From the NCBI GenBank assembly GCA_902525935.1, contig CABZJA010000004.1, positions 19,831-83,830 of the forward strand: DNA of 64,000 bases, given 5' to 3'. Position 1 is the first letter of the stretch; each line of letters starts with the position of its first letter. Made by a program: the position numbers and the translations under genes. Below are positions 1 through 64,000 of the stretch, piece by piece. The notes below the pieces were generated by a model that worked only from the letters and a program-made list of their open reading frames with translations, made no database searches and was not told the DNA's origin. Origin of the DNA: an uncultured Pelagibacteraceae bacterium (GTDB lineage Bacteria > Pseudomonadota > Alphaproteobacteria > Pelagibacterales > Pelagibacteraceae).

Positions 1-989
1 GGGATCTTTCAAGTTTTAGAAATTCATCTAAATTGCTTCCGTTACACATGTTTTCAAATGGAGATTTGATTTTAGGTAATTATGAGAATAAGGGTATTTA
101 TAGAATTAATAAAAATGGACAAATTTTATGGAAAAGAAATAAAATAAATCATCATTGGGTAGATATTTCTAATGGAAAAATTTTTATTCCATCAAGAAAA
201 TTTGTTAATCTTCCAGGAGACTTAAATAATAATTTACTTTCGAAAAGCTTTTTAAAAAATTGTAAAACTAAAAACTCTATTTTTGATACTATTTTAATTT
301 TAAATGAAATTAATGGTAAAATAATAGACGAAATAGATTTAATGGAAAAAATATTATTAGATAGGAATATAAATATCATATTTAATACAGTTTATAAATT
401 TGACCCAGCTATTTGTAACGATCCACTTCACTTAAATGATATACAAGTTGTTGATAAAGATGACTTAAAATTAATTAATAATTTAATACCTAATATTTCA
501 GAAAATGATTTAATTTTATCATTTAGATCAATAAATACTATTATTTTTTATGATTATAAAAAATCTATTGTAAAAAATATTATTTATAATTTATTTGATA
601 AACAACATTCACCTAGAATTCATACAGATGGTTTTTTATATGTTTTTGATAATAATCCAAATGGCAAAAGTTCTAAAATATTAAAAATAAATTTAAAAAA
701 TAATTCAATAGACTCATTTTTCCAGTCTGATACATTTAAGTCTGATGTGAGAGGCAGAATTCAATTCTTTAAAAACCAATTGTTTGTACAAAGTTCATCT
801 CAGGGTGAAGTTTTCAAAATTATATGTAAAAGTAAATTTTTTGAACTATGCGAACAACAATATGTTTATTCTTCTAATTTTTCATTTTTTTACCCGTCAA
901 ACTTGTATGATTCATCGAAAACATTTAAAAAAGACCAAATATATTTAGCTGATTTTTATGATAAGAATTACATTAATTTTTTGGATTAA
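1..989 (+). CDS. Arylsulfotransferase (ASST)-family beta-propeller protein, 5'-truncated by window edge
   Basis: Frame is open from position 3; motifs HHWVD, DPLHLNDIQ, LSFRSIN, QHSP, FDN typical of ASST/Arylsulfotran_2. Confidence 0.7.
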   Translation, partial: DLSSFRNSSKLLPLHMFSNGDLILGNYENKGIYRINKNGQILWKRNKINHHWVDISNGKIFIPSRKFVNLPGDLNNNLLSKSFLKNCKTKNSIFDTILILNEINGKIIDEIDLMEKILLDRNINIIFNTVYKFDPAICNDPLHLNDIQVVDKDDLKLINNLIPNISENDLILSFRSINTIIFYDYKKSIVKNIIYNLFDKQHSPRIHTDGFLYVFDNNPNGKSSKILKINLKNNSIDSFFQSDTFKSDVRGRIQFFKNQLFVQSSSQGEVFKIICKSKFFELCEQQYVYSSNFSFFYPSNLYDSSKTFKKDQIYLADFYDKNYINFLD

Positions 990-1209
990 AATTTTAATCA
1001 TAATTTTATTATATAACATATGCATACACCAAAATTTGTATGCTTATGCTGGTTTGGGTCCTTTAATTCCTATTATAGCAAATGTTATTGTTTATATATT
1101 CTTGTTTGTTGTGGCAGTTCTTGGAGTAATTATTTACCCCATCAAGCTTTTTTTAAATAAATTCAAAAAAAAAAATAAAAATACAGACAACAAAAGTTCA
1201 AAAAAATAA
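958..1209 (+). CDS. Small membrane protein: signal peptide, YAGLGP motif, one TM helix, Lys-rich tail
   Basis: 83 aa ORF; LYA|YAGLGPLIP followed by a hydrophobic stretch and KKKNK tail; same architecture as 8645..8881. Confidence 0.7.
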   Translation: MIRITLIFWIKILIIILLYNICIHQNLYAYAGLGPLIPIIANVIVYIFLFVVAVLGVIIYPIKLFLNKFKKKNKNTDNKSSKK

Positions 1210-1217
1210 TTTATTTA

Positions 1218-1478
1218 TAGGGGCGTTCTGTTGCCAGGTGCCCCAGACCCCGTAACTTAATTAATAAATTAATTAAGCTGCAAGTGCGTAACTTTCGTTA
1301 GCATTTATAATTTAGTCCTTTGCGGTGGAACAATACCGAACGAAAGAACAACTTTTAGTCATCCGTCGATCCTAATTCACCCCCATAAGTTGTAATTGGT
1401 GGAGGTGGTGGGTACTGCCCCCACGTCCGTAATGGTTATTACGAAATTCGTTTATCGTCATAGTTGGAAAACCAACAT
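1218..1478 (-). ncRNA. ssrA: tmRNA, circularly permuted two-piece type
   Basis: Minus strand: T-arm/acceptor end GGACGTGGGGGCAGTACCCACCACCTCCACCA (CCA at 1399-1397), 12-nt intervening segment, then GGGGGTGAATTAGGATCGAC (from 1384); tag reading frame 1302-1273 encodes ANESYALAA*. Outer ends approximate. Confidence 0.95.
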
Positions 1479-1520
1479 TATTAATATAAAACCAATTTTA
1501 ACAGATTCAATAAATTATTC

Positions 1521-2468
1521 ATGAAGTTAACTAAAGAACAAATAAAAGAAATAAAAGAGCAACAATCGCAACAAAATTCAACAAAAAGAGTTACAGCTCC
1601 AGAACTTGAAAAAATACTTTATGATGTAATTCCTATATTAGATCATGGTTTTATAAGGGTAGTTGACTATATGGGGGATGATACTTCCATAGTTCAGTCT
1701 GCAAGAGTTTCATATGGAAAAGGCACTAAAAAAGTTTCTACAGACTCAGGATTAATAAAATATTTAATGAGACATTGGCATAGTACGCCATTTGAAATGT
1801 GTGAAATAAAATATCATGTGAAGTTACCAATATTCATTGCAAGACAATGGATTAGACATCGAACTGCAAATGTAAATGAGTACTCGGCCAGATATTCTAT
1901 TTTGGATAAAGAATTTTATTTACCTGATCCAAAACATCTTGCCGCTCAATCACAAAGCAATAGACAGGGTAGAGGTAATATTTTAGATGGAGAAAGGGCA
2001 AAAAAAATTTTAGATTTACTTAAAGGAGATGCTGAGCAAACTTACAATAATTATGAGACTATGCTCAATGAAAGATATGACGGGACAACTATTGATGAAA
2101 ATTCTGTTGGTTTGGCAAGAGAGCTTGCTAGAATGAATTTAACTTTAAATACCTACACCCAATGGTACTGGAAAACAGATTTACTAAATTTGATGAATTT
2201 CTTGAGATTAAGAGCAGATCATCATGCTCAATTTGAGATTAGAGCTTACGCTGATGCTATGCTCGATACTTTAAAAAAATGGGTCCCAATAACTTATGAA
2301 GCTTTCATGGATTACAGGGTTGGTGGCACAGAAGTTTCTTCAAAAGGTAAAAATATAATTCAAAAACTTATAAAGGGTCAAAATATTTCATTAGATAATT
2401 CGGGTTTATCAAAAAGAGAATGGAATGAGCTTATGGACGCTTTCGATCTCAAAGATAAGTTAGTCTAA
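1521..2468 (+). CDS. thyX: FAD-dependent thymidylate synthase
   Basis: [26 protein letters not shown] ThyX motif, [12 protein letters not shown]. Confidence 0.97.
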
Positions 2469-4112
2469 ATCATCCAATTTTTTAACAATCCCATAGTTAT
2501 TTCCTTGAGTTTCATAATAACCGACTAAATGCTTCTCAATTACAAGCTTTGGAGAAGTGTTTGTGGCACATGATAAAGCTAATCTTATACCATTGATGTT
2601 TCCAATAGTATTTGAAAGATATTTTTTACATACATTATTAATCTTTATAGAATTGAAATGTTTAAGTCTTTTAAGTGCATTCTTTTTTGTAAATCCACTG
2701 TCTTTCAAATTTCCAGTTTCATCAAACTCAAATCCATGATCTCCCTGCATAATCACTATTGCTTCGGGATCATTTTGATTAATATATTTCATGAATTCTT
2801 CTATTTTTTTTAAACTACATAAGTAACTCTCTTTGTATCCCAAAAAATTATTATCAACATGTGAATCGTCTATTCTTTCAGAACAATCATTGCTAAAAAC
2901 ATAGGGCCAGTGAGGAGCCATGTGATGAATAAAATAGAAATAATTGTTTTTTTTAGAAATATCAGATTTTTTTATGGAGTTTAAAAATTTACCAATTCCA
3001 TCGTTGGTTTTGTATTCCCACTGAAAGTATTTTTCTTCCTTATAAAAAATTTTCTTAAAATTAAAAATTATTGGTTTAATAAATGTTAAACTTAAAAAAT
3101 AATCATAAACATAATTATTATTTGGATTAAGCTCGTAGTAAATTTCTAAATTATTTTCTTTGGTTTCATCATTATAGCTTAAGCAAAAAGTTTTATCATA
3201 TCTAATACACTCTGCCCAAGGGGTTCCTACCCATTTAAATTTATAATTTATTGAACTTAGAGTTTTTAATAAAAGAGGATAATTTTCAGAGTTTTTATCA
3301 AGAAGGTTTGAGGGAAAAAAATTTGATCTATCTTTATATTTTGGCGAATTTGGCAAAACCACAGGGTTAAGATTAAAAATAGAGCTAAAGCTTAAATAGG
3401 ATGTAGTAAATACAGATTTAGACCTTTTTATGTAGGTTAGCTGCAATTCAGATAACTTTTTATAGGTTTCATTTAGGTTAAAATTTAACTCTTTGTTTTG
3501 TAAATTAAATTCTTCCAAAGACGTCATTCCATCAAATAAAATCAAATAAATATTTTTATTTTTGTTTTTTTTAATTCCATCAATTTCTTCTTCTGTAAAG
3601 TAAGAATTAATATATTTTTTACTTTCTGATGAATTTGATAATAAGCTTTGATTTTTGTATTTATAATTTTGAAAAATTTCTATGAAAGATACCAACAGTA
3701 TAAAAACAAAATAAAAAATTATATAAAATTTTAAGAACTTTAGTAGTGTAGATTGATTTCTCAATATAAATATAAAAAAAGTTCCTAATATTATTATTAA
3801 AAAAGATAATTCTCCATCGTAAGGTATTTTTATTTCACTTAATAAGTGTTTTATTGAACTAAATTTAAAGAATAGATATTGTGTACAGAAATAAAGGACA
3901 AGCAAATCATTAATATTTTTAAAAAATTTTTTAAGAATTACTAAAACAATTAATAATAAAAAAAAACTTATGAGGAAAATACTTGTGGTATCCTTTAAAA
4001 TTACGTAGTCAATTTGGGCTAAATTTTTACTTATAAACTCTATATATGGAATACTAACCCCAATAATTGAAAAAAAAAAAATATTTGTTAATTTTTTAAT
4101 AGAAGATTTCAT
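2460..4112 (-). CDS. Membrane-anchored sulfatase-like / LTA-synthase-like (alkaline phosphatase superfamily) protein
   Basis: About 5 N-terminal TM segments; [30 protein letters not shown] motifs. Confidence 0.75.
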
Positions 4113-5106
4113 TTTTCAATTTATCTACATTCATTTTTTGTGGAATTTTAATATAATTTACAAGATTGTCGATTTCTTCTTTTTTAAAAATAATTGTTAC
4201 TTTAGGTCTCATTTGTTTTTCAAAAGATTCATTTCCTAAAAATATTTTTGCTTTATTATTTTTTTTTTCAGAAGTTTCTATGATTAAAGGTCTTTTTTCT
4301 TTTAGATAAAAAAACTCAAACATTATTCCCGACCAATCAGTAATTAAGTTTTTATAGGGATATAAGTTTAAATTTGAAGATTCATCTAATTTTAAATTTT
4401 TTTCTTTTATTAAATTTAAATTAAACTCTTTTTTTTTCACCGACATAGGGTGTGGTCTAAAAACATAACTTATATTATTTTTTATTAATTTATTGACCAA
4501 TTTAAAAAGAAATTCGTCATTGTAAAAATTTGTATTCCACGTTGGGGCAATAAGAACATCATAGTTGACTGAGGTATTTATATAGATATTTTTTAGATAA
4601 TTACATTTAGATTTAAAAATTTTTATTTTTTTTTTTAATTCTCTATTAATTTTTTTTATATCTTGAGTTTGAAATTTATTGATACAGTTTACAACATCAA
4701 AGTTTTTAAAAGCATTTTCATCATATGCATTTATTAGACCAACGGGTGAATGTTGAAGATAAATATACTTTGTGTTTTTAAAAAAAGACTTTTTACATAT
4801 ATTGTAACCTATTCCAGGGGTTGACGTATAAAAAAACTTGATTCTAATTATATAAAAAAAAAGCTCTAAAAAAAAATTTGTATTAAAAAAATAATAATTT
4901 TTGCTATCCACATCAATCTTATTGAATGATACAATTATTGTGTTTTCGTTATTAACGTAATTTTTTATATAATTATATATATAATTATTTTCACAAAAAA
5001 AAATTCTTTTGTATTCTTTTTCGATTTTTTTATAATGAATAATTTTTAATATATCTTGCGAAATTTTTCTTATCTTTTCCTTTATCGAACTCATACCATG
5101 GACCAT
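4096..5106 (-). CDS. CDP-glycerol glycerophosphotransferase (TagF/TagB-like) family protein; true start uncertain
   Basis: YLQHS, VLIAPTW, FRPHP, LITDWSGIMFEF motifs. Confidence 0.75.
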   Translation of the reverse strand: MVHGMSSIKEKIRKISQDILKIIHYKKIEKEYKRIFFCENNYIYNYIKNYVNNENTIIVSFNKIDVDSKNYYFFNTNFFLELFFYIIRIKFFYTSTPGIGYNICKKSFFKNTKYIYLQHSPVGLINAYDENAFKNFDVVNCINKFQTQDIKKINRELKKKIKIFKSKCNYLKNIYINTSVNYDVLIAPTWNTNFYNDEFLFKLVNKLIKNNISYVFRPHPMSVKKKEFNLNLIKEKNLKLDESSNLNLYPYKNLITDWSGIMFEFFYLKEKRPLIIETSEKKNNKAKIFLGNESFEKQMRPKVTIIFKKEEIDNLVNYIKIPQKMNVDKLKNEIFY

Positions 5107-5776
5107 TGTATTTCAAAATTTTTACATCAAACTTGTTATTAATTAGTTTATTTATTAATTTAGTTCCATCTAGTTTATTGAGTTTTTTTATTTTAATAAA
5201 TTTAACTATCTTTTTTTTCAAATTTTTAGGTATAAATATTAATCCCATGTATTGATACTTTACATCAGAAATATTAGATATCTTTCCCCCAATTTCAGTA
5301 ACATAGTTTCTCTTCGTTGCCAAATTTTCAGCATCTTCTAAAATATTTTCCTTGCGATAATTCCAAACTATATTCCATTTTAAAAGAACCGGTAACAAAA
5401 TTTTATCACCCTTTTTTTTATTTATTAATTTTAATAGACTTTTTTTATAGTAAATATCTGAGTAAGAAATAAGAAGATCGTTATGTTTGGGAGTACTTAA
5501 TAAAGCCAAATAAATAGAATAAGATATATTTGATGTTTTATAATTATTATTTTTTATAAATTTTATTTCTAAATGTTTTAAATTTTTAAAATGCTTCTCA
5601 ATATATTCTCCATTATGACCAGTTACAATATTTATATTTTTAATATTTGATTTAACTGCATTTTCAACAAGATTCATTATCAAACTTTTTTTATATACTT
5701 TAAGTAAACATTTATGCTTTAATTTAGCCTTTGATAATCTGGTACCCATTCCAGCAGCTAAAAAAACAATGTCCAT
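5030..5776 (-). CDS. Nucleotidyltransferase, LicC/Cj1416-like (putative CTP:phosphoglutamine cytidylyltransferase)
   Basis: LAAGMGTRL, KHKCL, SYSDIYY, QYMGL, WYEFD; context with glutamine kinase and GATase. Confidence 0.8.
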   Translation of the reverse strand: MDIVFLAAGMGTRLSKAKLKHKCLLKVYKKSLIMNLVENAVKSNIKNINIVTGHNGEYIEKHFKNLKHLEIKFIKNNNYKTSNISYSIYLALLSTPKHNDLLISYSDIYYKKSLLKLINKKKGDKILLPVLLKWNIVWNYRKENILEDAENLATKRNYVTEIGGKISNISDVKYQYMGLIFIPKNLKKKIVKFIKIKKLNKLDGTKLINKLINNKFDVKILKYNGPWYEFDKGKDKKNFARYIKNYSL

Positions 5777-5779
5777 TTT

Positions 5780-6373
5780 TTACTTTAAAAATGATTTTAG
5801 AATAATATTAATTTTATTCTGATCTTTATTAAATCTTTCTGGATGAAACATTGATAAAATTATTTTATATTTGTTTGAAATAGCAAGTTCTATAGATTTG
5901 TCATTGTGAAAAAAAACTTCATTAAATATTTTTGGTAGTCTTTTTATCGAAAAATTGTGAAATGAATTAACATTTAATTTCATCTTTGAGTTTGAAATAA
6001 TATGATGCTTATTTACATGATTTTTAACTTTAAATAACTTTGACTTGTAAACTTTTTTGGCTATTAACTGATAACCTCGACAAATACAAATAATAGGAAC
6101 CTTTTTCAAAAATTTCCTAAATACTTTAATTTCAAAATTATCTCTTTTTAAATCAGTATTATTTTTTGAAATATCGTATATATCTCCACCACCAGATATA
6201 AATATACATTTAGGTTTTAAACTTTGAATAAGTTGTAAGTTAGTTTCATTTATAATTAGTACATTATAATTTAGTTTTTTTAGAAAATTTATCCAATTTT
6301 GATCAATTTCAATTCTTTCATAATTGTATTTAGATATTGAGAATTTGGGAGTTACACACACTAAATTTTTCAT
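5780..6373 (-). CDS. Class I glutamine amidotransferase-like hydrolase (peptidase C26; Cj1417-like gamma-glutamyl-CDP-amidate hydrolase)
   Basis: ISGGGD, ICRGYQ nucleophile, NSFHN, FHPER; ATG at 6373 overlaps upstream TGA (ATGA). Confidence 0.8.
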   Translation of the reverse strand: MKNLVCVTPKFSISKYNYERIEIDQNWINFLKKLNYNVLIINETNLQLIQSLKPKCIFISGGGDIYDISKNNTDLKRDNFEIKVFRKFLKKVPIICICRGYQLIAKKVYKSKLFKVKNHVNKHHIISNSKMKLNVNSFHNFSIKRLPKIFNEVFFHNDKSIELAISNKYKIILSMFHPERFNKDQNKINIILKSFLK

Positions 6374-8658
6374 ATTATTTTTATTTTTTTTCTCATACAA
6401 TCTATCTCAACTATATTATTGTTTTTAAAATTATCTATTAAATTACCCATTCCTATAATTGCAGGCACATTTAATTCTTCACATCTAATAGCCATATGTG
6501 AATTTGGTCCACCATATTTTGTAATTAAACCTGAAATTTTGTAAGAAAAAAGAAAATCGTAACCTGGATCAGCATTTTCTATAACAACTATTTTATTAGT
6601 TAATTTAGAAACTATATTTAAGTTCCTTTTTTTTTCTAAACAAATAATAGATGAAACAATTTTCTTATTTGTAATATAATTTGGCTTACTTCGTTGTTCT
6701 TCAAAAAAATATATATCTTTGTAACTATTTATTGTATCTGGCAGTTTAATTAAAGATAATTTTTTATAATTAAGTAAATTCAAATTTATATTATTCAAAA
6801 TTATTTTTCTAAACTTTGTTAAACTTAAATCTGAATTTGCATTTAGTATAATGTTATAATCTAGATACTTAATTTTTTTTTCGTTTATTTTAATTTTTTT
6901 GAAAAATTTTTTTAAATTTGAAAAAATATAATCAATTGATCTAGAGAACTCTAATTTAAATTCCTCTCTTAAAGCGATAGTCAATTTAATATATTGTATC
7001 AATTCTTCAGCCTTTAAAATTTTTCCTATTTTAAGCTCTATCTTTTTCTTAAGTTTTTCTGATAATATAAAATTAGTCTCTTTCTTCAAAACTTTTAAAT
7101 TTTTAAAATCAAAATAATTTTTAAAGTTTTCTTTATAATTTTTGCTATCTATATCATAAGTTGATGGTCGTAAATGCCCATAACTTTCCAAGAAGTTTTT
7201 TTTTGATATTTTGTTAATACTTAAATAATAAAGATTTTTATTAATTTCTTTAGAAACAGTCGATATATTTGAAAAAAAAATATCTCTAATTTCTCTATTC
7301 ATATATCCTTTTATTAACCAACTCTCCAAAATAGATTTTGAAATAAAAGCTTTTCTAGCCATTGATGCAAAAGGTAAAATACCATTTTTTTTACAATTAT
7401 AGGTATGTAAAAAAATTTTTTGTAAATTTGAAATATTTTTACTCTCAATCTCAAAAATTTTTTTATTTAAATCCTCAATTTCAAGCTTCTCATTTTCAAT
7501 TTTTCTTAAGTTAAGATTTTCAATGGTAATCTTTTTTAAATAAAAGTAAAATTTCTCTTTTTCCTGCTTACTTAAAAATGATAATTTTTTTTTAGAAAAA
7601 AAATTGAAAAAAGTAGGGATTGTGAAAAATTCAACTTTATCATGATAATAATTATTTTTTCGCAAAAAATTTATAAAGTAATTAATTATTTTTTTAGAAA
7701 TATGCTTATCTAATTTTGATGGTAAAAAGGAATTAAAGTCTACTCTTACATCTATATATGGAGACCCGCCTAAATTATACATTAATGGATATGGTCTAAC
7801 ATCTTTATAGCCAAACATTTTTCTTTGTTTTGACCAATTATCATCTGTTACCAAACTTTTATATAAAGATATTGCAAGAGGGTATGGTTTGACTCCTATT
7901 ATTTCTGCAGGGTTCCAATCTGCCATGTTGCTAAGCATATTTTTTTTACCAAATAAGCCAGGTTGTTCCTTAAAAATATTAATTATCTTTTTTTCAATAT
8001 TTTCCATTTCTTTGTTTAGTTCTATCGTTTTTATTTTTTTTAAAAGCTTTCTGCATTGAAATAAGAAAAAAAATTTTCCTTTTCTGGCAAACTCAATGTC
8101 TAGCCTTTCATTTTTGAAAATTTTTTCTAAGTAAGAAATAATTTTTACTAATTCTCTAAATTTTCTAGGAACATATCTCAATGATCTATGTATATAAAAG
8201 GTCTTCATAGTAGGATTGTATTTTCCAGAAGTTATAAGATTGGTTTTTTTTGAATTATCCAAATTTATTACTATATATGGGGCGTTATCATTAAGACATC
8301 TTGTAAATATTACACCTGATGAATCTGGTTTTTTAATAAATGTTTGGACTATAAATTGATCATTACTTTTAATTTTATCGCAAACAAAATTAATAGCCTT
8401 AGATAGTTCTCTAGAATTTAATTTTGACAGACATGAAGAATATTTTCCTGCATTTGTTTTATTTTCAACATCCTCGTCATTCGCGCATGATCTGATTATT
8501 ACATCTTTATCAAAAAAGTTTAATATTTTGTTTAAAATTTTTATTCTACTTTTAAGATAGATTTTTTTCTTAAAAATTAAAAGCTTTGGAATAATTAGGT
8601 TATTAGGTAATTTTTTATTTTTTAAATAAAGTAATGTTGTGCCTTTATTTAATTTCAT
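6370..8658 (-). CDS. PEP-utilising-fold enzyme, Cj1418-like L-glutamine kinase
   Basis: N-terminal ATP-grasp (IIRSCANDED, NAGKY, DIEFA, LFQCR), MADWNPAEIIG, YGHLRPSTYDI, C-terminal phosphohistidine GGPNSHMAIRCEEL. Confidence 0.85.
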   Translation of the reverse strand: MKLNKGTTLLYLKNKKLPNNLIIPKLLIFKKKIYLKSRIKILNKILNFFDKDVIIRSCANDEDVENKTNAGKYSSCLSKLNSRELSKAINFVCDKIKSNDQFIVQTFIKKPDSSGVIFTRCLNDNAPYIVINLDNSKKTNLITSGKYNPTMKTFYIHRSLRYVPRKFRELVKIISYLEKIFKNERLDIEFARKGKFFFLFQCRKLLKKIKTIELNKEMENIEKKIINIFKEQPGLFGKKNMLSNMADWNPAEIIGVKPYPLAISLYKSLVTDDNWSKQRKMFGYKDVRPYPLMYNLGGSPYIDVRVDFNSFLPSKLDKHISKKIINYFINFLRKNNYYHDKVEFFTIPTFFNFFSKKKLSFLSKQEKEKFYFYLKKITIENLNLRKIENEKLEIEDLNKKIFEIESKNISNLQKIFLHTYNCKKNGILPFASMARKAFISKSILESWLIKGYMNREIRDIFFSNISTVSKEINKNLYYLSINKISKKNFLESYGHLRPSTYDIDSKNYKENFKNYFDFKNLKVLKKETNFILSEKLKKKIELKIGKILKAEELIQYIKLTIALREEFKLEFSRSIDYIFSNLKKFFKKIKINEKKIKYLDYNIILNANSDLSLTKFRKIILNNINLNLLNYKKLSLIKLPDTINSYKDIYFFEEQRSKPNYITNKKIVSSIICLEKKRNLNIVSKLTNKIVVIENADPGYDFLFSYKISGLITKYGGPNSHMAIRCEELNVPAIIGMGNLIDNFKNNNIVEIDCMRKKIKII

Positions 8659-8881
8659 TATTTTTATGATTGTCCTTATCTTTATGCTTTGAAAAAAATC
8701 TTAAAAAAAATTTTTTTATTTTATAATAAAACATAGACAAAAACGCAAAAACACCTGCTAAAAATGATAAAATAATACTTCCTGTATAAGGATCTAAATA
8801 AGCATAAGCATTAACAGTTGAAAAAAAATAAAGTATAATAATTACTTTAAAGAAATTAAACATTTTCAATGTATATTTCAA
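8645..8881 (-). CDS. Small membrane protein with AYA|YLDPYTGS motif, TM helix and basic tail
   Basis: 78 aa; signal-peptide-like N-terminus; overlaps start of the glutamine kinase gene, so it is the first gene of the island operon. Confidence 0.75.
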   Translation of the reverse strand: MKYTLKMFNFFKVIIILYFFSTVNAYAYLDPYTGSIILSFLAGVFAFLSMFYYKIKKFFLRFFSKHKDKDNHKNNEIK

Positions 8882-8902
8882 TTTTTAAAAAAAATATAGA
8901 TT

Positions 8903-9730
8903 TTAAATTTTATATTTTTCATTAATTTTTTTCGCTAAATTTATAAATATTTTTGATGCCTTGTCTTCTGGTAAAGATTGTACAATCGGTTTGCCCAGAT
9001 CTCCATATTTACCGATATTTGGATAAATAGGAATTTCTCCTAAAAATTCTTTATTAAATTCTTCGGCAGCTTTTTTTACTCCTCCTTCACCAAATATAGA
9101 ATATTTTTTTCCATCGTCACCTATAAAATGACACATGTTATCAACCAAACCTATAATTTTAACTTTTAGTTTATCAAACATTTTAATTCCCCTTTTCACA
9201 TCTTGAAGAGCAATTTCTTGTGGAGTAGATATGATTATTACTCCATCCACATTTATTTCTTGTGCAAATGTTAATTGTGTATCACCAGTTCCTGGTGGCA
9301 TATCAACAATTAAAAAATCTAAATTTTCCCACAAAACTTTTTGTGTAAAAGTTTTTATGGCAGAAATTACCATTGGACCCCTCCAAATCATTGGTGTTTG
9401 CTCTTCTGTTAAAAATCCTATGGACATACATTGAATTCCATATTTTAAAATTGGCTTTAATTTTTGCCCATCGCTTTCAGGCTTTTCATTTATTGAAAAT
9501 AATTTTGGCAATGATGGTCCATATATATCGGCGTCTAGCAAACCAATATTTAAGTCCATTTTTTTTAGTGCCAAAGCTAGATTCGAGGCAAAAGTAGACT
9601 TTCCAACACCTCCTTTGGCACTCGAAATTGCAATTGTAAACTTTGTTCCAATAATTGGGTTTCTTCTAAAGGTTTTTGGCTCAGTTTTAGCTTTCATTGT
9701 GTCACTTAAACCTACTTTTTTATTGCTCAT
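8903..9730 (-). CDS. mrp: Mrp/ApbC Fe-S cluster carrier ATPase
   Basis: KGGVGKST, DADIYGPS, WRGPM, DMPPGTGD. Confidence 0.93.
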   Translation of the reverse strand: MSNKKVGLSDTMKAKTEPKTFRRNPIIGTKFTIAISSAKGGVGKSTFASNLALALKKMDLNIGLLDADIYGPSLPKLFSINEKPESDGQKLKPILKYGIQCMSIGFLTEEQTPMIWRGPMVISAIKTFTQKVLWENLDFLIVDMPPGTGDTQLTFAQEINVDGVIIISTPQEIALQDVKRGIKMFDKLKVKIIGLVDNMCHFIGDDGKKYSIFGEGGVKKAAEEFNKEFLGEIPIYPNIGKYGDLGKPIVQSLPEDKASKIFINLAKKINEKYKI

Positions 9731-9784
9731 AATTTACCATTACCTTGTTTTTAATAATAAAGACACTATATAGATTGGCTTGTT

Positions 9785-10876
9785 ATGAGTGATTTTAAAA
9801 ATCAAAGTCCTTGGGGGTCACCTCCAGGAGGAGGTGGAAACGGTAATGGTGGATTTAGAAAAGGTCCTACCCCCCCGAATATTGATGAAGTAATAAGTAA
9901 ACTGCAATCAATCATTAATAGATTTTTAGGTGGCGGAAAAGGTGGAGCCAAACCTATAATAATTGGTCTTATAATTCTTTTAGTTGTTTGGACTTTAAGT
10001 GGACTTTATAGAGTATTACCTGATGAACAAGGAGTTGTATTAAGATTTGGGAAGTTTGTTAAAACCACACAACCCGGATTAAATTATCATCTTCCTTTCC
10101 CAGTTGAAAGTGTTCTAACCCCAAAAGTTACTAAAGTTAATCGAATGGATATTGGATTTAGGTCAGAAAGAGACAGTGGATTTTCTTCAGGTGGAGTTGC
10201 AGATGTTCCAGAAGAAAGTTTAATGTTAACTGGTGACGAAAACATAGTTAACATAGATTTTTCAGTATTTTGGGTAATCAAAGACGCGGGTAATTTTTTA
10301 TTTAAAATTCAAGATCCCGAAGGAACAGTTAAAGCAGCTGCGGAAACAGCAATGAGAGAAGTTATTGCACGATCTGATATTCAACCAATTTTAACTGAAG
10401 GTAGATCGGTAATAGAAGCTGATACCCAAGAAATAATTCAAAAAATTTTAGATGAATACACAAGTGGAATTCAAATTACACAAGTTCAAACTCAAAAAGC
10501 GGATCCACCAGATCAAGTTATTGATGCATTTAGAGATGTTCAGGCAGCTAGAGCAGATATGGAAAGATCTAAAAATGAAGCAGAGGCATATGCTAACGAT
10601 GTAATTCCAAGAGCACGTGGAGAAGCAGCAAAAATTCTCCAAGCTGCAGAAGCTTATAAAAAAGAAGTTGTTGCTAAGGCAGAAGGAGAAGCAAGTAGAT
10701 TTTTATCAATTTATAATGAGTACGCAAAAGCCAAAAAAGTAACTCAAGAAAGAATGTATCTTGAGACAATGGAAGAAGTATTAGCTGATATTAACAAAAT
10801 AATAATCGACAAAAATTCTGGTGAAGGAGTAGTTCCATACTTACCTTTGCAAGAGTTAAAGACAGGAACTAATTAA
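9785..10876 (+). CDS. hflK: FtsH modulator HflK
   Basis: SPFH domain, MLTGDENIV, AFRDVQAA, RMYLETMEEVL. Confidence 0.96.
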   Translation: MSDFKNQSPWGSPPGGGGNGNGGFRKGPTPPNIDEVISKLQSIINRFLGGGKGGAKPIIIGLIILLVVWTLSGLYRVLPDEQGVVLRFGKFVKTTQPGLNYHLPFPVESVLTPKVTKVNRMDIGFRSERDSGFSSGGVADVPEESLMLTGDENIVNIDFSVFWVIKDAGNFLFKIQDPEGTVKAAAETAMREVIARSDIQPILTEGRSVIEADTQEIIQKILDEYTSGIQITQVQTQKADPPDQVIDAFRDVQAARADMERSKNEAEAYANDVIPRARGEAAKILQAAEAYKKEVVAKAEGEASRFLSIYNEYAKAKKVTQERMYLETMEEVLADINKIIIDKNSGEGVVPYLPLQELKTGTN

Positions 10877-10877
10877 A

Positions 10878-11747
10878 GTGAAAGCTGGAAAATTTTTATT
10901 ACCAATAATAATTCTTATTGCGGCGACAATATACTTTTCAGTCTTTATTGTAAAAGAAGTAAATCAAGCAATAGTTTTGCAGTTTGGTGATCCTAAAAGA
11001 ATTATATCAAACCCTGGAATTAATTTCAAAATTCCATTTATACAAAATGTTGTATTTTTAGATAAAAGAATATTAAATTTAGATACTCCACCCGAAGAAG
11101 TAATTGCTTCAGATCAAAAAAGATTAATTGTTGATGCATTTGCAAGATTTCAAATAATTGATCCTCTTAAATTTTATATATCTGTTGGTAATGAAAGAGT
11201 TGCAAGATCAAGATTAGCAACTATTATAAATTCTAGAATAAGAAATGTACTTGGTCAACAAGAACTACAAACTCTTTTATCGGAAGATAGAACAAAACAA
11301 ATGTCTTTAATTCAAGAAGGCGTAAATAATGAAGCAGAAAATTTTGGTATTAGTATTGTTGATGTAAGAATTAAAAGAGCAGACCTTCCTCAAGCGAACA
11401 GTGATGCAATTTTTAGAAGAATGCAAACTGAAAGGGAAAGAGAGGCAAAAGAATTTAGGGCAAAAGGTGCAGAGATGGCAGTAACAATTACCTCAACTGC
11501 TGACAAAGAAGTTACCGTTATACTTGCAGACGCACAAAAAAAATCAGAGATAATGAAAGGTCAAGGGGATGGGCAAAAAAACAAAATCTTTGCTGATGCT
11601 TTCGGACAAGATCCTGAGTTTTTTGCTTTTTATAGAGCCATGCAGGCATATCAAAAAGCACTAATTGGTGGTGAAACTTCAATGATACTTTCACCTGACA
11701 GTGAATTTTTTAAATTTTTTGGAAATATAAATCAAAAAGTAGATTAA
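10878..11747 (+). CDS. hflC: FtsH modulator HflC
   Basis: SPFH domain, RMQTERERE, PEFFAFYR; follows hflK. Confidence 0.96.
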   Translation: MKAGKFLLPIIILIAATIYFSVFIVKEVNQAIVLQFGDPKRIISNPGINFKIPFIQNVVFLDKRILNLDTPPEEVIASDQKRLIVDAFARFQIIDPLKFYISVGNERVARSRLATIINSRIRNVLGQQELQTLLSEDRTKQMSLIQEGVNNEAENFGISIVDVRIKRADLPQANSDAIFRRMQTEREREAKEFRAKGAEMAVTITSTADKEVTVILADAQKKSEIMKGQGDGQKNKIFADAFGQDPEFFAFYRAMQAYQKALIGGETSMILSPDSEFFKFFGNINQKVD

Positions 11748-11752
11748 TTTTA

Positions 11753-11938
11753 ATGAGAGAATTGATCATCGCATTTGGTCTATTCCTTTTTATTGAAGGT
11801 ATTCTTTACGCCATATTTCCATCAAAAATGAAAAATATTATTATGAAATTAAAAGATGCTACTGATAATCAGTTAAGAACTGGCGGATTAACATTCGCCG
11901 TGATAGGTTTTTTTATTATTTGGTACTTAAAAAGATGA
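11753..11938 (+). CDS. DUF2065 (YjeT-like) small membrane protein
   Basis: LFLFIEGILYAIFP...LRTGGL; canonical position after hflC. Confidence 0.85.
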   Translation: MRELIIAFGLFLFIEGILYAIFPSKMKNIIMKLKDATDNQLRTGGLTFAVIGFFIIWYLKR

Positions 11939-13338
11939 GATTAATAAAAATTTTATTATTAATATTATTTTCAATTAATATTCAAAATACAAGCAAAGCA
12001 GAAAATATGCCTGCTTCTTTTGCAGATCTAGCTGAAAAATTAATGCCATCAGTAGTAAATATTTCTACCACAACAACTATAACCTCAAGGTCTAATCCAT
12101 TTCCATTTGAATTTCCTCCAGGTTCTCCTTTTGAAGACATGTTCAAAGATTATGGAACTCCTCAAAAGAGACAGACAAGTGCACTTGGATCAGGGTTTAT
12201 TATAGATGAAAAAGGAGTTGTTATTACAAACAACCATGTAATCCAAGGTGCGGAAGATGTGTTTGTAAGAGTTAATGGTGAGAAAAATCTAAGAGCCAAA
12301 GTAATTGGTGCTGATCCAGGTATGGATTTGGCTGTTCTTCAAATTGAGTCAGATCAAAAATTTACCCCAGTCAAGTTTGGAGATTCTGATACTGCAAGAA
12401 TAGGTGATTGGGTCATTGCAATTGGAAATCCATTCGGATTAGGTGGAACGGTTACTGCAGGAATAGTTTCAGCTAGAAATAGAAGTATTGGTCTTTCAAG
12501 ATACGAAGATTATATTCAAACAGACGCATCAATTAATCAAGGTAATTCAGGAGGCCCATTGTTTAACATGGATGGTGATGTGGTCGGAATTAATACTGCA
12601 ATATTAGGTCAATCAGGTTCAATTGGAATTGGTTTTGCAATTCCTTCTAATAGTGCACAAAAAGTAATTAATCAATTAATTGAATTTGGTGAAACTAAAA
12701 GAGGATGGCTAGGAGTAAGAATCCAAACTGTAACAAAAGACATTGCTGATGTTGAAAAATTAGATGAACCAAGAGGAGCACTTGTTGCTAGTGTAGCTGA
12801 AAATAGTCCATCAGATAAGGGAGGTATTAAAGCTGGAGATATAATTTTAGAATTTGATGGTAAAAAAATTAATGAAATGAGTGAACTTCCAAGAATAGTT
12901 GCAGAAACTGAAGTTGGAAAAAAAGTAAAACTCAAAGTATGGAGAAATAAACGAGAGATTACAAAAGAAATCATACTTGGAAGGCTAGAAACATCGGAGG
13001 ACTTTAAATCTCAAGGTTTAGTAACAGAAAAACCTAAAGAGGATAATATAGAGGGTTTGAAGATAAAGGTGAGGTTGTTGACTAAAGATGATATTAAAGA
13101 CAGAAATTTGCCAAAAAATACTACAGGGTTGGTTATTACTGAAATTGATAGAGATAGCCCAATTAATTATCTTCAAGTAAACAATATTATTGTTGAGGCA
13201 CAAAAGAAAAAAATTAATACTATTGGAGATCTTGATAATATTGTTAAACTAGCTTTAAGAGGAGCTGATAAGAGTCTTCTTATTGCAATTTATAATAATA
13301 ATAATCAAAGAAGATACATTGGTGTTAAATTAAATTAA
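11935..13338 (+). CDS. degP: Do/DegP/HtrA periplasmic serine protease
   Basis: TNNHV, DLAVL, GNSGGPL, two PDZ domains; ATG at 11935 overlaps upstream stop. Confidence 0.93.
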   Translation: MRLIKILLLILFSINIQNTSKAENMPASFADLAEKLMPSVVNISTTTTITSRSNPFPFEFPPGSPFEDMFKDYGTPQKRQTSALGSGFIIDEKGVVITNNHVIQGAEDVFVRVNGEKNLRAKVIGADPGMDLAVLQIESDQKFTPVKFGDSDTARIGDWVIAIGNPFGLGGTVTAGIVSARNRSIGLSRYEDYIQTDASINQGNSGGPLFNMDGDVVGINTAILGQSGSIGIGFAIPSNSAQKVINQLIEFGETKRGWLGVRIQTVTKDIADVEKLDEPRGALVASVAENSPSDKGGIKAGDIILEFDGKKINEMSELPRIVAETEVGKKVKLKVWRNKREITKEIILGRLETSEDFKSQGLVTEKPKEDNIEGLKIKVRLLTKDDIKDRNLPKNTTGLVITEIDRDSPINYLQVNNIIVEAQKKKINTIGDLDNIVKLALRGADKSLLIAIYNNNNQRRYIGVKLN

Positions 13339-14258
13339 TGGACCTAAAGTCCAAAATAATTCTTATTTCAGGACCGACAGCATCTGGAAAATCAAAATTT
13401 GCTATTCAGCTTGCAAAAAAAATTAATGGTGAAGTAATTAATGCAGATAGTATGCAGATTTATAAAGAGCTTAAAATTCTTACAGCAAGACCAAAGCTAA
13501 AAGATATAAAAATTGTAAAACATCATTTATATGGATTTAAAAGTGTTAAAGATAATTATTCAACTGGCAATTGGTTAAGAGATGCTAAATCAAAAATTAA
13601 AAATATAAAAAAAAAGAATAAAATTCCAATTCTTGTTGGTGGCACTGGTTTGTATTTTAAGGCACTAATTGAAGGTATAGTCAAAATTCCTAAAATTCCT
13701 TTAAATTTTAGAAACAGAGTAAGAAAAAAACAATCAAAAATAGGTCAAAATAAATTTTATTCTGAACTTACTAAGCTTGACCCTCTTTGTAAAAATAAAA
13801 TTGATAAAAATGATACTCAGAGATCTATGAGAGCATATGAAGTAAAAAAATTTACAAATAAGTCTTTGTTCGATTGGTATAGTGAAACATACTCTGATTT
13901 TACCCATGATAGCTTTATTAAGTTATATGTCGATTATCCCAGAGAAAAGTTGTTAGAAAAAATTTCTCTAAGAGTAAATGAAATGTTAAGAGATGGAGCA
14001 ATAAATGAGGTAAAAAAGTTTTATAAATTAAGAATTAGGAAAGATTTATCCTCTCAAAAAGTTATAGGTTTAAATGAGATAAAAGAATTTTTGGATAAAA
14101 GATTAGATCTTAATGTATTAAAAGAAAAAATATCAATAAAAACAAGGCAATATGCCAAGAGGCAGTCTACTTGGGCAAGGGGACAAATGTCAGATTGGCA
14201 AAAAATAAAATTTAATAGACTAAAATCATTTTTAAAAAAATTTGATAAATCGGCATAG
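13338..14258 (+). CDS. miaA: tRNA dimethylallyltransferase
   Basis: GPTASGKS, NADSMQIY, VGGTGLY, TRQYAKRQ. Confidence 0.96.
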   Translation: MDLKSKIILISGPTASGKSKFAIQLAKKINGEVINADSMQIYKELKILTARPKLKDIKIVKHHLYGFKSVKDNYSTGNWLRDAKSKIKNIKKKNKIPILVGGTGLYFKALIEGIVKIPKIPLNFRNRVRKKQSKIGQNKFYSELTKLDPLCKNKIDKNDTQRSMRAYEVKKFTNKSLFDWYSETYSDFTHDSFIKLYVDYPREKLLEKISLRVNEMLRDGAINEVKKFYKLRIRKDLSSQKVIGLNEIKEFLDKRLDLNVLKEKISIKTRQYAKRQSTWARGQMSDWQKIKFNRLKSFLKKFDKSA

Positions 14259-14263
14259 TTAGC

Positions 14264-14293
14264 TTGACCTTTTAGCACAACTTCAGCTAGATT
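14264..14293 (+). promoter_or_regulatory. Sigma70-type promoter of the ilv operon (probably leaderless transcript)
   Basis: TTGACC(14264)-N18-TAGATT(14288); ATG starts 7 nt after the -10 hexamer; no SD. Confidence 0.6.
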
Positions 14294-14299
14294 GTCTGG

Positions 14300-16066
14300 A
14301 TGTCAAAATTATATTCCGGAGCTGAAATCGTATTTAAGTGTATGGAAGATCAAAATGTTGAACATATTTTTGGTTATCCAGGTGGTGCTGTCCTTCCGAT
14401 TTATGACGAGTTACAAAATTTTAAATCAATCAAGCATGTTTTAGTAAGACATGAGCAAGGCGCGGGTCATGCAGCCGAGGGATATGCTAGATCATCAGGC
14501 AAACCAGGAGTTATTTTAGTAACTTCAGGACCAGGCGCAACAAACGTTGTTACGGCTTTAACCGACGCATACATGGATTCGATTCCACTAGTTTGCATCT
14601 CAGGACAAGTACCAACTCATTTAATTGGCACTGATGCTTTTCAAGAATGTGATACAACTGGAATAACTAGACCTTGTACAAAACATAACTGGCTAGTCAA
14701 AGATGTAGATGATTTAGCAGAAACAATACATAAAGCTTTTGAAGTAGCAACAACGGGTAGACCAGGACCGGTTTTAGTAGATATACCAAAAGACATACAA
14801 TTTCAAAAAGCAAAATACAAAAAACCAAAAAAAGGAAAAAAAATAAATGGTAAATCTCATAATCATTTTAGTCAAAGAAGTATTGATGAATTGATTAATT
14901 TAATGAGCAAATCATCAAAGCCTATTTTTTATACTGGCGGTGGAGTTATTAATTCTGGACCTAGAGCAAGTGAACTTTTAAGAGAACTTGTTTATACTAC
15001 AGGTTTTCCAATTACATCAACTTTGCAGGGATTGGGTTCTTTCCCAGGTGATGATAGTCAGTTTTTAGGAATGTTAGGTATGCACGGAACTTATGAAGCA
15101 AATAATGCAATGCATGACTGTGATTTGATGATTAATATAGGGGCAAGATTTGACGATAGAATAACCGGGAAAATAGATGAATTTTCACCAAAGTCAAAGA
15201 AGGTTCATATAGATATAGATCCATCATCTATTAATAAAAATGTTAAAGTAGATTTAGCAATAGTTGGAGATGTAAAAAATGTAATTTCGTCTACTTTAAA
15301 AAGTCTAAAACAAAAAAAATCAAAATTCTTAAAATCAAATAAACAAAAAACTTCTAAATGGTGGGAAAAAATCCAAAAATGGAGATCAGTTAGATCTTTA
15401 GATTATATTGGAAGTGAGGAAACAATAAAACCACAATATGCAATTGAAAGATTGTACGAATTAACAAAAGATAAAGATTCTTATATTACAACTGAGGTTG
15501 GACAACATCAGATGTGGGCAGCACAACACTATAAATTTAATAAACCAAATCGTTGGATGACATCTGGTGGTTTAGGTACAATGGGATACGGTCTACCTGC
15601 TGCAGTTGGTGTACAAGTTGCACATCCAAAAAAATTAGTTATTGATATTGCTGGAGAAGCATCGGTATTAATGACGCTTCAAGAAATGTCAACAGCTGTG
15701 CAATATAATCTTCCAATTAAAATATTTATATTAAACAATGAATACATGGGGATGGTTAGACAATGGCAAGAACTTTTACATGATAAAAATTATTCTGAAA
15801 GTTATACGGCCGCCCTTCCAGATTTTGTGAAATTAGCAGAAGCATATAATTGTGTTGGTATAAGAGCAAAAACACCAGAAGAGCTAGATGATAGAATTAT
15901 AGAAATGTTAAATACGAATAGGCCTGTAATATTTGATTGCATGGTAGATAAAGTTGAAAATTGTTTTCCAATGATACCATCTGGAAAGCCTCATAATCAA
16001 ATGATTTTAGGACCCAAAGATCAAGAAAGTAATAAAATTACAGGTAAAGGCAAGTCTTTAGTCTAA
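14300..16066 (+). CDS. ilvI: Acetolactate synthase large subunit
   Basis: FGYPGG, RHEQGAGH, TSGPGATN, VGQHQMW, GMVRQWQ. Confidence 0.95.
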   Translation: MSKLYSGAEIVFKCMEDQNVEHIFGYPGGAVLPIYDELQNFKSIKHVLVRHEQGAGHAAEGYARSSGKPGVILVTSGPGATNVVTALTDAYMDSIPLVCISGQVPTHLIGTDAFQECDTTGITRPCTKHNWLVKDVDDLAETIHKAFEVATTGRPGPVLVDIPKDIQFQKAKYKKPKKGKKINGKSHNHFSQRSIDELINLMSKSSKPIFYTGGGVINSGPRASELLRELVYTTGFPITSTLQGLGSFPGDDSQFLGMLGMHGTYEANNAMHDCDLMINIGARFDDRITGKIDEFSPKSKKVHIDIDPSSINKNVKVDLAIVGDVKNVISSTLKSLKQKKSKFLKSNKQKTSKWWEKIQKWRSVRSLDYIGSEETIKPQYAIERLYELTKDKDSYITTEVGQHQMWAAQHYKFNKPNRWMTSGGLGTMGYGLPAAVGVQVAHPKKLVIDIAGEASVLMTLQEMSTAVQYNLPIKIFILNNEYMGMVRQWQELLHDKNYSESYTAALPDFVKLAEAYNCVGIRAKTPEELDDRIIEMLNTNRPVIFDCMVDKVENCFPMIPSGKPHNQMILGPKDQESNKITGKGKSLV

Positions 16067-16614
16067 TGTCTAATTCAAAATCAGCTTATAGTCTTTCAAA
16101 TAAAAAAGAAAGATTTGATACTCATATAATAGTAGTTTGGGTTGATAATGAAGCTGGTGTTTTAGCTAGGGTCGTCGGTCTTTTTTCTGGCAGAGGTTAT
16201 AATATCGAATCATTAGCAGTTGCCCAAGTTGATGAAAAATTAAAAATATCTAGAATAACCATTGTTACTACTGGAACACCACAGGTTGTTAATCAAATTA
16301 AACTTCAACTGAAAAAGCTAGTGCCTGTTCATAAAGTAGCAGATTTTAAAAGAGAAGATAAAGCAGTCATATTTAAGGAGATGGCACTATTTAAAATTGT
16401 TGGTCCCAATAATAAGTTAGAGAGCGCTTTGAAAGCTTGTAAAAAATACAATCCTGTATTATTAGACAAAACAAAAAAATCGAATGTTATCCAAATAACA
16501 GCTTTAAGAAGAGAAATTGATAAAATGTCAAATAATTTGAAAAAATTTGGACTGGTAAGCGTTTCAAGAACTGGAGCCGTAGCTATGACAAGGGGTGCAG
16601 ACATATTTAAATAA
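16066..16614 (+). CDS. ilvH: Acetolactate synthase small subunit
   Basis: ACT domain NEAGVLARVVGLFSGRGYNIESL. Confidence 0.95.
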   Translation: MSNSKSAYSLSNKKERFDTHIIVVWVDNEAGVLARVVGLFSGRGYNIESLAVAQVDEKLKISRITIVTTGTPQVVNQIKLQLKKLVPVHKVADFKREDKAVIFKEMALFKIVGPNNKLESALKACKKYNPVLLDKTKKSNVIQITALRREIDKMSNNLKKFGLVSVSRTGAVAMTRGADIFK

Positions 16615-16618
16615 TTAA

Positions 16619-17656
<1,038 letters not shown>

Positions 17657-17693
17657 CTTGATGTTAAAATTGGGTTAATTCTCTCAAATTATT

Positions 17694-17721
17694 TTGCAAT
17701 CTGAGCGAGAGCATGTATTAT
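17694..17721 (+). promoter_or_regulatory. Putative sigma70 promoter of leuA
   Basis: TTGCAA(17694)-N16-TATTAT(17716). Confidence 0.45.
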
Positions 17722-17740
17722 GCTCGAGCTAAGAAATACA

Positions 17741-19315
17741 ATGTCAGATAAAGAAAAATTATACATATTTGATACGACCATGCGAGATGGTGAGCAATCA
17801 CCAGGCGCATCTATGAGTGTTGAAGAGAAAATTCAGATATCTAGAGTTTTTGATGAAATGGGAATAGATATTGTTGAAGCGGGTTTTCCAATAGCATCAC
17901 CAGGAGATTTTGAGGCAGTTTCTGAAATAAGTAAAATAATGAAAAACTCAATTCCATGTGGTCTTTCAAGAGCACTAAAAAAAGATATTGATGCATGCCA
18001 TGAGTCGTTGAAACATGCTCCAAGATTTAGAATTCATACTTTTATCTCTACAAGTCCTTTACATATGAAACACAAACTTGAAATGACAAACGATCAGGTT
18101 CTAGATGCAATAAAAGAAAGTGTTACATATGCAAGAAACTTTACTGATGATGTTGAATGGTCCTGCGAGGATGGAACAAGAACAGATATGGATTTCATGT
18201 GCAAAACAGTTGAACTTGCAATTAAATGTGGGGCCAAAACAATAAATATCCCAGACACTGTTGGATATTCTATACCTGAAGAATTTGCAAAAACAATTAA
18301 ACACTTAAAAAATAATGTTCCAAATATAGATAAAGCAATATTATCTGCACACTGTCACAATGATCTTGGCTTAGCAGTAGCAAATGCATTAGCTGGAGTT
18401 TCAGAAGGTGTAAGACAAATAGAATGTACAATTAATGGAATAGGTGAGAGAGCAGGTAATGCTGCATTAGAAGAAGTAGTTATGGCAATTAAAACAAGAA
18501 ATGATTTGATGCCATATAATACAGGTATTAAAACAGAATTAATAAGTAAAGCCTCCAAAATAGTTTCAAATGCAACTGGTTTTCCAGTTCAATTTAACAA
18601 GGCAATAGTTGGAAAAAACGCTTTTGCTCATGAGTCAGGTATTCATCAAGATGGAATGTTAAAGAATAGAGAAACTTATGAAATTATGACACCAGAAAGT
18701 GTAGGCGTTAAGAAAACATCACTTGTTATGGGTAAACATTCAGGACGACATGCTTTTAAAGACAAATTATCTGACTTAGGTTATTCAGATCTTACAGATG
18801 ATATTATCCAAGCTGCTTTTGGAAAATTTAAAGTTTTAGCTGATAAAAAGAAACATATATACGATGAAGATATAGTAGCGTTAGTTGATGATAGTTTAAT
18901 TGTAGATAATAAAATAAATGCGATTAATTTAAAATCTTTAAAAGTATTTGCTGGCACAGGAGAACCACAAAAAGCTGAAATGACATTAGATGTTTACGGT
19001 GATATTAAAAATACAACTGAAACAGGGGATGGACCAGTTGATGCAATATTTAAATGTATAAAAAAATTATTTCCTCACGATGTAAAATTATCTTTATACC
19101 AAGTTCATGCAGTAACAGAAGGTACAGATGCTCAAGCAACTGTTAGCGTAAAAATTGAAGAAAATGACAGGACGACCGTAGGCCAATCAGCTGACACAGA
19201 TACTTTAGTTGCATCAGCAAACGCATATTTAAATGCATTGAATAAAATGCTTATAAAACGTGAGAAAAGAGCACCCTCTCAAAATATTAAACATCAAAAA
19301 GTGAAAGGAATATAA
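17741..19315 (+). CDS. leuA: 2-isopropylmalate synthase
   Basis: FDTTMRDGEQ, HCHNDLG, GERAGN, HESGIHQDG; likely start MSDKEK at 17741. Confidence 0.96.
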   Translation: MSDKEKLYIFDTTMRDGEQSPGASMSVEEKIQISRVFDEMGIDIVEAGFPIASPGDFEAVSEISKIMKNSIPCGLSRALKKDIDACHESLKHAPRFRIHTFISTSPLHMKHKLEMTNDQVLDAIKESVTYARNFTDDVEWSCEDGTRTDMDFMCKTVELAIKCGAKTINIPDTVGYSIPEEFAKTIKHLKNNVPNIDKAILSAHCHNDLGLAVANALAGVSEGVRQIECTINGIGERAGNAALEEVVMAIKTRNDLMPYNTGIKTELISKASKIVSNATGFPVQFNKAIVGKNAFAHESGIHQDGMLKNRETYEIMTPESVGVKKTSLVMGKHSGRHAFKDKLSDLGYSDLTDDIIQAAFGKFKVLADKKKHIYDEDIVALVDDSLIVDNKINAINLKSLKVFAGTGEPQKAEMTLDVYGDIKNTTETGDGPVDAIFKCIKKLFPHDVKLSLYQVHAVTEGTDAQATVSVKIEENDRTTVGQSADTDTLVASANAYLNALNKMLIKREKRAPSQNIKHQKVKGI

Positions 19316-19319
19316 ATAA

Positions 19320-20351
<1,032 letters not shown>

Positions 20352-20356
20352 ATATT

Positions 20357-21193
20357 ATGTCAACAGAGTCGAGTAGAGATGATTTTATTATTGCTATTCG
20401 TTCAGCATTTTTAAAAAAAGGAAACAGACAAAAGTTTTCTTTATTTACTCTATTAATCATATCTATTTTAGTATTATCATTAGAGTATTTTAAAACTGGA
20501 CCAGTTAATCAATTTAGGTCAATTACAAAAGATATTATATTCAGAGGATCATACATTGTATCAAGCCCATTTAAATATGTAAAAGATAAATATTATCTCT
20601 TCCAAGATCATATGAGAATGTATGAAGAGTTTTCAGATCTAAGAAATAAGAATCTCGATCTTGATTCACTTAGAAAAGAAGTTGATTTTTATAAATCAGA
20701 AAATGCTCTTTTAAAAAAATTGATAGAAGAAAGAGATCTTTTTTCTAAAGAATACATGTTGACTAAGATTTTATTGGACAAACAAAGTCCTTACTTAAAG
20801 TCTTTAATAATTAACAAAGGTCAAAAAAGTGGAGTTAAATTAGGGTCAGCTGTAAAAGATCGGCTATATTACATTGGAAAGGTTGTAAATGTTAACTTTT
20901 TAAGCGCAAGAGTATTACTGGCTAACGATCTTAATAGCAAAATCCCAATCATTATTGAGCCAAGTGGTATCAATGCAATACTCTCAGGAAATGGGAATGA
21001 TGAGTATGCTGAGTTAGAGTACTTGCCAAAAGACAACGAAATAAAAGAGAACGAAATTGTATATACCTCTGGATCAGATGGTACAATTCCAGCATCAATT
21101 CCTGTTGGAAAAATAATTATTCAGGAAAATAAAAAATACGTGAAGTTTTTTAGCAATTTAAATCAACTTAATTATGTGCAGGTGAATAAGTAA
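20357..21193 (+). CDS. mreC: Rod shape-determining protein MreC
   Basis: TM + coiled coil, INKGQKSG, YTSGSDG; after mreB. Confidence 0.92.
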   Translation: MSTESSRDDFIIAIRSAFLKKGNRQKFSLFTLLIISILVLSLEYFKTGPVNQFRSITKDIIFRGSYIVSSPFKYVKDKYYLFQDHMRMYEEFSDLRNKNLDLDSLRKEVDFYKSENALLKKLIEERDLFSKEYMLTKILLDKQSPYLKSLIINKGQKSGVKLGSAVKDRLYYIGKVVNVNFLSARVLLANDLNSKIPIIIEPSGINAILSGNGNDEYAELEYLPKDNEIKENEIVYTSGSDGTIPASIPVGKIIIQENKKYVKFFSNLNQLNYVQVNK

Positions 21194-21194
21194 A

Positions 21195-21716
21195 ATGGCC
21201 AGAGGAGATATAAAAATTTATCAATACTTATTAAATGGTTTTCCAATTATTTTATTATTTTTTTTTGCTTTAACAGGCTACTCATTTTCATTTAATATTT
21301 TTAAAATTAATATATCTTTTAATTTTATTCACTTAATTGTTTTTTATTGGGTTTTAAGAAAGCCTGAAATGCTTGGTTATGGACTTATTTTTTTTGCAGG
21401 TGTTATTAACGATGTTGTACAAAACCTACCAATTGGAGTTTCATCAATAAATTATCTTTTACTCTGTGTTATTGCATCTTTTTTTAGGGCAAGAACTCTA
21501 CTTCCTAATTTAATTTATGATTGGATACTATTTTTTATCGCAATATTAATTGTTAGCTCAATTCATTTTACAGTATTAGCAATTTTCTTTGATGGAAATA
21601 TTAGTTATGGGGCATTAATGTCAACAGCCTTTTTTTCATTTTTAATTTATCCAGCAGTGGCAAAAATATTTAATCAAATTTACTTACTAGGTTTAAGACA
21701 AGAAAATGTTGAATAG
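21195..21716 (+). CDS. mreD: Rod shape-determining protein MreD
   Basis: Polytopic membrane protein, FAGVINDV; position between mreC and mrdA. Confidence 0.85.
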   Translation: MARGDIKIYQYLLNGFPIILLFFFALTGYSFSFNIFKINISFNFIHLIVFYWVLRKPEMLGYGLIFFAGVINDVVQNLPIGVSSINYLLLCVIASFFRARTLLPNLIYDWILFFIAILIVSSIHFTVLAIFFDGNISYGALMSTAFFSFLIYPAVAKIFNQIYLLGLRQENVE

Positions 21717-23655
21717 AGGAAGAAATATCGAAAAGGGTAGAGTTATAACAAGGAGGATGTTTATTCTGGCTGCTGCAAAAATATTACTTTTTGCTGGTAT
21801 ATCATCAAGGTTATATAATTTACAAATTTCTGACAGAGAAAAGTATGAAATTTTATCTGATAAAAATAGGATACGTGAATGGAAAACTCCTCCTCAGAGA
21901 GGTATAATTCTAGATAATTTTAATAAAGTACTAGCAAGTAACGATAGAGTGTTTCAGCTACACTTAATATTAGATGAAATTAATGATTTTGATGTAACAA
22001 TATTCAAAATTAAAAATTTAATTGGTTTAGATCAGTTTCAAATTAAAAAATTATATAAAAAAAAGGAGAGATTAAAACCGTGGGATACATTAGTAGTTTC
22101 AGATAATTTAACTTGGGAACAATTCTCAAAAATTAATCTATATTTACATGAATTAGAAGGTGCAAAACCTGTATTATCGACATCTAGGTTTTATCCCTAT
22201 GCGAATGACTTGGTACATATAGTTGGTTATGTTGGTGACGCTAGTCCAAAAGATCTTGAAAAACCTGAGATAAAAGAAAATTTTGTTCCAGGTCTAAAAG
22301 TTGGAAAATATGGAATAGAAAATTCACAAGAGAAAATGTTAATTGGTAACTACGGCATTAAAAGATATGAAGTCAATGCATCTGGAAAAAGAATAAGCCA
22401 AATAGATTATATTAAAGAAAGACAAGGTAATAAAGTTAACTTAACTATAGATATAGAAATTCAAAAATATGCCCAAGAGCTACTTAAAGGAAAAGCAGGC
22501 TCAATATGCGCAATGGACATATATACCGGAGAAGTTGTTGCAATGGCATCATCACCAACCTATGATCCAAATAAATTTACACACGGAATTAATCAAAAAG
22601 ATTGGCAAGAAATCAGAAATAATCCTCTAAAACCATTAATAAATAAGTCTATTGCAGGACTTTATTCTCCCGGTTCAACTTTTAAGCCATTAGTTGCTCT
22701 AGCAGCTCTAGAATATGGAATATTAGATCCCAACAAAACTATAAGATGCAAAGGTCATAAGCATCCATATGAACTATATGGAGTTAAATATCATTGTTGG
22801 AAAAAAGAAGGTCACGGTTACATGAAGTTGAGAAATGCAATCAAACAATCTTGCGATATTTACTTTTATGAAATGGCAAGATTATTAGGTGTTGATAAAT
22901 TATCTATAATTGCAAAAAGATATGGGCTAGGGACTAATGTACTTGGAGATCTTTATAACGACGAAAAAAATGGATTGGTTCCAGATACTAAATGGAAGAG
23001 ACGTGCATTGGAGCAAAGTTGGTATTTAGGAGAAACTGTTATCAATGGTATTGGGCAAGGCTATATCCAAACTACTCCACTTCAACTTTGTCTAATGACT
23101 GCACAAATTGCAAATGGAGGATATAAAATAAAGCCTCATATCTTAAAAGATAAGTCTATAAATTATAAGAGCATAATAAATAAAATTAAATTAGATCAAT
23201 CTAATTTTCCATTGCATGAAAGAAATTACTTAGATGACATAAAAGTTGAATTTTATCAAAGAATGTATCACAAAAAGTCTAATATTAATTTTGTTTTAGA
23301 TGCAATGTTTGGCTCTACGAATGAGCAATATGGAACATCATACAAATCTCGTTACGATAATCCCAAATATCAATTTGCTGGTAAAACTGGAACATCGCAA
23401 GTTAGAAGAATAACTGATCTTGATAGAGAACTAGATTTAGATACTGATCAAATTGAGTATAAAAAAAGAGACCATGCACTGTATGTTGCTTTTGCACCAT
23501 ATAAGGACCCACGATATGCAATAAGTATTATTATTGAACATGGAGGCTCTGGAAGTAAAGTAGCTGCTCCGCTCGCAAACAAATTGATCAAAAAAATTAT
23601 CGACAGACATAAATTAAGAGAACAATTTAATAACGGAAATACAAGTTTAGCATAA
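21706..23655 (+). CDS. mrdA: Penicillin-binding protein 2
   Basis: STFK, SCD, KTGT motifs. Confidence 0.96.
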   Translation: MLNRGRNIEKGRVITRRMFILAAAKILLFAGISSRLYNLQISDREKYEILSDKNRIREWKTPPQRGIILDNFNKVLASNDRVFQLHLILDEINDFDVTIFKIKNLIGLDQFQIKKLYKKKERLKPWDTLVVSDNLTWEQFSKINLYLHELEGAKPVLSTSRFYPYANDLVHIVGYVGDASPKDLEKPEIKENFVPGLKVGKYGIENSQEKMLIGNYGIKRYEVNASGKRISQIDYIKERQGNKVNLTIDIEIQKYAQELLKGKAGSICAMDIYTGEVVAMASSPTYDPNKFTHGINQKDWQEIRNNPLKPLINKSIAGLYSPGSTFKPLVALAALEYGILDPNKTIRCKGHKHPYELYGVKYHCWKKEGHGYMKLRNAIKQSCDIYFYEMARLLGVDKLSIIAKRYGLGTNVLGDLYNDEKNGLVPDTKWKRRALEQSWYLGETVINGIGQGYIQTTPLQLCLMTAQIANGGYKIKPHILKDKSINYKSIINKIKLDQSNFPLHERNYLDDIKVEFYQRMYHKKSNINFVLDAMFGSTNEQYGTSYKSRYDNPKYQFAGKTGTSQVRRITDLDRELDLDTDQIEYKKRDHALYVAFAPYKDPRYAISIIIEHGGSGSKVAAPLANKLIKKIIDRHKLREQFNNGNTSLA

Positions 23656-24785
23656 TGTTAAGAGAGAGAATACAAGCTAGTAATTATAGTTTTTTAGATA
23701 AATTAAGATCTATTGATTATTTATTGATATTGTTAATCATCGCGATTGGATCAATTAGTGTATTTGCAATTTACTCAACTGAGGGAGGAAAATTTTCTTT
23801 TTATACTAAAAATCACATAATAAGATTAGCCTTATTTTTTAGTTTATTTTTAGTCTTATCTTTTGTGAGAGTTTCAACTTGGTATAAAAATGCTTACTTA
23901 TTTTATATTGTTGGATTAGTTTTATTAATAACAGTTTTATTCTTTGGAATTTCAGCCTCAGGAGCAACAAGATGGATAAACTTATACTTTCTAAATTTAC
24001 AGCCTTCAGAGCTAATGAAGATTGCGGTAATAATATGTTTTGCTAGATATTATCATAGGATTCAAAGCTCAGATATTCAAAGCTATAAATTTTTAATTCA
24101 ACCAATTATACTTTTAATAATTCCTTGTTATCTTGTTATAGAGCAACCTGATTTAGGTACTTCTATTTTAATTGCAGGAAGTGGTATTTCTATAATTTGG
24201 TTGGCAGGTCTTAATATTAAATACTTTATTTACTCGGGATTATTGTTATTGGTCTCATTACCTTTTGCTATATCCATTTTAAAACCTTATCAAAAATCGA
24301 GAATTCTAACTTTCTTTAATCCTGATAGAGATCCCCTAGGAGCTGGTTATCAAATAATTCAATCAAAAATAGCTATTGGATCTGGGGGTTTTTTTGGTAA
24401 AGGATATCTAAAAGGAACTCAAAGCTATCTAGAATTTTTACCTGAAAAACATACTGACTTTATATTTACACTTTTTTCAGAGGAGTTCGGGTTTCTTGGG
24501 TCAATTATACTTTTATTTTTATACATATTATTAATTTATAGAATAATAAATGTTGGGCTAGTCTCAAGGAGTTTCTTTGCAAAATTATATTGTTTTGGTT
24601 TTGCTACAGCAATTTTTTTATATGTATTTGTTAACATAGCAATGGTTTTAGGAATGCTACCAATTGTTGGTGCACCATTACCTATAATGTCTTATGGTGG
24701 ATCATCATTGTTATCTATTATGCTAGGGTTAAGTATTGTTATGAGTTGTAAAATATATAATCAGGAACAAATATCAGTTTATTAG
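23655..24785 (+). CDS. rodA: SEDS glycosyltransferase RodA
   Basis: QPSELMK, QPDLGT, LPEKHTDFIF, SYGGSS. Confidence 0.96.
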   Translation: MLRERIQASNYSFLDKLRSIDYLLILLIIAIGSISVFAIYSTEGGKFSFYTKNHIIRLALFFSLFLVLSFVRVSTWYKNAYLFYIVGLVLLITVLFFGISASGATRWINLYFLNLQPSELMKIAVIICFARYYHRIQSSDIQSYKFLIQPIILLIIPCYLVIEQPDLGTSILIAGSGISIIWLAGLNIKYFIYSGLLLLVSLPFAISILKPYQKSRILTFFNPDRDPLGAGYQIIQSKIAIGSGGFFGKGYLKGTQSYLEFLPEKHTDFIFTLFSEEFGFLGSIILLFLYILLIYRIINVGLVSRSFFAKLYCFGFATAIFLYVFVNIAMVLGMLPIVGAPLPIMSYGGSSLLSIMLGLSIVMSCKIYNQEQISVY

Positions 24786-26075
24786 CTATTTTCCATCTAC
24801 AGCAACAATCGTTAAATCATCTTTTTGGATATGACCTGCGCCAAGAATGTCATCAATCATTATTTTAAGTCTGTCGTTGATCGCAGTTGATTGATATTTC
24901 TTAATATAATTTTCAAAACCTTCAGAGCCCAACATTTCTCCACTTGGGTTTTTTATTTCAGTAATTCCATCTGTAAAAATATACATTGAGCTATTTTCGA
25001 AACGAATAGTGTGTTCAGGATATTTTGTTTTAGGCATTATACCTAAAGGGGGACCAGCCTCAGAAAAATTACTAAATGTTCCATCAGCAGATAAAATTAA
25101 TGGAGGTTCATGACCTGCACTTGAAAGGAGTAACTCTTTTTTATTTGAGTCGTATATTCCAATTAACATTGTTACAAACATACCTCTTGAGATTGTTTCA
25201 CATATTTCATTATTAAGCTGAAACAATAGATCTGATGCAGAAAAATTGGTTTTGCTTAAACATCTATACAAACTAGAAGCTTTAGACATTAAGAGTGATG
25301 ATTTAATTCCTTTTCCAGATACATCTGCAACTCCAAATCCATATTTTCCATCTCCTAAATCAGAAAAATTATAAAAATCTCCAGAAACAACTTTTGCTGG
25401 TATATTTATTCCTGAAATCGGAAAATCTCTCTCTTTATTTTTAGATAATAAAGATTTTTGAATTTCTCCAACAATTTCTACTTCTTTTTGAATTTTATTT
25501 TTTTCTACCATTTCTTTTGCCATCTTTGCATTTCTAATTGCTAATGCTGCAGGAGCAGAAAGCGTTTCTAAAAGTTTTCTGTCATCTTCAATAAACAATT
25601 TATCTTCAGTTTTTTTATTTAAACAATGAATAACCCCAATACATTCATTTGCTGCAATCAAAGGTGAACATAAAACCGAATATGTCGTAAAATTTGTTTT
25701 ATTATCTAAGTCAAAATAAAACTCTGCTATTTCACGCACATCTTTTCTAACATTACCGACACGAATACACTTTCTTTGCTGAACAGCTTTACCCATAACA
25801 CCATCTTTTAAATCTAATTCATATTCATCTAAATAATCTTGATGAAGTGAAGCGATACATTCAAATTTTTTCTTTTGCTCATTTATAAGAAAAATGTTTG
25901 CAGCTTCCGCATTCAGTCTTGCAATAATTACTCTAAGTGCATTCATTAAAGTTTCATTTAAATCAAGAGAGAGAGCAAAGTCTTGATTCATTTTTGTGAC
26001 AAGCTCTAAATCAACATTAACTTGTTCAGCCTCTTTTTTAGGTTCGATCGGTTTTTTTGATTTAAATAGAAACAT
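24786..26075 (-). CDS. GAF-domain PP2C/SpoIIE (RsbU-like) Ser phosphatase
   Basis: N-terminal GAF (SVLCSPL, LNKK); PP2C motifs VSGDFY, ADVSGKG, FTDG, DDLT. Confidence 0.92.
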   Translation of the reverse strand: MFLFKSKKPIEPKKEAEQVNVDLELVTKMNQDFALSLDLNETLMNALRVIIARLNAEAANIFLINEQKKKFECIASLHQDYLDEYELDLKDGVMGKAVQQRKCIRVGNVRKDVREIAEFYFDLDNKTNFTTYSVLCSPLIAANECIGVIHCLNKKTEDKLFIEDDRKLLETLSAPAALAIRNAKMAKEMVEKNKIQKEVEIVGEIQKSLLSKNKERDFPISGINIPAKVVSGDFYNFSDLGDGKYGFGVADVSGKGIKSSLLMSKASSLYRCLSKTNFSASDLLFQLNNEICETISRGMFVTMLIGIYDSNKKELLLSSAGHEPPLILSADGTFSNFSEAGPPLGIMPKTKYPEHTIRFENSSMYIFTDGITEIKNPSGEMLGSEGFENYIKKYQSTAINDRLKIMIDDILGAGHIQKDDLTIVAVDGK

Positions 26076-26243
26076 TTATTTATCTAGCATTTTAAGCAAT
26101 TTTTGGTAAATCTTTCAACAATGGAGATTATAATTAATACACCTAATTTATACATTCACCTTCAGGATGCAGTACTTATAGTTCAGTATGTAATAAATGG
26201 ATTAATCCACATTTCATCAAACATTAAATTATAATCAGTTTCT

Positions 26244-27005
26244 GTGGATCTAATATTTGTAATTATTCTTGGAGGTCTATGGGGTAGTTTTGCAAATGTT
26301 TGTATTTATAGACTCCCTATAGGCAAAGGGGTTGTATCTGGAAGATCATTTTGTCCAAACTGTAAAAAATTAATTACTTGGAAAGATAATATTCCTATAA
26401 TTTCATTTCTATTTTTAAATGGCAAATGCAGAAGTTGTAAAAAAAAAATTTCATTTCAGTATTTAATAATTGAGGTAATTACAATTATTTATTTTTTAGT
26501 TGTATATTACTTATATGGAATCACTACAACAACTTTACTATTTTTAATTTTGGGATTATCTTTTATTATAATTTTCTTCATAGATCTAAAGCATTATATA
26601 ATTCCTAATGTATTAACTTTTTCTTTGATGATTATTGGTTTCATAAAATCTTTTGATCCAAATTTAAATCCAATTTTTCCAAATTTTATCAATTCTTTAA
26701 TTGGAGGAATTTTTGGTTATTTAATTATTTGGTCTATAATTTATTTTTACAAACAAATCAGAAAAAAAGAGGGGATGGGTTTAGGAGATGCAAAACTTTT
26801 ATCAGCAATTGGTTTTTGGTTTGGATGGATCTCAATACCATTTGTAATATTTCTATCATCTATAATTGCTTTGTTAAATGTTATGCCAAGTTTGTTGAAA
26901 AATTCAAAATCAATGTCCTCACAAATACCTTTTGGACCATACATAATAATTGGAACATTAGTTTATCTTTTTTTTGAAAATAGCCTTAAATCACTTCTAT
27001 TTTAA
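26244..27005 (+). CDS. pilD: Prepilin peptidase / N-methyltransferase
   Basis: GSFANVCIYRLP, CPNC...CRSC, FIDLKH, GMGLGDAKL, PFGPY. Confidence 0.95.
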   Translation: MDLIFVIILGGLWGSFANVCIYRLPIGKGVVSGRSFCPNCKKLITWKDNIPIISFLFLNGKCRSCKKKISFQYLIIEVITIIYFLVVYYLYGITTTTLLFLILGLSFIIIFFIDLKHYIIPNVLTFSLMIIGFIKSFDPNLNPIFPNFINSLIGGIFGYLIIWSIIYFYKQIRKKEGMGLGDAKLLSAIGFWFGWISIPFVIFLSSIIALLNVMPSLLKNSKSMSSQIPFGPYIIIGTLVYLFFENSLKSLLF

Positions 27006-27047
27006 AGAATTAAATCACAGACGGTACCTAGAACTATTTCGTTAAAA

Positions 27048-29630
27048 ATGTTTAAGTATTTAAATATGAGATATTTTTTAATATTTTTATTCTTAGTTAG
27101 TTATAATCAAATATTTTTAAATATAAGCAAAGCCGAAGATATAACGATTTCTTCTAATCAGTCTACTCAGATAGTAATGTCAAATAACGATACACTGACA
27201 GTTCAGAGTGGTGTCACGGTGAATACTAGTGCTGACGACTCTGTGGAGTTTGAAGGTCATAGTTTTTCTACAAGTGATACTGTAGTGACTAATGCCGGAA
27301 CAATCATTGGTACGGCTGATACACTTCAAGGCCAGAGTTCAACAAACTTTACTTTAAATAATACTGGAACAATAGAAGCAACACAGTCAAATTGTGGACG
27401 TGCACCTGCTGTCCACTTACACAGAGCTAATGGTACTGTGACAATTGTAAATAGTGGCACCATCACTTCTGGTTCTAGTGATACTATTAAAACTCACGAC
27501 TCAAGTATAACACTTTCAATTACTAACTCAGGAACTATTTCTGGTTGTCAAAGAGTTCTTAATATTGGACAAATGAATAGCGGAGTTCAAGCTACTTTAA
27601 ATAACTCAGGAACTATTTCTGGAACATCCAATGTGCTCTATATATATTCAGCTGGAACTGATGTGGGAATAGGATCTATTACTAATTCTGGAACCATTTC
27701 TGCAAGCAACGGTTATGTTACTGAAATTAATAATGTAAATGACGTTACCATCACCAATACAGGAACTATATCAGGAACAAGTGATGCAATAAAAGAAATT
27801 GGTAAAAATAGTTCTAATGGAAATGTAATAGTTAATAAGGGAACTATATCAAGTGGTAATAGTGACCACGATCTTGTGGTAGTTGCCTCAGATGGATTAC
27901 AATCGCTAACAAATGATCAAGGTGGAAATGATGCTTTAAAATTAGAAGGCTATCTTCCTGTAAATTATGTCTTCCTAGCAAACAGCACAACTGATTATGG
28001 AAAGCTAGCTGTTGATAGTCAAAATGGTGCAACTACTTTTAGTATTAGCACAGATTCTGCTTTGTCAGCAGGGACTTATACTAGTGTTATAACAGGAGTA
28101 TCATCTAGTAGATTTACAGCTGGTTCTACAGGCACAGTCACTGTAACAAATGGAAAGTTCAATTGGACACTTACAGAAACATCTTCAGGAAGCACTAATT
28201 GGAATTTAGTTGTTACAAATTTTGATAATGATTCTCCAACTTTATCATCTTCAAGTCCATCTGATAATGCAACAGAAGTTGCAACAGATGCTAATATAGT
28301 TTTAACTTTTAGTGAAGTAGTTGATGCTGAAAGTGGAAATATTACTATTAAAAAGACTTCGGATGATAGTACTATTGAAACAATTGATGTTACCGGAGCC
28401 AAAGTCAGTGGTAGTGGCTCAACAGCAATTACTATTAACCCAAGCACAGATTTAACAGCCGATATTGATTATTATATTTTAATAGATGCTAATGCTTTTG
28501 ATGATACTGCTGGAAATTCATATGCTGGTATATCAAGCACAACGGCTTTAAATTTTTCTACGAAACCTGGAGAAGTTTATAGTGAGACCGTAAAGACTCT
28601 TACAAAAAATCAAACCGTAGCTGCTATAAATTCTTTAAACCAGTCTTTAAATAGAATTTCAGGAAGAATGAATTATATAAGATCTACAAATAATAATTCC
28701 TCAAATCAAAACATAAGATTAGCAATGAACTTTGACAATCAACTATTAGCTCAACAAATAAATTCACTTTCAGCTAAACTAATTAAAAAAGAAAAAAAGA
28801 CTGAAAAATGGGGAGTTTGGAGTGAAGGTAGTATATCATTTGGTAGAATAGGGCAGCAAGATGGGAATTTAGGTCAAGATATCCATAGTGATGGAATTAC
28901 TTTTGGAATTGATAAGAAAATAAATGAAGATAAGACTATTGGTTTTGCAATCAATAAATCATGGCAAGAAACTGAGGTAGGTAGCAATGAAGCAAATATG
29001 GATGCTGCCACAATAAGTATTATGAATTACACAAGTTTTAAAATTGAAGACAAAAGATTTTTCGAAATGGTTGCTGGCATTGGAGAAATGGATATAGATT
29101 TAAGCAGGGATGTTACAAGTGGAAAAAATAAAGGAGATAGAAAAGGAAACCAACTTTTTGGAAGCTTCACTTATTTATTAGAACCTGATGTTGAAATTGT
29201 AGGTAGATATTTAAATTATTATTCTAGACTTGATTTAGGATTTACTCAACTAAAGGCATATACAGAGACAGGTGATGGAACAGCTGTTAGCTACAATAAA
29301 CAAAATGTTAAAAGTGCATCTCTATCTGCAGGTTTAAATTTAAGTAAAGTTATTGAGAGTAAAAAAGGTATATTTGAACCGTCATTTAAATTTGAACTAG
29401 GAAAAAATAAAACAATTAATTCATTATCAGAGGCTTATTATATTAATAATGCCTCTGAAATTTTTAGTAATGCTATAGGAGATCAAAATTCGGGGCATTT
29501 ATTGTTGAATTTAGGAATTGGGGCAAAACTCAACAATAATTTAACCATAAATGCATCATATGAACACTACAGAAGTAGCGATGATGCTTTTAATAATAAT
29601 TTTTCAATTTATTTAAGAAAACCTTTATAA
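27048..29630 (+). CDS. Autotransporter adhesin: beta-helical passenger, Ig-like (Big_5-type) domain, C-terminal beta-barrel
   Basis: Signal peptide; many N(S/T)GTI repeats; SSPSDNAT...LTFSE Ig-like domain; WGVWSEG...GIDKK barrel; start may be 27066. Confidence 0.88.
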   Translation: MFKYLNMRYFLIFLFLVSYNQIFLNISKAEDITISSNQSTQIVMSNNDTLTVQSGVTVNTSADDSVEFEGHSFSTSDTVVTNAGTIIGTADTLQGQSSTNFTLNNTGTIEATQSNCGRAPAVHLHRANGTVTIVNSGTITSGSSDTIKTHDSSITLSITNSGTISGCQRVLNIGQMNSGVQATLNNSGTISGTSNVLYIYSAGTDVGIGSITNSGTISASNGYVTEINNVNDVTITNTGTISGTSDAIKEIGKNSSNGNVIVNKGTISSGNSDHDLVVVASDGLQSLTNDQGGNDALKLEGYLPVNYVFLANSTTDYGKLAVDSQNGATTFSISTDSALSAGTYTSVITGVSSSRFTAGSTGTVTVTNGKFNWTLTETSSGSTNWNLVVTNFDNDSPTLSSSSPSDNATEVATDANIVLTFSEVVDAESGNITIKKTSDDSTIETIDVTGAKVSGSGSTAITINPSTDLTADIDYYILIDANAFDDTAGNSYAGISSTTALNFSTKPGEVYSETVKTLTKNQTVAAINSLNQSLNRISGRMNYIRSTNNNSSNQNIRLAMNFDNQLLAQQINSLSAKLIKKEKKTEKWGVWSEGSISFGRIGQQDGNLGQDIHSDGITFGIDKKINEDKTIGFAINKSWQETEVGSNEANMDAATISIMNYTSFKIEDKRFFEMVAGIGEMDIDLSRDVTSGKNKGDRKGNQLFGSFTYLLEPDVEIVGRYLNYYSRLDLGFTQLKAYTETGDGTAVSYNKQNVKSASLSAGLNLSKVIESKKGIFEPSFKFELGKNKTINSLSEAYYINNASEIFSNAIGDQNSGHLLLNLGIGAKLNNNLTINASYEHYRSSDDAFNNNFSIYLRKPL
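27524..27622 (+). repeat. Exact 21-bp direct repeat within autotransporter passenger
   Basis: TAACTCAGGAACTATTTCTGG at 27524-27544 and 27602-27622 (NSGTISG). Confidence 0.85.
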
Positions 29631-29638
29631 TTAAAATT

Positions 29639-30517
29639 ATGTTTAATAAAATAATTGAAGATATATCAAAAGTAATTGTAGGAAATGAAGAGAAGATTAA
29701 ATTAACTTTAGCTGCAATTATTACTCAGGGAAGCATTTTAATTGAAGATTATCCTGGCTCAGGAAAAACCACTTTTGCAAAAGCAATAACATCAAGCTTA
29801 GGGCTTAACTTTAAAAGAATTCAATTCACATCTGATTTATTACCCAGTGACGTTCTCGGATTTAATATTTTATCTGATGATAAGTTAAAATTTCAGAAAG
29901 GCCCCATTTTTACAAATATTGTTTTGGCAGATGAATTAAATAGGGGGAGTCCAAAAGCTCAAAGCGCATTCTTAGAAGCAATGGAAGAAAAAAATGTAAC
30001 TATAGATGGTGAAAGCTATAATTTACCAGAACCATTTTTTGTCATTGCAACTCAAAATCCTATGGATAACTCTGGAACAAGTTCTTTACCAGATTCACAA
30101 TTGGATCGTTTCATGATCTCTTACTCACTATCTGACCTAGGTCAAAACGAAAAAATTATAATGTTAAAAAAGAATATTACTTTTTCAAATTCTGTAAGTG
30201 AAACAATTAATTGGTCTCAAATTAATGATAAAAAAAATGAAATAACTGTAAAAGACGAAATCTATCAATATGTTGTTGAAATAGAACAAACAATCAAAGC
30301 TTTAGGACAAAATATCTATATTTCAGCAAGATGCATGAAGCAAATAATTGACTTAGCCAAAGGTTGGTCAATTATTCATGGGAAAGAGTATGTTTCCCAC
30401 CAAGATATAAAAGACACAATACCTTATATTTTAAGGCATAGAATAAAGTTTTTAAATCAAGGTGATAAACTTAGTTATGTTAATAAAGAAATCCTTGAAA
30501 AAATTAACATTGGATAA
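29639..30517 (+). CDS. MoxR-family AAA+ ATPase
   Basis: EDYPGSGKT, RIQFTSDLLPSD, LADELNR, ATQNP, QLDRF. Confidence 0.93.
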   Translation: MFNKIIEDISKVIVGNEEKIKLTLAAIITQGSILIEDYPGSGKTTFAKAITSSLGLNFKRIQFTSDLLPSDVLGFNILSDDKLKFQKGPIFTNIVLADELNRGSPKAQSAFLEAMEEKNVTIDGESYNLPEPFFVIATQNPMDNSGTSSLPDSQLDRFMISYSLSDLGQNEKIIMLKKNITFSNSVSETINWSQINDKKNEITVKDEIYQYVVEIEQTIKALGQNIYISARCMKQIIDLAKGWSIIHGKEYVSHQDIKDTIPYILRHRIKFLNQGDKLSYVNKEILEKINIG

Positions 30518-31431
30518 TGGAAGTCCAATCAAGAATTTTTAGCTTTAATTTCAAAAGTTTACTTAATCTTAAAAAAGATGCAAAAATTTATATTTATCCC
30601 AACCTTAATGGTTTAGGCTTAGGCTTATTTATTTTTTTTTGTTTTTTAATCTCAGTTTTTTATGAAAATAATTCAGGACTATTAGTTTCAATAGTAATTT
30701 TCTTTGTTTTTTTTATATCAATATTTATTTCACACCAAAATATAAGTAAACTCGATTTTATATGCAAAGAAGAGTATTTAGTTGAAGCAGAAACTGTAAA
30801 TTCAATTAGTTTTCAAATCTTAAATTCATCAAAAGAAAAAAAAATTAACATTGATATAGAATACAATAAAAAAAAAGTTGGTAATTATAATTTTAACGAC
30901 AGAATTAATTTTTTTAAAATAGAGTATAAAAGTAAGTTTAGAGGTAAATCTAATTTTAATCCAATAACACTTAAATCGATTTATCCTTTTGGAGTGATGA
31001 GAACAAAAGTTATTTTTAATCCAAAGAGTGAAATAATAATTTATCCAAAAAAAATTCTTCCAAGCGACGAATTATTAAGAGAATTTAAAATAATTAATAT
31101 TATTAATGCAGATGAATTTGATGGTATTGATGAATTTAAAAATGGAGATAGTTTTTCTAAAATTGCATGGAAAAAATCGACAATTAGCGACAAAAGATAT
31201 GTAAAAACTTTCAGTGATACTGAAAAATTGTCAAATTTAATTTTAGATTTAGATAAATATCCAAATATTGAATTTGAAAAATTACTAAATTACTCATCTT
31301 ATATAGTTAATTATTGTTATGAAAAAAAATTGAATTTGAAAATAAAGCATAAAGAACACGAGTTATACCTAAACGATAACAATCAATCTTTTAATCGAAT
31401 ATTAAAATATTTTGCTAATGTTAAAAATTAA
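30517..31431 (+). CDS. DUF58-family protein
   Basis: SIYPFG, EFDGIDEFKNGDSFSKIAWKKS; position between MoxR and TgpA. Confidence 0.8.
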   Translation: MEVQSRIFSFNFKSLLNLKKDAKIYIYPNLNGLGLGLFIFFCFLISVFYENNSGLLVSIVIFFVFFISIFISHQNISKLDFICKEEYLVEAETVNSISFQILNSSKEKKINIDIEYNKKKVGNYNFNDRINFFKIEYKSKFRGKSNFNPITLKSIYPFGVMRTKVIFNPKSEIIIYPKKILPSDELLREFKIINIINADEFDGIDEFKNGDSFSKIAWKKSTISDKRYVKTFSDTEKLSNLILDLDKYPNIEFEKLLNYSSYIVNYCYEKKLNLKIKHKEHELYLNDNNQSFNRILKYFANVKN

Positions 31432-33313
31432 GAATTATAATTTATCAATATTTACTTTTCTGCTTTTACTTTTTTGTACTTATTCACTATCAGCAGATTT
31501 AACATTAAATAATAAATTGTTTTGGTTTATTGTATTTATTTTTAATATTCTGTTTTTCCAAATCAATATTAAATTAAAAAGTTTAATCTTAGGTATTGTT
31601 GCTGTAGGTGCAACTTATATCCAGCTTATTTTTAATCAATATGTATTTTCTGAAGAGTTTTTTCTAAACTGCTTAGCAATACTATTGATAATGAAGTTTT
31701 CAGAATTAAAAAGTAAAGATAATAAACTTTCATTTAACTTGATTTGTTTAATAATATCAGTTGCAAGTCTTATTAAAGGCCAAGATATACTAAGCACATT
31801 ATTAAGTTTTACTATCGTAATACTGGTCATAATAAATATGTATTTAATTCAGCAAAAGGAATTGCTAGATTTTAATATTAAAAATCTATTTAAATATTTA
31901 GGTTTTGGATTAAGTATTTTTCCTTTTATAATTATATTTTATTTAGTTTTCCCACGTGCAGAAATAAATTTTAGATTATTTAATCCAGCATCAAGCTCGC
32001 TAGGTATTCCAGATAGCATTAATCTTGGATCTTTCAGTGAGTTTTCAAATTCAGATGAGGATGTTTTTACCCTTATAAATAACAATTTTAATAAGGAAGA
32101 GCTCTATTTTAGAGTGAAAATTTTCGATTATATGGAAGAAGACAAATCCTGGAGACCGTCTTCAAGTTACTATTTATTTGATAAATATAAATCATCTTTT
32201 AAAATTAAAGATGGCAGAGACCTAAATCAAACCTACCAGATAATTTTAGAACCTTATAAAAAGAAATGGATTCCAAGTTTAAAAAACTCAAAATCAATCT
32301 CTGACAATATTGAAATATCAGAAGATAATTTTAATCAAATTTATGTTAGCAGAGATTTAATTGATCGAAAAAAACAAATAAGTTTTAAAAGATATAAAAC
32401 TAATTACTATTTAGGAGGGGATCTAAAAGACTATTATACAAAAACTCCATCCAAAATATCAAATAGACTTCAAAATTGGGTTTTAAATAACAATACTTCA
32501 ACACCGACAGAATTTTTAGATAAGGTATATAAAAAATTTTCTGATGGATCTTACTATTATAATTTAAGTCCTCGAAATTTTTCTGGAAATAATTATGAAA
32601 ACTTTTTCTTTGATCTTAAAGAAGGGTATTGCGAATATTATGCCGGAACTTTTGTTCTTCTTGCAAGACTTGCAAATATACCAAGTAGAATTGTAACAGG
32701 TTATTATGGAGGTGAATTAAATGATGTGGGAGATTTTTACAAATTTAAACAAAAAGATACTCATGCATGGGCAGAAGTTTGGTTAGATGATAAAGGTTGG
32801 ATAAGAATAGATCCGACCAGAGCAGTTCCTGATATAAATGTCAGAAACACACTTAATAATATTTTCTCAAATAAACAATTTGCATCTAACAGTTTATTTT
32901 CATCTAATTTTTTTAAAAAAATGAGTTATTACTTTAATTACGCTGATTTTGTATGGACTCAACATTTATTATCATATGATGATAATGAACGAAAAAACTT
33001 TATTAAAGAATTGTTAAATCTTAACTTTTCTAAAATATATATTTGGATATTTATACCTTTATTTTTATTTTTAATATTTAAATTATTATTAAGTTTAAAT
33101 AGTAAAAATATTATGAGATTTTATTTATATTTAATTTTATTTGGAAAAAGAAAAAAATTTAAGATATTAAAATCTGATACAATTCAACAGATTTACTTAA
33201 AACTACCAAAGATACAAAAAAATAAATATTATAAATTTTTTAAAGCATTTGAGATTAATAAGTACTCAAGCGCAAATATTAGTTTTGTTAAGTCTTTAAA
33301 ATCAATTTTTTAG
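31418..33313 (+). CDS. TgpA-like membrane transglutaminase (DUF3488 + transglutaminase core)
   Basis: N-terminal TMs, FYLVFPR, GYCEYYA, HAWAEV, IDPT (Cys-His-Asp triad). Confidence 0.9.
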   Translation: MLKIKNYNLSIFTFLLLLFCTYSLSADLTLNNKLFWFIVFIFNILFFQINIKLKSLILGIVAVGATYIQLIFNQYVFSEEFFLNCLAILLIMKFSELKSKDNKLSFNLICLIISVASLIKGQDILSTLLSFTIVILVIINMYLIQQKELLDFNIKNLFKYLGFGLSIFPFIIIFYLVFPRAEINFRLFNPASSSLGIPDSINLGSFSEFSNSDEDVFTLINNNFNKEELYFRVKIFDYMEEDKSWRPSSSYYLFDKYKSSFKIKDGRDLNQTYQIILEPYKKKWIPSLKNSKSISDNIEISEDNFNQIYVSRDLIDRKKQISFKRYKTNYYLGGDLKDYYTKTPSKISNRLQNWVLNNNTSTPTEFLDKVYKKFSDGSYYYNLSPRNFSGNNYENFFFDLKEGYCEYYAGTFVLLARLANIPSRIVTGYYGGELNDVGDFYKFKQKDTHAWAEVWLDDKGWIRIDPTRAVPDINVRNTLNNIFSNKQFASNSLFSSNFFKKMSYYFNYADFVWTQHLLSYDDNERKNFIKELLNLNFSKIYIWIFIPLFLFLIFKLLLSLNSKNIMRFYLYLILFGKRKKFKILKSDTIQQIYLKLPKIQKNKYYKFFKAFEINKYSSANISFVKSLKSIF

Positions 33314-33448
33314 TAAAAGACTTCTCTCTGTTCTGAGTTTATTATTTTCTTTGATTAATTGAATAATCATTTCTTTCATTATTCTATTCTCCTCAACTGC
33401 TCTTCCAGTGATCTCAGCCAATCTCTCATTTTCATTAAAGATTTATAA

Positions 33449-36400
33449 TCAATAATTATGTCTCCAAGAACTTCTGTATATTCCCGTTTGACCTTGTCCT
33501 GCTTGTAAAGTTACTAAGTCTTTCTTTTTACCAGTTGATTGACCAGCTATATTTGCAAATAATTTATCTGCAAATACTACTATTTTTGATAGAACACCTT
33601 GTCCAACATAAGCACATTTATTTGATTTACCCATAGTTTGATTTAAATCGGATGAAGTATTTGTTCCACATTCGTCATCAGCTCCACAAATGTATGCATT
33701 ACCTAAACTACATTTATTTACTGATTTTGTTGGTTCATATACCGGGTAATATGCTGTTCCTTTATAGACTGTAGGTTCAGCAGTTACTTTAGCAAAATCT
33801 TTTAAAACTATATACCATCCACGATCTGCATCTTGTGGGCAACTTCCACCAGTTTTGTCGTTCGTTGTATCTTTACACTTCACTATATCGTCAGCTTTTG
33901 TAGGTATAGCTATGTTTTTATAATTAGGATAATCTTTATCTTTTATGCCTAGTAAATAATTTGAAACACCAGATGTTGTATCATTTATTCTTTCATAATC
34001 TCCTGTTCCTGCAAATAACCATAATTGTTTTGTTGTACCACCGATTGTTGCATCCATAGAGTGATACATATATCTTCCATTTGATTTTGTTGATCCGGCA
34101 GAAAACACGGTTGTACTATCAAATATCTTAATAGCATTTCCACTACCATCATCAGTCATATTTGATAAATTGAATTTAGTAATCTTACCTTCAAGATCGC
34201 TTAAATATAATAAACCTCCAGAAAAATTAATTCCAGTTGCTGTATCTGCAGTGACTAAAACAGGTGATGAAGGTGTTGAATTTACAATATCACTTGTTAC
34301 CATGTCCTCTATTTCAATGACTTTGTATAAGCTACCAGGATTAGTATTATCTTCTAAGTTAATTAAAGTTAAATTAGAACCAACCCCCTCAAATTGAGTT
34401 CCATAACCACCACCCATTGCTGCTACGTAAACATCATCTTCAATATTACTATCTCCAGCTCCATTGTTTGGAATTCTAAAAATTCTTGGATCTGACCAAG
34501 TTTCACCAAGTAAACTGTAATCATACATATCATGAGGTGACTGAACACCAGTAGCTTTAGCACCTGATTTAATTGTTATACCAACTTCTGAAGAATCTAA
34601 ATCTGGATGAGCTGAATATTTTATTGAATTTGCAAAAGTTATTTTAGTATCCCCAGAATTTGGATCAGTGCTAACAGTAAAATTATTATAATTTCTACCA
34701 TTTCTTATTATTGTTATGTCGCTTTTTTTTATTCCTTGGACTGGAAATGTCCAAATTCTTCCTTCGTAACAGTAATTACTTGTGTTATTTGCACATTTTT
34801 TCTTACTTGCATCTACACCAGATCCATTAAAATCATCATTATAATTGTCAGCAACTGTAATTGACTCTCCCATGGACGCTAAAGAATAAGATCTTCCAAT
34901 ATAATCATAAGTTGCAACATTTTGATTATGATCCATTCTGTAAACTCTGTTGTTTAATATGTCATTATATAAAGAATATAAATGCAAAGGTTTTAGAGGA
35001 TTAGTTATATCTAATACACTGAATCCTGCGCCACCTCTTCCATAGGGTACAAATAAAACTGTATGCCACTGCTTCGATGTTCCAAGTGGACTTTTAAAAT
35101 ACATGTCATGAACGACCAATGATCCATCAACACCAAACACAGCATTAGTTCCACCTCTTCCTGGTTGATTTAAATTAGTGTTCATAACCAAAGGCAAATT
35201 AGGTGCTAATAATGGTGGAACAAAGCCCCATTCTTCTTTACCAGTTTTTGCATCAAATGCGTGAAGTATTCCACTGTTTGATCCTGCATAAATAATTTCT
35301 TTTCTACTTGCTAGTGAAGCAGCCCAAGCATCATAACCTTTAATTTTTCTAAAATATGCCTCTTGGTTAGTTGATGAGAAAGCTGTTTCTGCTGATGGAG
35401 CACCAACCACAACTAGTTGTGAGTGATAAATGTCACCTAATGGATTTCTTCTTGTTTCTGATAGTTTACAATCTCCATCATAGTCAAAGTAATCTGTTCC
35501 TCTAACAAAATTAATTAAGCCTTTTAAGTCATCTGTAGTACCATCAATAACTCCAGCTGAATTAGCACATCTTCTATTATTTGTAGAACCATCTGCATTA
35601 TTGCTATCTCTATGATAATCTAAAATATCATTAGTATAAATTGCGATTAAATTTCCAACTGCTGTAGCGTTTGTATCTCTGAAATTATTATAATCAGTTT
35701 TATAATCTGTAGTTGGAATTACACTCCATATTTTTCTGCTTGCTGGCGCAGGCATTTTGTCAACTGCTGACCAGTTGCCGCTATCTGTAGTATCAAGACT
35801 TCCATCTGGATTTATTTTTGTTCTAGTAATAGTACCCGCCCATTCTTTATTTTGTCTGTAATCAAATTGTGCTTGATACATTGAACCACCAGCTTCAATT
35901 GTTGCTGTAATTGCAGGTGCTGTAAATGAAAGTTTTGAAGCAATTATTTGAGATATTGCAGCTTTTAATTGCGTTTTTAAAGATTCAGCAGTTGTTGCTA
36001 CAATTGCTTTTGTCGTTCCACCAGCATTAGCAAGCTGATTAAAGTTTCTTAAACCGCTACTACTTATTCCTGTTCCAAAAGCAACTGTAAAAGTTTTTAT
36101 TTTATGTTGTTGAAATAAGTTTCTTGCTTTCGATAATGCTCTACTATGATTATACCAATCTCCATCTCCAATCACTAATACATAACTATTTTGACATGGA
36201 GAATTTTTATCTACAGGTGTGTAAGTTCCATTAAGATAATACTGTTGTGCAATTTTCATAAATGCATCTGCATCGGTTCCTCCTCCTGGATTGACTGAAC
36301 TAATAATTCTAGCAATGTGAGCAGCTCCACCTTTATAAATCGGAACTTTTAAACAATTATAACTATTACAAGGAGTTGCATTTCCAGTTCCAGTTTTTAT

Positions 36401-37576
36401 ATTTCCATTCCATCTTGAAAATCCAGCAGTTCCATGTGCCCAATAAGCAAAACCATAATCAACCCCAGATGTTAAAGAAGCATCGGTTACCAATGATTTT
36501 ATTGCAGCATGTGCTGCTTGCATCCTAGTTGTTGGAGCTCCTCCAAAATTTTGAACCCATGTTCCGCTTGAATTAAATACTTGAACAGATCCTTTATTTA
36601 AATCTGCTGCTAATAACCTGTTATTCGCTTGATCCCAGCCTAATCCCCAAGGGTAATAAAAGTAAGTACTAGATGCAGAACTATTAGCTCTACTTCTGCT
36701 TCCGTACGAGCTAGTTGAAACTATTTGTGTAAAATTAGTATTTAAGGTTAGTTTTTGCATTCTGCTGTTTGACCAAGACAAAGTCCATAATTCTAGATTA
36801 TTGTTAGGATTAAATTGCAAACCTACGTAGTAACCAGCTCTGTAACTAATCCTACCAAGTTGACTGGTACTTTGACATCTAGATCCTGTCGTACCTAAAT
36901 TATAACTGTAAAGATAATTACTTCGAGAATAAACAATTTTACCGTTAGAGATAGCTGCACCGTAAGCATACCTTTGGTTGTTATTATAACTACAATTACT
37001 CATTGAACCATTTGCAAGATTAATAGTTTTAGACCCGTTGGCTCCGCTTACATATAAATAGCCAGTGCTTTGATCGATTGTCATATTATAAGGGTAAAAT
37101 CCAAGAGAGTATCTTGCCATACATCTTCCATCGCTTGTTCTAATGGCTACCACTGATCTTTCATAATATGCTGTAGTATAATAGACATCATTATAAGTTT
37201 CTCCACTATATGAATAAGACGTTCTACAATTTGAGTTACCTTCATATCTACTATCACCTTTTCCAGAGACACCTTTGTTTCCAAATCCAGTATCAAGAGT
37301 TTTAGAACCATAAACAAACTTTTTAACTCCATCTCTATTATATTGAGAGACAAGAACGTCTCCACTGCTATCAGCATCAGCATCATAAGGATAACGCATA
37401 CTTGCAGTACCACCACTCATTCTCCATCCCATGCTTCCAGATTTGTCTAGCAAGATTAAAACATTTGCAGGTACATCTCCAATTCCTGTTCCTGGAGGTA
37501 AAGCTTTTGAAAATACTTGATTAGTAAAAGCAAATATAATTAATATTGTTCCTATTAATAATTGTTTTAGTTTCAC
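33449..37576 (-). CDS. pilY1: PilY1/PilC-family pilus tip adhesin with vWA domain and NHL-like propeller
   Basis: Signal peptide; DKSGS MIDAS; LGDIYHS, LHAFDAKTGKEEWGFVP, FGVDGS, LGETWSDP, C-terminal SWR; last gene of the minor-pilin operon. Confidence 0.9.
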   Translation of the reverse strand: MKLKQLLIGTILIIFAFTNQVFSKALPPGTGIGDVPANVLILLDKSGSMGWRMSGGTASMRYPYDADADSSGDVLVSQYNRDGVKKFVYGSKTLDTGFGNKGVSGKGDSRYEGNSNCRTSYSYSGETYNDVYYTTAYYERSVVAIRTSDGRCMARYSLGFYPYNMTIDQSTGYLYVSGANGSKTINLANGSMSNCSYNNNQRYAYGAAISNGKIVYSRSNYLYSYNLGTTGSRCQSTSQLGRISYRAGYYVGLQFNPNNNLELWTLSWSNSRMQKLTLNTNFTQIVSTSSYGSRSRANSSASSTYFYYPWGLGWDQANNRLLAADLNKGSVQVFNSSGTWVQNFGGAPTTRMQAAHAAIKSLVTDASLTSGVDYGFAYWAHGTAGFSRWNGNIKTGTGNATPCNSYNCLKVPIYKGGAAHIARIISSVNPGGGTDADAFMKIAQQYYLNGTYTPVDKNSPCQNSYVLVIGDGDWYNHSRALSKARNLFQQHKIKTFTVAFGTGISSSGLRNFNQLANAGGTTKAIVATTAESLKTQLKAAISQIIASKLSFTAPAITATIEAGGSMYQAQFDYRQNKEWAGTITRTKINPDGSLDTTDSGNWSAVDKMPAPASRKIWSVIPTTDYKTDYNNFRDTNATAVGNLIAIYTNDILDYHRDSNNADGSTNNRRCANSAGVIDGTTDDLKGLINFVRGTDYFDYDGDCKLSETRRNPLGDIYHSQLVVVGAPSAETAFSSTNQEAYFRKIKGYDAWAASLASRKEIIYAGSNSGILHAFDAKTGKEEWGFVPPLLAPNLPLVMNTNLNQPGRGGTNAVFGVDGSLVVHDMYFKSPLGTSKQWHTVLFVPYGRGGAGFSVLDITNPLKPLHLYSLYNDILNNRVYRMDHNQNVATYDYIGRSYSLASMGESITVADNYNDDFNGSGVDASKKKCANNTSNYCYEGRIWTFPVQGIKKSDITIIRNGRNYNNFTVSTDPNSGDTKITFANSIKYSAHPDLDSSEVGITIKSGAKATGVQSPHDMYDYSLLGETWSDPRIFRIPNNGAGDSNIEDDVYVAAMGGGYGTQFEGVGSNLTLINLEDNTNPGSLYKVIEIEDMVTSDIVNSTPSSPVLVTADTATGINFSGGLLYLSDLEGKITKFNLSNMTDDGSGNAIKIFDSTTVFSAGSTKSNGRYMYHSMDATIGGTTKQLWLFAGTGDYERINDTTSGVSNYLLGIKDKDYPNYKNIAIPTKADDIVKCKDTTNDKTGGSCPQDADRGWYIVLKDFAKVTAEPTVYKGTAYYPVYEPTKSVNKCSLGNAYICGADDECGTNTSSDLNQTMGKSNKCAYVGQGVLSKIVVFADKLFANIAGQSTGKKKDLVTLQAGQGQTGIYRSSWRHNY

Positions 37577-38112
37577 TCTGAATCCTTAATTGTTTGCATT
37601 TCCATATTTTGCATATACTTCATCAATTTATTATCTAATTTAGATGTTGATATATAAATTTGCTCGTCAATAACTCCTTCGTTATTAGGAATTCTTTGAT
37701 AAACAACAAACTGGTTTGCTTTTTCAATCACCTCATATCCCGTATAAGATTTAGGATTTTGTGTTGTATCAAATTGACCGTAATTTTTTTTAACATAATT
37801 CATTAATGTTAGCTTTTCGGAGACAGAATTTGTGTAGTCGTTCAAAGCAATTAAATTAATTGCAACTAATTCTTCATTTAAAAATTTATATTCAATAGCA
37901 ATATCTTTTAAATTTTGATCTGGACAAACATCTTCCGCAAGTATTCCATAAAAATTTAGACCAGGATAATCCAAAGGCATTGGAGCACCTGCAAAATTTT
38001 TTTTTTCAAAGTCAGATCTTTTTATTCCAAGATTTGCTTTAAAGTTACATGCAGAGTAAGAAAAAGTAGTTGTTAAAATAAAAATTAGTATTGTTTTTAT
38101 TATTAATTTCAT
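37573..38112 (-). CDS. Exported hypothetical protein within minor-pilin operon
   Basis: Signal peptide MKLIIKTILIFILTTTFSYSA from ATG 38112 (track start 38169); stop overlaps pilY1 start. Confidence 0.65.
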   Translation of the reverse strand: MKLIIKTILIFILTTTFSYSACNFKANLGIKRSDFEKKNFAGAPMPLDYPGLNFYGILAEDVCPDQNLKDIAIEYKFLNEELVAINLIALNDYTNSVSEKLTLMNYVKKNYGQFDTTQNPKSYTGYEVIEKANQFVVYQRIPNNEGVIDEQIYISTSKLDNKLMKYMQNMEMQTIKDSE

Positions 38113-38171
38113 AAATTCATTATACTTTACTTTTGCTAATAATTTATCTCTATGAACCATTTTAGACATAT

Positions 38172-38852
38172 TTATTTTGGAAGTACAACAACGCTTTCGA
38201 GCGCAACAACAGTTGGATCACTACCATGTTTGATCCCACAACCGTAAACTCTGTAGGCCATTCCGTCTTTTCCTGTGTTATTAGCACCTTTTTTTACACT
38301 AGATCCTGAACCTCTGTAAGGTGCAGAGCCGATTCTTGTGATAAAGTACTGATAGTAATATTTCTTAAGTTTATCCACTTCGTCTTTTTCATCTTGTGTA
38401 GCAAATCTAAAACTATCTTTAAGTACTACTCCAAAATTCCAACTTTCAGAGATAACAACTTTCAAATCTCCTCTATCTATATCTCGATACGAATTATAGC
38501 AAAGTGGACCAGGCAATAAGTAATTCTCCTTTCCAACTGAATTTTGAGTATAATTTTTGGCTGTCATTCCACCAGTATAAACAGAAGTTTTGTTAGCCGG
38601 TAAACTTCTGGCTGATGTATTCCTCTTGTGAGTAGATGTGTTCCATGGTCCCATGAACTGATTATAAAGATATTTCTCTCCTTCAAATAATGCAGTTTCA
38701 GCTACATAGAATACTTGCTGATAATCCTCATTTCTATTATTGCTTTTATGATCACCCGCCGAAATTACAATTAAGGCACCACCCATAAGTGACATAGCAA
38801 GCATAAGAACTAAAGAAAGAACTAAAGCAAAACCTTTTTCATTTGCTTTCAT
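38172..38852 (-). CDS. pilX: PilX-like minor pilin
   Basis: KG|FALVLSL (no Glu5), VFYVAETAL. Confidence 0.85.
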   Translation of the reverse strand: MKANEKGFALVLSLVLMLAMSLMGGALIVISAGDHKSNNRNEDYQQVFYVAETALFEGEKYLYNQFMGPWNTSTHKRNTSARSLPANKTSVYTGGMTAKNYTQNSVGKENYLLPGPLCYNSYRDIDRGDLKVVISESWNFGVVLKDSFRFATQDEKDEVDKLKKYYYQYFITRIGSAPYRGSGSSVKKGANNTGKDGMAYRVYGCGIKHGSDPTVVALESVVVLPK

Positions 38853-39697
38853 TTATTACCTCCTAAATTTCTAGCATGGGCAGTAACAGTAATCACGTCT
38901 CTAAAATATCTATCGTCTTTAGCTTTTGTTCTTACAGTGTTGTTTAAAGCTTTATTTTTTTTTCTATCTCTTTTTTCTCTAAAAAAGTTTTTTGATGATC
39001 TGATCGTTATACCTATATCTACAGTTTTAATTTCATATAACTTATTTTTATTTGCATTTGATGGGGTAGGTGGTGGGCTAATCATCATTCCATTTTCATC
39101 TATTGGAAGAAAAACCATATCCTCAATGTAGTCTGCGAGTAATTGTGGTTCATATGTATCATCTCTTCCATCAGTAATTGGATTTTTCCAAACGTTTGCA
39201 GCCTTATCCCAAATCATTTTGCTTTTATAAATTGCAAAGGCGTTTATTGGAGGAAATTTCCCCCCCGGTAATGGTGGGGCACTTTTATTTTGCAATTTCG
39301 ATTTCTTACATTCGTAAGTGATTTTGTATCTTTGATAAACATATTTTGGCGTTTGATTTTTAGCGTAATCTACATCTCCATAAACAATATCTAATTTATC
39401 ACATTCTGTATTAAAATTAGTTGCTTTAGTTATAATCAATGGTGCATGCTCGCTACTTGCTTTCACATCATCATTGTAATAAGTGAAACCAGCATTTCTT
39501 ATATCTCTTAACATCATACCAACGTAATCTCTGCCTTGGCTTGAAACTTTTGCTCTATCTACAACTTTAGAATAAGAATTATTAACTACATTGTATGAAG
39601 TAAACATAGCAGCCATCATTAAAACTGAAATTACAATTCCAATTAATATTTCAATTAGTGTTACACCTGCAATATTATTTAAATTTTTTTTAATCAT
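38849..39697 (-). CDS. pilW: PilW-like minor pilin
   Basis: AG|VTLIEILI, RDIRNAGF, C-terminal ARNL. Confidence 0.85.
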   Translation of the reverse strand: MIKKNLNNIAGVTLIEILIGIVISVLMMAAMFTSYNVVNNSYSKVVDRAKVSSQGRDYVGMMLRDIRNAGFTYYNDDVKASSEHAPLIITKATNFNTECDKLDIVYGDVDYAKNQTPKYVYQRYKITYECKKSKLQNKSAPPLPGGKFPPINAFAIYKSKMIWDKAANVWKNPITDGRDDTYEPQLLADYIEDMVFLPIDENGMMISPPPTPSNANKNKLYEIKTVDIGITIRSSKNFFREKRDRKKNKALNNTVRTKAKDDRYFRDVITVTAHARNLGGNK

Positions 39698-40335
39698 TGA
39701 ATTTGAAAATATAAAACTTTTTTCTTCGGTTTTTTTTCAACATTATTTCCTTTTCTTTCAACTCTTCCTGTGCTCACGTTTACTTCCATTCTTCCGACAA
39801 TCCATTTTTCATATATCCCTGATCCAGTGTAATTTTTATTATTGTTATATTTACAATTATTGCCAGAAGCACTGTTGTTACAAATTTCAAATATTTTTAA
39901 GTTTTTATTATTTTCTGGCCCTTTGCATTTTATTCTTCTCTTTGAAAAACGTTTGTCCCATTTAAACTTTTTTGCATCTAAGGTATTTTTTTTAGTATTC
40001 TGAGAAGATGAACCTCCAGAGCAAAGCGGAGCATTCCAAGCTAATTGATTATTTTTAGCAGTATCCACCAAATACGTTATTAGGGTATCTTTACCTTTGG
40101 TTCTAGACGGTGAGCTTGAGTTTCTTTCAGAGATCAAGTCTTCAGCCACCATGGAAATTAGCAAGTTTGCTTTAGTTCTTTCTCCAGAAATATCTATGGA
40201 TCTTACGGAATATTGCACCATTTGAAATATAGCCACAAATCCTATACCTATTATTGCAGTTGAAACTAGAGCCTCTAAAAGAGTAATACCTTTATCAAAT
40301 TTTTTAAATCTATTGTTTAGTCCAGTCACTACCAC
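39694..40335 (-). CDS. pilV: PilV-like minor pilin
   Basis: KG|ITLLEALV; position before pilW. Confidence 0.75.
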   Translation of the reverse strand: MVVTGLNNRFKKFDKGITLLEALVSTAIIGIGFVAIFQMVQYSVRSIDISGERTKANLLISMVAEDLISERNSSSPSRTKGKDTLITYLVDTAKNNQLAWNAPLCSGGSSSQNTKKNTLDAKKFKWDKRFSKRRIKCKGPENNKNLKIFEICNNSASGNNCKYNNNKNYTGSGIYEKWIVGRMEVNVSTGRVERKGNNVEKKPKKKVLYFQIQ

Positions 40336-40972
40336 TCCATTTAAATGTATTTACATTACCAAACCTAGTCCACTCTATCATGTATGCTGGTTTTTCTAAA
40401 CCTAAGCCAGTACTACATTTTCCTCCACTTTTTTTTGCACTTTCTTCAGTGCAAATAATCAAGTATCTATTTGTTGATCTAGTTGAGCCATCTACAGAAA
40501 TGTTTAGTTGATTTTTTAATTTTCCAAGAGTTTTATAATGAGATCCATTTTGAGAAAAACAAACAGAACTTTCACCGTCTATATGGGTTGCAATTTCTAA
40601 ATCATCCACACCCAAAGAATCCACTGAAGTAGACCAAAATGAATTACTTAAATAACAATCCAACGGGTTACCACTATTCAATCTTGAAGTATATGCGCTC
40701 CGAGTTAAACCTTTTATTTCAAATTTTGTGTAAGCAGTATTATCAGCAAGTGGTTTTATATAAACTTGAACAAATGGGAGAGCTCCTCTTTGAGATTGAG
40801 TATTTATATTGACAAACAAATTTTTTACTTGAGCAACGGCTTTTCTAACTTTTCTATCTTTATTCCAGTTATTAAAGTTAGGAGCAGCAGCAGCAGTAAC
40901 CAAAGCTACTATTGAAATAACTACTAGTAGCTCAAGTAAAGTAAATCCTTTAATGTTCTGATCTTGCTGCAC
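40310..40972 (-). CDS. FimT/FimU (GspH-like) minor pilin
   Basis: KG|FTLLELLVV...APNF; first minor pilin of the operon. Confidence 0.8.
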   Translation of the reverse strand: MQQDQNIKGFTLLELLVVISIVALVTAAAAPNFNNWNKDRKVRKAVAQVKNLFVNINTQSQRGALPFVQVYIKPLADNTAYTKFEIKGLTRSAYTSRLNSGNPLDCYLSNSFWSTSVDSLGVDDLEIATHIDGESSVCFSQNGSHYKTLGKLKNQLNISVDGSTRSTNRYLIICTEESAKKSGGKCSTGLGLEKPAYMIEWTRFGNVNTFKWSGSDWTKQ

Positions 40973-41966
40973 CTGGATCTATCTTCCCTGATTTTGCTAA
41001 TTCTTCAAGTGATTTTTCCATTGTTATCATACCGTCTCTTACTGCGGTTTGCATAATGCTTGGTATTTGATGAATTTTTGCTTCTCTAATTAAGTTTTGT
41101 ATTGGAGCTGTGCATTTCATAATTTCGAATGCACCAACTCTACCAGCCCCATCTCTTGTTTTCAGCAATCTTTGTGTCACAACCATTTTTAATGACGTAG
41201 AAATTTGAGCTCTAATTTGTTCTTGTTGTTCAGGAGGAAATACATCAATAATTCTATTAATAGTACTTGGTGCACCACTAGTATGTAAAGTTCCAAAAAC
41301 TAAGTGTCCAGTTTCAGCAGCAGTAAGTGCCAAACTAATTGTTTCTAAATCTCTCATTTCACCAACTAAAATTACATCTGGATCTTCTCTTAATGCTGCT
41401 TTGAGAGCAGCGGCAAATGTTTGAGTTTGTTTTCCAACTTCTCTATGGGAGACTATGCTTTTATCATCTTCATGAATAAATTCGACTGGATCTTCAACAG
41501 TGATAATGTTTGCTGTTCTAGTTTTATTAATTTCATTTACAATTGCTGCAAGCGTAGTTGACTTACCAGATCCTGTGGGTCCAGTTACTAAAACCAAACC
41601 TTTATGAAAATCTACTATGTCATATAAAGAAGGTGGTAGATTAAATTGATCCATACTTGGTATTTTGCTTTCTACTCTTCTACAAACACAAGCAGGGCCT
41701 TTAATAGTTTTATAAAAATTTGCTCTAAATCTTAATCCACTTAAAGAAACAGAAGTATCTAACTCATGTGTTTTATCAAATTTTTCTAATTCTATTTCGT
41801 TACAATTCATGGATAGAAGGTCTTTAATATCTTGGGCAGCAACCATGACATCAGGTACCTTAATAATCTCTCCAGTTTGTCGGTAAGCTAAAGGTGCTCC
41901 AGATCTGATATGAAAGTCGGAAATCTTCTTATTATTTTTTGCTAATTCTTCTAATTTTTCAAACAT
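40950..41966 (-). CDS. pilT: Type IV pilus retraction ATPase
   Basis: GPTGSGKS, EDPVEF, LREDPD, AETGHLVFGTLH, PIQNLIRE. Confidence 0.95.
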   Translation of the reverse strand: MFEKLEELAKNNKKISDFHIRSGAPLAYRQTGEIIKVPDVMVAAQDIKDLLSMNCNEIELEKFDKTHELDTSVSLSGLRFRANFYKTIKGPACVCRRVESKIPSMDQFNLPPSLYDIVDFHKGLVLVTGPTGSGKSTTLAAIVNEINKTRTANIITVEDPVEFIHEDDKSIVSHREVGKQTQTFAAALKAALREDPDVILVGEMRDLETISLALTAAETGHLVFGTLHTSGAPSTINRIIDVFPPEQQEQIRAQISTSLKMVVTQRLLKTRDGAGRVGAFEIMKCTAPIQNLIREAKIHQIPSIMQTAVRDGMITMEKSLEELAKSGKIDPGAARSEH

Positions 41967-42093
41967 TCAATATTGATACTTTAAAAACTAACTAATTTTT
42001 ACTTTTTTATTTTAAAAAAACTCATTATGAACTAAAGTCATTTTTTATTCTAGTAAAAGTTGAGTATATAGTTAAAATTCGATTTATAAATTT

Positions 42094-43806
42094 ATGAAAA
42101 ACCCTTTTGCAAACCTTTTTAAAAAAAATAGTAATAAGGATGCACCTTCTACTCCAACTCCAAAACCAGATACAAAGAAGAAAGAGGGATTTTTTAGCAA
42201 ACTACTAAAGAACCGGTTAGGCAAGTCATCTATCAAAGGAGAAGAAATTCTAGGTGTTGAGTTAACTCCAAACGAAATTAGGTTAGCACAAGTTTCAAGC
42301 AATAAAGCAAATCAGTGGGTTTTAGATAAATTTTATGTTCATAAATTTGAGGGAATATCAGATGGTGGAACAGTTTTAGATAATCAAGACAAAATTGCTG
42401 AAGAATTAAAATTAGCTTTATTAAAATCCAAAGTTAATACTACAAATGCGGCTATTGCAATTCCAGTTACTAGTGCGATCATAAGAGTAGTAACTGCTCC
42501 ATTAATGACAGATGAAGAATTAAGAAAAGCAATTGATACAGACTCATTGTGGGAAAATTTAGTTCAGCTTACAGATAACTTGGCAGATTATTCAATATTC
42601 CATCAAGTCATTAATAAAGATGAAAAAGCTAATACGATGGACATTCTATTTGTTGCCTCCAAGTTATCAGACATAAACAGTTATACAGCCATCATTAAAA
42701 AAGGTGGTTTAAATGCTGTAATTATAGATGTTAAGTGTTTTGCATTAAAATCTGCAGTCGATCAAATAAATCAAATAGCTGGATCTATAGAAGACTCAAA
42801 TTTAACTGCAGTTTTAGAATTTGGATTAGATGAAAACTATGTGATGATACTTTATGAAAACAATCCAATAATTACAGATATATTTATTAGATCTCAAGAT
42901 AGAAAAACTTTATCAGAAAGTAATAATCAAGAGGAAATGGATGCCCTTGTTAGAAGATACATGACGCAGGTTAAACAAGCTGTCCAAGACTTTGAAACAA
43001 AATATGAAAAAAGGATAAGAAATTTAAAAGTAACTTCTAATTTACCAAATGTTGAAGATTACCTAGCAAGCTTTAGAAAAAATATGGTTAATACTGGTTA
43101 TAATCTTTTTAATCCTTTTGATGGAATAAAAATTCCAGCTCAAATTGAGAATGAAGTTAACTCAAGTAACCCATCTTATTTTTCAACAGTAATGGGTTTG
43201 GCTTTTAGAAAATTAGATGTTTTTGGATATTATAAATTTGTAACAGCAGTTAAAAATATTAACTTATTACCTAATAGGGAAAGCATGATTGCACAAAAAA
43301 AAGCAAAAGCTTTCTCAAACTTTGCTTTTAAAGGTATCGCAGGAATTGTTGCAATAATTTATATTGTCCTGTTTGGATTTTCATTCTGGCAAATATCAGA
43401 TTTAAATAAAAAAATTGACGGATACGATCAAATTGTTCAAACTCATTCGGAAAGATCAAATCAATTTAATAAGGTCTTGAAGGAAAAAAAGATGATGGAT
43501 AAATCTTTAGAGTTAAGTAACTCGATAAAATCTAATAAAACAGTTAGTTTCAGAGTTTTGGCACAAATAGCATCAGCTGTACCAAAAAGAGTAAAATTTG
43601 ACTCTATTGAATACAATGGGTCAAACCTAATAGTTATAGAAGGTACAGCATTTAGTGATCAAGATATTTTAAAACTAATAAGTAATTTAAATAACAAAAA
43701 ATTAATTTCACAAGCATCATTAGCAAGTATGACTCTTCCAAATGACCAGCAAGGTTCGCAAACAATGAAGGGTTTTAAAATAGCTTGTATACTGGAGGCA
43801 GTATAA
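42094..43806 (+). CDS. pilM: PilM-PilN fusion protein
   Basis: Actin-like PilM part (LGVELT, GLAFR) continuing in frame into NINLLP + TM + PilN domain. Confidence 0.85.
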   Translation: MKNPFANLFKKNSNKDAPSTPTPKPDTKKKEGFFSKLLKNRLGKSSIKGEEILGVELTPNEIRLAQVSSNKANQWVLDKFYVHKFEGISDGGTVLDNQDKIAEELKLALLKSKVNTTNAAIAIPVTSAIIRVVTAPLMTDEELRKAIDTDSLWENLVQLTDNLADYSIFHQVINKDEKANTMDILFVASKLSDINSYTAIIKKGGLNAVIIDVKCFALKSAVDQINQIAGSIEDSNLTAVLEFGLDENYVMILYENNPIITDIFIRSQDRKTLSESNNQEEMDALVRRYMTQVKQAVQDFETKYEKRIRNLKVTSNLPNVEDYLASFRKNMVNTGYNLFNPFDGIKIPAQIENEVNSSNPSYFSTVMGLAFRKLDVFGYYKFVTAVKNINLLPNRESMIAQKKAKAFSNFAFKGIAGIVAIIYIVLFGFSFWQISDLNKKIDGYDQIVQTHSERSNQFNKVLKEKKMMDKSLELSNSIKSNKTVSFRVLAQIASAVPKRVKFDSIEYNGSNLIVIEGTAFSDQDILKLISNLNNKKLISQASLASMTLPNDQQGSQTMKGFKIACILEAV

Positions 43807-44444
43807 TGGATCTAAAAAACATGACTATGGATGATTTAAAACAAAAACTTTCTGGAGTTGATAAAAAAACTTTAATTAAGTTTGGAATAGGTTTCGGAGC
43901 AATTTTAATATTTTTAATAATTTATTATGTTGTTTTAAATCCAATGGTTAAGGAAAGAAAAGCAAAATTTGAAGACAAAATACAAAAAGAAAATGAAATT
44001 ACAGAATTTGAAAATAATATTATCTCATTGACAAAAACAATAAAAAAAATGAAACCACAATTTGAGGAGACATCAACATTGTTTCATTCAAAAGCAGAAG
44101 TTGAAGATCTGTATCAAAGTTTGAGTAAGCATGCAGCTGTCAATGGTTTAGTCATTTCTAAAATTGAAAAAAAAGATCCTAAACCTGTTTTAAAAGTTGG
44201 GATGACAGAACAGTCAGCTGAAAACCTTCAAAAAGAAATGGTATCTTATTATAAAATTCCTGTTGATTATGAAATCAAAGGGAACTTTTTAGGCTATATT
44301 AAGTTCAAAAGAGCAGTATCTAAGCAAAAAAAAATGTTAAATTTTGACAAAGAGACAATAAGTGTAGTACAAAATGATTCAACTGGAGCGATAGTGGCTA
44401 CTGGTGAATTAACAATTGTAGGTATGCCTAATGAATTTTTTTAA
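43806..44444 (+). CDS. pilO: PilO-like alignment protein
   Basis: TM + coiled coil, YYKIPVDYEIKGNF; TAATG overlap with pilMN. Confidence 0.8.
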   Translation: MDLKNMTMDDLKQKLSGVDKKTLIKFGIGFGAILIFLIIYYVVLNPMVKERKAKFEDKIQKENEITEFENNIISLTKTIKKMKPQFEETSTLFHSKAEVEDLYQSLSKHAAVNGLVISKIEKKDPKPVLKVGMTEQSAENLQKEMVSYYKIPVDYEIKGNFLGYIKFKRAVSKQKKMLNFDKETISVVQNDSTGAIVATGELTIVGMPNEFF

Positions 44445-44880
44445 GATTCTATTTATTATAAGTCTTTTGACTTTACCATCTATATCCTACTCGGATAGTC
44501 ACGATCAAAAACAAGAAGTATTGGATAAAGTAAAAGAGATTGCTAAGGAGATAGAGGAGGAGGAAGAGGTTCCTCTTAATGATCCATTTGCAGGTAATGA
44601 GGGTACCGGTTCTATGTCAGGTAATATTCCAGCGGATGAACAAGAAAATGAATTAAGTTTGTATAATTTTAAATTAGCAGGTCTTATATCGGGTAAAGAT
44701 TATAGTTATATTTCAATCGTAAACTCTGGTGGGGAAGTGTTAACTCTTAGCTTAGGTCAATTTTTAGGAAAAATACAATTAGTCGATCTAAGACTAACAG
44801 AGGCTATATTTAAAAAAGAAGATGGTAAATATATGATTATAGATTTTAATAATCAGGTAAGAGAGGCAGATGAATATTAA
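44431..44880 (+). CDS. PilP-like protein
   Basis: Signal peptide, NDPF motif, FKLAGLI beta domain; position between pilO and pilQ. Confidence 0.6.
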   Translation: MNFFKILFIISLLTLPSISYSDSHDQKQEVLDKVKEIAKEIEEEEEVPLNDPFAGNEGTGSMSGNIPADEQENELSLYNFKLAGLISGKDYSYISIVNSGGEVLTLSLGQFLGKIQLVDLRLTEAIFKKEDGKYMIIDFNNQVREADEY

Positions 44881-46423
44881 AAAATTATCTACTTACTTTG
44901 GATTATTATTTATTTTATTTGTCCTAAGTGCTTGTCAAAACATTAAAAAATATGACAAACCTTTCAAACATAATACGCCATTAATTAAAGATAAAGGTGT
45001 AGTAGACGCAGGTAAATCTGAAATTTCTAAAACTTTAGAGATGGGTCCAAAACCAATTGAAGGTGATAATAGAAAACTTGGTAAAAGAAAAAAAATATCA
45101 TCTGAAGCTCAAAGAAATTACCTGATAATTTCTGATGACTATCCATTGTTAAAACAAAGAGTAACTCTAAAATTTAAAAATCTTGATTACAAAGAAACAA
45201 TGAAATTAATGGGTAAAATTGGTGAAATAAATATCTTAGTTGGAGATGAAGTAGCGGGAGCAATTTCTGCAGAACTCATAGATGTCCCGTGGGATAAAGC
45301 TTTTCAAGCATTATTAGATATGAAAAATTTTGCATCTGATGTTGATGTAGCAAGTAATTTAATAAGAATTCATTCTCCAGAAACTTTAACCGCTCAAGAA
45401 ACATACAAATCAGAAAGAGCACAAGCTGTTAAGAAAAAGGTTGAACTAGAAGATAGTGTTGAGCCAATATATTCAGAAATATTTAGATTATATTATATAA
45501 CACCAGCACAAGCTAAAGAGACAATTCAGGAATTGTTTTTACAGTCAGCAGGTGGGGACGGATCTTATTCTCCAATTCAAATTACCGAGGAGATCACAAC
45601 GCGTTCAATTATTGTTAGGGGTAAAGAGAAAGATTTAGATGTAGTTGATAAAGTTATTAAAGAAATAGATATAAGAACTAAACAAGTTTTAATAGAAGCT
45701 TTTATAGTTGAAGCAAACTCTGATTTTGAAAGAGCATTAGGATCTAGATTAGGTGGGTATTACAATAGAAGTGGAAATATTTCTGGGGGTACAGCTGCTT
45801 CTAGTAGCGGAAGTGCTTTTGGAACAGATTTAGATACTGCTGCTGGACTAGGATCATCAACTGATAGTATTGCTAATTTTCCTGTAACTGGTGCTACTAG
45901 TGGAATTGGAATTTTAAGACGAACAGGGTCAGGTGTTTTAAAAGCAGAAATAACTGCATTAGAAAGTATGGGAATGGGTAAAACTATTTCAAATCCAAAA
46001 GTATTTACTTTAGATAACCAATTGGCGACTGTTACTCAAGGTGAAGAAATACCTTATCAAACAACATCTGATGGAACAACCTCAACATCTTTTAAAGAGG
46101 CAGCATTAAAATTAGAAGTCACTCCAAGCATTATAGGTGATGGCAATGTTTTATTAACTATCAAAGTTAATAATGATACTCCAAATAGGACAGCTTCATC
46201 TGACGAACCTCCAATTAACAAAATGGAAATTGTTACAAAATTATTAGTTGCAGATGGTGACATAGTCGTAATTGGTGGAATAAAAAAGAACGTTGTTGCT
46301 AAAAATAAAAGCCAAACCCCAGGAATTGGAAATATGCCTGTAATTGGTAATCTCTTTAAAGGTAAGTCAAATTCTGATAACCTAGACGAGTTATTAGTAT
46401 TTATAGCACCAAGAATTTTATAA
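44870..46423 (+). CDS. pilQ: Type IV pilus secretin (lipoprotein, short form)
   Basis: LSAC lipobox, DVPWDKA, QVLIEAFIVE, LEVTP, ELLVFIAPRI. Confidence 0.93.
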   Translation: MNIKKLSTYFGLLFILFVLSACQNIKKYDKPFKHNTPLIKDKGVVDAGKSEISKTLEMGPKPIEGDNRKLGKRKKISSEAQRNYLIISDDYPLLKQRVTLKFKNLDYKETMKLMGKIGEINILVGDEVAGAISAELIDVPWDKAFQALLDMKNFASDVDVASNLIRIHSPETLTAQETYKSERAQAVKKKVELEDSVEPIYSEIFRLYYITPAQAKETIQELFLQSAGGDGSYSPIQITEEITTRSIIVRGKEKDLDVVDKVIKEIDIRTKQVLIEAFIVEANSDFERALGSRLGGYYNRSGNISGGTAASSSGSAFGTDLDTAAGLGSSTDSIANFPVTGATSGIGILRRTGSGVLKAEITALESMGMGKTISNPKVFTLDNQLATVTQGEEIPYQTTSDGTTSTSFKEAALKLEVTPSIIGDGNVLLTIKVNNDTPNRTASSDEPPINKMEIVTKLLVADGDIVVIGGIKKNVVAKNKSQTPGIGNMPVIGNLFKGKSNSDNLDELLVFIAPRIL

Positions 46424-48171
46424 TGATTAACATAAGTAGAGAGTCTGAGATTAATTTGATTAATATCTTAATAGACCAAGATATTATTTCAGGGAAAGAT
46501 TTAGCTGAAATAAAAAAAGTTTCTAGTGATGGAAACAAATCACAATTAGATGCGGTATTTGAATTAAATCTAACAGATGAACAAAAAATTTTAGATTTAT
46601 TAGTTCACGATCAGTCCCTAGATGTTGTTGATTTATCAATAATTGATGTGACTGAAGAATTAAAGGCTGTTCTTCCTTCAAATTATATAAATATGAATTT
46701 TATAGCACCATTTAAAATTGAGGGAAAAGTACTACATATTGCAATTTCTGATATTTCAAAATTAAGTTTGATGAGAAATTTAAGAACAATTACAAAAATG
46801 GATATTGAGTTACATGCAGCCAAAGTTTCAGATATTTCAAATTTTGTTGACAAGCTCTTGGCTGATGGTGAAAAAACAATATCTGACATTAGACAAACAA
46901 ATGCTGAAAAAACCAAAACCTTTGATTATGATGTTGACGAACAGGCTGAAGTTTTAGATAGCCAACCCGAAGAAGATATTGAAGCAATTGAAAACGAGTC
47001 TGAAGTTATTAAATTTAGTACAGCCGTTGTTGCTGATGCTATTAAATCAGGTGTATCTGATATTCACATTGAACCATACAGATTTTCATCAAGAGTAAGA
47101 TATAGATTAGACGGTATCCTTACAGAGCAAGAGCATTTTAAAAAATTTTTACACTCAAATTATGGTGCAGTTGTTACAAGATTTAAAATTATGGGAAAAT
47201 TGGACATTGCGGAAAGAAGACTTCCACAAGATGGAGCTATACCGTTTAAAATTGATGGAAAGGTAGTAGACTTACGATTATCAATTCTTCCTACTGCAAC
47301 GAATGAAAGAATTGTAATGAGGGTTCTAAATAAAGATGCAGGCGATATAAGTCTAGAGCAATTAAATTTTGAAGAAACAGATTTAAAAAATTTAAGAAAA
47401 GCAATTCATGGAACTCAAGGTTTGGTTTTGGTTACTGGTCCAACAGGTTCTGGTAAAACAACAACACTATATAGTATTTTAAAAGAGGTATCGAAACCTC
47501 ACTTAAACATATTAACTGCAGAAGATCCTGTTGAGTATGAATTAGATGGCGTTGGTCAAGTTCAGATCAAAGATGACATTGGTTTGAATTTTTCAACAGC
47601 CCTAAGGTCTTTTTTAAGGCAAGATCCAGAAATAATTCTTGTTGGTGAGATGAGGGATAAAGAAACAGTAGATATAGGTCTTAAAGCAGCATTAACAGGC
47701 CACTTGGTATTTAGCACTTTACACACTAATGATGCACCTAGTACCATTACAAGGTTGCAAAATATGGGTACACCAGATTATTTAATAAGTGCTGCTGTGA
47801 GTTTAGTATTAGCACAAAGGCTAGCTAGAAAAACATGCCCAGATTGTAGAGTGCCTGATGATGATATTACTCCGAAAGCACTTGCTGATTTTGGTTTTAC
47901 AGTGGAACAAGCATCTAGAGCTAAAGTTCAAAAAGGGAAAGGATGTCCAAAATGTAAAGATAGTGGTTATAAAGGTAGAATGGGAATTTATGAAATATTA
48001 AATGTTACAAAACCAATAAAAGAAGCAATATTAAGAAAAGCAACCACACCAGAATTAAAAGAAATTGCATCTAATGAAGGCTTTAGGACTATGCAGGACA
48101 TGGGAAGAGAATTAATTCTCACTGGCGATTTAAATTTTAGAGAATTTGATAGAGTGCTATCAGGAGAATAG
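46423..48171 (+). CDS. pilB: Type IV pilus extension ATPase
   Basis: SDIHIEP, RLPQDG, GPTGSGKT, LRQDP, CPDC...CPKC. Confidence 0.95.
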   Translation: MINISRESEINLINILIDQDIISGKDLAEIKKVSSDGNKSQLDAVFELNLTDEQKILDLLVHDQSLDVVDLSIIDVTEELKAVLPSNYINMNFIAPFKIEGKVLHIAISDISKLSLMRNLRTITKMDIELHAAKVSDISNFVDKLLADGEKTISDIRQTNAEKTKTFDYDVDEQAEVLDSQPEEDIEAIENESEVIKFSTAVVADAIKSGVSDIHIEPYRFSSRVRYRLDGILTEQEHFKKFLHSNYGAVVTRFKIMGKLDIAERRLPQDGAIPFKIDGKVVDLRLSILPTATNERIVMRVLNKDAGDISLEQLNFEETDLKNLRKAIHGTQGLVLVTGPTGSGKTTTLYSILKEVSKPHLNILTAEDPVEYELDGVGQVQIKDDIGLNFSTALRSFLRQDPEIILVGEMRDKETVDIGLKAALTGHLVFSTLHTNDAPSTITRLQNMGTPDYLISAAVSLVLAQRLARKTCPDCRVPDDDITPKALADFGFTVEQASRAKVQKGKGCPKCKDSGYKGRMGIYEILNVTKPIKEAILRKATTPELKEIASNEGFRTMQDMGRELILTGDLNFREFDRVLSGE

Positions 48172-48173
48172 TA

Positions 48174-49415
48174 ATGTCATCTGAAACATTCACATATAAA
48201 GGCATTTCAGCAGGAAAATATATCGAAGGTGAAATAGAAGCAATCAATCAAGAAGAGGCATCATATAAATTAAAAGAACAAAAAATAATAATTACAAACT
48301 TAATTAAAGTAAAAAAAAAGAAAGCTACTAAAGAAAAAGGCAAAAAAAGCAGTTTTTCTTTTGGTAAGAAAAAAGTTACTCCACAAGATGTAATGCTTTT
48401 TTCTAAGCAATTTGCAACGATGGTAAAAGCAGGTTTGCCAATATTAAATGTTTTAACAATGCTTAGAGACCAAATAGAACACCCAACTATGAAAGAGATA
48501 ATAGAAGATGTTAGAAAAAGTCTTGAAGGTGGAATAACTCTGTCTAAATGTTTTGAAAAATACCCAAAAATATTTGATAATATTTATATAAACTTAATTA
48601 AAGCTGGTGAAGCTAGTGGTAAATTAGATGATTTCTTACTTAAATTGGTAGTTTCATTAGAAAAAAGAGAAAAAGTAAAAAAAAAAATTAAAAGCGCCTT
48701 AACGTATCCTGTTGTTATGTTTACAGTTGCAATAACAGTAATGGTTTTTATGTTAATTAAAGTTGTACCGGTTTTTGCTGAGATGTATGAAGGTATGGGT
48801 GTTCCCCTACCAACCCCAACTGCAGTGATTATGACGGCAAGTAATTTTATGAGAGGATCTGGAGGTCTCACATTAGCTATTGTTAGTATAATTTTATTTG
48901 CAATATTTAAATACACAACAACTAAAATTCCAACTATTAGATATAAGTGGCATCAAAGAGTTCTCAAGATGCCAGTTTTTGGAGATATGATATTAAAATC
49001 ATTGATAGCTAGAGTTGCATTAATAATGGGTAATCTTAGTGCTGCAGGTGTTAATCTTTTGGAAAGTATAGAAATTGCAAAACAAGTAAGTAATAATGAT
49101 GTTGTTACTCAAGCTTTAGAAAATGTAAAAAAAGGTGTTTTTTCAGGAGACACTTTAACAAAACTATTTTTAAAAGAACCAGTTTTTCCTGCAACCTTTA
49201 GCCAGTTAATTTCTGTAGGAGAGCAGACGGGAAATTTAGATGAAATGTTTACATCTGTATCAGCTTATTATGAAGAAGAGTTTGATACAGCTGTAGATAA
49301 TATGTCGAGTTTAATTGAACCGATTATGATTGTATTTATGGGTACGATGATCGGTGGTTTGATGATAGCTATGTATTCACCAATCTTTAATGTTGGTGCA
49401 ATTATTGGAAGTTAA
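48174..49415 (+). CDS. pilC: Type IV pilus platform protein (GspF family)
   Basis: AGEASGKL, SALTYP, GEQTGNL, LIEPIM. Confidence 0.95.
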   Translation: MSSETFTYKGISAGKYIEGEIEAINQEEASYKLKEQKIIITNLIKVKKKKATKEKGKKSSFSFGKKKVTPQDVMLFSKQFATMVKAGLPILNVLTMLRDQIEHPTMKEIIEDVRKSLEGGITLSKCFEKYPKIFDNIYINLIKAGEASGKLDDFLLKLVVSLEKREKVKKKIKSALTYPVVMFTVAITVMVFMLIKVVPVFAEMYEGMGVPLPTPTAVIMTASNFMRGSGGLTLAIVSIILFAIFKYTTTKIPTIRYKWHQRVLKMPVFGDMILKSLIARVALIMGNLSAAGVNLLESIEIAKQVSNNDVVTQALENVKKGVFSGDTLTKLFLKEPVFPATFSQLISVGEQTGNLDEMFTSVSAYYEEEFDTAVDNMSSLIEPIMIVFMGTMIGGLMIAMYSPIFNVGAIIGS

Positions 49416-49840
49416 TAATCTATTTTTTTAGACAAAATTAAATGGTTAATCCAAGGCTTTTCACCTTCTTTAAATACCACTGCATCCATTATTTGTTGAA
49501 TAAAAAAAGTTCCAAGTCCACCTGGTTTAATATCATCAATTTTTCTGTGTCGAATTTTATCTTCTTCAACCGGTCTACCTTTGTCAAAAAAACCAATTTC
49601 TAAATTTCCATTTGCTAAAGAGATTTTAATCTCCATTTTATCCTCAGTATCTTCTCCTTGATAAGCATGTTTAACAATGTTCTGTGCTGCCTCTGCAATT
49701 GCTAATACCAATTCATCTTTTAAATCTTGATCTATATTTACTTTTTCAAAAACTTCTCTTGAAAAACTTCTTACGTCCTTTAAGCTTGATGAACTTACAA
49801 CAAAATCTCTCTGTTCTGATATTTGTGCAAGATTATTCAT
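49412..49840 (-). CDS. RsbW/SpoIIAB-like anti-sigma Ser kinase (HATPase_c_2)
   Basis: LAIAEAAQNIVKHAY, DKG, GGLGTFFIQQIMD. Confidence 0.9.
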   Translation of the reverse strand: MNNLAQISEQRDFVVSSSSLKDVRSFSREVFEKVNIDQDLKDELVLAIAEAAQNIVKHAYQGEDTEDKMEIKISLANGNLEIGFFDKGRPVEEDKIRHRKIDDIKPGGLGTFFIQQIMDAVVFKEGEKPWINHLILSKKIDY

Positions 49841-49843
49841 TAT

Positions 49844-50143
49844 TTATCCTAAGTTTAAAATTTGCTCCAGTTTTGCCATCATAATAACTTTCAAAACTGA
49901 TTTGCTTATATCTTTTAAAATGACTTTTGTTCCAAGTTCAGTTGCTTTTTGATGACTTTCAATTAGTACAGATATTCCAGACGAGTCCATGTATTGAACT
50001 TCTTTTAGATTTAGATGTACCTCTTTTTTTGCCTCAATAAGAGGCATTATAATTTCTTTTGCTTTTTCTGTTACATCCATATCAATTTCACCATCAAGGT
50101 GAACAATTGATATTCCGTTTTCTTCTGTAACTTTGTATGACAT
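49844..50143 (-). CDS. STAS anti-anti-sigma factor (RsbV/SpoIIAA-like)
   Basis: LDGEID, VQYMDSSGISVL with phosphorylatable Ser. Confidence 0.92.
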   Translation of the reverse strand: MSYKVTEENGISIVHLDGEIDMDVTEKAKEIIMPLIEAKKEVHLNLKEVQYMDSSGISVLIESHQKATELGTKVILKDISKSVLKVIMMAKLEQILNLG

Positions 50144-50287
50144 AAATATTAATATTTATTAAATTTCCCTGTGAAATCAACAAAAATGACCCATTTTGAA
50201 TATATATTATGTATGTAGATATTGACTTTTAAAAGATATAATTATTATGTATATACATATTTTTTATTTAAAATAGGATCATAAATT

Positions 50288-50758
50288 ATGAAAAAAAATA
50301 ATAAAGGTTTTACACTTATAGAATTATTAGTTGTTGTAGCCATCATCGGTATATTAGCTGCCGTTGGAGTTGTTGCATACTCTGGTTACACAAAGGGGGC
50401 AAAAAAATCCGCTGTTAAATCAAATCACGCAGCCATTCTTAAATATGTTGCAGCAGAACTTAAAAAATGTGAGATCGGTGAAACAGGTGTTATGAAAAAA
50501 GGTGGACAAAACAAATTAACTTGTAGTGACAGAAAAACAGCTAACAAAGTTGCTGATGGTGCTTTTGATGCATTGTCAACAGAGTTCAAAAATCCATACA
50601 ATACTGGTGCCTCTGCAATAGTTAAATCTACTCTAGGAGCATGTAATTCTACAACTGAAGGACAGACTAGCGTAGCCAATACAAATTCATTAGTTACAAT
50701 AAAGTCTTGCCCAGTTGATGGAGAAGCTCTTTTAGAGGGAACTGTCGACATAGAATAG
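50288..50758 (+). CDS. pilA: Type IVa pilin, probable major pilin
   Basis: KG|FTLIELLVVVAIIGILAA; own intergenic region and SD (TAGGA). Confidence 0.85.
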   Translation: MKKNNKGFTLIELLVVVAIIGILAAVGVVAYSGYTKGAKKSAVKSNHAAILKYVAAELKKCEIGETGVMKKGGQNKLTCSDRKTANKVADGAFDALSTEFKNPYNTGASAIVKSTLGACNSTTEGQTSVANTNSLVTIKSCPVDGEALLEGTVDIE

Positions 50759-50776
50759 CAAAAACAGAATATTTAA

Positions 50777-51196
50777 ATGACAACCAGAAGCTCAGGCTTT
50801 ACTTTAATTGAGCTTTTGGTTGTTGTTGCAATATTAGGAATAATAGCAGCAATAGGTATCGTTAGTTATAATGGCTACGTTTCATCTGCAAAAAGAAAAT
50901 CAGCAGAGAACATAATTTTACAAATATCTCTTGCGCAAGCAGAATATTTTTCTGATCGCGATGTCTATTACTATACTACTGGTTGTGATTTATCCGTAGA
51001 AAATGGTTCAAATGAAATTGAAAAAAACTTACTAGGGGAAGCTAATGTTATTTCTTCTAAAGATGAAGGTGGTTACACATTTTGTATAACAGGCGTTGCA
51101 ACTCAATATCAGATAAGAGCTAAGGAAGATAAAAAAGGTACACCTTGTGAACTTGAGTATAATGAAAAAATGAAATGGACTAGAAAGAACTGCTAG
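50777..51196 (+). CDS. PilE/ComP-like minor pilin
   Basis: SG|FTLIELLVV, AQAEYF, C-terminal Cys pair. Confidence 0.8.
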   Translation: MTTRSSGFTLIELLVVVAILGIIAAIGIVSYNGYVSSAKRKSAENIILQISLAQAEYFSDRDVYYYTTGCDLSVENGSNEIEKNLLGEANVISSKDEGGYTFCITGVATQYQIRAKEDKKGTPCELEYNEKMKWTRKNC

Positions 51197-51204
51197 TTTC
51201 AAAA

Positions 51205-51450
51205 ATGGAATTTCAGAAATATATAGAAAATATCAAATTAATTTTTTCAGGTAATTTATCAAAAAACTTTAAGATATATGCAACTGCAAGTTTAGCTTGG
51301 ATCATATTTATTGGATATCTAACTTGGTGGAATGGATTAAAAAGTCCAATGATAGATAAAAGCTTTAGATGGGATGAGTGGTTTTGGTTTGGGATTGTTC
51401 CAGCCCTTTCTCCTTATTTATTTTATTTTATTTGGAGAAAAAAAGAATAA
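51205..51450 (+). CDS. Small Trp-rich two-TM hypothetical protein
   Basis: 81 aa, two hydrophobic segments, FRWDEWFWFG. Confidence 0.7.
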   Translation: MEFQKYIENIKLIFSGNLSKNFKIYATASLAWIIFIGYLTWWNGLKSPMIDKSFRWDEWFWFGIVPALSPYLFYFIWRKKE

Positions 51451-51517
51451 CTAACCTATTTTGAACATCTACTTTCTATCATGAACTTTAAAATAAATAT
51501 AACCTCAAGAGGATGAA

Positions 51518-53668
51518 GTGGAGAGCATAGATCTGGAAACAGTAAAATCATTTGTTGATACTCTTTGGGTTATAGATTGTGCAATACTTGTTTTCATAAT
51601 GCAGGCAGGCTTTATGTGTATGGAGACAGGATTGTCTAGACATAAAAATAGTATTAACGTCGCTTTAAAAAATGCAGCTGATTTTGGTCTTGCAGTTGTA
51701 ATTTTTTGGCTATTCGGCTTTGGTTTGATGTTTGGAAAGAGTTTTAACGGCTATTTTGGAACTGATTTGTTCTTTTTTAAAACTGATCAAGCTGAATACA
51801 TGACATATTTTGTGTTTCAAGCAATGTTTGTTGCAACTGCAGCTACAATTGTTTCAGGTGCTGTTGCTGAAAGAATGAAGTTTAATGGTTATTTAATCAT
51901 AACAATAATAGCTACAGGAATTATATATCCAATTGTTGGTCATTGGGCATGGTCATCAAGTTATTTAAATAATATAGATGCTACAAGACAACTACTTGCT
52001 ATAACTGGACAGGTAAAAACTACGGGATGGCTTACAGATATTGGATTTGTTGATTTTGCTGGAAGCACTATTGTTCACTCAGTTGGTGGCTGGATTGCTT
52101 TATCAGCAGTTTTAATTTTAGGTCCTAGAATTGGAAAATATTCAGATGCAAATAAGGGAAAGTTTACTGGTTCAAGTTTTCCGCTTGCAGTTTTGGGAAC
52201 CTTAATTTTATGGTTTGGTTGGTTTGGTTTTAACGGTGGAAGTAATGGAGCTATGGATGATGCAGTTCCTTTAATTTTAATAAATACATTTCTAGCTGCA
52301 TCTTTTGGATTATTAACAGGTCTTGGGATTTCATTTGCATTATTTAAAAAACCAGATCCTTATTATGTAATTCTTGGACCACTTGCAGGTTTAGTTGCAA
52401 TTACAGCAGGATGTAATTCAATGACATCAGTAACCTCAATATTTGTTGGAATTATTGGAGCAGTGGTTGCAATTTTTGTAAATGAACTTTTAAATAAATT
52501 CGAAATAGATGATGTTGTTGGTGCCGTGCCTGTTCATTTGGCAGCAGGGATTTGGGGAACTATTGCAGTAGGTTTATTTAGTAATCTTGAAATTTTAGGA
52601 ACTGGATTATCAAGATTAGAACAAATTAAAGCACAGTTTATTGGAATTGTTTCAATTGGTATTTTTTCATTTTTTAGTTCATATATTTTATTAAAAATTT
52701 TAAATTATTTTTATCCTTTGAGAGTAAGTCCTTTGCATGAAGAATTAGGGCTTAATATTGCAGAACACAATGCTACTTCTGTTGAACATGATTTAATTAC
52801 AATTTTAGATAAACAATCTGAGTCTGGCGATTTAACAATTAGAGGACCACAAGATCCATTTACTGCAGGTGGTGTAATTGGACTTTATTACAATAGATTG
52901 ATGAGTAAACTAGAAACTAGCGAAGCTGAAAAGAAAGTATGGAGAGACAGAATTTCAAATGAAGTAAAACTTGCTGTTAAAGTTCAAGAAAATTTTCTAC
53001 CAAAGAGGAATTTAGAAAATTACCCTGTGCACGGAATTAATATTGCAGCTAGGGAAGTTTCAGGAGATTTCTTTAGCTTTTATCCTCACAATGATAGTGT
53101 TTACTTTATTATTGCAGATGTTGCGGGTAAAGGAATTCATGCTGGCATGGTAATGGCAAAAGCTTCAACTTTATTTGAGATAATGTCTAGAGATCAAGTA
53201 GATCCAGATGAAATGATGTTTCATATGAATAATGATCTGTTTTTAACTAAAACTGGAGGAATGTTTGTTACTAGTATATTGGGAGAATATAATATGAGAA
53301 CTGACGAATTAAGATGGGTAAACGGAGGTCATCAGCCAGCTATAATCAGATCATCATCAGGAAATTATAGACAATTTGCGAGCAATTCTCCACCTATGGG
53401 AGTAATACTTCAAAAAGACAAATCAGTTTACACAACTCATAAAGTTAAGCTTGAAAATAACAAGTTTTATGCATTTACTGACGGTTTATCAGAAAGCTTA
53501 AATAGCGAAGGCGAAGAAATAGGAATAGATGGCTCATTAAAAATTATAGAACAAAATTTTAACTCTGATACTAGTAAGCAATTATCTGATATATCAAACT
53601 CTGTAATTAAATCTGCTGGTGATAATAAACTAAGTGATGACTTAACACTAATATCAATAGGCAATTAA
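51518..53668 (+). CDS. Ammonium transporter (Amt) fused to PP2C/SpoIIE phosphatase
   Basis: Amt motifs FQAMF, DFAGSTIVH, WFGWFGFNGGS, DDVVGAVPVH; C-terminal VSGDFF, ADVAGKG, FTDG, DDLT; single uninterrupted ORF. Confidence 0.93.
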   Translation: MESIDLETVKSFVDTLWVIDCAILVFIMQAGFMCMETGLSRHKNSINVALKNAADFGLAVVIFWLFGFGLMFGKSFNGYFGTDLFFFKTDQAEYMTYFVFQAMFVATAATIVSGAVAERMKFNGYLIITIIATGIIYPIVGHWAWSSSYLNNIDATRQLLAITGQVKTTGWLTDIGFVDFAGSTIVHSVGGWIALSAVLILGPRIGKYSDANKGKFTGSSFPLAVLGTLILWFGWFGFNGGSNGAMDDAVPLILINTFLAASFGLLTGLGISFALFKKPDPYYVILGPLAGLVAITAGCNSMTSVTSIFVGIIGAVVAIFVNELLNKFEIDDVVGAVPVHLAAGIWGTIAVGLFSNLEILGTGLSRLEQIKAQFIGIVSIGIFSFFSSYILLKILNYFYPLRVSPLHEELGLNIAEHNATSVEHDLITILDKQSESGDLTIRGPQDPFTAGGVIGLYYNRLMSKLETSEAEKKVWRDRISNEVKLAVKVQENFLPKRNLENYPVHGINIAAREVSGDFFSFYPHNDSVYFIIADVAGKGIHAGMVMAKASTLFEIMSRDQVDPDEMMFHMNNDLFLTKTGGMFVTSILGEYNMRTDELRWVNGGHQPAIIRSSSGNYRQFASNSPPMGVILQKDKSVYTTHKVKLENNKFYAFTDGLSESLNSEGEEIGIDGSLKIIEQNFNSDTSKQLSDISNSVIKSAGDNKLSDDLTLISIGN

Positions 53669-53740
53669 GAATTCAGGTAAAATAAACCCGCGATCAAATA
53701 TCATATATATTAAACATATCTTAGAAAATATATTTCCAAC

Positions 53741-54982
53741 GTGGATGAAAAAAATCTAAAAATTGGAATTATTGGTGCTGGTATTCAAGGTGTCTGTAAT
53801 GCTTTGTTTCTTCAAAAAAAAGGATTCCAGGTAACACTTTTTGATAGAGAAGAACCAGGGAGTGCAGCATCATATGGAAATGCGGGACATTTTTCTCCTT
53901 ATGCGTCTGTTCCATTAAATAGACCAGATGTAATAGCAGATGTTCCTTCAATGCTGATAAGCTCCAGGGGGCCTTTAGCTCTAAAATGGAATTACGTACC
54001 AAAGATGATTCCTTGGTTTGCGAGATTTATTTTGAATTGTAGGGAAGAAAAAATGATGCATACAGCCAAAAATATGCATCAAATTTTAGATCAATCATTA
54101 CCAGCATTTGATGAATTATTTGACGAAATTGACCTAGATGGGTTAGTGGAAAATAATGGAATTCTTTATGTTTGGACAGATCAAAATATGAAGAGTAGAG
54201 AATTAGAAATTCGAATTAGAGATCAGCTAGGAGTAAAACAACAATTAGTTAATAAAAAAGAAATTCATGACTTAGAACCAAACCTGAAACCATTTTATCA
54301 TGGTGGGGTATTTTATGATTATGCAAGACACGCAAGAAATCCAAGAAAAATTTTAATAAAATTATTTGAAAATTTTGTAAACAAGGGTGGAAAATTTTTA
54401 AAATTAAATATTCAAAATATAGATTTTGATGAAGAAAAGCCTGTTCTTAGAACTGAGACTCAAAGATTTATTTTTGATAGACTTGTTGTTGCATGTGGAG
54501 CATTTTCAAAAAGACTAACGGATAAACTACATGAAAATATTCCTTTAGATACTGAAAGAGGTTATCATATTCACTTTAAAGATTTTGACCATTTAATTTC
54601 AAGACCCATTGTTTATGCAAATAGAGGTTTTGGAATGACACCTATGGAACAAGGATTACGAGTCGTTGGTACAGTTGAATTTGGAGGTTTGGAAAATTCT
54701 CTATCTAAATCCAGAATAAAAAACTTGATATTAAACGCAAAGGATATGCTAGATGGTTTACCAGAACATAAAGATGAATGGCTAGGTTTTAGACCCACAT
54801 TGCCAGACTTTCTACCAGTTCTAGGGCCATCAAAAAACTATAAAAATGTTTTTTATTCATTTGGTCATCATCACTTAGGTTGGACACTAGGAGCGATATC
54901 AGGAAAAATTATATCTAAAATGATCTCAGACGAGAATACCAACTTAGATTTGCAGCCATACAGTTCAATTAGGTTTAGTTAA
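53741..54982 (+). CDS. D-amino acid dehydrogenase-like FAD oxidoreductase (DadA family)
   Basis: IIGAGIQG, ASYGNAG, ERGYH, WLGFRP, FGHHHLGWTLG. Confidence 0.85.
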   Translation: MDEKNLKIGIIGAGIQGVCNALFLQKKGFQVTLFDREEPGSAASYGNAGHFSPYASVPLNRPDVIADVPSMLISSRGPLALKWNYVPKMIPWFARFILNCREEKMMHTAKNMHQILDQSLPAFDELFDEIDLDGLVENNGILYVWTDQNMKSRELEIRIRDQLGVKQQLVNKKEIHDLEPNLKPFYHGGVFYDYARHARNPRKILIKLFENFVNKGGKFLKLNIQNIDFDEEKPVLRTETQRFIFDRLVVACGAFSKRLTDKLHENIPLDTERGYHIHFKDFDHLISRPIVYANRGFGMTPMEQGLRVVGTVEFGGLENSLSKSRIKNLILNAKDMLDGLPEHKDEWLGFRPTLPDFLPVLGPSKNYKNVFYSFGHHHLGWTLGAISGKIISKMISDENTNLDLQPYSSIRFS

Positions 54983-55006
54983 AAGTATCCTTTTATAGTA
55001 CTCTAT

Positions 55007-55915
55007 ATGATGCTTGAAAATAAAAGTAATATCATAATTGCATCTATTTTGCTTTTTTTAGCAGCTTTGTTTTGGTCAGGAAATTTTATTGTTGGAAAGA
55101 TAGCAGGTCAAAATGAAATACCTCCAATATCATTAAACATACTAAGATGGTCACTGGCGTTTTTAATTTTACTACCTTTTACTTATAAAGAGATGCTTAA
55201 AAAAAAGGAATTAATTTTTAAAAATATTTATCTCTTATGTTTTCTAGGTATAACAGCGGTCAGTATCTTTAATTCAGCACTTTTTTATTCTTTGAAAACT
55301 ACACAAGTAATTACAGGTGTTCTTATGATTTCTACTGTTCCAGTTATGATCATTTTATTTTCTATAATTTTAAAAATAGAAAAAACAAATACCTTTCAAG
55401 TTTTGGGAGTTATTTTTTCTTTATTAGGTGTGTTATTTATAATTTCTAAAGCAGATTTTGATGTCTTTAAAAATTTAGCTTTTGAAAAAGGAGATTTATT
55501 TGCATTATTTGCGATGATATCCTGGTCACTTTATTCAGCGCTTTTAAAGAAAAAAAATTATGGATTATCGCCTATAACTTTACTTCAAGTTGTTATTGGG
55601 CTTGGTGTAATATTTCTTATACCAATGTATGCAATAGATTATATTTACGTTGGTAATCGAATTACAATTAATTCAAATTTCATTCTTGTTTTATCTTACG
55701 TTGTTTTGTTACCTGGAATCATTTCTTTCTTTTTCTGGATAAAAGGTGTTGCTTTAATAGGTGCAAATAGAGCAGGAATTTATTTACATTTAATGCCAAT
55801 TCTTGCAGCAATTCTTGCAATGATAATATTTGATGAAGTATTGCTATTTTATCATTATATCGGTGGAATATTTATTATTTCAGGCATATTACTTTCAAAC
55901 AAAAAAAATGCTTAA
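55007..55915 (+). CDS. DMT/EamA-family transporter
   Basis: About 10 TM segments, FWSGNF, IGANRAG. Confidence 0.88.
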   Translation: MMLENKSNIIIASILLFLAALFWSGNFIVGKIAGQNEIPPISLNILRWSLAFLILLPFTYKEMLKKKELIFKNIYLLCFLGITAVSIFNSALFYSLKTTQVITGVLMISTVPVMIILFSIILKIEKTNTFQVLGVIFSLLGVLFIISKADFDVFKNLAFEKGDLFALFAMISWSLYSALLKKKNYGLSPITLLQVVIGLGVIFLIPMYAIDYIYVGNRITINSNFILVLSYVVLLPGIISFFFWIKGVALIGANRAGIYLHLMPILAAILAMIIFDEVLLFYHYIGGIFIISGILLSNKKNA

Positions 55916-56858
55916 AGTAGCTATACTCGACGATTATCAAAATATCGCAAAAGATTTTATTGATCTTAAAAAATTATCTTCAAAATATGAATTTCATGTA
56001 TTTAATGATCCATTTGAAAATGAGGATGATGCAATTGAAAAATTAAAAGAATTTGAAGTTCTTTTTATAATGAGAGAGAGAACAAAAATAACGAAACAAT
56101 TAATAGAAAGTTTAAAAAAATTAAAATTAATTGCCACTAGTGGAATGAGAAATAAATCGATAAATTTAGAAGCAGCTAAAAAAAATAAAGTTTTGGTCAC
56201 TGGTACTGAAATTAATAGTAACCCAACACCAGAGTTAACTTGGGCATTTATTTTAGGACTTGCTAGAAATTTTAAGACAGAAATAGATAATATGTATCAA
56301 GGTTATTGGCAGTCGACAATTGGAGTTGAGCTTAAAGGTAAGATCTTAGGTTTACTTGGATTGGGGAGAGTTGGTTCTCAAGTTGCAAAAATTGGCAAAG
56401 TTTTTGGCATGCAAGTTATGGCATGGAGTGAAAACTTGAGTTTAGATAAATGTAAGGAACTTGATGTTTTGCCATGTAACAAAGACGATTTAATTCAAAA
56501 TTCAGACTTTCTATCAATTCATGTTCAAGGAGGAGATAGATATAGAAATTGTATTACTATTAAAGAATTCGAGAAAATGAAAAAAACTTCCTATTTAATA
56601 AACACTTCAAGAGGTGAAATAGTTAATGAAGACGATCTCATTATAGCATTATCTACAAATATAATTGCTGGAGCCGGTTTAGATGTTTACGAAAAAGAAC
56701 CACTGCCTGAAAGCCACAAGCTTAGATTTGTGCAGAATGCTCTTTTACTTCCTCATATTGGTTACGTAACCGCTGAAAATTATGCAACTTTCTATAGTCA
56801 AATGATTGAAAATCTTGATAGTTTTTTATCAGGCAAACCGAAAAGAGTTATAGAATAA
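55908..56858 (+). CDS. D-2-hydroxyacid dehydrogenase family protein
   Basis: VAILDDYQ, MRERT, GLGRVG, NTSRG, LDVYEKEP, PHIG; ATG at 55908. Confidence 0.9.
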   Translation: MLKVAILDDYQNIAKDFIDLKKLSSKYEFHVFNDPFENEDDAIEKLKEFEVLFIMRERTKITKQLIESLKKLKLIATSGMRNKSINLEAAKKNKVLVTGTEINSNPTPELTWAFILGLARNFKTEIDNMYQGYWQSTIGVELKGKILGLLGLGRVGSQVAKIGKVFGMQVMAWSENLSLDKCKELDVLPCNKDDLIQNSDFLSIHVQGGDRYRNCITIKEFEKMKKTSYLINTSRGEIVNEDDLIIALSTNIIAGAGLDVYEKEPLPESHKLRFVQNALLLPHIGYVTAENYATFYSQMIENLDSFLSGKPKRVIE

Positions 56859-56918
56859 TCAAAATTTTAGACAATTTTATCAGATAAAATTTTAATTTTT
56901 TTGTGTATACTATTTTAA

Positions 56919-59573
56919 ATGAGCAAGGAACTTAAAGCTAATCAAAATCAAAAATTAGATAATCAAGAACTAAATGATTGGCTAGATTCTTTAGATTCAG
57001 TAGTTGAAAATCATGGTAGAGAGGGCGCCAAACTAATTTTAGAAAAACTCGAGAAAAGAGCAAAAGATTTAAGAGTATTATATTCACCAGTTCCATATTC
57101 ACCATATAGAAATACGATATCTCAATATGATCAAGGAATTTATCCTGGTGATTTAGCAATTGAAGAAAAAATTACAGCAATCTTAAGATGGAATGCTTTA
57201 ACCATGGTTATGAAAGCAAATAAAAATTATGGAGGGCTTGGAGGACATATAGCAAGTTATGCATCTTTTGCCGAAGTATTTGAAACTGGGTTTAATCATT
57301 TTTTTCAAGGTGGCGATGAAGCAGATTTAATTTTTTATCAATCTCAGTGCACAACAGGAATATATGCAAGATCATTTTTAGAGGGAAGATTAACAAAAAA
57401 TCATCTAGAACATTATAGACAAGAGTTAAATGAGCAAGGACTATCATCATATTGCCATCCGTATTTAATGAGAGATTACTGGACATTTACCACTTCATCG
57501 ATGGGAATAGGTTTAGTTAATGCTATCTACCAAGCTCGTTTCATGAAATATTTAGAAAATAGAAACTTATTAAAAACAAATAAAAGAGTTTGGGGTTTAT
57601 TTGGAGATGGTGAAATGGATGAACCCGAGAGTTTGGCTGGGTTATCTATCGCATCAAGAGAAAAATTAGATAATTTAACTTTTATTATAAATTGTAATCT
57701 CCAAAGATTAGATGGACCTGTAAGAGGTAATGGACAAATTATCCAAGAACTTGAGACAATTTTTAAAGCTAATGGTTGGAATGTTATAAAAGTACTTTGG
57801 GGATCTGAATGGGATAAAATTTTTCAACAAGATAAAGATCATTTGTTGTTAAAGCGTTTTGCTAAAACTGTAGATGGAAAATATCAAACATTAGGTGCAA
57901 GAGATGGAGAGTATAACCTAAAAAACTTTTTTGCAGAGGACCCAGAAGTTTTAAAATTGGTTTCTTCACTAAGCAAAGATGAAATTGATAAACTCAAAAG
58001 AGGAGGTCACGATTTTAAAAAACTTTATGCTGCATTTAATGCTGCTGTTAAAACTAAAGGCAAGCCTACAGTTATTTTAGCTAAAACAAAAAAAGGGTAT
58101 GGAATGGGAAAAGCTGGAGAGTCGAAAATGACTAACCACCAGCAAAAAGAATTAAATCTCGATGCATTAAAAGAGTTTAGAGATCGATTTCAATTAGATA
58201 TTTCAGATAATAAATTAGAAAATATGGAGTTTTATAAACCAGATGAAAATTCAGAGGAAATTAAATATTTAAAAAAAAGAAGGGAAGCTTTAGGAGGATC
58301 TTTACCAAAAAGAAGCTTTAAAGAAGTTCAATTGACTACTCCAAAAATTGAAAAACACTCAAACTTTTTATTCGAAGAAAGTGATAGAGAATATTCAACA
58401 ACGACTGGACTGGTAAGGTCTCTAGGAAATATAATGAGAGATAAAGATTTTGGAAAAAGAGTTGTTCCGATTGTAGCTGATGAAGCAAGAACTTTTGGAA
58501 TGGCAAATTTGTTTTCACAAATTGGAATTTATTCGCCTGATGGACAATTATATGAGCCTGAGGATGCAACCTCAATTTTAAAATATCAAGAGTCTAAGAC
58601 TGGACAATTGCTAGAGGAAGGAATTAATGAAGCTGCAGCTATCTCTTCATGGTTAGCGGCCGCAACATCATACAGCAATCATAATTTTCCTATGATGCCT
58701 TTTTATATATTTTATTCAATGTTTGGCTTTCAGAGGATTGGTGACTTGATATGGGCTGCAGCCGATCAAATGCCAAGAGGTTTTTTAATAGGAGCAACTG
58801 CTGGAAGAACAACTTTAGCAGGTGAAGGTTTGCAGCATCAAGATGGACAAAGTCAGGTAATAGCTTCAACTTTTCCAAATCTTAAATCTTATGATCCTTG
58901 TTATGCAGGTGAGTTAGCAATAATTTTTGATGATGGTATGAGAAGAATGATGACAGAATGCAGAGATGAATTTTATTATGTAACAGTTAACAATGAAAAA
59001 TATGCGCATCCAAAAATTGATCTTAAAAATAAAGAAGGAATTATAAAAGGTGGATATTTATTCAAAGATAACTCAAATGATAAAATTAATATTAATTTAT
59101 TAGGATCTGGTCCAATTTTTAGAGAATGTATCGAAGCAGCAAATATTTTGAAAGATGAATACGGAATTGGATCAAAATTATTTAGTATCACTAGCTATTC
59201 TGAGTTAGAAAAAGATGCAAAATCTATTTTAAGGCAAAATACATTATCGCCAGCAAACAAAAAACAAAATTATTTACAAAAATTAATTTCAAATAACGAT
59301 CCAATTGTAGCAACTTCGGACTATGTTAGAGCATATTCTCAACTTATCTCAAGTTACACTGACAATAAGTTTCTAGCATTAGGTACAGATGGATTTGGCA
59401 GAAGTGACACTAGGAAAAATTTAAGAGATTTCTTCGAAGTTGATAGTAAGCATATTGTTGTTAGTTCCCTTTACACTTTATATGAGGAGAAAAAAATTCC
59501 ATTAGATTTGTTAGAAAAAGCTATCAAAAAATATAATTTAAATAATAATAAAAATAATCCTTGGGAAGTTTAG
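56919..59573 (+). CDS. Homodimeric 2-oxoacid dehydrogenase E1 (AceE/MdeB-like)
   Basis: GGHIASYAS, GDGEMDEPES...NCNLQRLDG ThDP motif, GEGLQHQDG, LGTDGFGRSD. Confidence 0.9.
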   Translation: MSKELKANQNQKLDNQELNDWLDSLDSVVENHGREGAKLILEKLEKRAKDLRVLYSPVPYSPYRNTISQYDQGIYPGDLAIEEKITAILRWNALTMVMKANKNYGGLGGHIASYASFAEVFETGFNHFFQGGDEADLIFYQSQCTTGIYARSFLEGRLTKNHLEHYRQELNEQGLSSYCHPYLMRDYWTFTTSSMGIGLVNAIYQARFMKYLENRNLLKTNKRVWGLFGDGEMDEPESLAGLSIASREKLDNLTFIINCNLQRLDGPVRGNGQIIQELETIFKANGWNVIKVLWGSEWDKIFQQDKDHLLLKRFAKTVDGKYQTLGARDGEYNLKNFFAEDPEVLKLVSSLSKDEIDKLKRGGHDFKKLYAAFNAAVKTKGKPTVILAKTKKGYGMGKAGESKMTNHQQKELNLDALKEFRDRFQLDISDNKLENMEFYKPDENSEEIKYLKKRREALGGSLPKRSFKEVQLTTPKIEKHSNFLFEESDREYSTTTGLVRSLGNIMRDKDFGKRVVPIVADEARTFGMANLFSQIGIYSPDGQLYEPEDATSILKYQESKTGQLLEEGINEAAAISSWLAAATSYSNHNFPMMPFYIFYSMFGFQRIGDLIWAAADQMPRGFLIGATAGRTTLAGEGLQHQDGQSQVIASTFPNLKSYDPCYAGELAIIFDDGMRRMMTECRDEFYYVTVNNEKYAHPKIDLKNKEGIIKGGYLFKDNSNDKININLLGSGPIFRECIEAANILKDEYGIGSKLFSITSYSELEKDAKSILRQNTLSPANKKQNYLQKLISNNDPIVATSDYVRAYSQLISSYTDNKFLALGTDGFGRSDTRKNLRDFFEVDSKHIVVSSLYTLYEEKKIPLDLLEKAIKKYNLNNNKNNPWEV

Positions 59574-59588
59574 CAAAGAAAATTTGTA

Positions 59589-60482
59589 ATGGACTTACCT
59601 GTTGTTAATCATCAAGATTATGAGGCACAATTAAACGATGATAACAAATTTCCGATAAAAAAGTTTGGAGAATTAGCCAAATATTTGGTTTTGCATAAAG
59701 TAGTGAAAACTTTTCATAAACCAGAACCTTGTTCTATCGAAACCTTGAAGGAAGCACATTCTCTTGAATACATTAATAAGATAAAAAACAAATCTCTAGA
59801 TAAAAATGAGGTGAGGAAAATTGGTTTTCCACTAGTTGATAGCGTTGTCAGAAGATCTTTCATCGCAACTGGTGGAACAGTTATGGCAACAAAACTTGCT
59901 TTAAATTATGGAATAGCATGCAACACTGCCGGCGGAAGTCATCATGCAAGCTATGATGAGGGTGCTGGTTATTGTGTTTTTAATGATGTAGCGGTAGCTG
60001 CTAAATATCTAACAATTAGGGGATTGGCAAATAGAATTTTAATAATAGATTTGGATGTGCATCAGGGTAATGGAAATTCTGAAATATTTAAAAATGATAA
60101 TCAGGTATTTACATTTAGTATGCATTCAAAAGTAAATTATCCTGCAAAAAAATCTATTTCTGATTTAGATGTAGAACTTGAGGAAAATTTAGAGGATAAA
60201 AAATATTTAGAGATTTTGAAATCAAACTTAAAACTTCTAAATCAAGAGGAATTTGATTTTATTTTTTATATTGCTGGAGTTGATATTCATTATAATGATA
60301 GGTTAGGTAAATTAAAAATCTCTGACGAAGGTATAATTAAAAGAGATGAGATAGTAATTGATAATTTTTTTTCAAATAAAATTCCAATTTGTGGCGTATT
60401 GGGAGGTGGATACAACAAAGATTTCGATAAATTAATAGAATTACATTCTTGTTTACACAAAACATGTGCTAAGTTTATTTAA
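59589..60482 (+). CDS. Histone deacetylase-family amidohydrolase
   Basis: GGSHHA, GYCVFND, DLDVHQGNG, GGGY. Confidence 0.9.
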   Translation: MDLPVVNHQDYEAQLNDDNKFPIKKFGELAKYLVLHKVVKTFHKPEPCSIETLKEAHSLEYINKIKNKSLDKNEVRKIGFPLVDSVVRRSFIATGGTVMATKLALNYGIACNTAGGSHHASYDEGAGYCVFNDVAVAAKYLTIRGLANRILIIDLDVHQGNGNSEIFKNDNQVFTFSMHSKVNYPAKKSISDLDVELEENLEDKKYLEILKSNLKLLNQEEFDFIFYIAGVDIHYNDRLGKLKISDEGIIKRDEIVIDNFFSNKIPICGVLGGGYNKDFDKLIELHSCLHKTCAKFI

Positions 60483-60848
60483 ATGAAAAAAAATAACAAC
60501 TTAACATCTGAACAGAAGTTAGTTTTATTTGATGAGGCAACTGAACCACCTGGATCAAGTGAATTAAATAATGAAAAAAGAGAAGGCTCATATCACTGTG
60601 CTAACTGTGATGCTGAACTATTTAAATCGTCAACAAAATATGAAAGTGGATCAGGTTGGCCATCTTTCTATAAATCTCTTCCAGATGTTTTTGAAACTAA
60701 AACTGATCATCATATCGGTTATGTTAGAACAGAGTATCATTGTAAGAAATGTGGTGGACATCATGGTCATATTTTTGATGATGGCCCACAACCTACAGGT
60801 AAAAGATACTGTAACAATGGTATTTGTTTAATATTTAAAGCAAAATAA
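60483..60848 (+). CDS. msrB: Peptide-methionine (R)-S-oxide reductase
   Basis: ATEPP, SGSGWPSF, HHGHIFDDGP, RYCNNG. Confidence 0.95.
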   Translation: MKKNNNLTSEQKLVLFDEATEPPGSSELNNEKREGSYHCANCDAELFKSSTKYESGSGWPSFYKSLPDVFETKTDHHIGYVRTEYHCKKCGGHHGHIFDDGPQPTGKRYCNNGICLIFKAK

Positions 60849-60924
60849 TTACTTAATTCGTTAATTTTTTTTGTTCATTTAATGTTTTTTATCATTATAG
60901 TGTATAAAATTATAAATTAAATTT

Positions 60925-61752
60925 ATGAAAAAACTTTTAACTGTTATCATTTCTTTATTTTTTTTAGCATCAGCATCAAATGCAGATGTAATATCAGAAT
61001 ATATATCTAATTTGATACCAGGAGATGGAGATACTGAAGTAAGTATAGATTTAAGAGAAAATTATTCTCCAGATTTTAGCATCTTGATGGTTAGAGAATT
61101 ATCATCTGCTACTAATGAAAATACTTTTACACAACTTTCACTTTTTAATACTGAAAAAGAATCTTCTGATAGATTTGTTGCAAATATTGGTTTAGGAAAA
61201 AGATTTTTAAGTGATGACAAGTCCTCTATGACTGGTGTTAATGCTTTTCTTGATTATGATGGTGAGGGAAATTTAAGAACTAGTATTGGTTTAGAAGTAA
61301 GAGGAGCAGTTTTAGATTTTGCATTTAACAATTATTTTGGAATGGACGATGCGTCAGGTGAAAAAGTTTTAGATGGTTATGATATGAGATTAGCCTCTCA
61401 AATTCCATATTTACATTGGGCTGATGTGTTTGTTAATTCCTATTCATGGGATGGAGAAACCCGAGATGATGTAAAGGGTTTAGTTTATGGTTCAGAATTA
61501 TCTTTATCTCCAAGTGTAAATTTTGAAATTGCCTATGATGACAAAGATAAGGCAGGTCTTGAGGATGAATACTATGTTAAATTAATGTTCGTATACCCTC
61601 CAAGAAATACAGCATCATTAGCAGACGGTATAAGTGGTGAAATATGGAGATCTCAAACTGATATGTCTAATCAGATGTTAACTAAAGTTCAAAGAAATAA
61701 TAAAATAATGGTAGAGTTTAATGGTTCTGCTTCTATAGTGAGAGCGGACTAA
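60925..61752 (+). CDS. Inverse autotransporter (intimin/invasin-type) beta-domain protein lacking a passenger
   Basis: Signal peptide, ANIGLGKR, GVNAFLDYD, LDGYD, terminal VQRNNKIMVEF linker motif. Confidence 0.75.
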   Translation: MKKLLTVIISLFFLASASNADVISEYISNLIPGDGDTEVSIDLRENYSPDFSILMVRELSSATNENTFTQLSLFNTEKESSDRFVANIGLGKRFLSDDKSSMTGVNAFLDYDGEGNLRTSIGLEVRGAVLDFAFNNYFGMDDASGEKVLDGYDMRLASQIPYLHWADVFVNSYSWDGETRDDVKGLVYGSELSLSPSVNFEIAYDDKDKAGLEDEYYVKLMFVYPPRNTASLADGISGEIWRSQTDMSNQMLTKVQRNNKIMVEFNGSASIVRAD

Positions 61753-61753
61753 T

Positions 61754-62527
61754 ATGAAAATTTTAAAAATTATACTTTCAGTAATTTTATTTTTTTCTGT
61801 AACTACAAGTGTTTACGCAGCACTAGGAAAAGCTGCAGTATATAAAGTTACAATGAAAAAGGTTGCATTATGTACTGGAAAAGGTTCGGGCACTACTTGT
61901 TTAGGAGAAGTTATTATTGGAACTGGTAATAAAGAAGTTGACGTTGCTTCCGTAAATGCCGGTGCAGTTGCTGGTTCATTTGGAAATCCTGCATTGCTTC
62001 CATTAGGAACAACATACACTCATATGCAAGTCACAATTGATAGAAAATTTACAGTCAAAACATCTGATTCTGCAGGTGAAATGTTAAAGACTAATAATGG
62101 TGATGTATGCAGAACAGTTGCAAATGCAGATGCGCAATATGGAACTACTGAAACTGCAAGAAAGTATACTCACAAAAGAGCTGTTGATGAAGGAACAGGT
62201 TCAGCATCCGCTGAGACAAGAGTTTATTTAATGAATCATGGTACAAATAATGTAACAACTTGTGCGGCAACCGATTGTTCTTCAACTGGAACTGCAACTT
62301 CAGGAAGTAGTTGTACATATTGTGAAGCAATGAAAACAGATTTAGACTCAAATGATACTGAACACGTTTTAATTTACGCACTCACAAAACCATATACAGT
62401 TACTACAAAATCTCCAAAAGTAACTATGAAATTTGGAACTGCCGAAGCACTATCTGCAAGTGATGTTACCGGAACAGTATGTAATATTTGGGCTGAAGAA
62501 CCAGTTTTTACTGCAACAATTGAATAA
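61754..62527 (+). CDS. Secreted Thr/Gly/Cys-rich hypothetical protein
   Basis: Signal peptide SVYA, 8 Cys; starts 1 nt after the upstream stop. Confidence 0.75.
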   Translation: MKILKIILSVILFFSVTTSVYAALGKAAVYKVTMKKVALCTGKGSGTTCLGEVIIGTGNKEVDVASVNAGAVAGSFGNPALLPLGTTYTHMQVTIDRKFTVKTSDSAGEMLKTNNGDVCRTVANADAQYGTTETARKYTHKRAVDEGTGSASAETRVYLMNHGTNNVTTCAATDCSSTGTATSGSSCTYCEAMKTDLDSNDTEHVLIYALTKPYTVTTKSPKVTMKFGTAEALSASDVTGTVCNIWAEEPVFTATIE

Positions 62528-62538
62528 TTAATTTTTTA

Positions 62539-62793
62539 TTATTTTAAAGAAGAAAAAAGGTTTCCTGATACTTCTAAAGCTCTAAGTTCTTGATAACCAC
62601 CAATATGCTCATCATTAAAAAAAATTTGAGGGATTGTTCTTTTACCATTTGCTTTTTTTATCATTTCATCTCTTATTCCAGGACCTGTCGAAACATCGAT
62701 TTCCTTAAATTCTAAATTATTTCTAGATAACAATCTTTTTGCTGCATCACAAAAATTGCACATAGGTCCAGAATAAACAGTAATATTTTTCAT
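62539..62793 (-). CDS. grxC: Glutaredoxin 3
   Basis: CNFC, RTIPQIF, IGG. Confidence 0.92.
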   Translation of the reverse strand: MKNITVYSGPMCNFCDAAKRLLSRNNLEFKEIDVSTGPGIRDEMIKKANGKRTIPQIFFNDEHIGGYQELRALEVSGNLFSSLK

Positions 62794-62824
62794 AGATTAT
62801 ATATAGATGATGATTGAGAAATTA

Positions 62825-63124
62825 CTAGAGCAAGTAATCGTTTTTATTGATTTTTGATTTAATAAGTTTTCTTGAGTATTCAAATTTTTTTCTGTGTTTT
62901 ATACTTTGTGAGCTTGCTCTTTTTCTCCAAAGTCTGAAAGAAGAGGGTTTTAAAGATCTTCTCATAATTTTAATGACTTCACCTTCAGTCTTACCAGTTT
63001 TTTTTTCTATTTCTTCAAATGTAATTCTATCAGCCCAAGCTGCCCATACGACCCAATCTGGACTCCCCAAAGGAGGTTCTGGATTTTTAACTCTGGTTGT
63101 GGGTCTGTGACTTTTTTTCATCAA
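62825..63124 (-). CDS. TIGR03643/DUF2805-family protein
   Basis: AWADRITFEEI, EVIKIMRRSLKPSSFRLWRKR. Confidence 0.8.
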   Translation of the reverse strand: MMKKSHRPTTRVKNPEPPLGSPDWVVWAAWADRITFEEIEKKTGKTEGEVIKIMRRSLKPSSFRLWRKRASSQSIKHRKKFEYSRKLIKSKINKNDYLL

Positions 63125-63170
63125 AATTCAACAAATTACTAAAATTATTTTAATGCAAATATATAAGGCT

Positions 63171-63241
63171 ATGATATTATCATCTTTAGATAGTCCTATC
63201 TAGCCATCTTTAGCTCCCGGTTTTTTAGGACTATCCATAAA
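63171..63241 (+). promoter_or_regulatory. Structured 5' leader of LysE gene (SD-sequestering stem, possible uORF)
   Basis: Perfect 10-bp inverted repeat GATAGTCCTA (63189-98) / TAGGACTATC (63226-35) that contains AGGA. Confidence 0.55.
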
Positions 63242-63856
63242 ATGCTTCCCTTAGATTTTATTCTTTTTTTACAGATCATCATTTTTATGTTTATAACACC
63301 TGGAACGCCCAGAATTGTAATTATTTCTTACTCAATGAATTATGGTGTTCAAAAATGTATTTGGACTGCATTAGGAGACATATCTGCAAATATAATTCAA
63401 GCGACGTTAGTTATTTTTGTAATTGGATCTTTCTTATCAGATCATCCTACAATTTTAAATACGTTAAAGTGGTTTGGAGTTGGATATTTAACGTATTTGT
63501 CATACGATATTTATAAATCTAAGCCAAATGATGTAAATTCAAAGGAATTCCCAAATAAAAGTTTTTTTTCATTTTACAAAGATGGTTTTTTAGTTGCAGG
63601 AACAAGCCCAAAAGCGTGGATGTTTTTTCCTTTTATATTTCCACAGTTTATAGACTTTACTTCAAATTATGTTGTTCAATTTTTTATTTTAATAACAACT
63701 TATGTTGTATTAGATTTTATTTCTTTAATTGGTTACGCAGTTCTGGCTAATAAACTTATAGTATGGATAAAGGCTAATCCAAAAATAATAAATACAATTT
63801 CAGCTTGTGTAATTATTTTTATAGCAATTATCATTGCTATTACGCAACAATATTAA
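63242..63856 (+). CDS. LysE/RhtB-family amino acid exporter
   Basis: ITPG, LKWFGVGYL, GFLVAGTSPKAWMFF. Confidence 0.88.
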   Translation: MLPLDFILFLQIIIFMFITPGTPRIVIISYSMNYGVQKCIWTALGDISANIIQATLVIFVIGSFLSDHPTILNTLKWFGVGYLTYLSYDIYKSKPNDVNSKEFPNKSFFSFYKDGFLVAGTSPKAWMFFPFIFPQFIDFTSNYVVQFFILITTYVVLDFISLIGYAVLANKLIVWIKANPKIINTISACVIIFIAIIIAITQQY

Positions 63857-63945
63857 CAAACATTGCGCTACTACTTACACTTGCAATTAAATAATTTTTA
63901 TTATTAATTAAGTCAAAATTAATTAATTAATAAAAAGGGGAATAA

Positions 63946-64000
63946 ATGAAAATAAAAAACATTTTAATTACATTTGTTTCTGCAATAGCATTATTATTTT
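63946..64000 (+). CDS. 5' fragment of an exported protein (truncated by window edge)
   Basis: SD AAGGGG, then MKIKNILITFVSAIALLF signal-like start. Confidence 0.55.
   Translation, partial: MKIKNILITFVSAIALLF

Follow-up and report, generated by a model that had tools for sequence, protein, structure and literature searches.

A putative phospho-switch inherited with the type IVa pilus island of Pelagibacteraceae and its likely role in gating pilus activity

The locus described here raises the question of what a partner-switching circuit of the RsbU/V/W type can control when its genes are woven into a type IVa pilus island and no sigma factor accompanies it. Such a circuit had been proposed, in an earlier note, for a window of 64 kb (the whole stretch of DNA that was analysed) from an uncultured Pelagibacteraceae genome (G000; 77% complete). 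The four open reading frames named there (two phosphatases, a kinase and a STAS protein) are present with catalytic or phospho-acceptor motifs intact, and we likewise found no sigma factor in the window. The best explanation of the evidence below is a phospho-switch that is inherited together with the pilus island. Support for the proposed sigma-less circuit tied to a pilus comes from synteny, from the ligand set of the ammonium sensor and from in vivo phosphorylation of the STAS protein in a model strain.

The switch genes and the pilus island

24786..26075, minus strand: GAF-PP2C (RsbU-like) phosphatase, 429 aa, cytoplasmic input (Pfam GAF 37-180, SpoIIE 242-427)
26244..27005, plus strand: prepilin peptidase PilD (Pfam A24_N_bact, Peptidase_A24)
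27048..33313, plus strand: variable cargo, comprising an autotransporter, a MoxR ATPase, a DUF58-like protein and a TgpA transglutaminase (Pfam)
33449..41966, minus strand: operon pilT-fimT-pilV-pilW-pilX-hypothetical-pilY1-like (retraction ATPase, minor pilins, tip adhesin)
42020..42032: weaker palindrome copy between divergent pilT and pilMN (matrix score 13.4, own-genome scan)
42094..49415, plus strand: assembly operon pilMN-pilO-pilP-pilQ-pilB-pilC (Pfam, NCBIfam)
49412..49840, minus strand: RsbW/SpoIIAB-type serine kinase, 142 aa, tail-to-tail with pilC (HATPase_c_2, E 5.6e-20)
49844..50143, minus strand: STAS protein, 99 aa, phospho-acceptor Ser54 (Pfam STAS)
50189..50201: palindromic operator-like site, consensus RCCCAWWWTGGRY, 99 nt before the pilin start
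50288..51196, plus strand: major pilin (156 aa) and second pilin (139 aa) (N_methyl motifs)
51205..51450, plus strand: pilus-associated membrane protein, 81 aa, present in switch-less pilus loci too
51518..53668, plus strand: Amt-linker-PP2C, 716 aa, ammonium-receptor-type sensor phosphatase (Pfam)

The GAF-PP2C gene is divergent from pilD (168-nt spacer, pilD start at 26244) and the kinase and STAS genes are divergent from the major pilin (144-nt spacer between STAS and the pilin start at 50288), as had been described. The Amt-PP2C gene does lie downstream of the pilins, but not directly, because the 81-aa membrane ORF (51205-51450) intervenes. Both PP2Cs exceed the Pfam SpoIIE cut-off and keep their aspartates, which are D233/D251/D369/D419-420 (metal-binding) in GAF-PP2C and D517/D534/D655/D707-708 in Amt-PP2C. 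The 3' end of the kinase gene overlaps the pilC stop by 4 nt, and the N and G boxes of its product are intact (E50, N54, D86-x-G88, G107-G108-x-G110) and invariant or nearly so across 22 relatives; the best PDB match of the family profile is Bacillus subtilis RsbW (6m36), and the kinase reaches none of the curated RsbW/SpoIIAB family cut-offs. The STAS protein carries the motif D53-S54-S55-G56, with DSSG invariant in 27/27 aligned sequences, and its structure model (pLDDT 93) superimposes on RsbV with a TM score of 0.94. Judged from sequence, a kinase, a single-domain STAS protein and PP2Cs are thus each present, as a putative partner-switching module demands. The only SpoIIE domains detected in the 77% complete genome are those of the two island proteins, and the only STAS domain is the island copy.

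The pilus gene set is complete, with PilD, a PilY1-like protein, PilX/W/V/FimT, PilT, PilMN, O, P, Q, B, C and two pilins. PilT (TIGR01420) and PilQ score above NCBIfam cut-offs, the pilT operon is further defined by N_methyl and PilX_N matches, PilP is assigned by position and homology only, and the PilY1-like label reflects size, position and preprint usage for such loci, with no family match. The major pilin adjoins STAS, the same position as pilA (SAR11_0054) in the published locus order. PilB has an N-domain of the MshEN fold that, on alignment, lacks what we take to be the c-di-GMP motif. Genes of the cargo slot are found in some related islands and missing from others.

Linkage across the family and sensor inputs

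The synteny check suggested by the earlier note was passed. Among 150 Pelagibacteraceae genomes, 48 encode the kinase, each together with a STAS protein and a PP2C, and all of these fall among the 58 PilC-positive genomes, with none among the 92 PilC-negative ones. In 48/48 the kinase gene shares a contig with pilC, at a distance of no more than 21.3 kb (2 kb or less in 25), although the counts come from related genomes rather than independent samples. The linkage holds in three differently arranged pilus lineages, each with its own kinase and STAS clades, and by inspection the only genes common to the fetched islands are pil genes and the switch. Ten PilC-positive genomes have neither kinase nor PP2C; among those fetched, eight retain an intact locus, and in seven of these the retrieved stretch includes PilT, so the motor works without the switch.

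In the PDB the Amt-PP2C is most similar to two ammonium receptors, Sd-Amt1 (E 4e-119) and Ks-Amt5, with transporters scoring far lower. Its N1/N2 ligands Q29, E36, N52, D55, T110 and S113 are kept, aligning with Sd-Amt1 Q22, E29, N45, D48, T104 and S107, as is the pore-narrowing Asn (N300); this Q-E-N-D-T-S set is absent from the genome's two plain Amts. The linker resembles that of Sd-Amt1 up to residue 481. The published AmR signature requires 54-60 residues before a Thr and Amt-PP2C has 53, so the strict pattern is missed by one because of a one-residue gap; the first half of the signature matches in 12/12 Amt-PP2Cs tested. The two-input design (ammonium plus a GAF ligand) that had been proposed does not extend to a general rule, since GAF and Amt occur together in only 15 of the 48 kinase genomes. 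Amt is found in 19, the commoner CHASE2 in 31 and a receiver domain in 6.

What the switch may control

Published data for strain HTCC1062 bear directly on the STAS protein, which shares an 18-residue stretch with the pSer54 peptide of SAR11_0056, a peptide covered by 1199 spectra with a site probability of 99.6. Phosphorylation there depends on condition, falling to 0.15 under carbon limitation and rising 2.4-fold at 8 C, with the protein levels of PilB (1.13) and PilT (0.93) remaining steady. In a 2025 phosphoproteome a single Ser/Thr kinase, RsbW, was predicted, and a protein phosphatase was not found (PMC13198564). Data for nitrogen-limited HTCC1062 do not bear out an induction of pilus expression: pilA mRNA was unchanged, protein levels were 0.73 for PilA, 0.78 for PilB and 0.65 for PilT, and PilP alone among these four rose (1.58). 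DNA foraging under nitrogen limitation, also suggested for this pilus, is likewise not supported, since the pilin is not raised and neither ComEC nor DprA was found in 5/5 pilus-bearing genomes, four of them 99% complete (controls matched in 10 and 11 of 14).

Because relatives carry the switch only with the pilus and have no additional sigma factor that we found, it is likely to gate the activity of the pilus in response to nutrient and envelope signals; that it controls the pilus at some level is probable. The route we tentatively prefer, and hold to be quite possible, is post-translational, with STAS as the output docking on the cytoplasmic motor (PilB, PilT or PilC). The kinase would phosphorylate STAS Ser54, a role suggested by family knowledge and by its standing as the model strain's only predicted Ser/Thr kinase; the phosphorylation itself is observed in that strain. 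Each PP2C would strip the phosphate once its sensor is engaged, here by ammonium in the Amt N1/N2 pocket or by a GAF ligand, and in relatives through a receiver domain or through CHASE2, which there has FecR and outer-membrane partners. If Amt-PP2C behaves like Sd-Amt1, ammonium binding would turn the phosphatase on, so the signal would be the presence of ammonium and not starvation. Unphosphorylated STAS would then bind the motor and phospho-STAS release it, much as the Thr52Glu phosphomimic weakens MlaB-MlaF binding (PMC7367683), where phospho-control of MlaB itself is only proposed.

The shift of pSer54 at level PilB and PilT favors this motor gate, as does the lack of the usual other outputs in the 48 kinase genomes, where GGDEF and class III cyclases were each found in none; P-II and GGDEF were not found in G000. 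The Mla-linked operons of the nearest kin, described below, provide a precedent, and STAS proteins are the output in the SypA, RbaV and HmpV systems, according to the available text of PMC8256260. Against the motor gate, pilus proteins are not enriched, relative to a control contrast, in residues that switch-bearing lineages alone conserve (PilB 9 vs. 11, PilC 8 vs. 5, PilT 8 vs. 8), and PilA protein shifts somewhat with conditions (0.76 under carbon and 0.56 under sulfur limitation). Co-location in a mobile island may also be co-inheritance without regulation.

The palindromic site before pilA keeps a transcriptional route open, in which STAS or the kinase would bind or modify a DNA-binding protein recognizing RCCCAWWWTGGRY, for instance the Crp-like winged-helix family encoded beside several islands. 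The fixed pattern has its sole match among 290 own-genome spacers at this site (the weaker copy at 42020..42032 is not matched by this stricter pattern). It matches 12/18 lineage-A STAS/pilA spacers, its training set, and out of sample 22/137 other lineage-A, 9/120 lineage-B, 3/37 lineage-C and 0/49 switch-less lineage-D spacers, with shuffles yielding at most 0.2 per spacer class. Matches occur in 24/143 divergent, 22/149 tandem and 0/20 convergent spacers, mostly 44-66 nt before a start, and precede winged-helix genes in A, B and C loci. Sites at island promoters of switch-bearing lineages and in none of the 49 switch-less spacers thus favor a transcriptional layer. However, the pattern was derived by eye from the same spacers, and switch-less genomes too contain a few exact matches, in numbers near those of controls. 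The winged-helix family is near-core, occurring in 124/150 genomes with and without the switch, and no member was found in G000. Nitrogen limitation leaves pilA mRNA unchanged, and PilB and PilT levels do not track pSer54. We consider transcriptional control of island genes by the switch unlikely.

A canonical sigmaB/sigmaF circuit is not supported, as its cognate alternative sigma factor was not found: G000 (77% complete) shows RpoD and RpoH only, and 46/48 kinase genomes have two sigma-70 region-2 matches, as do switch-less genomes (G051 has three and the fragmented G142 one). The kinase might instead be an anti-sigma factor for RpoD or RpoH, freed by dephosphorylated STAS. RsbW and RsbV are the closest solved structures, chlamydial RsbW is an anti-sigma factor for sigma-66 in the available text of PMC8256260, the contig also carries rpoH 19.3 kb to the left of the window (C4:2-547, truncated by the contig end), and the palindrome upstream of pilA is similar in its 3' half to an RpoH -10 element. 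No conserved -35 element precedes the site, however, and one would not expect the regulator of a core sigma factor to be restricted to pilus carriers (48/48). The kinase is also poorly conserved, at 63% mean identity within lineage A against 79% for STAS and 29-42% between lineages, unlike a binder of a conserved sigma factor, and the recurring neighbors of its nearest relatives in Mla operons include no sigma gene that we could see. Such a role is decidedly improbable. It is very improbable that the kinase phosphorylates a pilus ATPase directly, with STAS as its inhibitor, at PilT Thr286 (before the AIRNLIRE-type helix) or Ser52. Both residues are phosphorylated in HTCC1062, position 286 is Thr in 26/27 and Ser in 1/27 switch-bearing loci but Asn in 7/7 switch-less ones, and Ser52 is kept in 11/11 lineage-A PilTs. 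Yet 1014 sites on 555 proteins are listed in that study, so a single phosphosite is weak evidence; pThr286 does not track pSer54 (1.19 vs. 0.15 under carbon limitation), differences of this kind between lineages are no more frequent than in control contrasts, and neither context resembles DSSG. Thr/Asn is moreover an ordinary helix-cap exchange.

The switch could also travel with the island while acting elsewhere, for instance on the MoxR-DUF58-TgpA module, on an envelope transporter or on general metabolism. Six of 88 PP2Cs lie on the pilC contig more than 35 kb from the pilus, the switch-less lineage shows that the pilus does not need the switch, and the target of the ancestral type is a lipid transporter. 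Outside SAR11, each of the 10 best alphaproteobacterial matches to the kinase is encoded in a kinase-STAS-mlaE-mlaF-mlaD operon without pil genes nearby, and these kinases group with the SAR11 kinases (SH-like support 93); in the closest outside relatives, PP2C-kinase-STAS-mlaEFD operons, STAS occupies MlaB's place beside the ATPase, and the GAF-PP2C of the window is 42% identical over 405 aa to one from such an operon. No mlaE-mlaF-mlaD lies behind STAS here, and MlaE was found in 0/151 family genomes, so the SAR11 switch needs another target. That no cargo gene is common to all fetched islands and that the switch was never found without pilC make a target outside the pilus unlikely. A bolder form of the motor gate, possible if doubtful, is that an Mla-type phospho-switch was re-aimed at the pilus, with STAS docking directly on a pilus ATPase to toggle extension or retraction, and plug-in sensor phosphatases (ammonium receptor, GAF, CHASE2, phosphorelay) replacing missing P-II and c-di-GMP control.

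Significance and known systems

The role of SAR11 pili has been stated to be unclear (PMC12789548). The parts of this circuit were published separately, and we found no paper that joins them. The module would supply the missing phosphatases and substrate as well as a partner for the Amt-phosphatase, and all three matters can be tested with six small purified proteins. If STAS does gate the motor, a streamlined cell would control a costly appendage without transcription, through a STAS protein that gates a type IV pilus motor directly and links ammonium to behavior in the ocean's commonest bacterium.

Like RsbU/RsbP-RsbV-RsbW-sigmaB and SpoIIE-SpoIIAA-SpoIIAB-sigmaF of B. subtilis, the SAR11 system has PP2Cs, a GHKL serine kinase and a STAS protein with a conserved phospho-serine; several phosphatases would feed one STAS, and folds match RsbW and RsbV. 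It differs in having no alternative sigma factor and in occurring only within a pilus island. Sd-Amt1 (Amt-HAMP-GGDEF) and Ks-Amt5 (Amt-histidine kinase) share the N1/N2 ligands and pore-narrowing Asn, and Sd-Amt1 a similar linker, whereas the output here is a PP2C. Within SAR11, Amt-GI5 / SAR11_0049 / SAR11_0050 are the comparable entries. Amt-GI5 shares the Amt-phosphatase architecture of 716 aa, and a 2025 paper (PMC11796062) put it forward as a sensor; that paper named no partner, and here STAS and the kinase lie 1.4 kb from Amt-PP2C. By sequence, the SAR11 kinase, STAS and GAF-PP2C are closest to proteins of the Mla-linked operons, and there, as in Escherichia coli MlaB-MlaF, STAS adjoins the ATPase of an envelope machine with no sigma factor, whereas the SAR11 parts are scattered through the pilus island and MlaE was not found. 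Similar by description are the non-canonical switches HmpU-HmpV-HmpW of Nostoc punctiforme, SypE/SypA of Vibrio fischeri, RbaV/W/Y of Rhodobacter and BtrU/V/W of Bordetella, in which, in the available text of PMC6495340 and PMC8256260, STAS is the actual or possible output, Hmp affecting type IV pilus motility and Btr a secretion machine. A motor gate would give a target to this class of STAS output, which has no known target in Nostoc, Vibrio and Rhodobacter; in contrast to those systems, the SAR11 genes are built into pilus operons of a streamlined cell, with inputs that can be swapped among Amt, GAF, CHASE2 and receiver domains.

The switch locus and its tie to the pilus

The genes described here form a real and active partner switch that is bound to a pilus and works without a sigma factor, and it probably controls that pilus at some level. 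According to the annotation of the window, a complete type IVa pilus island lies between rodA and dadA, in a genome of 1.06 Mb that is 77% complete with 29% GC. An ORF and Pfam check and a motif alignment bore out what the earlier note had read from the sequence alone, namely that four switch genes with intact motifs lie within this island:

24786-26075, minus strand, GAF-PP2C phosphatase, divergent from pilD
49412-49840, minus strand, RsbW-type kinase, overlapping the stop codon of pilC
49844-50143, minus strand, STAS protein, divergent from the major pilin
51518-53668, plus strand, Amt-PP2C phosphatase, separated from the pilins by an 81-aa gene

The genome as a whole shows two SpoIIE domains, a single STAS and three Amt proteins, two of which are plain. 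Its sigma factors number two, RpoD and RpoH, with rpoH 19.3 kb to the left of the window; neither GGDEF nor P-II was found in this 77% complete assembly. Metatranscriptome contigs from two runs of one study, which give neither strand nor level, cover the pilins as well as the kinase-STAS junction and differ from them at few positions; 11 of the 13 runs held only small shares.

The linkage survey took in 150 genomes of the family, each 85% complete or more, including two unpublished ones (G045 and G124) solely as non-matches for switch and pilus. The kinase is present in 48 of them, PilC in 58, and SpoIIE in 50. In every one of the 48 kinase genomes PilC shares the contig of the kinase and lies no more than 21.3 kb from it; the distance is at most 12 kb in 47 genomes and at most 2 kb in 25. 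The association of switch and pil genes extends across relatives. All 48 also encode a stand-alone STAS and a SpoIIE protein, in 46 cases within 35 kb of pilC. Most SpoIIE copies (72 of 88) are no more than 35 kb from pilC; six share its contig at a greater distance, and 10 are on a different contig. Two genomes have SpoIIE and no kinase match; both are fragmented assemblies in which the SpoIIE genes adjoin pilus-island genes. The best 80 of 168 titled kinase loci, which are partly the same DNA as the surveyed genomes and include kin that are not independent, are all from Pelagibacteraceae (SAR11); pilC is at most two genes from the kinase in all 80, STAS directly precedes the kinase in 77, and of the 66 loci whose upstream stretch is 4 kb or longer, 60 have an Amt-PP2C in it.

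Loci were fetched for 35 of the 48 genomes with a kinase, and for all 10 that have PilC and no kinase match; a quick PilB tree splits them into lineages A (the window type), B, C, and D. The first three bear the switch, each arranged differently, and their kinase and main STAS clades track the pilus lineage, with a second STAS of four B genomes grouping with C. Lineage D (eight intact loci, one frameshifted throughout, one fragment) has no switch and branches with A; loss is the simpler reading of this unrooted tree.

PilM and PilN are fused in the window (42094-43806), and relatives carry acidic or low-complexity N-terminal extensions for a total of up to 850 aa. Two lineage-C kinases (L035:10049-10471 and L037:10317-10721) have altered G2 and N boxes and may be weak or inactive. 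Genome G069 has a 288-aa stand-alone PP2C between two pilin genes, far from its main island (L138:8827-9700). In lineage B, STAS (L021:4633-5166, L023:4853-5356, L030:1234-1746) ends in a 70-residue acidic tail with a conserved basic motif at its end, which may be a docking signal; its gene has the same orientation as pilD and diverges from that of a zinc-ribbon protein that we take, from its domain build, to be ZitP-like. Elsewhere in the window, an inverse-autotransporter beta-domain gene precedes one for a secreted 257-aa protein that carries no annotation (60925-62527), and a two-piece (permuted) tmRNA (1182-1492) adjoins a very AT-rich island (GC 0.21) at 2460-8658, whose sulfatase, glycerophosphotransferase, nucleotidyltransferase, glutamine amidotransferase, and PEP-utilising genes are presumably of the capsule phosphoramidate type.

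Modular inputs

Phosphatases were typed by frame length, with Pfam and BLAST checks on fetched loci. Among the 48 kinase genomes, CHASE2-PP2C occurs in 31, GAF-PP2C in 21, Amt-PP2C in 19, and receiver-PP2C in six. GAF and Amt types occur together in 15, all of lineage A; the two-input design (ammonium plus a GAF ligand) previously proposed would fit the window and these genomes and is not supported as a general rule. The inputs are modular. CHASE2 types are accompanied by FecR and outer-membrane genes, and receiver types by a lone receiver and a 1,021-aa protein with a receiver-like match. In genus g8 (L021:17044-18660 and following genes; L160, L162, L164, L165), where DUF3047 stands beside this set, the 1,021-aa protein is probably a hybrid kinase and the whole would constitute a phosphorelay input.

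The window Amt has its best PDB matches in Sd-Amt1 (E 4e-119) and Ks-Amt5, and it keeps the complete set of six N1/N2 ligands together with the pore-narrowing Asn, which both plain Amts lack; judged by these matches and residues, it is of the receptor type. The GAF domain resembles those of phosphodiesterases and PtsP. We rejected c-di-GMP and cAMP as output or GAF ligand because a search for GGDEF (five of 150 genomes) and for class III cyclases (two of 150) found neither in any of the 48 kinase genomes. A second Amt-PP2C type of 745 aa (L001:12324-14904, L004:11664-14259, L054-L059) has a secreted CxxC gene of 109-120 aa directly ahead; ESM Atlas places the 109-aa form as HMA-like and not P-II-like, which suggests a metal-linked partner, and assigns a 108-aa gene to a family without a name, possibly a lipoprotein.

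Phosphorylation and nitrogen response in HTCC1062

HTCC1062, the model strain, has an active switch, whose genes are annotated as rsbW, rsbU, and STAS in the supplement rows of PMC3870248. In the supplement of PMC13198564, pSer54 is recorded on both STAS proteins; the peptide from SAR11_0056, the ortholog of the window STAS, has 18 residues in common with the latter and a site probability of 99.6. In that study, SAR11_0056 pSer54 changes to 0.15 when carbon is limiting, to 0.62 when sulfur is, and to 2.4 at 8 C (nitrogen was not varied). PilB and PilT protein are nearly level in these conditions, and PilA is 0.76 and 0.56 at carbon and sulfur limitation. The study also names RsbW as the only predicted Ser/Thr kinase and reports no protein phosphatase. 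PilT Thr286 and Ser52 (window 40950-41966) coincide with HTCC1062 PilT phosphosites.

The rows listed in PMC3870248 show no significant mRNA change for pilus or switch genes between N-limited and replete stationary cells. Protein ratios, with direction taken from the PilP entry of its Table 1, are 0.73 for PilA, 0.78 for PilB, 0.65 for PilT, 0.67 for PilMN, 0.68 for PilO, 0.98 for PilQ, and 1.58 for PilP; for the switch they are 0.61 (RsbW), 0.54 (RsbU), 0.37 (STAS SAR11_0055), and 0.95 and 0.88 (Amt). With flat mRNA and mostly lower pilus protein, nitrogen limitation does not induce the pilus. The drop in SAR11_0055, whose mRNA stays constant, could mean that at nitrogen limitation more of its peptide is in the phosphorylated form, which would fit ammonium switching the phosphatase on.

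The earlier idea of DNA foraging at nitrogen limitation consequently finds no backing in these data. ComEC and DprA were found in none of five pilus-bearing genomes, which makes classical transformation unlikely as well. PMC12789548 proposes that pili serve DNA uptake in N-poor water. On the present data, the pili could serve in adhesion, in contact with particles, or in the periplasmic use of DNA that they capture.

Output of the switch

Nearly all kinase genomes (46 of 48) have two sigma-70 region-2 matches, as switch-less genomes do, and all fetched islands have only pil genes and the switch in common. An output through transcription stays alive owing to a 13-bp palindrome (consensus RCCCAWWWTGGRY) that looks like an operator, at window 50189-50201, 99 nt before the pilin start. 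Its fixed pattern matches only this site among 290 spacers of the genome. Out of sample it recurs in 22 of 137 other lineage-A spacers, nine of 120 in B, and three of 37 in C, with none in 49 D spacers or 20 convergent spacers; exact matches nevertheless occur in switch-less genomes. The candidate factor belongs to a winged-helix family that was found in 124 of 150 genomes and not in the genome holding the window; near-core and not tied to the switch, the family was rejected as a dedicated output. An RpoH promoter before pilA was likewise rejected for want of a conserved -35; motif searches in this genome did not pick up groES, dnaK, clpB, or grpE as a basis for an RpoH model, and a sigma-70 consensus scan gave 13 sites against 11.2 in shuffles. 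A weaker copy of the palindromic 13-mer lies at window 42020-42032; the 13-mer recurs in many island spacers of L001-L178, including those of cargo genes, and among islands is specific to switch-bearing ones. The winged-helix family is tandem and Crp-like (~330 aa; L001:8001-9005), with single-domain forms in islands and weak Pfam matches only.

Direct gating of the pilus motor by STAS, which would dock as MlaB does against its ATPase, is the favoured reading, made by analogy and given a little less than an even chance. Complex prediction of STAS with PilB(1-578) and PilT(1-322) scored 0.00 in two runs, with no folded controls, and is evidence neither way. Residues conserved only in switch-bearing lineages showed no excess over control contrasts; PilT 286 is Thr/Ser in 27 of 27 switch-bearing loci and Asn in seven of seven switch-less ones, a contrast at background level. 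Longer STAS fusions (46 matches, 363 candidates scored) are mostly STAS-STAS or STAS-kinase, with no pilus domain among the listed Pfam families, and a kinase profile search of a protein collection returned only close relatives among the 120 matches listed.

Kin outside SAR11 provide the main ground for motor gating. Of 250 Alphaproteobacteria searched with the kinase profile, 27 genomes outside SAR11 gave a match, and 20 of these were fetched. The ten best (E <= 1.2e-24) all have the order kinase-STAS-mlaE-mlaF-mlaD-auxiliary lipoprotein, with PP2C directly ahead in nine (the tenth contig begins at the kinase) and no pil genes in the fetched stretches; the ten weaker matches have no mla operon. 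A phylum-wide sample of 300 added 13 genomes, and five of 12 fetched are Mla-linked likewise. In a FastTree phylogeny of 132 columns, Mla-linked kinases cluster with those of SAR11 to the exclusion of the ten weaker matches, with SH-like support of 93 and with composition warnings. The operon with GAF-PP2C is kept in other proteobacteria (L199-L206, L217-L221, L223; e.g. L201:5885-11313), twice with a PP2C-kinase fusion. In gammaproteobacterial family f196 (L228:5039-10300, L229:6209-10376, L230:1600-8279), ubiD follows related kinase-STAS pairs. The pairs come after pilD-coaE in one of the genomes and after mlaE-mlaD in a second; in a third they adjoin type II secretion pseudopilins.

Parts of this system have been noted before. 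PMC11796062 proposes that the Amt-phosphatase senses ammonium and could name no partner for it; the text seen of bioRxiv 10.64898/2026.10.07.757358 lists an antagonist and RsbW among pilus-locus genes and leaves them undiscussed, and its figures or tables may show the linkage. Outside the subscription literature, we found no publication uniting these genes as a circuit on the pilus or describing the Mla-linked operon.

In E. coli, a phosphomimic weakens MlaB-MlaF binding (PMC7367683), and the STAS of the nearest kin would occupy the MlaB position, facing the ATPase at the surface where that effect is seen. SAR11 differs from these kin in having no MlaE target (none in 151 family genomes), yet it retains the switch, inside the pilus island, where STAS may gate PilB, PilT, or PilC in a similar manner.
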